Positions 1 to 26,402 of a stretch of DNA of 26,402 bases are shown one piece after another. The notes beneath the pieces are model-generated. The model saw nothing but the letters and a program-made list of their open reading frames with translations. It searched no databases and was not told the origin of the DNA. Both the position numbers and the translations under genes were made by a program. This stretch comes from a virus: positions 1 to 26,402 of IMG/VR virus record IMGVR_UViG_3300012668_000143; one strand, written 5' to 3'. Numbering within the stretch: the stretch's first letter is position 1; each line of letters opens with the position of its first letter.

Positions 1-1
1 T

Positions 2-310
2 AATGCACGCCCTGCCGATTGGTTCGGGCGTGAGCAAATCCCGCTATTGGAGGCATATTGCCGTCATGTGGCATACGGACGGATGATAAGTGCTGAACTG
101 GATAGGGCCGAGCCTGAGTGGTTGACAGATGACGATGGGTTGAGGCGGCATAAGACCCTACTTGAAATTCATGAAAAAGAGAGTCGTGCTATGTCGTCTT
201 TGGCGACACGCCTGCGTTTGACGAGTCAGTCATTGCATGACAAGCGGGTGTCCGGACGTGCGAGCGACGGATTCAAGGGCGGAAACAAGCCGTGGCATGT
301 GAGCGAATAG
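2..310 (+). CDS. terS: Terminase small subunit (P27-like), 5'-truncated by the window
   Basis: Frame is open from base 2 (NARPADWFGREQIPLLEAYCRH...). LLEAYC and SLATRLRLTSQS match the P27-type small terminase pattern, and the gene lies upstream of terL. Confidence 0.75.
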   Translation, partial: NARPADWFGREQIPLLEAYCRHVAYGRMISAELDRAEPEWLTDDDGLRRHKTLLEIHEKESRAMSSLATRLRLTSQSLHDKRVSGRASDGFKGGNKPWHVSE

Positions 311-318
311 ATTGAACA

Positions 319-393
319 TGTTAAAATAGACGAGCCGACTTGGTGCTGATAACACCACGCCGGCTCTAACCAATCTGACTATTAGGGAGTCTC
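319..393 (+). promoter_or_regulatory. HNH leader element 1: extended -10, hairpin, TAACCA, SD
   Basis: TGtTAAAAT 319-327; arms GAGCCGACTTGGTG 332-345 and CACCACGCCGGCTC 353-366; loop CTGATAA; TAACCA 367-372; GGGAG 385-389; ATGGCT 394. Confidence 0.6.
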
Positions 394-1080
394 ATGGCTC
401 AGTCCAGTTTAGCATTAAGCAAACGCTGCCCACGGTGTAAAGAAACAAAGAGCGCAGCCGAGTTTTCCAAGGGCACTGGCAACAGAGACGGATTGCAGTG
501 GCGTTGCCGAGCCTGTTGCGCGGCGTATGTTCAGGCTAATAAGGCACAGTACCAAGCATCGTGGAGAGCGCGCTATGAGGCTAAAACTGACCACTACAAA
601 CAGTTAGCGGTTGAACAGCGCAAGCGTCTAGGCAAGGAAAAAGTAGCCGAGTTAAACAAAGCATACCGGGAGAAACACGCGGCTGCGCTGAGTGAGGCCA
701 GTAAAACATGGAGATCAATTAACGCGGAATATTGTCGCGTGAAGCATCAACAATATTACCAAGAGAACAAAGAGGCGTTTCTTGAGAAGAGAAGACTGTA
801 TTGGGCAAACAATCCAGCCAAGGTTCTAGAACTGTGTCGTCGGCGGACGGCAAAGCAGTTGATGGCAGAGCCAGCATGGGCAGACCGGGCCGCTATGATT
901 GCTCTCTATGAGTTGGCAATACAAAGAACGCAGGAAACAGGGGTGCCGCACCACGTAGATCATATTGTGCCATTGCAAAGTAAAAGAGTATGCGGCCTAC
1001 ACGTCCCGGCCAACATGCAGGTCGTGTCGGCGTCGGAAAATTGCAGCAAGGGAAATAGATGGTGGCCAGACATGCCGTAA
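394..1080 (+). CDS. Free-standing HNH endonuclease with N-terminal Cys4 zinc finger
   Basis: CPRC...CRAC zinc finger, basic helical linker, C-terminal HHVDHIVPLQ...GLHVPANMQ...EN HNH core. The 3' end overlaps the terL start. Confidence 0.9.
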   Translation: MAQSSLALSKRCPRCKETKSAAEFSKGTGNRDGLQWRCRACCAAYVQANKAQYQASWRARYEAKTDHYKQLAVEQRKRLGKEKVAELNKAYREKHAAALSEASKTWRSINAEYCRVKHQQYYQENKEAFLEKRRLYWANNPAKVLELCRRRTAKQLMAEPAWADRAAMIALYELAIQRTQETGVPHHVDHIVPLQSKRVCGLHVPANMQVVSASENCSKGNRWWPDMP

Positions 1081-2594
1081 AAACGCCTACGCGTGGGGAG
1101 CGAAACGCGGCGTGGATCGAAAAATTTTGCATGATCCCAGAAGGGAAGCTCGTCGGCCAGCCAGTTCGACTCAGCAACGAGCAGAAGGATTGGCTGCGTA
1201 AAATCTACGATACACCGACGCGGCGATTCATTCTCAGCATGGGAAGAAAAAATGCGAAAACGGTTTTCGCGGCTTTCCTTTTGTTGTTGCACACTGGCGG
1301 GCCTGAAGCCAAGGCAAATAGCCAACTGTTTAGCGCCGCGCAGTCGCGTGACCAAGCAGGAATATTGTTTCAGTTGGCCGCAAAGATAGTTCGCATGTCG
1401 CTGGACTTATCCACATATATCGGTATTCGTGATACTGCAAAGCAATTGTTTTGCGGCGAACTCGGAACCCTTTACAGGGCGCTATCTGCGGACGCATCAA
1501 CGGCTTATGGTCTCTCGCCGGTATTCGTCGTTCACGATGAACTGGGGCAGGTTCGCGGGCCACGCAGCGAATTGTATGAAGCGCTGGAAACGGCGTGCTC
1601 GGCGCAGGAAAGCCCACTGTCCATAATAATCAGTACGCAAGCGCCGACGGATGCTGATTTGTTGTCGGTCTTGATCGATGACGCGCTTCTCGGAAGCAAG
1701 CCGAGCACAAAAGTAGTGCTTTATACGGCACCGCTCGACGCTGAGCCGTTCTCTGATGACGCGATCATGGCGGCAAACCCGCACTTCAAACTCTTTATGA
1801 ATCAGGATGAAGTGCGCAATTCCGCAGAAGATGCGAGGCGCATGCCGAGCAGCGAGGCCGCCTATCGGAACCTAGTTTTAAATCAAAGAATTGAAGCGCG
1901 TTCCCCATTCATCAGCCGCTCAGTCTGGATGGACAACACCGGCTCGCCGCTTGATGACCTAGAAGGACTGGACGTATACGCCGGTCTTGATCTGTCGGAA
2001 ACATCCGACTTGACCGCGCTTGTGCTGATAGCGCGGCACAACGGCAAGTGGACGGTAAAGCCGATCTTCTGGCTACCGGAACAAGGCTTGGCCGAGAAGT
2101 CGCGCAAGGATCGTGTGCCCTATGACCTGTGGGCGCAGCAAGGATACCTGCTGACGACGCCGGGCGCAGCGATCCGATACGAGTACGTGGCCGAGTACCT
2201 GCGCGGTATCTTCGACCGGCTGAACATCGTGAAGCTGGCATTCGACCGCTACAACATGAAGCATCTGAAGCCGTGGCTGCAACAGGCCGGGTTTACGGAT
2301 GAAGAGTTGGAAAAGTTCGAGGAATTCGGGCAGGGCTATATATCAATGTCGCCTGCGCTGCGGAGCTTGGAAGAATTGTTGCTCAACAAGCAGTTGGAAC
2401 ATGGCGCGCATCCGGTACTGACGATGTGCGCGGCGAATGCGGTTGTGATTAAAGACCCGGCTGGGAATAGGAAGCTGGATAAGTCGAAGTCTACTGGGAG
2501 AATCGACGGCATGATTTCTCTTTGTATGAGTATAGGCGTTGCCAGTACCGAGATCGCCGAGCCGAAAGTCGAATTCCAGGCTTTTTTTCTGTAG
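1059..2594 (+). CDS. terL: Terminase large subunit
   Basis: Walker A-like GRKNAKT, Walker B VVHDE, IISTQA coupling motif, nuclease motifs GLDLS..SDLTA and RIDG. Confidence 0.97.
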   Translation: MVARHAVKTPTRGERNAAWIEKFCMIPEGKLVGQPVRLSNEQKDWLRKIYDTPTRRFILSMGRKNAKTVFAAFLLLLHTGGPEAKANSQLFSAAQSRDQAGILFQLAAKIVRMSLDLSTYIGIRDTAKQLFCGELGTLYRALSADASTAYGLSPVFVVHDELGQVRGPRSELYEALETACSAQESPLSIIISTQAPTDADLLSVLIDDALLGSKPSTKVVLYTAPLDAEPFSDDAIMAANPHFKLFMNQDEVRNSAEDARRMPSSEAAYRNLVLNQRIEARSPFISRSVWMDNTGSPLDDLEGLDVYAGLDLSETSDLTALVLIARHNGKWTVKPIFWLPEQGLAEKSRKDRVPYDLWAQQGYLLTTPGAAIRYEYVAEYLRGIFDRLNIVKLAFDRYNMKHLKPWLQQAGFTDEELEKFEEFGQGYISMSPALRSLEELLLNKQLEHGAHPVLTMCAANAVVIKDPAGNRKLDKSKSTGRIDGMISLCMSIGVASTEIAEPKVEFQAFFL

Positions 2595-2619
2595 CGCACG
2601 AGTACAACTGAATTACCAG

Positions 2620-2642
2620 AACCGGCCCAGTGCCGGTTTTTT
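2620..2642 (+). terminator. Rho-independent terminator after terL
   Basis: AACCGGC-ccagt-GCCGGTT followed by TTTT. Confidence 0.7.
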
Positions 2643-2657
2643 ATTGGGCAAGACGAA

Positions 2658-2879
2658 ATGGAAGAAGCGGAGTGGACAGTCTTACATGCCTTTGAGACAA
2701 AGCGCGATGAACTATACAAACGTGTAGCCGAAATGATGGCAAAGGCAGTGGAAGAGGGGCGGACACTCGATATAGATGAAAGCAAGATATTCGACAACGC
2801 AGTGGATGAAATAGAGTGCATCGATGGTCATGCGAAACGGCTGAAACGATTTGCAAAACTTAGGGATGGAGAGAAATGA
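2658..2879 (+). CDS. 73-aa stand-alone paralogue of the capsid N-terminal delta (scaffold) domain
   Basis: Ungapped 19/55 identity to the segment GFEQKR...RLRKH of the downstream capsid protein; ATGA overlap with the protease-capsid gene. Confidence 0.7.
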   Translation: MEEAEWTVLHAFETKRDELYKRVAEMMAKAVEEGRTLDIDESKIFDNAVDEIECIDGHAKRLKRFAKLRDGEK

Positions 2880-4831
2880 ACCGCGCTTTCAGCAGCATTG
2901 AATTCAAGAGCATAGACGATGACCGGCGCACATTCGAAGGCATTGCCAGCACGCCTGCGACCGATAGGATGGACGATATCGTTGAGCCGTTAGGCGCCAG
3001 ATTCAAATTGCCGCTGTCGTTCCTATATCAGCACGATAGCAAACGACCGATAGGGAATATCACACATGCCACTGCGACCGCAGACGGAATTCGCGTTCGC
3101 GGGTACATAGAAAAACTGGATGGCCCGCCAAGTCTTAAGGAACGGCTCGACGTTGCGTGGGCAGAAATAAAAGCCAAGTTGGTTCGAGGACTATCTATTG
3201 GCTTCAGGGGACTAGAAGAGGAACCGATCAAAGGAACATACGGCACGCGATACAAATCGTGGGAGTGGCTTGAGTTAAGCGCAGTCACGATACCGGCCCA
3301 CCAAGATGCCTGTTTTACAACCATCAAGGCCCTCGACCACGATTTTCTCGCCGCGTCCGGCAAAGAGAAAGCCGCAGTCGTTCGCCTTGGCAAATCCCCC
3401 GGCGCTTCGGGAACATCAATTAAAACCCCGAAAGGAATACCTATGAAAACGACCGCTGAAATTATCGCGGGCTTCGAGCAAAAACGAGCCGCCGTCGTCG
3501 GCAGTATGACAACCATCATGGAGAAGTCCGCCGAAGATGGCGCTACTCTGGATGATGAACAAACCACGCAGTACGACGACGCTGCGACGGAACTGAAAAC
3601 GATCGACGCGCATCTTGAGCGCCTGAGGAAGCATGAGCAGATCATGCTGACGAAGGCGACGGCGATTACGCACGAGAATACGCGCGACGAGACAACGGCT
3701 TCGAATACGCGCAGCAGCATCATCAGCGTGAAGGATAACCTGGAGCCGGGGATCAAGTTCACGCGGTACGTGAAGTGCCTGGCGATGGCGAACGGGAACC
3801 GGATGGAGGCGCTGGAGATTTCCAAGGGCTTGTATCCTGACATGCCGGCGCTGCACACCATTCTGAAAACTGCGGTATCGGCTGGCACGACGCAAGGTAC
3901 TACATGGGCGAAGCCGCTGGTCGAGTATCAGACTTATGCGGGGGACTTCCTGGAGTTCCTGCGCCCGGCGACGGTCATCGGCAAGTTCGGGACGGGGAAT
4001 ATTCCGAATCTACAGCGCGTGCCGTTCAATGTGCACATCAAGGGACAAACCAGCGGAGGCGATGCGTATTGGACGGGCGAGGGACAGGCCAAGCAATTGA
4101 CATCCTTCGACTTCCAAGACATCTACATAGGATTCACAAAGCTGGCGAACATCGCGGTAGTGACAGAAGAGTTGCTGCGGTATTCGAGTCCTGCCGCTGA
4201 AGGAATTATCCGCAAAGCGTTGGCAGATGCGCTTATTGCGCGGATGGATACAGACTTCATCGATCCGGCGAAGGCCGCAGTAGCGAACGTATCGCCAGCG
4301 TCAATCACGAATGGCGTGACGCCGATCACGGCGTCCGGCGGGACGATCGAAGCGCTGCGCACCGACATCTCGGCGTTGTGGAGCGCGTGGCTTACCAACA
4401 ACCTCGGCACGGCCAATGCGGTCTACATCGCGGACGCCATCACCGCGCTCCAGATTGGCACTCTGCGCAATGCTTTCGGCCAACCCGAATTCCCCGGACT
4501 TGGCATCAACGGCGGCATGTTGGATGGTGTACCTGTCATCGTCACTCAGCACGTTCCGCGTGTGACGGCAGGCGGCAAGTTGATCCTCGTCAATGCCAGC
4601 GAAATTTATCTTGCTGACGACGGCGATGTGTCGATCGACATCAGTCGGGAAGCGTCATTGCAGATGGACAATGCGGCGACAAATAACAGCGTTACGCCAA
4701 CCGCGACTACACTTGTTTCTCTTTGGCAATCAAACAGCGTTGGGGTTCGTGCCGAGCGCGCCGTGGGGTGGCAAAAGCGCCGAGCCAGCGCCGTGCAGTT
4801 CATTACGTCAACCGCCTATGATGGAACGTGA
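2876..4831 (+). CDS. HK97-type prohead protease fused to major capsid protein
   Basis: N-terminal DRMDDIV..G, LYQHD..PIG, GLSIGF and ELSAVTIPA protease motifs, then a coiled-coil delta domain and HK97 capsid motifs (WTGEG, TEELL, LDGVPV). Confidence 0.95.
   Translation: MNRAFSSIEFKSIDDDRRTFEGIASTPATDRMDDIVEPLGARFKLPLSFLYQHDSKRPIGNITHATATADGIRVRGYIEKLDGPPSLKERLDVAWAEIKAKLVRGLSIGFRGLEEEPIKGTYGTRYKSWEWLELSAVTIPAHQDACFTTIKALDHDFLAASGKEKAAVVRLGKSPGASGTSIKTPKGIPMKTTAEIIAGFEQKRAAVVGSMTTIMEKSAEDGATLDDEQTTQYDDAATELKTIDAHLERLRKHEQIMLTKATAITHENTRDETTASNTRSSIISVKDNLEPGIKFTRYVKCLAMANGNRMEALEISKGLYPDMPALHTILKTAVSAGTTQGTTWAKPLVEYQTYAGDFLEFLRPATVIGKFGTGNIPNLQRVPFNVHIKGQTSGGDAYWTGEGQAKQLTSFDFQDIYIGFTKLANIAVVTEELLRYSSPAAEGIIRKALADALIARMDTDFIDPAKAAVANVSPASITNGVTPITASGGTIEALRTDISALWSAWLTNNLGTANAVYIADAITALQIGTLRNAFGQPEFPGLGINGGMLDGVPVIVTQHVPRVTAGGKLILVNASEIYLADDGDVSIDISREASLQMDNAATNNSVTPTATTLVSLWQSNSVGVRAERAVGWQKRRASAVQFITSTAYDGT
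3431..3445 (+). promoter_or_regulatory. Internal in-frame RBS and ATG for a capsid-only product (3443..4831)
   Basis: AAAGGAatacctATG at 3431-3445, in frame (codon 190), at the protease/capsid boundary. Confidence 0.6.
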
Positions 4832-4835
4832 TCCG

Positions 4836-4844
4836 TGGTAAAAT
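4836..4844 (+). promoter_or_regulatory. Extended -10 promoter upstream of the c4-like RNA and GIY-YIG gene
   Basis: TGgTAAAAT, 7 nt before the structured element. Confidence 0.5.
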
Positions 4845-4851
4845 GAGAACT

Positions 4852-4906
4852 GCTGCGGATAGGTTTAGCGACCGACACGCTGGCGACCTGAGCCAGCTTC
4901 CGCAGT
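4852..4906 (+). ncRNA. c4/c4-2-like three-stem structured RNA
   Basis: Closing stem GCTGCGGA 4852-4859 / TCCGCAGT 4899-4906; inner stem GGTT-tagc-GACC; inner stem GCTGGC-gacctga-GCCAGC. Loop CCTGA is complementary to downstream TCAGG 4913-4917. Confidence 0.55.
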
Positions 4907-4938
4907 CTCCAATCAGGGTTCACTACAGGAGTGAATGT

Positions 4939-5976
4939 ATGGCGATTTTTATATATGGTCTTGAATGTCCAGTCGACATCGAAGTAAGGTATGTTGGAAA
5001 ATCCAACAACCCAACATCACGATTGGCATCACATATAGCAGCGGCCCGCACAGGGCGCACCAATCATTATTGCGCGCATTGGATAAGGAAACTTCTCGCG
5101 CTTAACTTGTCGCCAAGGATCGTCATATTGGCCGAAGTAGCAAGCGGAGAGCTATGGCAAGAGGTTGAGCGACGCATCATTAAAGATGCCGTGGCGCGAG
5201 GCTGGCGACTAACAAACGCCACGCCCGGAGGAGAAGGGGCAGTGTTCTTGCGGGAAGAAGATCGCCGCAAGTGGAGTGAACAAAAGTCCGCGTTGATGCG
5301 TGCGCTAAACGCAGACCCGAATTTCATAAAAAGTAGCAAATCCAGCGAGGCCAGCGCAAACCGATCAGCATCGGCGAAGAAAAAATGGCAAGACCCAAAG
5401 TACCGCGAAAAGATGTTGGTCAGTAGCGTGACGCGGGAAAGATTATCGGCGGCAAAACGGAAGAATTGGGAGAATCCTGAGTACCGCGCGAAATTGCACA
5501 TGGATGCTATGCGCCAAAAAGCTTCGGCAAACTCTCTGATGCGTAGCGCCGCATTATCGGCGGCAATGACCCAACGATGGGCCAGTCCAGACTTTAGAGA
5601 AAAAATGTCAATTTCACGATTGGATAGTCCAGGCCGTAGAGAAAAGATGTATTCGCCAGAGGCTCTCGCAAAGCGCGCAGCTACACGTCGAAACAATCCG
5701 GAATTAAAGGCGAAGATGGTCGAGGTGAATAAGCGTCCAGAAGTAATAGAGCGCCGCTCAATAGCAATGTCGGCAAGATGGGCGAACCCTGAGTACAAGT
5801 CCAGGCTTGTTGAAAGCGCCAAAAGACGTAGCATAGAAAACCCGTCAACCATTCAAGCCATCACTGCGGCTTCGCATACGCCTGAGGTGAGGGCGCGAGC
5901 CGCCGCAACGCTCAAAGCAACTTGGGCGCGGAAAAAAGCCGCAAAGGTCGCCGCCAAAGCCGCCGCCCAACAATAG
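4939..5976 (+). CDS. Free-standing GIY-YIG endonuclease with C-terminal basic W-x-x-P-x-Y/F-R/K repeats
   Basis: MAIFIYGL...RYVGKS..P.SRL..H, E...I and LTN.T.GGEG motifs; repeats WQDPKYREKM, WENPEYRAKL, WASPDFREKM, WANPEYKSRL; SD AGGAG 4927-4931 favours ATG 4939 over the ORF-track start at 4828. Confidence 0.88.
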   Translation: MAIFIYGLECPVDIEVRYVGKSNNPTSRLASHIAAARTGRTNHYCAHWIRKLLALNLSPRIVILAEVASGELWQEVERRIIKDAVARGWRLTNATPGGEGAVFLREEDRRKWSEQKSALMRALNADPNFIKSSKSSEASANRSASAKKKWQDPKYREKMLVSSVTRERLSAAKRKNWENPEYRAKLHMDAMRQKASANSLMRSAALSAAMTQRWASPDFREKMSISRLDSPGRREKMYSPEALAKRAATRRNNPELKAKMVEVNKRPEVIERRSIAMSARWANPEYKSRLVESAKRRSIENPSTIQAITAASHTPEVRARAAATLKATWARKKAAKVAAKAAAQQ

Positions 5977-5998
5977 TAGTCAGCCTTACCAGAACCAC

Positions 5999-6023
5999 AA
6001 AAGCCGCCACGAGCGGCTTTTTT
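5999..6023 (+). terminator. Rho-independent terminator
   Basis: AAAAGCCGC-cacga-GCGGCTTTT-TT. Confidence 0.8.
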
Positions 6024-6050
6024 CATGCCCGCAAGCACCGAAAGATCATC

Positions 6051-6359
6051 ATGGAAACCGTAAAACTCACCGCATCCAAGGGCTTCAAGTATCGCGGCAA
6101 GCCATTAAAGGTCGGCGATCCGTTCGAGGCGACGGCCAAGGAAGCGGCGCTCTTCAAGAAGACCCGCTTCGCCGCAGATGCTCCCCAAGCGCCGCCGCCT
6201 CCTCCGCTGGATCAACCTAAGCCAGATGAGCCGGAAGAAGAAGCGGCGATCATGGGCAAAGTGTCCACCAAAGACCTGACGGCGGAAGACGACGCTGACG
6301 ACGATGCTCCTAGAACAAAGCGGAAATACACGCGGCGCGATCTGGAAGCTGAAAAATAG
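6051..6359 (+). CDS. Small head-associated protein (post-capsid gene), function unknown
   Basis: METVKLTASKGFKYRGKPLKVGDPFEA, Pro/acidic linker, KRKYTRRDLEAE tail. ATG 6051 lies downstream of the terminator; the ORF-track start at 5922 is inside the previous gene. Confidence 0.75.
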   Translation: METVKLTASKGFKYRGKPLKVGDPFEATAKEAALFKKTRFAADAPQAPPPPPLDQPKPDEPEEEAAIMGKVSTKDLTAEDDADDDAPRTKRKYTRRDLEAEK

Positions 6360-6899
6360 ATGCGACTGTTCGGCCGCGAGCTGACCGTCACCAAGATGAA
6401 AGCCTTCGTACTCGCCAGCGGCCCATCCATGAACCAGCAAACCGCCGATGCGGTGCGCGGCAAGGAATTGGTGATCGCGGTGTCGGACGCCTTCCGACTT
6501 GCACCGTGGGCCGATGCCTTGGTCAGTTCCGATGCTGCTTGGTGGGTGGAGAATCAGGAAGCACACGACTTTCCTAGCCGGAAGTTCTCTGCGGCGCCGG
6601 TATTTGGCGTCGAGCGCGTGCCAGATGCATCGCTTGACAGCAATTCCGGGTTGCTCGCCATCAAGGTTGCCGTGTCTCTAGGCGCAGCGACGGTGATCCT
6701 GCTCGGCTACGACATGGGCGGTACGCACTTCTTCGGGAAGCATCTGGAGCCGCTTGAAAATACGACCGAGCATAGATTCAGGTCGTTTTGCAGGCAGTTC
6801 GCGCAGTATCACCCGGAAGGCGTCGAGATTGTCAATGCGACGCCGGGGAGCGCGCTGCGGGCTTATCCGTTGGTAACCATTGAGACCGTTATCCATTGA
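6360..6899 (+). CDS. DUF115/Maf- or sialyltransferase-like glycosyltransferase-fold protein; first 12 codons resemble the portal N-terminus (alternative start ATG 6396)
   Basis: VLASGPS, IAVSDA, NSGLLAI..A..LGA..VILLGYD and IVNATPGS.L motifs. Confidence 0.7.
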   Translation: MRLFGRELTVTKMKAFVLASGPSMNQQTADAVRGKELVIAVSDAFRLAPWADALVSSDAAWWVENQEAHDFPSRKFSAAPVFGVERVPDASLDSNSGLLAIKVAVSLGAATVILLGYDMGGTHFFGKHLEPLENTTEHRFRSFCRQFAQYHPEGVEIVNATPGSALRAYPLVTIETVIH

Positions 6900-7803
6900 C
6901 GGCATGCAAGGGCTTGGCGATGGGCTGTACCAGCGCGCCGTCCTGCGCGAGATATGCGGCACGCGGCAGGTGTACCTGACGACTCCCTGGCCACAGTTGT
7001 ATGCCGATTTGCCGATCCGGTGCGTCCGTCCTGTGTCGCGCTTGCGCACTCAGCTGGCAAATATGGAGCGCGGCTATGCATGGCATTCGGTGCCGCGGGA
7101 TGCAGAGCGCATGAGCATGCATTACGTGGGACGCCCAGGAAGCATTTTGGAGGCTCTTTGCAAGAGCCTCCGCGTCGAGGCCGCTCATCTGGACATAAGC
7201 GGGCCGCCGGTCGGCCACTCTCCGGTGAACGGGGAATATGTCGTCATCCGGCCCGCTACCGTGCGAACCGAGTGGCGCGCCGACGCGAGAAATCCCAGGC
7301 CCGAGTACCTGGCGATGGCTGCCGGGATTATCGGGGAGCGCTATACGGTGGTATCGGTCGCACATCTGGCAAATGGCAAAGAATGGGCGATGGAGCCGCT
7401 TCCTCCTGCCGATCTGGTATTCCATTCCGGCGAGCTGGTCATCGAGCAATTGCTCGCATTGATCGCCGGTGCGATCGCGGTCATTGGCGGGATTGGATGG
7501 GCGTTGCCGGCCGCGCTCGCATATGCGCGGCCGATGCTGCTGCTTTACGGTGGGTGGGGCGCTTATAACTCGCCAGACCGACTCTTTGATGGCCGCATTG
7601 ATTCGTCGAAGATTGATGGTGTGCTGCCGGATAATTTCTGTGGATGCACGAATGCGCTCCATGCATGCGGCAGCGCTGTTAGCGACATTGAGGAACGAAT
7701 TGACCGATTCGCTAATCGACTCTCTGGGAGTGCAACGGCTACGATGGCTGCCGGAACTCAATCTCGGGTGGTATCCGGTGGCAGGACAGTCATCGACCTA
7801 TGA
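6880..7803 (+). CDS. GT-B glycosyltransferase, family 9 (heptosyltransferase)-like
   Basis: N-terminal GLGD.LY; YVVIRP; LLALIAGA.AVIG..G...PAALAY..PMLLLYG; C-terminal Cys cluster. Confidence 0.7.
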   Translation: MRPLSIDGMQGLGDGLYQRAVLREICGTRQVYLTTPWPQLYADLPIRCVRPVSRLRTQLANMERGYAWHSVPRDAERMSMHYVGRPGSILEALCKSLRVEAAHLDISGPPVGHSPVNGEYVVIRPATVRTEWRADARNPRPEYLAMAAGIIGERYTVVSVAHLANGKEWAMEPLPPADLVFHSGELVIEQLLALIAGAIAVIGGIGWALPAALAYARPMLLLYGGWGAYNSPDRLFDGRIDSSKIDGVLPDNFCGCTNALHACGSAVSDIEERIDRFANRLSGSATATMAAGTQSRVVSGGRTVIDL

Positions 7804-8338
7804 CAGCGCCTATTGGGAGCGCTATCGGGCGATGGATATAACGCCTGTAGGCGCCATGCTAACTGCCTTGCGTATCGGATTGGTAAATTCGTTTTATTCA
7901 GGTCCGATCCTCGATATAGGTATCGGCGGCGGAAAATTTGTTACTGACCGGGCGGAGACGGATGGCTACGACGTGAATACTGAGGCTCGCGCGTGGCTGA
8001 TGAATAGAGGAAAATTCCGCGATCCATATGTGGGGCGTGTGGCGGCTATAACGTGCTGGGATTCTCTGGAGCATATCGACAATCCAGGCTCGCTCCTGCG
8101 GAATGTCGATAGATTCGTGTTCGTGTCGATCCCGATCTTTCTGGATGCGGCGCACGTGCTCGTCAGCAAGCACTATCGTAAGACCGAGCATTACTGGTAT
8201 TTCACGGCGCCCGGCTTGATCTGGTTCATGGATCAATTTGGTTTTGGATTGGCTGGGTCTAATGTAATGGAGCAGTCTGTCGGACGCGAGGACATCGGCA
8301 CGTTCGTGTTCGAACGCGTGGCGCGCTATGGGGCTTAG
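7700..8338 (+). CDS. Class I SAM-dependent methyltransferase
   Basis: ILDIGIGGG motif I, GYDVN, WDSLEHI..P, EHYWYFT. Start placed at TTG 7700 behind GAGGAA; the ORF track extends to 7469. Confidence 0.8.
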   Translation: MTDSLIDSLGVQRLRWLPELNLGWYPVAGQSSTYDSAYWERYRAMDITPVGAMLTALRIGLVNSFYSGPILDIGIGGGKFVTDRAETDGYDVNTEARAWLMNRGKFRDPYVGRVAAITCWDSLEHIDNPGSLLRNVDRFVFVSIPIFLDAAHVLVSKHYRKTEHYWYFTAPGLIWFMDQFGFGLAGSNVMEQSVGREDIGTFVFERVARYGA

Positions 8339-8405
8339 AGCGGGGCGGTTGCGCCACAAGGTACAGATTGTCGCGCGAGTGACCGGGTGGAGGTCGGCGG
8401 CATGA
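8328..8405 (+). pseudogene. N-terminal stub of a phage head-closure (head-tail adaptor) gene
   Basis: MGLRAGRLRHKVQIVARVTG...stop matches the RAGxLRHRVxI start typical of SPP1 gp16-like proteins; only 25 aa. Confidence 0.6.
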
Positions 8406-8500
8406 GCAAGCGTGTGGTGATTGGGGATGCGACGCTTTATTGTGGAGATTGCATGGAGATGAAATCGAGGAGTAGATGCGTTTTTTCGGCCATGATCTGA
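8402..8500 (+). pseudogene. N-terminal stub of a site-specific DNA (N6-A/N4-C) methyltransferase
   Basis: GGAGG SD, then MSKRVVIGDATLYCGDCME, the usual start of phage beta-class MTases; truncated before DPPY and reads out of frame into the portal start. Confidence 0.6.
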
Positions 8501-9888
8501 CGATAACCAAGTCAGCACCTACCGGCCTGTCCGTACCATCCTATAGCGGCTCCGGGGGATGGTTCGGCGTAGTCCGCGAAGGCTTCAGTGGCGCATGGCA
8601 GCGCAACATCGAAGTCGAGTCGCGCGAGAACATCCTTGCGTTTTCTGCGGTGTATGCCTGCGTGAGCTTGATAGCCGGCGATATATCCAAGCTGCGGCTA
8701 AAACTCACGCGCAAAACGGGCGATGGCGTGTGGGAAGAATTCGACAGTCCAGCGTTCAGCCCAGTGCTACGCAAGCCGAACGGGTATCAGACGCATATTC
8801 AGTTTGTCGAGCAGTGGATCATCGCCAAGCTCATACATGGCAACGCCTATATCTACAAAGAGCGCGATGCGCGCGGCGTGGTGACAGACCTGTATGTCCT
8901 CGACAGCCGGCGCGTTCGTGTATTGGTCGCCGACGATGGCGGTGTCTACTATCAACTGAGCCGGGATGATCTCTCTCAGGTTGGCGATGGTATGACTGTT
9001 CCTGCGAGCGAGATCATTCATGATCGGATGAATTGCTTTTATCATCCGCTGGTCGGCGTAAGTCCTATCTCAGCGTGTGGTGCGTCGTCTACGCAGGGGA
9101 TAAGGATACAGGCCAATAGCGCCAAGTTCTTCGAGAATATGTCGCGGCCAAGCGGACAATTGACGGCTCCGGCGCGAATCGATGATGAAACGGCGGCACG
9201 CTTGAAACGGGAATTCGAAGAAGGGTTTTCAGGCAGCAATCTAGGCCGTCTATTCGTCAGCGGGAACGGGTTGAAATACGAGCCGATAGCGATTCCGCCG
9301 CAGGACGCGCAATTGATTCAGCAATTGGAATGGACTGGCCGCGATGTGGGCAACTGCTTCCATGTTCCGTTGCACAAATTGGGGATCGGACAGCCGACGC
9401 TGAACAACATCGCTGCGCTGAATCAGGACTATTACGCGCAATGTCTGCAAAAGATCATAGAGGACGCAGAAGCTCTTTTGGATGAAGGGCTGGCGCTTCC
9501 TGTAGGGTATTCAGCCGAGTTCGACCTTGAAGGTTTGTTGCGGATGGACCCGCCAGCACGGGCAGAAGTGAATGAGAAGGCAACGCGCGCAGGGATCATG
9601 ACGCCGAATGAGGGGCGACGGAGTATGAATCTGCCACCTGTGACGGGTGGTGACACACCCTACCTTCAGATGCAGAATTATTCACTTAGCGATCTTTCCA
9701 AACGTAGTGCTTTGCCCAATCCGTTTTCCGCTGCTATGCCTACGCAACAGAATCCATCTATACCGCCGCCGACACTGCCGGGAGACGCTACTGGCAAGGC
9801 TCTTGCGATAGATATAGAAGATGAACTGGAAGCCATAATGTTGTTCGCAAAGACGGACTTGAGGAAAGAATTGTGTCTGCCATACTAA
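8476..9888 (+). CDS. Portal protein, HK97 family
   Basis: AVYACV..IA..IS.L, KPN.YQT, L.HGNAY, EIIH, GVSPI, FF.N..RPSG.L, F.VP..KLG and TPNE.R...NLPP..GGD motifs. Confidence 0.97.
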   Translation: MRFFGHDLTITKSAPTGLSVPSYSGSGGWFGVVREGFSGAWQRNIEVESRENILAFSAVYACVSLIAGDISKLRLKLTRKTGDGVWEEFDSPAFSPVLRKPNGYQTHIQFVEQWIIAKLIHGNAYIYKERDARGVVTDLYVLDSRRVRVLVADDGGVYYQLSRDDLSQVGDGMTVPASEIIHDRMNCFYHPLVGVSPISACGASSTQGIRIQANSAKFFENMSRPSGQLTAPARIDDETAARLKREFEEGFSGSNLGRLFVSGNGLKYEPIAIPPQDAQLIQQLEWTGRDVGNCFHVPLHKLGIGQPTLNNIAALNQDYYAQCLQKIIEDAEALLDEGLALPVGYSAEFDLEGLLRMDPPARAEVNEKATRAGIMTPNEGRRSMNLPPVTGGDTPYLQMQNYSLSDLSKRSALPNPFSAAMPTQQNPSIPPPTLPGDATGKALAIDIEDELEAIMLFAKTDLRKELCLPY

Positions 9889-10601
9889 AAAGTTGCACTA
9901 GCTGCAAAGTGGCGAAACCGCTAGATGAGTTCAATAAGAATCATAGACCATGCATAAAGCCAAATCGTAGAGGCCATGGTGTTATATCTCAGTGCAAGGC
10001 ATGCTGTAGCCATCGAGCCGATCCAACGCTGCGAGGCAGACGAGAGCACATAGCAGCCTTAGTGGCGCGGCAGTTGAAAATGTGCGGCACCTGCAAACAA
10101 GGATTACCTCACTCGGCATTCCATAAGCGTGTCGCATCGGATGATGGACTTGCATTTGCATGCAAGCAATGCATAAACGAGAACAGCAAGAAATGGCGGG
10201 AGGCGAATCCTAATGCAAGCAAAGAATGGGAGAAAGCGCATAGCGTGGAACGGCTTGCTTATCGCACTCAATGGCGATCTGAGAATTTAGAGAGTCGTAA
10301 AGAATATATGGCTCGATGGGCAAAAGCCAATCCCCACAAAGTAAACGCGCTAATCGCCAAGCGCACAGCGGCCAAGTTTCAAGCCACAGTATCGTGGTCA
10401 AACCAATCCGCCATTGAAGCCATCTATGCAGAGGCAACGCGCCTGACGCGGGAGACTGGCATTCGCCATGAAGTAGATCACATCGTACCGCTTCAAGGAA
10501 AAATCGTCAGTGGATTGCATTGGGAAGGCAATCTGCAAATCATGACGAAGAGCGAAAACATCGCGAAGTTGAATCGTTACTGGCCGGACGCCCCGACATG
10601 A
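9873..10601 (+). CDS. Free-standing HNH endonuclease (paralogue of 394..1080) with two Cys4 zinc fingers
   Basis: CTSC..CKAC and CGTC..CKQC; HEVDHIVPLQG..VSGLH...NLQ....EN..K.NR.WPD. GTG start overlaps the portal stop; ATGA overlap downstream. Confidence 0.9.
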   Translation: MSAILKSCTSCKVAKPLDEFNKNHRPCIKPNRRGHGVISQCKACCSHRADPTLRGRREHIAALVARQLKMCGTCKQGLPHSAFHKRVASDDGLAFACKQCINENSKKWREANPNASKEWEKAHSVERLAYRTQWRSENLESRKEYMARWAKANPHKVNALIAKRTAAKFQATVSWSNQSAIEAIYAEATRLTRETGIRHEVDHIVPLQGKIVSGLHWEGNLQIMTKSENIAKLNRYWPDAPT

Positions 10602-12706
10602 TCGAAAAACAAGAGATTTCATCTTTGATGAAGGCGGTCGCCGGAGTAGTGCGCGAGTATGTCGATGGCAAAGCCGATCCACTAGGCACCCGTCTTGCCG
10701 ACTTGGAAACGCGCATAGAAGAAGTCTCAAAGCCAGATCGCTTCAAGTCGTACCTTGACGATTCATTCGATGCGGCGCGCAAAGAAAATGTTGGCTTTGG
10801 CGACAAACTCGGCGGCATAGAGAAGCGGCTTGATGCCACTAACGCGGCCATTGCCGGTGCCGTAGAGCCATTCGGTGTTCGTCTCGCGGGCTTAGAGGCC
10901 AAAGTCGAAGAAGCGGCCAACACAGAGCGATTTCGGCCATTCCTTGAATCTGCTCTGGATGCGGTGCGCAAGGAAAGCGGCGCGGTCGATGAGAAATGGG
11001 GCGAGATCGAAAAGCGGCTGGAGTCGTCTGGTGCGGCCATTGCCGACCTGATTGATCCGTTGGAACTAAAACTTGCAGGGCTGGATGCGCACGTCAGGAA
11101 TGTTGTTACCACTATTCCTGCCGATCGGTCGGATGAAATTGCCGAACAAGTGCGCGTCGCACGCGAGGAAATCGCAACGGTCGGCAAGAGAATCGACGGT
11201 TTAGAACCGCGTCTTGAAGGAGTATCCAAAAGCGCGATCGAAGTGGTAACGCCTATTTCGGAAAGAGTCATTCGCTTAGAGACGCGCTACGAAGATGTAA
11301 AGCGTGACGCGATTGAGGCCGGCATTGCCAAGGCGATCAACGACTTCTCAGGAAAGGAAGTAACGCCGCTGAATGGCAAGATCGGCATGCTCGAAGCGCG
11401 GCTGGAGGATATTGCAAAAACGGCTGAAGCAGTTAATCCTTTGACCGGAAAGATCGATGACTTGTCGGCACGATTCAGCGAAGTCGCTGCGGCGAATGAT
11501 GCGCGACACGAACAAAGCCTGAAGTCGGTAGAGGTTGCAATAGTCGAAGCCGTAAAGCAACTGCCTCCTCCTAAGGACGGCGAACACGGCAAGGATGGTG
11601 TAAGCGCATATCAGCTCGCGGTAAGCAAAGGTTTCTCTGGATCGGAGGACGAATGGCTAGGATCGCTAAAAGGACTCATCGGAATCAAAGGAGATGCAGG
11701 CGAATCTATCATTGGGCCAAAGGGCGATCCTGGTAAGGATGCCGAGCCGGTTGATATAGAGGTTGTCGTCAAGGAAGTCGTTGCGCAAATTCCGGTGCCG
11801 AAGGATGGGAAAGACGGCAAGGACGCAGAACCAGTCTCAGATGAACTGATACGCGCTGAAGTTGCGAAGGCCGTTGCGGAAATCCCAAAACCTAAAGACG
11901 TGGCTCCTGAAGTTGTTGCAGAGATGATCGCCGCTGAAGTTCGAAAAGCGGTATCAGAACTGCCAAAAGCAAACGATGGGAAAGACGGTTTGGCAGGAAA
12001 AGATGCGGAGCCGGTAGATGTCGAGAAGATTGTTGGAGATGTTATCGCCAAGATGCCTGTGCCGAAGGATGGCGAGCGAGGCCCGCCCGGAGAAAGCATT
12101 GTGGGGCTTAAAGGTGATCCAGGGCGCGAGGTGCCTATAGAAGTGGTCTCGGCGCTGGTCGCTGGCGAAGTGGCAAAGGCGATAGGGTCTATCCCAAAAC
12201 CTGAGAAGGCGCGGGATGGCGAAGATGGCCGCGACGCGCTGCACATAGAAGTGCTACCCACTATAGACACGAGCAAGAGTGTTCCACGCGGAACATTCGC
12301 AAGTCACAACGGCGGGCTATGGCGAGCCGCCAGAAACACTGATCCAGGCGACGATCTGCACCTGTGCGGCTGGCAGTCACTTGTTGAAGGCTTCCCCGAA
12401 ATCGAGATTGACCAAGGTGAGGATTTACGGACGTTCACGCTGCGTGCGGTGAGTTCTAGCGGTCGCAAGATAGAAAAACTGTTTTCGTTGCCGGTGATGA
12501 TTGACCGTGGAGTGTTCAAGTCAGAAGCGGCATACGTTGCCGGTGATGTTGTGTCATATGGCGGGAGCATTTGGATTGCGCAGCATGAAACGAAAGATAC
12601 GCCCGGAATGAGCGACGGTTTTCGGCTTGCTGTCAAAAAAGGACGTGATGGAAAGGATGTAGCGCTGTTATCACCTAAGACGCAACAACAGGTAAGGTTA
12701 AAGTAA
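10598..12706 (+). CDS. Portal-adjacent virion protein: coiled-coil repeats, collagen-like G-x-D-G segments, C-terminal beta domain
   Basis: 63-aa tandem repeats, SAYQLAV..GF.GSE.EWL.SLKG, repeated PKDG/GKDAEPV, C-terminal GRDAL.IE.LP.ID..KS.PRG...GGLWRA...Y..GD.V.YGGS.W. Start taken at ATG 10598 (ATGA overlap). Confidence 0.8.
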   Translation: MIEKQEISSLMKAVAGVVREYVDGKADPLGTRLADLETRIEEVSKPDRFKSYLDDSFDAARKENVGFGDKLGGIEKRLDATNAAIAGAVEPFGVRLAGLEAKVEEAANTERFRPFLESALDAVRKESGAVDEKWGEIEKRLESSGAAIADLIDPLELKLAGLDAHVRNVVTTIPADRSDEIAEQVRVAREEIATVGKRIDGLEPRLEGVSKSAIEVVTPISERVIRLETRYEDVKRDAIEAGIAKAINDFSGKEVTPLNGKIGMLEARLEDIAKTAEAVNPLTGKIDDLSARFSEVAAANDARHEQSLKSVEVAIVEAVKQLPPPKDGEHGKDGVSAYQLAVSKGFSGSEDEWLGSLKGLIGIKGDAGESIIGPKGDPGKDAEPVDIEVVVKEVVAQIPVPKDGKDGKDAEPVSDELIRAEVAKAVAEIPKPKDVAPEVVAEMIAAEVRKAVSELPKANDGKDGLAGKDAEPVDVEKIVGDVIAKMPVPKDGERGPPGESIVGLKGDPGREVPIEVVSALVAGEVAKAIGSIPKPEKARDGEDGRDALHIEVLPTIDTSKSVPRGTFASHNGGLWRAARNTDPGDDLHLCGWQSLVEGFPEIEIDQGEDLRTFTLRAVSSSGRKIEKLFSLPVMIDRGVFKSEAAYVAGDVVSYGGSIWIAQHETKDTPGMSDGFRLAVKKGRDGKDVALLSPKTQQQVRLK

Positions 12707-12723
12707 ACCACTAGAGGAAAATC

Positions 12724-12942
12724 ATGAGAATCAAAATCATTGAAAGTTTTCGCTCAGACAAGGGCTATATCTCATCCGGCACAGAGCAGGAAGTTGATGA
12801 TGACGCAGGTATGAAGCTCATTCGCGGCGGTGTTGCTGAAGAAATCGGCGTGAAGCCAAAGCGGGCGCGTAGGGCTGAAGCGCACGGGATAGAAGAAACC
12901 GACACAAGCGAAGGCGACGCCGCTGCGAAAGATGCGGCATAG
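12724..12942 (+). CDS. Small hypothetical virion-associated protein
   Basis: GAGGA SD; 72 aa; G...EVDD..G.KLI..GVAE pattern seen in small head-module proteins. Confidence 0.65.
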   Translation: MRIKIIESFRSDKGYISSGTEQEVDDDAGMKLIRGGVAEEIGVKPKRARRAEAHGIEETDTSEGDAAAKDAA

Positions 12943-12970
12943 CGCAGGCCGCTATAGGAATGTAGGAATC

Positions 12971-12997
12971 AGGGGCCACGCGGCCCCTTAGTTTTTT
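12971..12997 (+). terminator. Probable Rho-independent terminator
   Basis: AGGGGCC-acgc-GGCCCCT then TAGTTTTTT. Confidence 0.55.
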
Positions 12998-13021
12998 AGA
13001 GATGGAAAAAGGCGTGGCCGA

Positions 13022-13169
13022 ATGAGAGACGTTAAAGCCTACATGCGCGCTTACTACGAAGCGCATAACGCTCCAAGGGCGCTCTGTGAGCGGCCTTCAT
13101 GTTCCAACCAACTTGCGTGTTATTCCTGCGGCGGAAAACTTTCGCAAGAGTTATCGTTACGCTGCATAA
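13022..13169 (+). pseudogene. Internally deleted HNH endonuclease remnant (same family as 394 and 9873)
   Basis: MRDVKAYMRAYYEAHN joined out of frame to LQGRSVSGLHVPTNLRVIPAAENFRKSYRYAA* (13071-13169); the VDHIVP segment is missing. Confidence 0.8.
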
Positions 13170-13181
13170 AGGGGAATTAAA

Positions 13182-13610
13182 ATCGCATCCTATGTGAAAT
13201 TTAACGCCTTCGTCGAAAACCAGTGGAATAGCAAGATGGACTGGGACGCCGACGTATTCAAGGTGATGCTCACCAACACCGCGCCGGTGGCTACGAACAG
13301 CGTCAAGGCCGATCTCACCGAGATCACGGCGGGTAATGGCTATACGGCTGGCGGTACGGCGACGACGATTACCACGAGTCGCACGACCGGGACACTTACG
13401 GTCAGCGGCACGCAGGTAGTATTCACAGCCGCAGCAGGCACGATAGGGCCGTTCCGTTACGCTGTGCTGTACGACGACACCATTACGACGCCAGCAGATC
13501 CGCTGGTATCGTTTTGGGACTATGGATCGTCGATCACTCTGAACGACAGCGAGACATTCACGGTAATGTTCTCTTCGGCAAGCCCAGGTTCAATACATAC
13601 TGTGTCTTGA
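13182..13610 (+). CDS. Putative virion structural protein (fibre module); start ATC 13182 or GTG 13194
   Basis: Thr/Gly-rich beta protein (D.FKVMLTNTAP, EI..GNGYTAGG, IGPFRYAVLYDDT, DYGSSITL). SD AGGGGA 13170-13175 is spaced for ATC 13182. Confidence 0.8.
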   Translation: MASYVKFNAFVENQWNSKMDWDADVFKVMLTNTAPVATNSVKADLTEITAGNGYTAGGTATTITTSRTTGTLTVSGTQVVFTAAAGTIGPFRYAVLYDDTITTPADPLVSFWDYGSSITLNDSETFTVMFSSASPGSIHTVS

Positions 13611-13611
13611 T

Positions 13612-13954
13612 ATGGCATGTGTCTACTTATTAACTACGAATCACAAGAAATGCTATATCGGCATGACAAGCACGCCTGTTGCCGAACGATTCAGAAGCCA
13701 TTGCATGCTGTCCGGAAGAAAAAATAAAGCGATCCTCTGCCATAAAAAAGGCGTTCTCAGACCCGGAAACAAGAGCAAGGCTAGTAGTTGCACAAAAGCG
13801 TGGGAATGCTGATCCTGCCGTGAAAGCGAGGAAGTCTGAAATCATGAAACAGCGAATGGCAGACCCAGAATACCGGCGAAAGGTGATTGAGCGGATGTTG
13901 AAGGCGCGGGGCATTGAGTACGTGGTGGCTCCTGAAGCCGTTACCATTTCCTAA
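13612..13954 (+). pseudogene. Internally deleted, frameshifted GIY-YIG endonuclease remnant
   Basis: MACVYLL...YIGMT....ERFRSH (GIY-YIG N-terminus) joined out of frame near 13703-13712 to FSDPETRARL, NADPAVKARK and MADPEYRRKV repeats like those in 4939..5976. Confidence 0.75.
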
Positions 13955-13967
13955 AGGGACAGCCCAC

Positions 13968-14480
13968 ATGGACTACCGAACATTGCAAACCGAAATACTG
14001 GGAGGCCAGCAAGCGTCAGCCTGCGCGCCGTTTGTCCACACCAACATCATGCCAAAGATAGGCGCAGCTGAGGCGGCGACGAAGGATCAGGCCATCGCAG
14101 ACATTCTGAATGCGGTGCCGGACACGATCATTGCCGACGCGATCACGGTCGAAGCGTTGTTCGACGCGCTGTATCAAACTGGTGATTACGCCTTGCTGAA
14201 GGCGGCGCAACTCGGCGGCGATGTGGACGCTGCGGTAGCGTTCGCAATGATTAACGACGCTCAGACATTGGGCGGCGGGCGCGTGCATCTCAACGCGCAA
14301 ACGACGACCGGGCAATTCAGCAAAGTAATGGGTAAAGGGCTGATTACGCCGGCTGGCATGGCGGCGATTCAAGCCAAGGCCGTGACGGAAACGACGCGGA
14401 TGAAGAAACTATTCGGTGCTGATGTTACTGCGGCGGATGTGAGCCGGGCAGTGCGTGGGCCTTGGGGAGATGAAGGATGA
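13968..14480 (+). CDS. Hypothetical virion protein (fibre module)
   Basis: AAGGGA SD, ATG 13968, Ala-rich helical sequence, ATGA-coupled to the next gene. Confidence 0.7.
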   Translation: MDYRTLQTEILGGQQASACAPFVHTNIMPKIGAAEAATKDQAIADILNAVPDTIIADAITVEALFDALYQTGDYALLKAAQLGGDVDAAVAFAMINDAQTLGGGRVHLNAQTTTGQFSKVMGKGLITPAGMAAIQAKAVTETTRMKKLFGADVTAADVSRAVRGPWGDEG

Positions 14481-14956
14481 GTTTGACATTAACGCAGATG
14501 GGAACCTTGCGTGCCTTGGCTGACGCTGATCCGACCGCGCACGATCTGGAATTGGCGGGTGACGACGTAGCGCTCGCGGCGTGGTTCAACGTGGTCGATC
14601 CGGCTTATTGGGTTTGGCGAACCAGAGTCACTGCCAGAGAGGTAATGTCAGATGCAGCGTTCGACTGGACGCGCGTGGACAACCTTACAGTAGGCAAGGC
14701 GCGGATTTGGGATTTGATGTTCAAGTACGGAGACATTGACGCGAGTAGCGGAAATGTACGAGCTGGCATCGATGCCGCGTGGATCGGCACTGCCGCAGAT
14801 TTGGCAGTCAAGGCATCGGTGTATACGAAGTGCAAGCGCAACGCGACGCGCGCGGAAAAGGCGCTGGCGACCGGTAGCGGAACGAATGCCACTCCTTCTG
14901 TGATGGGCTTCGAGGGGATGATCGACTACGGTACGGCTTCGCAGATTCGGAGTTAA
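14477..14956 (+). CDS. Hypothetical virion protein (fibre module)
   Basis: 159-aa ORF translationally coupled to its neighbours. Confidence 0.75.
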   Translation: MSLTLTQMGTLRALADADPTAHDLELAGDDVALAAWFNVVDPAYWVWRTRVTAREVMSDAAFDWTRVDNLTVGKARIWDLMFKYGDIDASSGNVRAGIDAAWIGTAADLAVKASVYTKCKRNATRAEKALATGSGTNATPSVMGFEGMIDYGTASQIRS

Positions 14957-14958
14957 GC

Positions 14959-15387
14959 ATGGCCTCATCTGTTAACGAATTCCAGATTTTGTGGGCAGCG
15001 GCAACCAGCAAGACGGTATCTGCAAACACTATCCAATGGTCTGACGCAGTGACGCTCAATATAGAGGATTGGGATGCGAGCGTTCAAGTCAACGCAGACA
15101 ACGCTGGCACTCCGGCGAGCGGCGATACTGCCGACGTATACGTGGGATGGAGCGACGGTGACGTTCTAGGGGACAGCGGTAACGACCACGATTCCGACGA
15201 GCACTCCGAATTCGTAGGCCGGCTCGACACCTACGGCGCCAATACTCCAGGCGAAGACCCGGCACGCAAAACATGGTCGCTGATGGTGAGCGGCAAGACG
15301 GCGCTGAGAATCGGTGTTATTTGCGCACAAGCAGCGACGCGCAATATTAGCGTGCGCGCCAGACTGAACACCCATCGCCCGCAATAG
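14959..15387 (+). CDS. Hypothetical virion protein, beta-rich (fibre module)
   Basis: 142-aa ORF 2 nt after the previous stop; alternating beta-strand pattern. Confidence 0.75.
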   Translation: MASSVNEFQILWAAATSKTVSANTIQWSDAVTLNIEDWDASVQVNADNAGTPASGDTADVYVGWSDGDVLGDSGNDHDSDEHSEFVGRLDTYGANTPGEDPARKTWSLMVSGKTALRIGVICAQAATRNISVRARLNTHRPQ

Positions 15388-15396
15388 GAGACATGC

Positions 15397-17256
15397 TTGG
15401 CCGGTATCCTGATTCCGCGCCGCGCGATTTGGACGCGCCAGCCGCCGTTCTTTCTCCAGGCGCCATACGCAAGAGAACTAGGTTTTACCCACGTCTGGAA
15501 TTTCGGCTCGGGTGAACTGCTTGCGCGGAATGCACGCGACGGAAAATATCTTCTTACCCCGACCGGAGCTATAGGTCTCAATCCTGGAGGCGGTGGGATC
15601 GGGGCGAAATTTCCTGGATCGATAGGGAATCGATTCGAGATAGTTGGCAATCCATTTGCTACATCGACTGGCACATGGTTGTGGGTCGAGAGCGGCACGC
15701 AGACATCAGCCGGCGGCGGCGTGCTGGTGCAAAGTCGATGGGCCACGACCGGAACCAGCGCGCAAGGCGGTTTGCAAATCCGCTTCGGCGGGACAGACAT
15801 TACTATTCTCAAGGCCGAAGTTGCTGGCATCCTTACCGCGACCGACGCGAGAAGCGATTCCGGCGTAGTCAGTTGTGGTGCATTTTCAGTTGCCGGCAAC
15901 AACGGCAGGCATGTGATTTTCGCAAACGGCAGGCAGGCGGCAGAGGTAACACCGACAGTCACTTATGTCCACGGCACGTCGGCTATAGGCTCCGAGAACA
16001 GCGGCGCAACCGGCCACATATCGCTGTCCAGCACTGTCTATTTGCTGGTGTTTGCGCCGGTAGTCATTCCAGACCCGATCATTGCGCAGCTCACGTCGAA
16101 TCCGTGGATGCTGTTTCAGGCTCCGACAAGACGGATTTGGATACCAGGAAGCGCCGTCGGAGTTACGCTTTCCGCATCTGCTGGCTCTTATTCGGTATCA
16201 GGCCAGAGCGCGGCGCTGAAAAGCGCCAGGCAGATCGCATCGACGGCAGGAGACTATAACGCAATAGGGCAAGTTGCAACGCTGGAATATGGGCGAGCAT
16301 TGCCAGCGGCCTTCGGTGCTTATAGTGTCGATGGACAGACAGCAGCGGTCGTTGCGGCGCGTAATATTGGAGCGGCGGCAGGAAGCTACGGCGTAGCAGG
16401 GCAGGACGCTGGACTGACAACATGGCGGGTGGTGTCCGCAAGCGCGGGCGCATACAGCCTCTCAGGAGCTAATGCGGCTCTTGTGTCAGTGCGGCACTTG
16501 CCGGCCAGTAGTGGCACGTATGCGAGCGCCGGACAAAGCGCGGCGCTGCTTACTGGATTGCGACTTGGCGCAAACGCCGCGAGTTATGACCTGACGGGCG
16601 AGAGCGCTACGTTCTGGATCGCGCGCGCGTCAGGTCTGGAAGCTGGAAGCTACGCGATTGCCGGTCAAGGCGCGATGCTGGTGTACGGCACCGCAGCCCA
16701 AGTGCTTGCCGCAGCACCAGGGGTGTTCAGTGTAAGCGGGCAAATCGCTTCGCTGGCGAAAACGTCGAAACTGTCGCTGGCCGCTGGCACGCATGCAGTC
16801 GCCGGGTCGCCAGCCGCGCTGCGGATAAGCCGGATTATTGCAGCAGCAGCAGGCAGTTATGGAATCATCGGCAGTGCAGCATCGCTGAGTATCCGCGCGG
16901 CACAGGCCGTGCTCGTTGCGAGTCCCGGATCATTCAGTCTTACCGGGCAGAGCGCCGCAATCAAGGTTACAAGACGGCTTGCGAGTGGCAGCGGATTGTA
17001 CGCCGTCGCAGGTCAGCAGAGCGTTCTCAGACGCACGGCCTTGGTCAACGCGAATGCCGGAGACTATTCATCAACCGGCCAGCAGGTAACGTTTGCGTAC
17101 TACCGCAGGATAGCAGCGTCGTCAGGCAGTTTACTGGTAACAGGGGCGGCGGCTGATCTTGTCAGAACCGTCGTGGTATCCGCTTTCGTGCACGGCAATC
17201 GCCGGGTCTTCGAAATGAGCGGGCGAAAGCGCGTCGTGTTGGTCAAGCGTGAGTAG
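15397..17256 (+). CDS. Putative fibre: N-terminal LamG/ConA-like domain plus 15 approximately 22-aa Ala/Gly/Ser repeats
   Basis: AGGAG SD then TTG; N-domain ending HVIFANG...IG...I.QL..NPW.LF; repeat consensus L.A.AGSY.V.GQ.A.L...R. Confidence 0.75.
   Translation: MAGILIPRRAIWTRQPPFFLQAPYARELGFTHVWNFGSGELLARNARDGKYLLTPTGAIGLNPGGGGIGAKFPGSIGNRFEIVGNPFATSTGTWLWVESGTQTSAGGGVLVQSRWATTGTSAQGGLQIRFGGTDITILKAEVAGILTATDARSDSGVVSCGAFSVAGNNGRHVIFANGRQAAEVTPTVTYVHGTSAIGSENSGATGHISLSSTVYLLVFAPVVIPDPIIAQLTSNPWMLFQAPTRRIWIPGSAVGVTLSASAGSYSVSGQSAALKSARQIASTAGDYNAIGQVATLEYGRALPAAFGAYSVDGQTAAVVAARNIGAAAGSYGVAGQDAGLTTWRVVSASAGAYSLSGANAALVSVRHLPASSGTYASAGQSAALLTGLRLGANAASYDLTGESATFWIARASGLEAGSYAIAGQGAMLVYGTAAQVLAAAPGVFSVSGQIASLAKTSKLSLAAGTHAVAGSPAALRISRIIAAAAGSYGIIGSAASLSIRAAQAVLVASPGSFSLTGQSAAIKVTRRLASGSGLYAVAGQQSVLRRTALVNANAGDYSSTGQQVTFAYYRRIAASSGSLLVTGAAADLVRTVVVSAFVHGNRRVFEMSGRKRVVLVKRE
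16168..17175 (+). repeat. 15 degenerate tandem 22-aa (66-bp) coding repeats
   Basis: 13 units of 22 aa and 2 units of 25 aa, from LSASAGSYSVSGQSAALKSARQ to IAASSGSLLVTGAAADLVRTVV. Confidence 0.85.
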
Positions 17257-17273
17257 ATGTGGAATCTGTGCGT

Positions 17274-17768
17274 TTATATGGTGCCGAATTCGTGAACTAG
17301 GCGTTTCGCGGCGAGATAAGCGTCGTGAGCTTGTTCTGGGGACGAGAAGTAGCCGAGATAGATGGGCGTCTTGTTAACCACGATACGCGCCATCCAGCCG
17401 TTGCTCTTCTGGAACGCGCCGAGCAAACCGCTGCCTTGGTTATTGCTGCGCGCCTTACGTTGATTTTGAAGGTTTTGCGACTTAGTTGCGCAGCGCAGAT
17501 TCGACCATTTGTTATTTATTCGGTCGCCATCGCGGTGATCTATCTCTGCGGCAGGCCAGCCGTAAGTCATGTAGAGATAAGCAAGGCGGTGGGCGTAGTA
17601 CCTATAGCCATCTATGCCTATTTGGATGTAACCGGCAGAATGACGAGAGGTAGCAATGGCCCCTGCCTTGGCAGACCAATGATCTATGCGGCGAGTAAAC
17701 AAACCGGTTTCTGGATTGTAGTAAAAAAGTTCGCGGAGACGTTCCGCTGTAAGATTGGCAGCAGCCAT
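17274..17768 (-). CDS. HNH endonuclease with C-terminal AP2-like DNA-binding domain
   Basis: Y.PETG.F, GYI.I, AHRLAY, IDHRDGDRINNKWSNLR, W.ARI......YLGYF...E.AH.AY..AK. Confidence 0.92.
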   Translation of the reverse strand: MAAANLTAERLRELFYYNPETGLFTRRIDHWSAKAGAIATSRHSAGYIQIGIDGYRYYAHRLAYLYMTYGWPAAEIDHRDGDRINNKWSNLRCATKSQNLQNQRKARSNNQGSGLLGAFQKSNGWMARIVVNKTPIYLGYFSSPEQAHDAYLAAKRLVHEFGTI

Positions 17769-17849
17769 GAAGCGTTCCTTCTCAGAAAAGGTGCGGTTGT
17801 GGTTAGAAGCCGGCTTGCGTTCGCAGCGCTTGTCGGCTTCGCTATTTTA
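17769..17849 (-). promoter_or_regulatory. HNH leader element 2: -10, hairpin, TAACCA
   Basis: Minus strand: TAAAAT-agc-GAAGCCGACAAGCG-CTGCGAA-CGCAAGCCGGCTTC-TAACCA...AAGGA...ATGGCT. Confidence 0.6.
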
Positions 17850-17866
17850 AAGCATAGACGACCAAA

Positions 17867-18214
17867 ATGCTTCAAAAACGAACCTCAGAAACATGGCCCT
17901 ATGACTTTGATTGTTCGCTCCTTCTTGGCAAGGATGAGGTCATCACGGCAGTCTCATCGGTAACTGCCGAGCCGACCTTGTCAACGGCCCTTACGTTCGG
18001 CGTGCCCGTGGTAAACGTGGTGCCGGTGCAGTATCCGAATCGGACGGCAGCAGTCGGTAAGGTGATCCAGGTAGTAATAGGCGGTGGTGTAATCGCCGCC
18101 GGCTTATCCCATCAACGCTGCACGATCAGGCTGAAGTTTACAAAGTCGCAGTCTGCCGGAATCGGTGAAGCGACCGCTTATCTTGATCTTGTAGACACGC
18201 CAACGCCGCCATGA
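17867..18214 (+). CDS. Putative fibre adaptor / neck-associated Ig-like protein
   Basis: KR.SE...YDFD, L...E.IT.V and V.V.I.GG pattern of small beta proteins that follow fibre genes; ATGA-coupled to the connector. Confidence 0.65.
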   Translation: MLQKRTSETWPYDFDCSLLLGKDEVITAVSSVTAEPTLSTALTFGVPVVNVVPVQYPNRTAAVGKVIQVVIGGGVIAAGLSHQRCTIRLKFTKSQSAGIGEATAYLDLVDTPTPP

Positions 18215-19017
18215 CTATTCAACTCGTTTCAGCTCCCATCGTAGAACCTGTAAGCCTTGCAGAAACAAAAGTCGCGCTGCGGGTAACTGGCGATGAAGAA
18301 GATGAGTTCATTGCTACACGTATCGTGGCGGCACGCGAGAAGGCTGAACATGAGACCGGACGCGCGTTCATCGCGCAGACGTACCGACTGGTGCTCAATG
18401 CGTTTCCGGCTGATCTGTGGTTTGCCAAGGCGCCAGTGCGAGCGCTATCGTCGGTCAAGTATCTGGACAGCGAAGGAGTATTACAGACGGTCGCACCGAC
18501 CGATTATGTTACTCATCTATGGAGCGATCCGCCGCGTATCGCAGTGGCTAGGGGGGTGACGTGGCCGACGACTTCGACGCAGACTGGAGCGGTCGCAATT
18601 GATTTTCGCGCGGGCTACGCAGTGCCAATCACAAGCGACGCTGGCGCAGATACGATTACGGTGCCGGAGTGGGAGGCGCTTGGCGTCGGCTATCCGGTGC
18701 GGCTGTCGAATGTGGGCGGCGTGCTGCCGTCGCCGCTGAAGCCGAAAACAGATTACTACGTGCAGTCAGTGGTCAGTCCCGGAGTCTACACGCTTGCGGC
18801 TACGCTGGGCGGGACGATGCTCGACATAACCGATGGCGGCACTGGTACGTCTCTGCTCGGAGAAGTGCCGTGGTCAATCCGCGCGTGGATCATGGCGGCG
18901 GTCGGTACGTTCTACGCCAATCGTGAGAATGTTGTTGTGGAGCGCAGCGCAGTGGTGGCACCGATGCCGTTTGTCGATGGATTGCTTGATCGGTATCGGA
19001 CTTATTCTGTGTCCTAA
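18211..19017 (+). CDS. Head-tail connector (HK97 gp6 / phiE125 gp8-like) with an about 80-aa inserted domain
   Basis: P.VEPVSLAE.K..LRV..DEED..I...I.AAR..AE..TGRAF..QT, F.AGY, VP..I..WI...VG..Y.NRE and LLD.YR motifs. Confidence 0.9.
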   Translation: MTIQLVSAPIVEPVSLAETKVALRVTGDEEDEFIATRIVAAREKAEHETGRAFIAQTYRLVLNAFPADLWFAKAPVRALSSVKYLDSEGVLQTVAPTDYVTHLWSDPPRIAVARGVTWPTTSTQTGAVAIDFRAGYAVPITSDAGADTITVPEWEALGVGYPVRLSNVGGVLPSPLKPKTDYYVQSVVSPGVYTLAATLGGTMLDITDGGTGTSLLGEVPWSIRAWIMAAVGTFYANRENVVVERSAVVAPMPFVDGLLDRYRTYSVS

Positions 19018-19020
19018 GCT

Positions 19021-19359
19021 ATGAACCTGTGCGTACATCAGGAAGAACACTATTGGGCGTGGCTCAAGACGGTGGCGCGTCCGAATAATGAGTCGGGCCG
19101 TCTGGTGGATTGGCTTATCGTTGACTCTGGATTGCGGCTTGTTTCAAATGCAAGCGACATGGAACAGATAATAGATGACGTTCTTTTACTTTATGCGGAT
19201 CAGGTTGAAGAGTATCGATCAGGCAATAAAAAGTTGTTCGGATGGTTTCTCGGAAAGGCGATGAAAGCAACGCATGGCAAGGCCGACCCGCAGAAGATGG
19301 CCGGTACGTTGAAGATTAAGTTAGATATCGTTGCTGAATCATGCGCGCCGGAGACCTGA
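19021..19359 (+). CDS. Stand-alone GatB/YqeY C-terminal domain protein (moron)
   Basis: GL..VS....ME.IID.VL.....QVEEYRSG.KKLFGWFLGKAMKAT.GKADP closely follows the GatB C-terminal consensus. Confidence 0.8.
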   Translation: MNLCVHQEEHYWAWLKTVARPNNESGRLVDWLIVDSGLRLVSNASDMEQIIDDVLLLYADQVEEYRSGNKKLFGWFLGKAMKATHGKADPQKMAGTLKIKLDIVAESCAPET

Positions 19360-19670
19360 ACGAGCTGATCGACCTGCAAAAGAAGAGCATCACGCGCGAT
19401 GCGTTGAATGCTGAAGTTGTGACGTGGATCACGATTTATCCGAGCGAGCCTGCGAAGGTGGAATTCATTACGGCGCGTGAAATACATGCCGCAAGCCAGA
19501 TACATGCAGTGACGACATTGCGCGTAACGATTCACATTAAACGAGATGTCACCGCTGAGTGGAGAGCGTTGTGGAACGGCGACGTGCTATCTATTACAGG
19601 GCCGCCGATGCCAAGCCTAAAGCGAGATTATTTGACGCTGCTTTGCGGTTCTGGACTGAATAATGGCTGA
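19341..19670 (+). CDS. Head closure protein (SPP1 gp16-like)
   Basis: MRAGDL...I.LQ.....RD..., W, A.V......RE..AA and LTL.C motifs; syntenic position. Confidence 0.9.
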   Translation: MRAGDLNELIDLQKKSITRDALNAEVVTWITIYPSEPAKVEFITAREIHAASQIHAVTTLRVTIHIKRDVTAEWRALWNGDVLSITGPPMPSLKRDYLTLLCGSGLNNG

Positions 19671-19905
19671 TGCGCGCAGGCTATGTATATTGAGAGTCGC
19701 GCCACAAATGCTAATTAAGGTATTGTCAATGGAAGATGTTGAGATAATTGGTGCATCAGTGGCAACTGACGGAAGTGTGGAATTTATGCTTACCGGACAA
19801 GAATTGCCAGAAGTGCACGATAACGCTCAAATCCCATCAATGACGGCTATGTTCGACGTTGGACAGCCATTTACAGAAGCATTAAAAAATCGTCCAGATG
19901 GCTGA
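19663..19905 (+). CDS. Hypothetical 80-aa inserted protein
   Basis: 8-nt overlaps on both sides; flanked by an ATGGCTGATG direct repeat. Confidence 0.6.
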   Translation: MADARRLCILRVAPQMLIKVLSMEDVEIIGASVATDGSVEFMLTGQELPEVHDNAQIPSMTAMFDVGQPFTEALKNRPDG

Positions 19906-20512
19906 TGGCGTAACAATCCAGGTAAACGGCCTTGCCGAAGTCGAGCGGCTGCTGAATACAGTAGCGGCTGATTTGCGTGGGGGCGTTATCAGGAAGGCGC
20001 TGATTGAGGGCGGCAAGATCATGGTGGCGGATGCCAAGCGGCGCGCACCGGTGCTGAAGAAGGCGAGTAGAACGCGGCGGCCCGGCGTGATGCGCGCTGC
20101 AATAAAGGTACGGTCGAGCAAGTTCGATAAGGGTCAGGCTGGCGTAGTTGGTGTTTATATAAGGGTGTCGGCAACAAAGGCGCAGCGCAGAAGGGCACCG
20201 GTCTCGGGCGATCCATATTTCTATCAATGGGTTGAGGGCGGCCACCTCATCGTGCCCAGGGGCATGGGTACGCGCGGCATGAGCCGGGGTGAAATTCGGC
20301 GGCTCACAAAGCTCGGATTACGCCAGACCATAACGGCTCGACGTGCGACAGCGGCAGCACGGCGTAAATCGGTTGCCACGGGATTTGTCCGACCTTACAA
20401 ATTTCTGGAGCCTGCGTTCAATGCCACAAAGCAAGCGGTAGTTGATAAGTTTAAAGATGCGATAGCTCGGCGCGTAGCACAAGCGAATGCGGTGGTAAGT
20501 GGAAATGGTTAG
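19898..20512 (+). CDS. HK97-gp10 family tail morphogenesis protein
   Basis: V.GL.E....L, RKAL..G, AK.RAPV, FY..WVE.G and PYKFL.PAF motifs. Confidence 0.9.
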   Translation: MADGVTIQVNGLAEVERLLNTVAADLRGGVIRKALIEGGKIMVADAKRRAPVLKKASRTRRPGVMRAAIKVRSSKFDKGQAGVVGVYIRVSATKAQRRRAPVSGDPYFYQWVEGGHLIVPRGMGTRGMSRGEIRRLTKLGLRQTITARRATAAARRKSVATGFVRPYKFLEPAFNATKQAVVDKFKDAIARRVAQANAVVSGNG

Positions 20513-20636
20513 CTGGCCTATCGTCGGAATCTACGTGTACGCGGCGTTCTCGCTGGGCGGTGCAGTGGGAGTGTTGGCGACGTTGAAACTCACGCGGCGC
20601 AGGCGTGAGAACACGGCGAATGGCACAGCCGGCTAG
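20505..20636 (+). CDS. Small single-pass membrane protein (43 aa, below the ORF-track cut-off)
   Basis: MVSWPIVGIYVYAAFSLGGAVGVLATLKLTRRRR...: hydrophobic helix then basic patch; 8-nt overlap with the gp10-like gene. Confidence 0.5.
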   Translation: MVSWPIVGIYVYAAFSLGGAVGVLATLKLTRRRRENTANGTAG

Positions 20637-20651
20637 GAAAGTGGCGCGTGA

Positions 20652-21146
20652 TTACAGCGTGCCGAACGGGTGGATGCGGCGCTTGGCGGCAACGTAGGCG
20701 GCGTGGGCGAGTTCTGGGGTGGAGAAGTTGCCAAGGCGCGTATGTTTACCGTCAAGCACGATGATCGCTCTCCAGCGATTGCCACGCTTCGATACGCCGA
20801 GAAATCCGCATTGATTATCGCGCGTCGGTTCACGCAGGTTTTGCCTATTTTGCCTGTGAATCGCTTCTCGCAGATTATCGAAGCGATTGTTAGATGGGTT
20901 GCCATCAATATGGTCTATTTCATCAATCGGCCATTTGCCGGTCATATAGAACCAGGCAAGACGGTGTGCCCGGTACTTTCGTCCGTGTATTCTGATGCGG
21001 ATGTAGCCATAAGAATCAAGCCCACCGGCAACAGTGCCAGCCTTGGCGAGCCGTGCTCGATTCACACGCCAAACGAACAAGCCAGTATCAGGAAAATACT
21101 CAAGCAGTTCCAACAGACGCGCGAGCGTCAATATGGCCGCAGCCAC
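20652..21146 (-). CDS. HNH-AP2 endonuclease (paralogue of 17274..17768)
   Basis: AHRLAW.YMTG.WP..EIDHIDGNPSNNRFDNLR plus AP2-like C-terminus. GTG 21146 gives MAAAILT (compare MAAANLT); TTG 21152 is the alternative. Confidence 0.92.
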   Translation of the reverse strand: MAAAILTLARLLELLEYFPDTGLFVWRVNRARLAKAGTVAGGLDSYGYIRIRIHGRKYRAHRLAWFYMTGKWPIDEIDHIDGNPSNNRFDNLREAIHRQNRQNLREPTRDNQCGFLGVSKRGNRWRAIIVLDGKHTRLGNFSTPELAHAAYVAAKRRIHPFGTL

Positions 21147-21148
21147 GA

Positions 21149-21382
21149 TCAAGCCGCGTCTATGTTAAATGGTCTATCCGTGACGCGGAGATTGGCAAAT
21201 CGGTTGTCGGCGCGATTGCCATTGATATGCTCGACCTCGCCCGTGGGCCATTGCCCGGTCACATACAGAATGGCAAGATCGTGCGCGAGATAATTTCGTC
21301 CGTCAATCTCGATTTCGATGAAACCGTCTGGACGCTGTGTGCCGGCTGGTGTGCCGATTCGTGAGAAAATGCGTGAAGCCAT
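21149..21382 (-). CDS. Truncated mini-HNH (77 aa, no AP2 domain; possibly a pseudogene)
   Basis: GFI.I.IDGRNYLAHDLA..Y.TG.WP..EVEHINGNRADNRFANLR then an early stop; DH is replaced by EH. Confidence 0.7.
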   Translation of the reverse strand: MASRIFSRIGTPAGTQRPDGFIEIEIDGRNYLAHDLAILYVTGQWPTGEVEHINGNRADNRFANLRVTDRPFNIDAA

Positions 21383-21456
21383 GATCGAAGTGCCTTTCGT
21401 GATTGGTCAGAGGCCAACAGTCGCTAGTAACGACTGTTGGCCTTGCCATTATAGCA
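21383..21456 (-). promoter_or_regulatory. HNH leader element 3: extended -10, perfect 13-bp hairpin, CTGACCA
   Basis: Minus strand: TGcTATAAT-ggca-AGGCCAACAGTCG-TTACTAG-CGACTGTTGGCCT-CTGACCA...AAAGG...ATGGCT. Confidence 0.65.
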
Positions 21457-21466
21457 TGGCTATCTC

Positions 21467-22417
21467 ATGAAGCGTGTAGCTTTAGCCTTACAAGGCGGAG
21501 GCTCGCATGGCTCGTGGACTTGGGGCGTGCTCGATCGCCTACTTAAAGAAGAAAGTCTGTCGATAGAGGCCATCAGCGGAACGTCGAGCGGGGCACTTAA
21601 CGCCGCAGCCTTGGCGAGTGGAATGATGACCGGGGGCGCTGAAGGCGCTCGCTATGCGCTCCGGGCCTTGTGGGAGAGCGTCAACGAGGCTGGTCATCCG
21701 TGGTCATCATGGATGGAAAAGATGGCCGCAGTAGTATCGCCTTACGCATATCCATTGTATTTCAACGCTCTCACAGACGTGCTCTCCGGCGTAATCGACT
21801 TCGATGCATTGCGCAACTGCGAGAAGCCTAAGATTTTCATCTGCGCGACCGACGTTAAGACTAATAAGAGGAAAGTTTTTGGCCCCAAGGAAATCACGAT
21901 AGACGTGCTGCTGGCGTCGGCCTGTCTGCCGCAGATATTCAGGGCGGTAGAGATTGACGGCGGCGCGTACTGGGACGGTGGGTATATGGGCAACCCGGTC
22001 TTGTCGCCGCTGCTGCCGCACTGTACAGACGTGGTAATCGTCCAAGTTAATCCAATGCAGCGCCCGGACATTCCACGCACTGCACGGGAGATCGCAGACA
22101 GAGTGAACGAGATCACGTTCAATTCGGCACTCGTTCACGAGATCGCGCTTATAGACACAATCACGCGCCTGCTCGAATACGGCGAGCTGGTTAGCGCACG
22201 GTTTCACAAGGTAAATTTCCACCGCATCGCAGCGGAGCCGCCTATTACTGGCTCCAAGAGCGACACGTCGCGAAACTACCTGAAGTCGCTGCACGCATCA
22301 GGCTGGAAGTCTGCCGACGAGTGGCTGCGCGATCCAAATAGATTCGGCAAAGTAGGTGTCGAGTCATCTATCAATGTGAATTACGAAATGCTGAAACCAC
22401 TGTGGGCGGAAGGATGA
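21467..22417 (+). CDS. Patatin-like phospholipase family protein (moron)
   Basis: LALQGGGSHG oxyanion loop, GTSSG nucleophile elbow, ASACLP, YWDGG catalytic Asp. Confidence 0.93.
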   Translation: MKRVALALQGGGSHGSWTWGVLDRLLKEESLSIEAISGTSSGALNAAALASGMMTGGAEGARYALRALWESVNEAGHPWSSWMEKMAAVVSPYAYPLYFNALTDVLSGVIDFDALRNCEKPKIFICATDVKTNKRKVFGPKEITIDVLLASACLPQIFRAVEIDGGAYWDGGYMGNPVLSPLLPHCTDVVIVQVNPMQRPDIPRTAREIADRVNEITFNSALVHEIALIDTITRLLEYGELVSARFHKVNFHRIAAEPPITGSKSDTSRNYLKSLHASGWKSADEWLRDPNRFGKVGVESSINVNYEMLKPLWAEG

Positions 22418-22593
22418 TAGACGATAGTAATGGACATTGGCCAGGCGAAGAACCGCCGCGCCAGTTCCGCGTCGGGCGGCGTGTGCCACGCAACATTTAT
22501 TGGGGCGAGGAGCCGATGTGCATGATGGCTACTGAGAAACTGGCGCGGCAGCTGGTCGAGTTGTTGAACAAGGGACAGGCGGCGCCAAAGTGA
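22414..22593 (+). CDS. Small hypothetical protein
   Basis: ATGA overlap with patatin and GTGA overlap with the next ORF; RVGR.VPRNIY motif. Confidence 0.55.
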   Translation: MIDDSNGHWPGEEPPRQFRVGRRVPRNIYWGEEPMCMMATEKLARQLVELLNKGQAAPK

Positions 22594-22730
22594 CGACCGA
22601 CGACGGCACCGATCTTCGCGACAAGTGGGCGGTGCTCCACGAAAAAGACAAGGGCCGGCGCATGGTTAGTGTGTGCAGCGTACTGTCGGTAGTGATAGCC
22701 ATAACACTCATCTTCTATTTGTCATGGTAA
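22590..22730 (+). CDS. Small membrane protein with C-terminal TM helix (46 aa)
   Basis: MTTDDGTDLRDKWAVLHEKDKGRRMVSVCSVLSVVIAITLIFYLSW; overlaps both neighbours. Confidence 0.5.
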   Translation: MTTDDGTDLRDKWAVLHEKDKGRRMVSVCSVLSVVIAITLIFYLSW

Positions 22731-23095
22731 GCGCCGAACAAAAAACCATCGATGCGCTGAAGGCTTCAACGGCACTCGCTGCGCTTGTCGCAAGCGGAGA
22801 ACAACTTCGCGTGTTCCCGGATGAAGCCGATCAAAGCGCAATCAAGCCGTACATCGTATTTGATCGCGTCGGAGCGGCGCCTGAGACATATCTTGACTTC
22901 GCGCGCGCCCCCGTAAAAGTGATGATGCTAATTACGATCTGGGCCGATAGCCGGATGGTCGCGGCGCAAGTGGCGACAGCGGTAGAGGACGCCATGCGCG
23001 AGGCGTATCACATGCTGACGGATCGGACGGGGAGCGATGTACCGGATATTCGCGAGTTTGCTGAGGCGCTGAGCTTTGACATCTGGGAGTATTGA
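22724..23095 (+). CDS. Tail terminator/completion protein (DUF3168-like)
   Basis: L.A...L.ALV..RVFPD.A.Q....PYIVF.RV and I.IWA.S...A pattern; directly upstream of the tail tube; start ATG 22724. Confidence 0.85.
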   Translation: MVSAEQKTIDALKASTALAALVASGEQLRVFPDEADQSAIKPYIVFDRVGAAPETYLDFARAPVKVMMLITIWADSRMVAAQVATAVEDAMREAYHMLTDRTGSDVPDIREFAEALSFDIWEY

Positions 23096-23126
23096 CGGCC
23101 TGACGTAACCGTAGCACACGTTTTAT

Positions 23127-23150
23127 AACCCGCCCGCTTCGGCGGGTTTT
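23127..23150 (+). terminator. Terminator-like hairpin before the tail tube gene
   Basis: AACCCGCC-cgcttc-GGCGGGTT-TT. Confidence 0.55.
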
Positions 23151-23173
23151 GCATTTCTGAAAGGACGAAAATC

Positions 23174-23824
23174 ATGGCATCAAGTCTTGTAAATGGCGCC
23201 CTCATTGCGATTGCCGGAACCTATGGTACGGCATCGGCGATATCGGCGATTACGAATGCATCGCCAGCAGTAGCTACATTGGCAGCGGCACACGGGGTCG
23301 TCGTCGGCGATCAGATCGAGGTCACATCAGGCTGGCAGGGTATCGACGGGCGCGTCGTTCGCGTCAGCGCGGTATCGACTAACGACGTTACGCTGGAAGG
23401 CGTCGATACGACAGACCTGCTCAAGTATCCCGCCGGCACCGGCACCGGTAGTGCGCGAGAGATAACTGCGTGGCAAAACATTCCCCAGATACTTGATCCA
23501 AAATCAAGCGGTGGAACGCAACAATTCCTGACCTATCAGTTCCTGAATCAAGATCGCCAGACGAAGGTTCCCACGTTTCAGGACGCCGTTGACATCACGT
23601 TGTTGACGCATGACGATCCGTCATTACCGCATCATGCAATCATCATGGCAGCCCAAGCGGTCGGGTCATTGCGTGGCTTTAGAATAGTTATGCGTGACGG
23701 CAAGAAGTATTTCGGCAATGGCTACTGGTCAATTCAGCAGGTGCCCGAGTTCAATATCAACGACATGGTGAAGCGCACGATCACACTGGCAGTGGTAGGC
23801 GACATAAGTTCATACTTGAGCTAA
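23174..23824 (+). CDS. Major tail tube protein
   Basis: NG..IAIA..YG, AITNA.PAVAT, SGW..I.GRV.RV, W..I.QI....SGG.QQF..YQFL and DDP.L motifs; AAGGA SD. Confidence 0.9.
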   Translation: MASSLVNGALIAIAGTYGTASAISAITNASPAVATLAAAHGVVVGDQIEVTSGWQGIDGRVVRVSAVSTNDVTLEGVDTTDLLKYPAGTGTGSAREITAWQNIPQILDPKSSGGTQQFLTYQFLNQDRQTKVPTFQDAVDITLLTHDDPSLPHHAIIMAAQAVGSLRGFRIVMRDGKKYFGNGYWSIQQVPEFNINDMVKRTITLAVVGDISSYLS

Positions 23825-23826
23825 CC

Positions 23827-24267
23827 GTGAACCTCGACGAACTAAAAGCCGCCGTAGAGTCCGCGCGCCGCTTCTCGCACAAGGTGCTGCTCTACGCGGA
23901 GCCGCCGCCGAAAGATGATGCGCCTGATACTAGGCTTCCGACAGGAAGTCGTACGTTTCAACTACGCATGCCGACGAGCCACGAAGTCAAAATGGCCTAT
24001 GCGCGTGCGCGTACCGGGACGGACGATCATCTGGCGGCGTTCTTCCAATCGCAGCGCGAGATAGCCGAACGATCTGTTACCGGCTGGACGGAAGTGGACG
24101 AAACTGATCTCGTTCCTGACGGCGCAAACGCTCCGATGGCGTTCGATGCGTCCTTGGTGCCGCTGATATTCGACGCTCATTCTGATTGGCAAACGTCAAT
24201 CTCAGAAGCTATCGACAAGCGCATCGCAGAGCGCGAAGGTAAGCAAGAGGCCGCTGCAAAAAACTGA
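23827..24267 (+). CDS. Tail assembly chaperone (lambda gpG-like)
   Basis: Lies between tail tube and tape measure; V.GW motif; ends ...AKN* on a slippery site. Confidence 0.85.
   Translation: MNLDELKAAVESARRFSHKVLLYAEPPPKDDAPDTRLPTGSRTFQLRMPTSHEVKMAYARARTGTDDHLAAFFQSQREIAERSVTGWTEVDETDLVPDGANAPMAFDASLVPLIFDAHSDWQTSISEAIDKRIAEREGKQEAAAKN
24258..24264 (+). promoter_or_regulatory. Programmed -1 ribosomal frameshift site A AAA AAC
   Basis: X XXY YYZ heptamer in the correct frame immediately before the TGA. Confidence 0.85.
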
Positions 24268-24518
24268 GAGAGCGCATCGCGTGGGAACGAGCCAGTGCAG
24301 ATGCGCGCGGCAACGAATTCCAACTGGCATTCTGCGGCGATCGACCGGAACTCGGCGTCGAGGAATCGCAGGCCATTCATGCGTGGAATTTTCTCGACGG
24401 ATGGAATCCAGGCAACCTGCCAATCTACCTTGCCTTTTATCAAATAGAAGATGTTGATTTGCTGGTGAACTTATTGATGGAAATACGTGATGCGCTCAAC
24501 GAAAAAGACGAAGACTAA
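24264..24518 (+). CDS. gpT-like extension of the tail chaperone (gpGT fusion 23827..24518 by -1 frameshift)
   Basis: The -1 frame is open for 84 codons (LRERIAWERA...LMEIRDALNEKDED*) with no 5' start of its own and ends 11 nt before the tape measure ATG. Confidence 0.8.
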   Translation: MRERIAWERASADARGNEFQLAFCGDRPELGVEESQAIHAWNFLDGWNPGNLPIYLAFYQIEDVDLLVNLLMEIRDALNEKDED

Positions 24519-24529
24519 GGGCTGAGAAA

Positions 24530-26402
24530 ATGGCGACCGCAGTCTTATCGATCGACATAGAAGCTCGCATTGCCAAGCTCGAAAGCGGGTTGAAGAACGC
24601 GACCGGCGCGGTCAACTCATTCGGCAAATATGCCAAGGCGAGTGCGGACGAAGCCGCCAATAGCTATGACAAATTGAGTCAAGCGGCTGCCGCTGTCGGT
24701 GGCAAACTGGAAAAAGCGGCGAACGTTGGCCGTGGCACGTTCGACGGCATGTCTAACTCTGCCAGAAAAACGTCGCTGCAAATGCAGCAGGTGTCGTACC
24801 AACTGAACGATTTCTTCGTTCAAATTTCAAGCGGGCAATCGCCGCTAATCGCCTTCATTCAGCAAGGCTCGCAACTGAGCGGAACATTCGGTGGGATCGG
24901 CGCGGCATTCAAGGGCGTAACGGCGTTGATTACTCCGATGATACTCGGTGTAGGAACGGCGGCGGCGGTGGTCGGTACGTTGGGTCTGGCATGGTACAAG
25001 GGCATGCAGGAATCGCAGGCATTCGGCAAGGCGCTACTGCTGACTGGCAACTACGCAGGTCTGACGGAGGACAGGTTCAATGCAATGTCCAAGAGCATTG
25101 CTGCATCCGCAACAGTCAGCATGGGAGAAGCGCGCGCGGCGCTGATGGGCTTTGTGAATACAGGACAATTCACAGGCAAATCGCTCACGAAAATGTCTGA
25201 GGCGGCTGCGCTATTTGCGGTAGCGAGCGGCAAATCTACAGATGAAGTCGTCAAAGACTTCGCCACTATGTCAGGTGGCGTTGCTAAATGGGCGACTGAG
25301 CACAACAAGCAATTAAACCTGCTCGATCCGGCTCAACTCAAATACATTCGCCGGCTTGAAGAGATGGGCGAGGCGGACAAGGCCGAGTTGGTCATTGCTG
25401 AGGCCGTCATTGCTCGGTTCAAAAATCAGGCGGAAAACCTTGGCTATTTGGAAGCCGCATGGGGCAACCTGAGTCGTGGTGCGAAGCGCGCTTGGGATGC
25501 GATGCTGGATATTGGGAGAGCAGATACTCCAACTGACAAGATAGAAGCACTGCAAAAACGCATTGCGGCGCGCCTGAAGCCAGTTGCCGAAGGTTCAGAT
25601 ATCCAATCCATTAGCAGACCTGATTTCGCCACTGGTAGCGCAAAAGAGAAAGCCAAGGCAAACGCCGAAGACGAACGCCAGCTTGCAATCGAACTTGCGA
25701 AGAAGGCGGATGCAGACGCAGCGGCGAAGGCTGCGTCCGATAAAGCGCGAGGCAACAAAGCTATCGGCGAAGCGGATACATTGTTCGACAAATACAAAAG
25801 TCAAAAGATAAAACAGGCCGAGGAACTAGCTGAGATTGATGCCAAATACAAGCGAGCTGTAGAGCTTAATCCACAAATGGATAAAGCAGCCGCATCCGAT
25901 CTATTGAAAAAGCATGACGCGGCGGTTGCAGAGATCAATAGTAGGAATAAAGTGCCGAAAGGTGCAGCAATCCTAAGAGACGATCCGACCAAAGCCTTGC
26001 TCGCCAATCAACTAAAAGACCTTGAACATCAAGCCGGCGAGGAGCGCGAGATTTTATCCGAGAAGAACCGGACGCTCGATTTGTTATACGGCGAGCACCT
26101 GATTTCGATCAAGGATTACTACGAAGGCCGCAAGACAGCGGCAGACGTTGCGCTGAATGCCCAGATCGCTGATTACGACAAAGAGATCGCTGCGCTCGAA
26201 GCGTACAAGGCCAAGTCGGGCAAGGCGACAGAGCAGGCCGAGACGCAAGGCAAGATAAACGATCTTATCGACAAGAAACGGAAACTGACGGCGGCGGCGG
26301 CTTATGAAGGAAAGGTCGCAGTGTTCAAGGAAGAAAAGGCGTATCGAGACCTGGAAACGCAGATCGAGTCCGTGGATGCAGCGCTGGAGAAAATGCGCGG
26401 CA
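24530..26402 (+). CDS. Tail tape measure protein, 3'-truncated by the window
   Basis: MATAVLSIDIEA..., QQVSYQLNDFFVQISSGQSPLIAFIQQGSQL motif, Ala-rich helical; frame open to the window end. Confidence 0.95.
   Translation, partial: MATAVLSIDIEARIAKLESGLKNATGAVNSFGKYAKASADEAANSYDKLSQAAAAVGGKLEKAANVGRGTFDGMSNSARKTSLQMQQVSYQLNDFFVQISSGQSPLIAFIQQGSQLSGTFGGIGAAFKGVTALITPMILGVGTAAAVVGTLGLAWYKGMQESQAFGKALLLTGNYAGLTEDRFNAMSKSIAASATVSMGEARAALMGFVNTGQFTGKSLTKMSEAAALFAVASGKSTDEVVKDFATMSGGVAKWATEHNKQLNLLDPAQLKYIRRLEEMGEADKAELVIAEAVIARFKNQAENLGYLEAAWGNLSRGAKRAWDAMLDIGRADTPTDKIEALQKRIAARLKPVAEGSDIQSISRPDFATGSAKEKAKANAEDERQLAIELAKKADADAAAKAASDKARGNKAIGEADTLFDKYKSQKIKQAEELAEIDAKYKRAVELNPQMDKAAASDLLKKHDAAVAEINSRNKVPKGAAILRDDPTKALLANQLKDLEHQAGEEREILSEKNRTLDLLYGEHLISIKDYYEGRKTAADVALNAQIADYDKEIAALEAYKAKSGKATEQAETQGKINDLIDKKRKLTAAAAYEGKVAVFKEEKAYRDLETQIESVDAALEKMRG

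What the first reader, a model, noticed from the sequence alone, without database searches (positions are those of the whole stretch)
319..21456. One conserved leader architecture in front of three independently inserted HNH units
Seen: leaders at 319-393 (+), 17849-17769 (-) and 21456-21383 (-) all read TA(A/T)AAT, 3-4 nt, a hairpin with 13-14 nt arms and a 7-nt loop, CT(A/G)ACCA, SD, ATGGCT. Elements 1 and 2 share GA(A)GCCGAC...GCCGGCT(T)CTAACCA, including the same A.C mismatch, while their inner stems differ but still pair (GGTG/CACC versus GCG/CGC). The downstream proteins belong to two different HNH families (zinc-finger HNH and HNH-AP2) in opposite orientations, so simple gene duplication does not explain the shared leader. 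Inference: a portable cis-regulatory RNA or operator module that travels with, and probably restrains, free-standing endonucleases. It could instead be a small RNA partner of the nuclease.
Basis: partly seen in the sequence, partly recalled or inferred. Interest (0 to 1): 0.85.

Follow-up and report, generated by a model that had tools for sequence, protein, structure and literature searches.

The report
Antisense RNA brake on phage nucleases
Three selfish DNA-cutting genes in this phage each carry a small control cassette that most likely makes a ~75-base RNA from the opposite strand, covering the gene's ribosome site and start codon to keep the nuclease quiet; it is related to known plasmid and E. 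coli antisense RNAs, but I found no paper describing it on phage nuclease genes.

Summary
The three leaders are real and lie where stated, but the conserved RNA is on the opposite strand. Each copy looks like a ~70-77-nt two-hairpin cis-antisense RNA gene. It starts opposite base +6 of the nuclease ORF, from a -10 box inside codons 5-7 (45/56 hairpin-bearing homologs vs 1/54 controls).

Stem 'A.C mismatches' are G.U pairs on that strand (55:6, 58:8). A compensatory swap in the helix at the start codon occurs only in the antisense-compatible form (12/12). A model built from phage copies alone finds E. coli SymR and IncQ RepX at their exact positions, but no window copy reaches an Rfam threshold.

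The cassette arrives with the nuclease: it is absent at 70 empty terS-terL junctions and opens 3 of 7 filled ones. About two thirds of ~115 homologs precede HNH or GIY-YIG genes; mostly these have the facing sense promoter (58/78 vs 4/37). So it is not HNH-specific and is probably not a nuclease partner.

The likely function is translational repression; no expression data exist. This scan noted the same kind of element earlier on other phages. New here: the RepX link, the strand test and the empty sites.

The parts
319..327 (+). Copy 1 sense promoter, extended -10 (predicted mRNA start near 332-334); the same bases form the U-rich tail of the antisense RNA
   Evidence: sequence; same position in 58/78 nuclease-linked homologs; inferred, not mapped
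325..399 (-). Predicted antisense RNA 1: +1 at 399, stem-loop I (399-368) carrying the anti-start codon and anti-SD, stem-loop II (366-332); 3' end approximate
   Evidence: fold z -4.98 vs -2.35 for the sense strand; model R1 71.6 bits (training member)
406..414 (-). Copy 1 antisense promoter, extended -10 (hexamer 411-406) inside codons 5-7 of the HNH gene
   Evidence: one base from the offset of the experimentally disrupted symR -10
394..1080 (+). Zinc-finger HNH (endonuclease VII-like) gene inserted between terS and terL; its 3' end overlaps the terL start (1059)
   Evidence: PHROG 1035, E 4.7e-21; 70/77 related terS-terL junctions are empty
17844..17849 (-). Copy 2 sense -10
   Evidence: sequence; family position
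17763..17846 (+). Predicted antisense RNA 2: +1 at 17763, stem-loop I 17763-17804, stem-loop II 17806-17840; 3' end approximate
   Evidence: fold z -3.41 vs -0.30 for the sense strand; weak Rfam symR match on this strand, 14.4 bits; R1 52.8 bits
17750..17755 (+). Copy 2 antisense -10 inside codons 5-7
   Evidence: same offset as symR
17274..17768 (-). HNH_3-AP2 endonuclease gene, opposite to the late operon
   Evidence: Pfam HNH_3, PHROG 99; 4 of 7 homologous loci also carry the cassette
21448..21456 (-). Copy 3 sense promoter, extended -10
   Evidence: sequence
21377..21450 (+). Predicted antisense RNA 3: +1 at 21377, weak stem-loop I, perfect stem-loop II 21411-21443; 3' end approximate
   Evidence: R1 38.4 bits; the palindromic stem II folds on both strands, so this copy alone does not tell the strand
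21362..21370 (+). Copy 3 antisense -10, degenerate (G at -12) with an upstream TG; may be weak or dead
21149..21382 (-). Truncated 77-aa HNH_3 ORF directly under control of copy 3
   Evidence: Pfam HNH_3
20652..21152 (-). Full HNH_3-AP2 gene whose TTG start overlaps the stop of the truncated ORF; probably translationally coupled and so indirectly under copy 3
   Evidence: coupling is inferred

Best explanation
Each element is a self-contained expression cassette with two sigma-70-type promoters facing each other about 85 bp apart. The sense promoter, directly before stem-loop II, transcribes the nuclease gene. A second promoter, embedded in codons 5-7 of that gene, makes a ~70-77-nt two-hairpin antisense RNA that starts opposite ORF base +6 and is fully complementary to the mRNA leader, SD and start codon. 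By pairing with the mRNA it blocks translation initiation, as SymR does for symE and RepX for repA. This keeps a DNA-cutting protein off while the phage persists in the cell; translation would occur only when mRNA outruns the RNA (first entry into a naive cell, or lytic read-through). Shown here by sequence analysis: strand, structure, promoter signal, relationship to SymR and RepX, co-insertion with the nuclease. Inferred: transcription, repression and timing.
For: Antisense -10 at a fixed offset in 45/56 hairpin-bearing hits vs 1/54 hairpin-less hits of the same pattern (p 4e-19), 41/56 in an independent set, 5/62 background; weak TTG at -35 with a 17-nt spacer. Sense A.C vs G.U = 55:6 in stem II and 58:8 in stem I, in the set not chosen by folding; composition alone predicts about 2:1. 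Antisense fold is more stable in 113/118. Covariation: 94% of cells paired vs 76% shuffled, 282 two-sided changes vs 84. Start-codon helix: all 12 copies with the C-to-T left variant begin ATGACT, never ATGGCT (non-elements 39:53), while the reverse combination (G.U on the antisense strand) occurs in two genuine copies. Model R1 from phage copies hits SymR from its annotated +1 (32 bits) and RepX (32.6 bits); Rfam symR hits a phage copy at 49.3 bits. In E. coli, mutating the -10 at this offset abolishes SymR (PMC1891008). Cognate pairing is -78 to -107 kcal/mol vs -7 to -16 between copies.
Against: No transcript data. The tail after stem II averages only 4.8 U in 9 nt and does not start at the stem, so it is not a canonical terminator. 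Copy 3 has a degenerate antisense -10. About a quarter of homologs lack a clear antisense -10. Homologs are not phylogenetically independent (the 12 variant copies are about 9 distinct leaders). Repression is assumed from SymR and RepX, not tested.
Confidence: 0.8

Rival explanations
1. The structure acts only on the mRNA: a 5'-terminal stabilising hairpin plus an SD-sequestering hairpin, as in T4-family homing endonuclease leaders, with no antisense transcript.
For: The sense -10 puts the mRNA start at the base of stem II; the SD region is about half paired in the sense fold; T4 precedents exist (PMC2988022).
Against: Wobble pairs fit the antisense strand about 8:1; the combination allowed only on the sense strand is absent; it does not explain the -10 signal inside codons 5-7. 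A secondary role on the mRNA is not excluded.
Confidence: 0.08
2. Antisense RNA as in the best explanation, but serving as a type I toxin-antitoxin (addiction or abortive-infection) pair: loss of the RNA releases a lethal nuclease.
For: SymR and PtaRNA1 are classed as antitoxins in Rfam; the nucleases have intact HNH motifs and could be toxic.
Against: SymR and RepX are very stable RNAs, the opposite of an addiction antitoxin. The cassettes sit at optional insertion sites typical of homing endonucleases, and many target genes are not toxins.
Confidence: 0.07
3. A DNA-level element: an operator bound by the nuclease (I-TevI-type autorepression) or a hairpin end used in mobility.
For: Inverted repeat next to the promoter; the cassette begins within a few bases of the terS stop.
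Against: Arms covary freely and tolerate strand-specific wobbles; downstream proteins have unrelated DNA-binding domains; no second end was seen.
Confidence: 0.03
4. A small RNA partner or guide of the nuclease (HEARO/OMEGA or type III antitoxin-like), or a tRNA mimic.
For: Tight linkage to nucleases; the three window loops are 7 nt.
Against: The same RNA precedes HNH, GIY-YIG, TnpB, helicase-primase, GroES-like and SymE genes, which share no RNA-binding fold. There is no variable guide segment apart from the sequence complementary to its own mRNA. Loop lengths vary from 3 to 12 nt across the family.
Confidence: 0.02

Closest known systems
SymR/symE of E. coli (Rfam RF01809; PMC1891008)
   Same: 77-nt two-hairpin cis-antisense RNA overlapping the first 6 nt of the ORF; promoter embedded in the coding region with the -10 at the same offset; similar linker and stem II loop; reciprocal model hits.
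   Different: The target is SymE under LexA control, not a mobile DNA endonuclease. Window copies score far below the gathering score (14.4 vs 61 at best). Phage nuclease copies have their own -10 abutting stem II.
RepX, the 75-nt copy-number RNA of IncQ plasmids R1162/RSF1010 (Rfam RF00043; PMC8136791)
   Same: Same 5' hexamer, same linker between the hairpins (GUUA in the paper), antisense to the RBS and start codon of repA; R1 hit 32.6 bits; binds FinO.
   Different: Controls a replication helicase gene and plasmid copy number; no sense -10 next to stem II; window copies do not reach the RF00043 threshold.
PtaRNA1 (Rfam RF01811)
   Same: Consensus with the same two-hairpin layout and 5' motif; weak cross-hits on the antisense strand of a phage copy (20.9 bits) and of RepX (28.9 bits).
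   Different: Below threshold (47); the original paper was not available, so its target and tests are known to me only from memory.
FinP/traJ of plasmid F and Sar/ant of phage P22
   Same: Antisense RNA over the ribosome-binding region, promoter inside the first codons of the target (P22 annotation), two hairpins.
   Different: Little sequence similarity: R1 gives FinP 8.3 bits and matches only stem II of Sar (10.6 bits). Analogues in layout rather than shown homologs.
RBS-sequestering hairpins and autorepression of T4-family homing endonucleases (I-TevI, segB, mobE; PMC2988022)
   Same: Same biological aim: tight control of a homing nuclease.
   Different: Those act in cis on the mRNA or through protein-operator binding with T4 late promoters; the review passages read describe no dedicated antisense RNA.

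Membership tests
SymR (RF01809) | Score at or above the Rfam gathering threshold (61 bits) | tested here: not met
   best window score 14.4 bits; best homolog 49.3 bits
SymR (RF01809) | Antisense to a symE (SymE toxin) gene | tested here: not met
   targets are HNH genes; no SymE family among the 25 Pfam families shown for 95 downstream proteins
RepX / Plasmid_R1162 (RF00043) | Gathering score 55 and location opposite IncQ repA | tested here: not met
   14.4 bits for copy 2; the target is not repA
PtaRNA1 (RF01811) | Gathering score 47 | tested here: not met
   no window hit; homolog 20.9 bits
SymR/RepX/FinP-type cis-antisense RNA (architecture) | Two stem-loops folding on the strand opposite the mRNA | tested here: met
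SymR/RepX/FinP-type cis-antisense RNA (architecture) | Promoter embedded in the first codons of the target, start near ORF base +6 | tested here: met
   sequence signal only: 45/56 vs 1/54; degenerate in copy 3
SymR/RepX/FinP-type cis-antisense RNA (architecture) | Full complementarity to the SD and start codon, length 70-80 nt | tested here: met
   +1 to the base of stem II: median 70 nt, range 63-78; anti-SD partly unpaired in 73/99
SymR/RepX/FinP-type cis-antisense RNA (architecture) | The RNA is expressed and represses translation of the target | not testable with these tools
   no RNA holder listed
SymR/RepX/FinP-type cis-antisense RNA (architecture) | Binding by a FinO/ProQ-domain chaperone (shown for FinP and RepX) | not testable with these tools
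   PMC8136791 for the precedent only
Type I toxin-antitoxin system | The protein is toxic and the RNA neutralises it | not testable with these tools
   needs expression tests
Free-standing homing endonuclease cassette | Optional insertion with empty alleles in relatives | tested here: met
   copy 1 site only: 70/77 terS-terL junctions empty; the sites of copies 2 and 3 were not tested
Free-standing homing endonuclease cassette | Cleavage of the empty allele and gene conversion | not testable with these tools
   HNH motifs look intact by inspection

The most novel reading that the evidence does not exclude
SymR, RepX, PtaRNA1 and these phage elements form one unrecognised clan of interchangeable antisense cassettes. 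The phage-nuclease version, with its own facing promoter, works as an entry timer: a burst of nuclease on arrival in a naive cell, before the stable RNA builds up, then copy-specific silence. That would let several homing nucleases be carried safely and fire only when homing is possible.
Probability: 0.3. Interest if true: 0.72.

Novelty: new variant of a known kind. Interest (0 to 1): 0.56.

Why it matters
Temperate phages carry many free-standing nucleases, and how they keep them from cutting their own or host DNA is known mainly for T4-type lytic phages. This gives a widespread, directly testable answer (one silent two-base change should release the brake) and explains why many phage HNH proteins begin Met-Ala-x-x-Ile/Asp-Leu/Ser: the codons double as a promoter. 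It links three separately curated Rfam families into a probable clan, helps correct start-codon annotation, and offers a natural library of compact, mutually orthogonal antisense switches.

Tried and rejected
Rfam: no match at threshold in the window or in short cut-outs of the three copies. Expression: no RNA holder listed; laid DNA contigs cover parts of the locus in other samples but show no empty allele and say nothing on expression. The canonical promoter/terminator scan did not call these elements (it needs a -35 box and an unbroken stem). tRNA-mimic reading (anticodon-like loop plus CCA): not kept, because loop lengths vary widely and the CCA is the complement of the helix that closes stem I. 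U-turn motif in the stem II loop: 61/115 antisense vs 46/115 sense, uninformative. The selection of scan-2 hits used the antisense fold, so strand counts were repeated on scan 1 alone. The other nuclease genes of the window (4939-5976, 9873-10601, 13612-13954) have no copy. Literature searches for an antisense RNA of this kind on phage endonuclease genes found nothing relevant; the library lacks most subscription papers, and the PtaRNA1 and Kim & Meyer 1986 originals could not be read. R-scape is not available; the count of structure pairs was used instead and does not correct for phylogeny.
Full report
OBSERVATION. The window is the first 26.4 kb of a 100.6-kb virus record and holds a head-tail operon with several inserted nuclease genes. 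The three leaders are present at the stated coordinates, with a -10 box, a 13-14-bp hairpin with a 7-nt loop, the conserved hexamer, an SD and the Met-Ala start. No further copy exists in the genome. Copy 1 precedes an endonuclease VII-like zinc-finger HNH gene between terS and terL. Copies 2 and 3 precede HNH_3/AP2-type genes on the opposite strand, and copy 3 heads a truncated HNH ORF overlapping a full one. Rfam has no match at threshold.

A WIDESPREAD FAMILY. Of 78 hits with the complete 5' arm, 71 have ATGG at the expected distance although the pattern did not ask for it. A second pattern without any hairpin letters gave two clear groups: about half with a strong upstream hairpin of varied sequence and half without. 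On a plain MAFFT alignment of 103 copies, 94% of cells pair against 76% in shuffles, with 282 two-sided changes against 84, and slid controls fall to 25-49% (similar). These controls do not remove relatedness.

THE RNA IS ANTISENSE. (1) Read on the opposite strand, the window copies fold into two hairpins with z -4.98, -3.41 and -4.70, against -2.35, -0.30 and -6.64 on the mRNA strand; the last copy is a perfect palindrome. The antisense fold is more stable in 113/118 copies. (2) With strand-neutral scoring, stem appositions that read A.C on the mRNA (G.U on the antisense strand) outnumber the reverse 55:6 in stem II and 58:8 in stem I in the set not chosen by folding; composition alone gives about 2:1. 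(3) The 5' end of the RNA, complementary to the start codon, pairs with the complement of the conserved hexamer. When the hexamer carries T instead of C, all 12 hairpin-bearing hits start ATGACT and none ATGGCT, while chance hits split 39:53. The reverse combination, a G.U on the antisense strand, occurs in two genuine copies (about 9 independent leaders). (4) A TAnnnT box on the antisense strand ends at ORF base +13 or +14 in 45/56 hairpin-bearing hits against 1/54 hairpin-less hits of the same pattern (p 4e-19), in 41/56 of the first set and in 5/62 background genes; a weak TTG appears at -35 with a 17-nt spacer. This places +1 opposite ORF base +6 and explains the conserved start. The RNA runs a median 70 nt to the base of stem II; the tail is U-rich (mean 4.8 of 9) but not a canonical terminator, so the 3' end is uncertain.

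RELATIVES. E. coli symR overlaps symE by exactly 6 nt, folds the same way, and its -10 lies at the same offset; two silent changes there abolish SymR (PMC1891008). A covariance model built only from phage copies finds SymR from its annotated first base (32 bits, E about 5e-8). It also finds the IncQ RNA RepX (32.6 bits), on the strand opposite to the one Rfam RF00043 models, in keeping with the GUUA linker described in PMC8136791. Conversely Rfam symR scores a phage copy at 49.3 bits and PtaRNA1 gives weak cross-hits. FinP and P22 Sar share the layout but barely score. None of these families is reached at its threshold by the window copies, so the element works like them and is probably of the same clan, but is not a member.

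WHAT IT TRAVELS WITH. By my clustering, checked on representatives, about 70 of 99 non-redundant downstream proteins are HNH, endonuclease VII-like or GIY-YIG nucleases. The rest include TnpB, Bro-N, integrase, GroES-like, primase, repressor/icd-like and small Cys-rich proteins. All five model hits in loci fetched by terminase alone precede HNH-type genes. Of 77 related terS-terL junctions, 70 are empty and lack the element; 3 of the 7 filled ones begin with it within a few bases of the terS stop, so it is part of the inserted unit. The sense -10 next to stem II is present in 58/78 nuclease-linked copies but 4/37 others, whereas the antisense -10 is equally common in both (62/78, 28/37; copies not independent). 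Among nuclease genes not picked by the motif, about 9 of 50 carry it, so it is common but not the rule; three other nuclease genes in this window lack it. Cultured carriers include Enterobacter phage CobraSix, Acinetobacter phage Acba_1 and Synechococcus phage Yong-M3-232, and an E. coli chromosomal copy before a GIY-YIG gene.

MECHANISM. Shown by sequence: strand, fold, two facing promoter signals, kinship with SymR and RepX, co-insertion. Inferred: both promoters are host sigma-70 type and so active outside the lytic programme; the small RNA accumulates, pairs with the leader and hides the SD and start codon; the three copies do not cross-react (cognate -78 to -107, non-cognate -7 to -16 kcal/mol). 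Translation would be possible when mRNA exceeds RNA, on entry into a naive cell or under late read-through for the co-oriented copy 1. That timing is a hypothesis by analogy with copy-number and transfer control by RepX and FinP. SymR and RepX are very stable, which argues against an addiction role. No expression data were available.

NOVELTY AND VERDICT. The mechanism class is known; the family on phage homing-type nucleases, with its own facing promoter, is absent from Rfam and from the papers I could search. Earlier agents of this scan reached a similar antisense reading on other genomes. I formed mine before seeing those notes, and they are not counted as evidence. Verdict: real feature, first reading partly right, new variant of a known kind, interest 0.56.

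Noticed in passing
window 21141-21170 (-): Just before the full HNH-AP2 gene the sequence resembles a collapsed leader (a -10-like box, part of the stem end and a GTG-Ala start); possibly the remnant of a fourth copy. The model does not score it.
   Followed up: partly
window 1059-1080: The terL start codon lies inside the 3' end of the inserted HNH gene; in empty alleles terL starts at the terS stop, so the insert supplies a new start for terL.
   Followed up: partly
window 4939-5976, 9873-10601, 13612-13954: Three more nuclease genes without this cassette: a GIY-YIG gene, a second zinc-finger HNH overlapping the portal stop, and a GIY-YIG gene split over two frames.
   Followed up: partly
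window 21467-22417 and 19021-19359: A patatin-like phospholipase gene starts 11 bases from the copy 3 promoter, on the strand of the antisense RNA, and could receive its read-through; a GatB/YqeY-domain ORF lies among the head-tail genes.
   Followed up: no
window 17806-17849 and 21411-21453 (+): For copies 2 and 3, stem II with its U-rich tail lies on the late-operon strand and could attenuate late transcription.
   Followed up: no
window 5947-6023: Weak Rfam isrK match (25.9 bits, threshold 50) on a terminator-like hairpin after the GIY-YIG gene; probably chance.
   Followed up: no
L240:5625-5699: Rfam RF00043 (R1162 antisense RNA) matches the repA mRNA strand, with the start codon inside the model; it appears to be stored in the wrong orientation.
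   Followed up: partly
L125:279-500, L135, L139, L142, L176, L178, L187, L192, L225: Nine small (64-86 aa) Cys-rich phage proteins (no PHROG match for the one tested, L125) carry the same antisense cassette, usually without the sense promoter.
   Followed up: no
L219:6462-7708; L195, L186, L197; L147, L206; L149, L207: The cassette also precedes a TnpB gene, GroES-like genes, primase-helicase genes and repressor/icd-like genes.
   Followed up: partly
L521:1174-1260 (OM868076): The element lies inside the annotated HNH gene of phage Yong-M3-232, so the true start is probably at locus position 1255, not 1084. In phage P1312 (L520:1209-1295) the start codon after the element has decayed.
   Followed up: partly
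L281, L300, L328, L330: Other inserts at the terS-terL junction lack the cassette; in L328 the inserted ORF starts in the terS stop codon (translational coupling).
   Followed up: no

Follow-up and report, generated by a model that had tools for sequence, protein, structure and literature searches.

The small open reading frame (ORF) directly upstream of the major capsid gene in this viral genome encodes a real but orphan fragment of an HK97-type scaffold, and we consider it, with a probability of about one half, to be a probably translated 5' stub that recombination left of a delta-capsid gene from a foreign source. The window analyzed here is the whole stretch of 26,402 nucleotides that forms positions 1 to 26,402 of IMG/VR virus record IMGVR_UViG_3300012668_000143. 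Within it, the ORF occupies 2658-2879 on the plus strand, runs from an ATG start to a TGA stop and specifies 73 amino acids, a stand-alone fragment corresponding to the coiled-coil 'tower' of the delta domain. It lies between TerL (1059-2594) and the capsid gene, within a full head-tail module that includes portal, neck and tail genes; a probable small terminase gene (2-310) and an HNH-like gene (394-1080) are found upstream, and a GIY-YIG gene (4828-5976) is found downstream.

The capsid gene (2876-4831, plus strand) encodes a 651-residue fusion of a prohead protease, a delta (scaffold) domain and an HK97-fold major capsid protein. The fusion is recognized by Pfam Peptidase_S78 and Phage_capsid and by PHROG 617 (E 6e-149), and is also matched by NF045541 and, from residue 202, by the HK97-type capsid model TIGR01554. 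The TGA stop of the ORF overlaps the ATG of this gene as ATGA at 2876-2879. A preliminary description had reported an intact, ATGA-coupled and free-standing delta-homologous ORF directly before the protease-capsid fusion, and both the sequence and BLASTP confirm it.

The similarity between the ORF and the capsid protein is homology and not a product of coiled-coil composition. BLASTP with composition-based statistics aligns the ORF with the 651-residue fusion at 46 bits (E 9e-12), in a single alignment without gaps that pairs ORF residues 8-68 with capsid residues 196-256 and contains 19 identical and 38 positive positions out of 61. The 55-residue gapless stretch noted at first, and its capsid coordinates of 3467-3631, are correct; the BLASTP alignment is simply longer. 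Its capsid partner, the resident tower region, maps to 3461-3643 on the plus strand, in a patch with about 90% nucleotide identity to the closest relative that we found, L022 (TerL 79% identical at the amino acid level). The Smith-Waterman score of the ORF against the capsid is 105, compared with 30.6 +/- 4.8 for plain shuffles against the whole capsid, 29.7 +/- 5.8 for heptad-preserving shuffles and 29.0 +/- 6.4 for shuffles that keep the hydrophobic pattern. None of the 2000 shuffles in any of the three controls reached the observed score (z of 11.8-15.5), and the alignment thus stands up to the shuffled coiled-coil comparison on which its significance depended.

Profile and translated searches place the ORF in the same family of domains. 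Positions 204-251 of the PHROG 617 profile (protease-capsid 'major head protein') match the ORF with an E value of 6.7e-6, and an alignment of 17 delta N-termini has no gaps across the ORF region. With tblastn, the ORF finds about 98 phage capsid genes, and in the phage collection its matches fall only in their delta regions. Pfam and NCBIfam returned no family for the ORF. BLASTP, tblastn and the alignments agree on a delta-homologous core of ORF residues 8-68 (2679-2861, plus strand), equivalent to the part that forms coiled-coil towers in scaffold domains of the HK97 type.

This core is the tower part only, with neither a capsomer-binding element nor a capsid body, as judged from the alignments and from structure prediction. 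The scaffold domain of HK97 comprises 103 residues (gp5 residues 2-103), of which residues 2-66 form coiled-coil helices that assemble into trimeric towers and bind the portal, while residues 76-105, preceded by a spacer, form a helix-turn-strand that sits on the capsomer (PMC10275583). AlphaFold2, run with the 17-sequence alignment, predicts two helices for the ORF product (residues 3-32 and 39-69) joined by a turn at EGRTLD, with a pLDDT of 93.7. A structure search of the ESM Atlas finds this shape within the delta regions of models for capsid and protease-capsid proteins, and Foldseek searches of the PDB with the same model return generic helical hairpins only (E > 0.5). Homology stops at about residue 68. 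The helical hairpin is thus predicted with high confidence, but it lacks the segment by which the delta domain contacts the capsomer, and no capsid-binding element was identified: of the complete delta architecture, the spacer, the third helix and the beta-strand are absent, leaving two helices only. The ORF is also not covalently joined to an HK97-fold capsid, as its 73 codons end in a stop and the capsid gene is read in a different frame. Inspection by eye revealed no canonical slippery site ahead of the ORF stop, and the capsid frame contains a TAG five codons before the capsid ATG. Lacking both the helix-turn-strand and the capsid body, the ORF product would therefore be unable to scaffold on its own. 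The label 'delta (scaffold) domain' used for the ORF in the preliminary description holds for the N-terminal two-helix coiled-coil part and fails for the capsomer-seating helix-turn-strand.

Within the tower, the ORF is fairly well preserved. Among the 19 columns that are at least 90% conserved among towers, 16 are kept, including the EEGRTLD turn; the three losses are E7 and Q8, which make up a near-invariant N-terminal E-Q, and the core leucine L59. Genuine towers miss 0.6 of these columns on average and four at most, and the three missed by the ORF are raised but within this range. Scored against a profile of genuine towers, the ORF reaches 60 bits, with the genuine range extending from 28 to 100 bits. 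Overall, it resembles the delta domains of the HK97 family in its homologous N-terminal part, its two coiled-coil helices and its conserved turn, but differs from them in being unfused, in lacking the spacer and helix-turn-strand, and in having lost the E-Q and one core leucine.

The start of the ORF is reminiscent of a second start site within capsid genes of this type. The fusion gene contains an internal AAGGA Shine-Dalgarno motif and an in-frame ATG (Met190) at 3432-3445 on the plus strand, at the protease/delta boundary, and a Shine-Dalgarno-like motif with an in-frame ATG is kept at this boundary in 12 of 13 fused relatives. This nested start probably yields a protease-less delta-capsid protein whose N-terminus the ORF mimics. 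Nested scaffold genes are familiar from lambda C/Nu3 and Mu I/Z. The N-terminus of the ORF, with a methionine, about eight residues and then F-E-x-K-R, imitates the internal-start product of a fusion; unlike such a product, the ORF is a separate upstream cistron that stops once the tower is complete instead of running on into the capsid. In several relatives (L008-L015, L019 and L020), the protease part is a separate ORF of about 185-250 residues, with the delta-capsid in another frame; these relatives are either truly unfused, dependent on a frameshift, or affected by assembly errors.

Although the ORF is a real delta homologue, it is not a copy of the delta domain of the neighboring capsid, as had first been proposed; its homology points instead to another phage lineage. 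In local alignments, it is 31% identical to the delta of the neighboring capsid and 45-47% identical to the fusions of Shiga-toxin phages and of Salmonella phage FSL SP-016. A HMMER search of 1.84 billion representatives gave 14 matches, the best of which are the N-termini of unfused delta-capsid proteins (41-47% identity), and the match begins about eight residues after the methionine in the ORF and in these proteins alike. Compared over 70 columns, the tower nearest to the ORF is 39-41% identical and the median is 33%, against medians of 43-48% for genuine towers. The resident tower is 27-31% identical to the ORF, yet its protein sequence is 88% identical to that of the L022 tower. Base composition also sets the ORF apart: its GC content is 46% and its GC3 45%, whereas the genes of this genome have a GC3 of 61.5 +/- 7.2%, only 1% of them are this low, and the resident tower has a GC3 of 67%.

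Comparison with L022 shows how the ORF is placed. The segment at 2606-2660 (plus strand) is 84% identical at the nucleotide level to L022 3998-4051, where the L022 protease-capsid gene has its leader and ATG, and from 2873 onward the window matches the start of the L022 capsid gene in both blastn and MAFFT alignments. Between them lie 213 nucleotides (2661-2873, plus strand) that are extra relative to L022, with L022-homologous sequence on either side. The left flank is thus the L022 capsid leader with its ATG and the right flank the L022 capsid start, and the ORF therefore begins at the positional homologue of the capsid start codon, with an ancestral capsid leader that now serves the ORF. 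A short repeat, AGA(C)GAAATG, that flanks the insert is not above chance. We rejected two other accounts of the junction. A longer duplicated leader flanking the insert was discarded because 10% of other gene starts score equally well, and an in-frame insertion into a two-codon upstream ORF was discarded because the ORF ATG aligns with the L022 capsid ATG and not with the ATG of the L022 mini-ORF.

Part of this ancestral leader is a hairpin at 2618-2645 (plus strand), with a 9-bp stem, a 5-nt loop and a following U-run in the RNA fold, which follows the TerL stop (2594) and directly precedes the ORF. A hairpin with a T-run directly upstream of the capsid ribosome-binding site is also found in PAJU2 (L021) and at least six other relatives, namely L022, L003, L004, L005, L039 and L099. 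A GC-rich hairpin with a U-run before the most highly expressed late gene would be an odd position for a terminator; it may be an antiterminated terminator, or an element that stabilizes or processes the mRNA. Rfam has no family at the hairpin, and a sigma-70 promoter scan of the TerL-capsid interval found no promoter. Since the ORF has taken over the capsid leader, it is probably expressed.

At its other end, the ORF contains the Shine-Dalgarno sequence of the capsid gene. The GGAG lies within the last ORF codons and, together with the ATGA stop/start overlap, spans 2868-2879 on the plus strand; relatives usually have GGAG(A/G) at the equivalent place before the capsid ATG. If the right-hand junction were arbitrary, one in three reading frames would end at the ATGA, and an intact, coupled ORF therefore needs no selection to account for it.

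The junction falls in a genome of mixed ancestry. Between 1896 and 2495, TerL is 83-95% identical to L022 at the nucleotide level, dropping to 62% from 2496 onward, and the capsid gene reaches about 90% identity to L022 only at 3350-3650. The TerL protein has many relatives at 63-79% amino acid identity, and the capsid has none above 54%. The ORF sits on a seam between modules of different history. The slot between TerL and the capsid gene is itself variable: it is empty in most relatives, whereas L007 has an HTH gene there and L017/18 an RHH gene. In L022, the same slot (3408-3976) holds two unrelated small ORFs with no family match, one of 95 residues on the plus strand and a Cys-rich one of 86 residues on the minus strand. 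The 83-95% patches shared with L022 are sharp-edged and lie within genes that are otherwise 45-65% identical, and in both the window and L022 an HNH gene precedes TerL and a GIY-YIG gene follows the capsid region. The shared nuclease flanks and the sharp patches suggest co-conversion driven by the nucleases.

We found no conserved stand-alone relatives of the ORF. None is present in the 98 loci of 18 capsid relatives and 80 TerL relatives, L022 included, and a fusion without a stub is the state in all of them. Searches of IMG/VR, the JGI metagenomes and the GTDB genomes gave no close relatives, and neither did a plasmid collection. A near-length word search of 5.8 billion clusters recovered the ORF itself only (its own protein cluster includes a second contig), a profile search of proteins of 30-128 residues yielded fragments but no stand-alone family, and the HMMER search of the 1.84 billion representatives likewise contained no stand-alone homologue. 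The short database matches extend beyond the tower into the spacer, and they either finish in frameshift-like tails or lie on very short contigs, which points to broken capsid 5' ends and not to a family. The distribution check that had been proposed for the functional readings of the ORF thus turned against them: every short homologue in the databases is a 5' end of a capsid gene that has been truncated or frameshifted, and these, together with the junction anatomy and the other stubs described below, favor a by-product of recombination. Conservation beside the capsid gene across relatives, as would be expected of a separately encoded internal scaffolding protein such as P22 gp8, phi29 gp7, 80alpha gp46 or lambda Nu3, is not seen for the ORF.

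Similar fragments occur elsewhere in the genome. The Maf-like gene opens (6360-6395) with a diverged copy of the first 12 codons of the portal gene (8476-8511), matching at 30 of 39 nucleotides, and these two portal starts bracket a transferase/methyltransferase cassette of about 2.1 kb. A 37-codon ORF at 8387-8500 overlaps the portal start and encodes the N-terminal part of a DNA methylase; compared with the genome's own N6_N4 methylase from Met1, it is identical at 12 of 27 residues (E 2e-5). Start-anchored 5' stubs at junctions are thus a recurring by-product in this genome. A candidate head-closure stub was not confirmed on comparison with the resident gene.

Mobile nucleases crowd the genome, which carries HNH, GIY-YIG and EndoVII-like genes as well as three TnpB-like genes. 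In the region 8476-12706, an EndoVII/HNH-like gene (9873-10601) lies between the portal gene (470 residues) and a gene for a 728-residue protein, whose C-terminal 300 residues match the 'portal' profiles PHROG 1289/2271 and whose residues 325-440 match tail-fibre-like PHROGs. We considered a split portal and rejected it, as PAJU2 has portal gp06 and gp07 as separate adjoining genes without a nuclease. The record as a whole is 100.6 kb long. Its first 36 kb hold the full head-tail module, and 76-100 kb hold phage-type early genes and three TnpB/IS605-OrfB genes. The minus strand of 36-76 kb encodes TraG_N, TraH, TraN, TraC, TrbI/TraB-like, a TrwC relaxase-helicase, a TraD/TrwB coupling protein and RepA_C; with its F-type conjugation system, relaxase and RepA gene, this part is a conjugative-plasmid module. 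Possible explanations for this record are a conjugative phage-plasmid, a prophage carried by a plasmid or ICE, and a chimeric assembly. We had also considered that a 100-kb genome might call for a larger capsid in need of extra scaffold; with 36-76 kb being a conjugation/plasmid module, the length of the genome says nothing about capsid size, and this idea was dropped.

We therefore favor a reading in which the ORF would be what recombination left of a second, foreign capsid gene of the HK97 type: a 5' stub at the point where the terminase and capsid modules of the mosaic meet. The stub would contain a start codon and the first ~67 codons, encoding the two coiled-coil delta helices. It would have taken the original leader and ATG of the capsid gene, with the capsid now starting 218 nt further on from its own GGAG with an ATGA overlap. 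As it occupies the capsid leader and ATG, the stub is probably translated into a 73-residue helical hairpin, which at most would join or cap the towers of true delta domains or fill their portal groove. We infer a recombination route, translation and neutrality from the observations given above, and in our judgement the ORF arose recently and is carried as a tolerated passenger, not as an assembly factor under selection.

Gene stubs found where the modules of mosaic phage genomes meet reportedly have a place in the illegitimate-recombination model of Hendrix and colleagues. The ORF behaves like such stubs in starting at its parent's native start codon and being truncated, in lying at a sharp mosaic boundary with L022-homologous flanks and in a variable slot, and in being a singleton of foreign composition that is absent from relatives and accompanied by further stubs. 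It differs from them in being unusually long (68 homologous codons), in ending at the boundary of a structural module and in having taken the capsid leader. Several points argue against a passenger. The truncation at about residue 67 coincides with a structural boundary (HK97 towers span residues 2-66; PMC10275583) that a random breakpoint would rarely hit; most conserved positions are retained, the profile score lies within the range of genuine towers and the predicted fold is confident; and, with a leader inherited from the gene that is expressed most strongly, any harmful peptide would be counter-selected. In addition, no donor in which a terminase gene and hairpin are directly followed by an unfused delta-capsid gene was found among the 98 relatives, and a simple one-crossover route is therefore undocumented.

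As an alternative to a passenger, the ORF might encode a functional free tower protein that, made at capsid-like levels, acts in trans by entering or capping delta towers or by filling the portal groove, a reading that we consider less likely. Such a protein might tune the phage's own assembly through tower stoichiometry, the portal vertex or size, poison co-infecting relatives or satellites, or serve as a decoy for a defense that senses scaffolds. The ORF is exactly the coiled-coil module that binds the portal in HK97, and its truncation coincides with the end of that module. Most conserved residues are kept and the predicted fold is confident, the ORF uses the ancestral capsid leader and is ATGA-coupled to the capsid gene, and its expression is likely high yet evidently tolerated. 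That the ORF is closer to the towers of other lineages than to the resident one would also fit a product directed at other phages' assemblies. More specifically, it is doubtful that a free foreign tower made from the capsid leader acts as a natural dominant-negative scaffold fragment, tuning the phage's own procapsids or sabotaging relatives and satellites. A selected function is hard to reconcile with a singleton for which no collection that we searched contains a conserved stand-alone homologue, and the ORF is absent from L022 despite the nearly identical resident tower of that phage. The loss of the near-invariant EQ motif and a core leucine, the atypical composition and the presence of other, plainly non-functional stubs in the genome argue in the same direction. 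The auxiliary scaffold, the capsid-size modulator and the decoy put forward in the preliminary description consequently find no comparative support.

Known satellite systems offer the nearest parallels for a protein of this kind. SaPI1 CpmB, at about 72 residues, is a precedent for redirecting assembly. Like SaPI1 CpmB, SaPIbov5 Ccm and P4 Sid, the ORF product is a small helical protein or a capsid/scaffold homologue encoded apart from the capsid gene. Those redirectors are family-conserved satellite genes for which size redirection has been demonstrated; the ORF, in contrast, is a singleton in a phage's own head operon and is known from sequence alone. No significant sequence match was found between the ORF and CpmB, Ccm or Sid. 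By analogy, small scaffold or capsid homologues that redirect assembly, including the capsid homologue Ccm of SaPIbov5 (PMC8569155), make a trans-acting role conceivable, and Type I CBASS can be triggered by nothing more than a scaffold domain (bioRxiv 10.1101/2023.05.21.541620). We regard the Ccm and CBASS cases as analogies and not as evidence for the ORF.

The ORF might also act only in cis, as a translated upstream ORF whose peptide is irrelevant and whose termination at UGA, followed by re-initiation at the capsid AUG, adds to initiation from the GGAG. Ribosomes would load on the ancestral U-rich, SD-poor leader that is retained upstream, the ATGA overlap would suit re-initiation, and L022 has a two-codon ATG-AAA-TGA mini-ORF that overlaps its capsid ATG with equal geometry. 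We find this improbable, as a GGAG of its own precedes the capsid gene at the usual place, just as in relatives without an upstream ORF; no RNA structure occludes the capsid start in a way that upstream translation must open (z +0.6), and most relatives manage without any upstream ORF. An old tandem duplication of the resident delta domain that diverged in place would explain why the ORF adjoins the capsid gene and aligns with it without gaps and with the hydrophobic pattern kept, but it is highly improbable given that L022 lacks the stub despite its near-identical tower, that the ORF is nearer to the towers of other lineages both locally and over the full length, that its GC3 departs from that of the resident tower, and that all 98 relatives have the stub-less fusion.

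Whichever reading applies, the ORF illustrates that being intact and ATGA-coupled is poor evidence of function, and its interest stays modest unless it proves to be expressed and to have an assembly phenotype. With an active peptide, the tower module of a delta domain of the HK97 type would be supplied in trans, and to our knowledge there is no earlier natural case of this. An active peptide would be a tool to probe tower-portal recruitment and capsid geometry, and may represent a new form of interference between phages. If the ORF is instead a scar of recombination, it would provide a clean and datable example of how mosaic genomes are joined, in which a crossover fell inside the 5' end of a capsid gene and the resulting stub captured the leader of an essential gene, a pattern that is repeated at the portal in the same genome.

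Follow-up and report, generated by a model that had tools for sequence, protein, structure and literature searches.

An int-alpA leader RNA whose loop covaries with two downstream repeats precedes a phage GIY-YIG endonuclease gene

A nuclease gene and its leader behind a capsid gene

The stretch of DNA analyzed here (26,402 nucleotides, hereafter the window) is the head-tail module of an HK97-like phage and lies within a 100.6-kb virus record. On its plus strand, a prohead protease-major capsid fusion gene (positions 2876 to 4831; Pfam Peptidase_S78 and Phage_capsid) is followed by an apparently intact gene for a free-standing GIY-YIG endonuclease of 345 amino acids (4939 to 5976). The capsid stop codon at 4831 is the left edge of an insert, and the 107 bp from there to the endonuclease gene are filled by the element described below. 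The nuclease scores 21.8 bits with the Pfam GIY-YIG model, slightly below the cut-off of 22.6; PF01541 is present in several of its homologues, and the protein itself matches PHROG 314 (homing endonuclease). The catalytic residues of GIY-YIG enzymes are Arg, Glu, and Asn, and the motif residues Y6, Y18, G20, R28, H32, E77, and N93 are invariant among nine homologues. A peptide-pattern search of viral contigs recovered no relatives of the protein, and a sequence search of the PDB gave no match.

Nineteen relatives of the capsid gene have a plain hairpin after the stop codon, mostly followed by a small gene, and carry no int-alpA-like leader at this position. Because of this distribution, we read the promoter, leader, and nuclease gene as a single inserted unit, to all appearances a self-contained expression cassette placed after the capsid gene. 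A terminator-like hairpin is visible in the sequence after the endonuclease gene (5999 to 6023, plus strand) and was not called by the terminator scan. Since the capsid relatives have their hairpin straight after the capsid stop codon, this is probably the original post-capsid hairpin, pushed away by the insert.

A GIY-YIG homologue that is ∼49% identical to the present one also follows a capsid stop codon and has its own −10 element and int-alpA leader (50.1 bits), in which the loop is different and the targets have changed to match it. Another GIY-YIG homologue occupies the same post-capsid position on contig L229, where a three-arm leader (1400 to 1503) has no Rfam match, no UAG, and no GAAAA strand, and carries a long U tract and a loop complementary to one site in the SD. 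The design is the same, in a version that is either simplified or of unrelated origin.

Nuclease genes are frequent in this part of the genome. Five endonuclease genes fall within 21 kb of the structural module (394 to 1080, 4939 to 5976, 9873 to 10601, 17274 to 17768, and 20652 to 21152, the last two on the minus strand), and a short HNH-like reading frame (21149 to 21382, minus strand) directly precedes the last of these. A different shared leader heads three HNH-type genes (319 to 393, plus strand; 17849 to 17769 and 21456 to 21383, minus strand) and is laid out as a −10 element, a long hairpin, a short conserved motif, and an SD. An Rfam scan of one copy of it (290 to 420) returned no meaningful match.

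In front of the GIY-YIG gene, a GTG codon that shares bases with the capsid stop begins a reading frame that extends across the leader and joins the nuclease coding sequence (4828 to 4941). In-frame read-through from this codon at 4828 was rejected as an explanation, since the leader frame is open in only 31 of 124 homologues and is closed in the closest one. There is also an out-of-frame ATG at 4935, which begins 3 nt past the SD and opens a frame of nine codons.

A three-way junction of the int-alpA family

The whole leader element spans positions 4852 to 4936; it and all features listed here are on the plus strand. The sole promoter-like element, an extended −10 (4836 to 4844), is upstream of the entire structure; it was recognized in the sequence and is not reported by a consensus promoter scanner that requires a −35 element. 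Transcription is predicted to start at about 4851 to 4852, at the 5′ end of P1. The three-way junction (4852 to 4906) is supported by the Rfam match given below, by the fold, and by the occurrence of several pair types at variable stem positions. It comprises P1 (4852 to 4859 paired with 4899 to 4906; 8 bp, the last a G-U pair), J1/2 (4860 to 4861), P2 (4862 to 4873, with a stem formed by 4862 to 4865 and 4870 to 4873), J2/3 (4874 to 4878), P3 (4879 to 4897, with a stem formed by 4879 to 4884 and 4892 to 4897), and J3/1 (4898). The L2 loop region (4864 to 4871) holds just a 2-nt GC core with A-G flanks and, unlike most of the family, is only weakly palindromic. The recognition loop L3 is 7 nt long (4885 to 4891), and its nucleotides 4887 to 4891 are those that pair with the targets.

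Beyond P1 come the sequence CTCCA (4907 to 4911) and then site 1, the proximal target TCAGG (4913 to 4917), which can form 5 bp with L3. The hairpin P4 follows (4918 to 4936, with core arms at 4919 to 4924 and 4930 to 4935; predicted stability −4.6 kcal/mol). Its loop (4925 to 4929) displays site 2, CAGG (4926 to 4929), which can form 4 bp with L3 and overlaps the SD, AGGAG (4927 to 4931; 7 nt ahead of the ATG at 4939), and its 3′ arm takes in the last part of the SD together with the spacer. The extended −10, three stems, loop, CTCCA, two targets, and SD hairpin had all been described in a sequence-only reading of this DNA, and every one of them is in place. Taken by itself, the sequence folds only modestly better than its shuffles (z = −1.8 for 4836 to 4941 and −3.0 for 4845 to 4915). 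Likewise, complementarities of 4 to 5 bp in one sequence are not significant; the L3 duplex is predicted at −7.7 kcal/mol with site 1 versus −5.6 kcal/mol with site 2. Given the modest single-sequence fold, we sought significance by comparison across homologues.

An Rfam scan of 221 nt around the leader gave a single match, to int-alpA (RF02996; 40.0 bits against a gathering threshold of 35.8, E = 3e-7, model positions 1 to 71). The leader is a member of this catalogued orphan family and not of C4 or CI. Its three stems and conserved UAG are those of int-alpA, with which it also shares the three-way junction, a purine-rich junction strand, and a 3′ tail ending at site 1 (the last position of the model). 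The RF02996 model differs from the present description in that it is typed “sRNA,” has no pseudoknot, and ends before P4, site 2, and the SD. In this copy the junction strands read GACAC where the consensus is GAAAA, and U where it is CU (two substitutions and one deletion), with the score still above threshold. A GACAC strand occurs in 2 of 192 independent elements, a count obtained with search patterns that favored the consensus junction. When the 26-kb window or the whole genome is scanned, the standard cmscan filters miss the match (4852 to 4918) despite its above-threshold score, so int-alpA is probably under-annotated.

The int-alpA motif is reportedly one of 224 candidates in Weinberg et al. 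2017. The main text of that paper (PMC5737381) does not mention int-alpA, and none of the literature mentions found gives a function for it. Patterns built on the junction only retrieve hundreds of copies at least, from phages, metagenomes, and genomes of several phyla; a blastn search of the leader against annotated phages gave no match. HNH nucleases are the largest class of downstream genes (17 of 116 by Pfam HNH_3, 20 by top PHROG), and integrases, methylases, replication initiators, and glycosyltransferases also occur. The leader is thus not specific to homing endonuclease genes. The same genome contains a second int-alpA-like leader outside the window (83728 to 83796; 27.8 bits, below the cut-off), which precedes a gene with matches to endonuclease/resolvase PHROGs. 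Its L3 differs from the one described here, site 1 is complementary to that loop, and site 2 again sits in the loop of a P4; this leader is in neither of the test sets described below.

Covariation of loops, targets, and the SD hairpin

The comparative sample consisted of 247 elements among the matches listed, which a 70% identity threshold reduced to 124 clusters; these carry 117 different L3 loops. Since P4 and the L2 palindrome had been found after viewing these data, the tests were rerun on a held-out set of 68 new elements, each <70% similar to the first set. The patterns used to find homologues fixed the junction consensus, so junction frequencies are biased, and left L2, L3, and the tail free. 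A −10-like hexamer lies upstream in 77 of the 124 homologues (40 ± 5 in shuffled sequence), and its sharp spacing peak places the transcription start of the family at P1. In the stems, G-U pairs are more frequent than A-C pairs, and the element is in register with promoter and SD, which favors an RNA on this strand.

In 94% of the 124 clusters the best Watson–Crick helix that L3 can form with the tail reaches 5 bp or more, compared with 23 ± 3% in permuted pairings, and 60% have another helix of this length at a separate place, compared with 4 ± 2%. The 68 held-out elements gave 93% versus 29% for the best helix and 57% versus 6% for the second. L3 therefore covaries with two downstream repeats across the int-alpA family, and the loop-target complementarity that had been noted from one sequence is borne out in both sets of independent homologues. 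The two sites mostly read the same L3 bases and are mostly spaced 10 to 16 nt apart. Site 1 lies 13 to 17 nt from the junction in 96 of 116 cases, at a distance that grows with the length of P3 (rho 0.35). In 68% of cases its duplex with L3 is the stronger of the two. Of the 100 homologues with an SD, 76 have site 2 overlapping it, which suggests translation as the controlled step. No excess pairing of L3 was found with the upstream 45 nt (15% versus 21 ± 3% permuted), and targets in the first 45 nt of the coding sequence were not above permutation. The idea that P2 length sets the spacing of the targets was tried and rejected, as the two are unrelated (rho −0.02, with few long-P2 cases).

Among 113 elements, 65% have site 2 inside a stem of 5 bp or more, compared with 20 ± 3% when the 3′ arms are swapped, and the held-out elements gave 65% versus 19 ± 5%. 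Around site 1 hairpins are not enriched (15% versus 12% in the control). P4 is thus a fourth covarying hairpin, outside the Rfam model, that carries the SD-side target in its loop. What the sequence-only reading had recorded as an SD hairpin is, accordingly, a conserved part of the leader, with the refinement that CAGG is its exposed loop. Site 2 ends within 1 nt of the 3′ arm of P4 in 82 of 97 cases, an arrangement that would fit a loop-loop kiss stacking on the stem. Site 1, the nearer repeat, would serve as an unpaired decoy.

The remaining loop behaves differently. Among 90 distinct L2 loops, 60% contain a palindrome of 4 nt or more, compared with 24.5 ± 4% of shuffled loops (maximum 38% in 2000 shuffles), and ∼40% of L2 loops have no 4-nt palindrome; L3, used as the control loop, shows no excess (10% versus 19% shuffled). 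The palindromes use 12 different 4-nt cores, and GACG loops are among the L2 sequences. Selection of the outer pair alone, as in a di-loop or tight loop, does not explain them, because the inner pairs are complementary too (51 of 87 versus 30 ± 5%). Among previously unseen L2 loops in the held-out set, 13 of 15 are palindromic versus 27 ± 11%. Palindrome length is unrelated to target strength. Pairing of L2 with the tail (6% versus 4 ± 2% permuted) or with L3 is not above permutation, which leaves a second copy of L2 as the partner. A loop that varies in sequence and stays self-complementary points to RNA–RNA dimers. Apical, self-complementary loops of 2 to 6 nt with variable sequence are also found in the HIV-1 DIS, the GACG loops of MoMuLV, and the hatchet ribozyme, and palindromic kisses of two or four bases are known to keep RNA dimers joined (PMC7357161). 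In those systems dimerization has a part in genome packaging or is incidental to the catalytic activity, whereas the role proposed here would be in bacterial translational control.

The departures of this copy from the family, namely its off-consensus junction strands, weak L2, and modest folding z-score, could mean that it is decaying, or that the structure has its role in single-stranded DNA, for instance in mobility, without truly affecting translation at this locus. We regard this as improbable. The stems, both targets, P4, the SD spacing, and the active-site residues of the nuclease are all intact, and the prevalence of G-U over A-C pairs together with the kept promoter and SD register speaks for an RNA on this strand.

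The same data bear on the relationship to immunity RNAs. The C4 RNA of P1/P7 (RF01695) resembles the leader in short loop-target pairing that occludes the RBS, in a variable loop that sets specificity groups, and in possible trans action on its own operon. C4 is ∼77 nt long, is released from its precursor by RNase P, and reads its target with a pair of different loops, a′ and b′ (PMC5320573), whereas here the junction is 55 nt and its RNA is predicted to start at the promoter, one loop reads two repeats, and the other loop is self-complementary. C4 belongs to an immunity/antirepressor operon; the leader lies between capsid and GIY-YIG genes in a head operon. The CI RNA of satellite phage P4 is likewise one RNA with two complementary sites in its transcript of origin. 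It pairs with upstream seqA and downstream seqC and causes termination (PMC4825925), whereas both sites of the leader are downstream and the second overlaps the SD. The leader fails the testable defining features of both C4 and CI.

The sequence-only reading had proposed an immunity RNA of the C4/CI type, co-opted to silence the nuclease; processing would then be by RNase P. The multi-stem fold, the short loop-target pairing near the RBS, and loop-sequence specificity groups like those of C4 (PMC5320573) would suit such an origin, which we nevertheless consider very improbable. No C4-type match appeared at E up to 10 among 4227 Rfam families, a library that possibly lacks c4-a1b1, which is without an Rfam accession in PMC2864571. 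There is no upstream target, a single loop reads the mRNA, and the antirepressor context is absent. The CCA after the closing stem, which would be a further c4 hallmark, is not conserved (8 of 124 homologues versus 11.1 ± 2.7 shuffled). Excision from a precursor also fits poorly, as the promoter would have the transcript begin with the RNA itself, and a start at P1 would leave RNase P no leader to cut. A tRNA reading of the cloverleaf and CCA was rejected as well, as ARAGORN finds no tRNA.

How the leader may limit nuclease synthesis

Most likely, the leader restricts the amount of nuclease made, and very probably it does so by controlling translation through the pairing of L3 with site 1 or with the P4 loop. 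Translational silencing of the nuclease, as first suggested, is therefore kept as the probable job of the RNA, while membership in or derivation from c4/CI is not. There is precedent for such control: in T4-like phages, a hairpin over the RBS limits translation of the homing endonucleases I-TevI, segB, and mobE and is relieved by a late promoter that omits its 5′ arm (PMC2988022). The present leader shares the RBS-covering hairpin, for which a limiting effect is predicted from the sequence. It differs in having its promoter upstream of the whole structure and in a P4 that would be controlled through a covarying loop-loop contact.

As a complete mechanism we tentatively favor, with somewhat less than even confidence, a dose-sensing translational switch whose repressing loop comes from another leader RNA. 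During RNA synthesis, L3 would first pair in cis with site 1, its covarying partner. The SD would meanwhile be held in the weak P4, which would show the second, likewise covarying copy of the target in its loop. P4 alone, at −4.6 kcal/mol, would let some translation through, until a free L3 forms a kissing contact with the P4 loop and, stacked on P4, holds the SD closed. In what are the least certain steps, the free L3 would come from a second leader, for example a terminated or 3′-trimmed junction of 55 to 60 nt without site 1, and this second leader would dock via its self-complementary L2. A trans-acting RNA of 55 to 65 nt, as expected in the sequence-only reading, may exist and is part of this model; acting on its own message, it would work as C4 and CI do. 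More transcript would then bring more repression with no protein required, and protein-free repression by dose would suit genes as varied as nucleases, integrases, and replication initiators.

Several features count against the action in trans. L2 has just a 2-nt self-complementary core in this copy, the junction strands are off consensus, and a strong U tract able to release a short RNA exists in only 23 of 124 homologues and is absent here. Across the family, P2 length does not follow target spacing, palindrome length does not follow target strength, and ∼40% of L2 loops have no palindrome of 4 nt. In a family C junction, P3 lies alongside P1; if the leader adopts this arrangement, an end-to-end L2 dimer may keep the L3 of the partner too distant from P4.

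A first alternative is a mechanism confined to one molecule, in which a single L3 switches from site 1, the ON state, to the P4 loop, the OFF state, and back, with the balance set by folding kinetics or by a protein or ligand bound at the conserved junction, and with L2 self-pairing secondary or a matter of stability. Both targets lie within ∼30 nt of P1, close enough for helices of 4 to 6 bp to form, as the local concentration is high. Site 1 is held at a nearly fixed distance that increases with the length of P3, the junction shows good base conservation, and the L2 palindromes are weak both in this copy and in the second copy of the genome. We consider this alternative possible but on the unlikely side, because it leaves unexplained why L2 is self-complementary through 12 different cores, and because the downstream genes have no protein in common that could be the effector.

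The same four covarying features could also be wired in the opposite sense. The monomer would be OFF, with L3 kissing P4 in cis, and an L2–L2 dimer would move L3 to site 1 and free the SD, so that the high transcript level of lytic growth would restrict nuclease production to the late stage of infection. T4-like phages are known to delay their homing endonucleases by means of RNA structure (PMC2988022), and IsrK activates its own long transcript in trans (PMC4825925). Activation by dimers nonetheless appears quite unlikely. Site 1 leaves the polymerase before site 2 and gives the more stable duplex in 68% of cases, which argues that the default of the monomer should be the site 1 state, a state that requires no partner.

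At the level of the family, comparison of sequences strongly supports the anatomy described above. This locus by itself is one further member and is not the best test case for dimerization. The widespread orphan motif int-alpA thereby gains a testable anatomy beyond its Rfam model, with two interchangeable targets, a hairpin displaying the target on the SD side, and a self-pairing loop. With a confidence slightly lower again than for the switch at this locus, we suggest that int-alpA leaders may be protein-free RNA dose sensors, in which palindromic loops dock two copies, a decoy keeps each mRNA from silencing itself, and the loop of the second copy kisses the SD hairpin. If this is true, an RNA-only, sequence-programmable negative feedback would operate in hundreds of phage nuclease, integrase, and replication genes. 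Dose sensing of this kind would give selfish phage genes a new, protein-free means of limiting their own expression, and the family would constitute a natural library of orthogonal translational switches.
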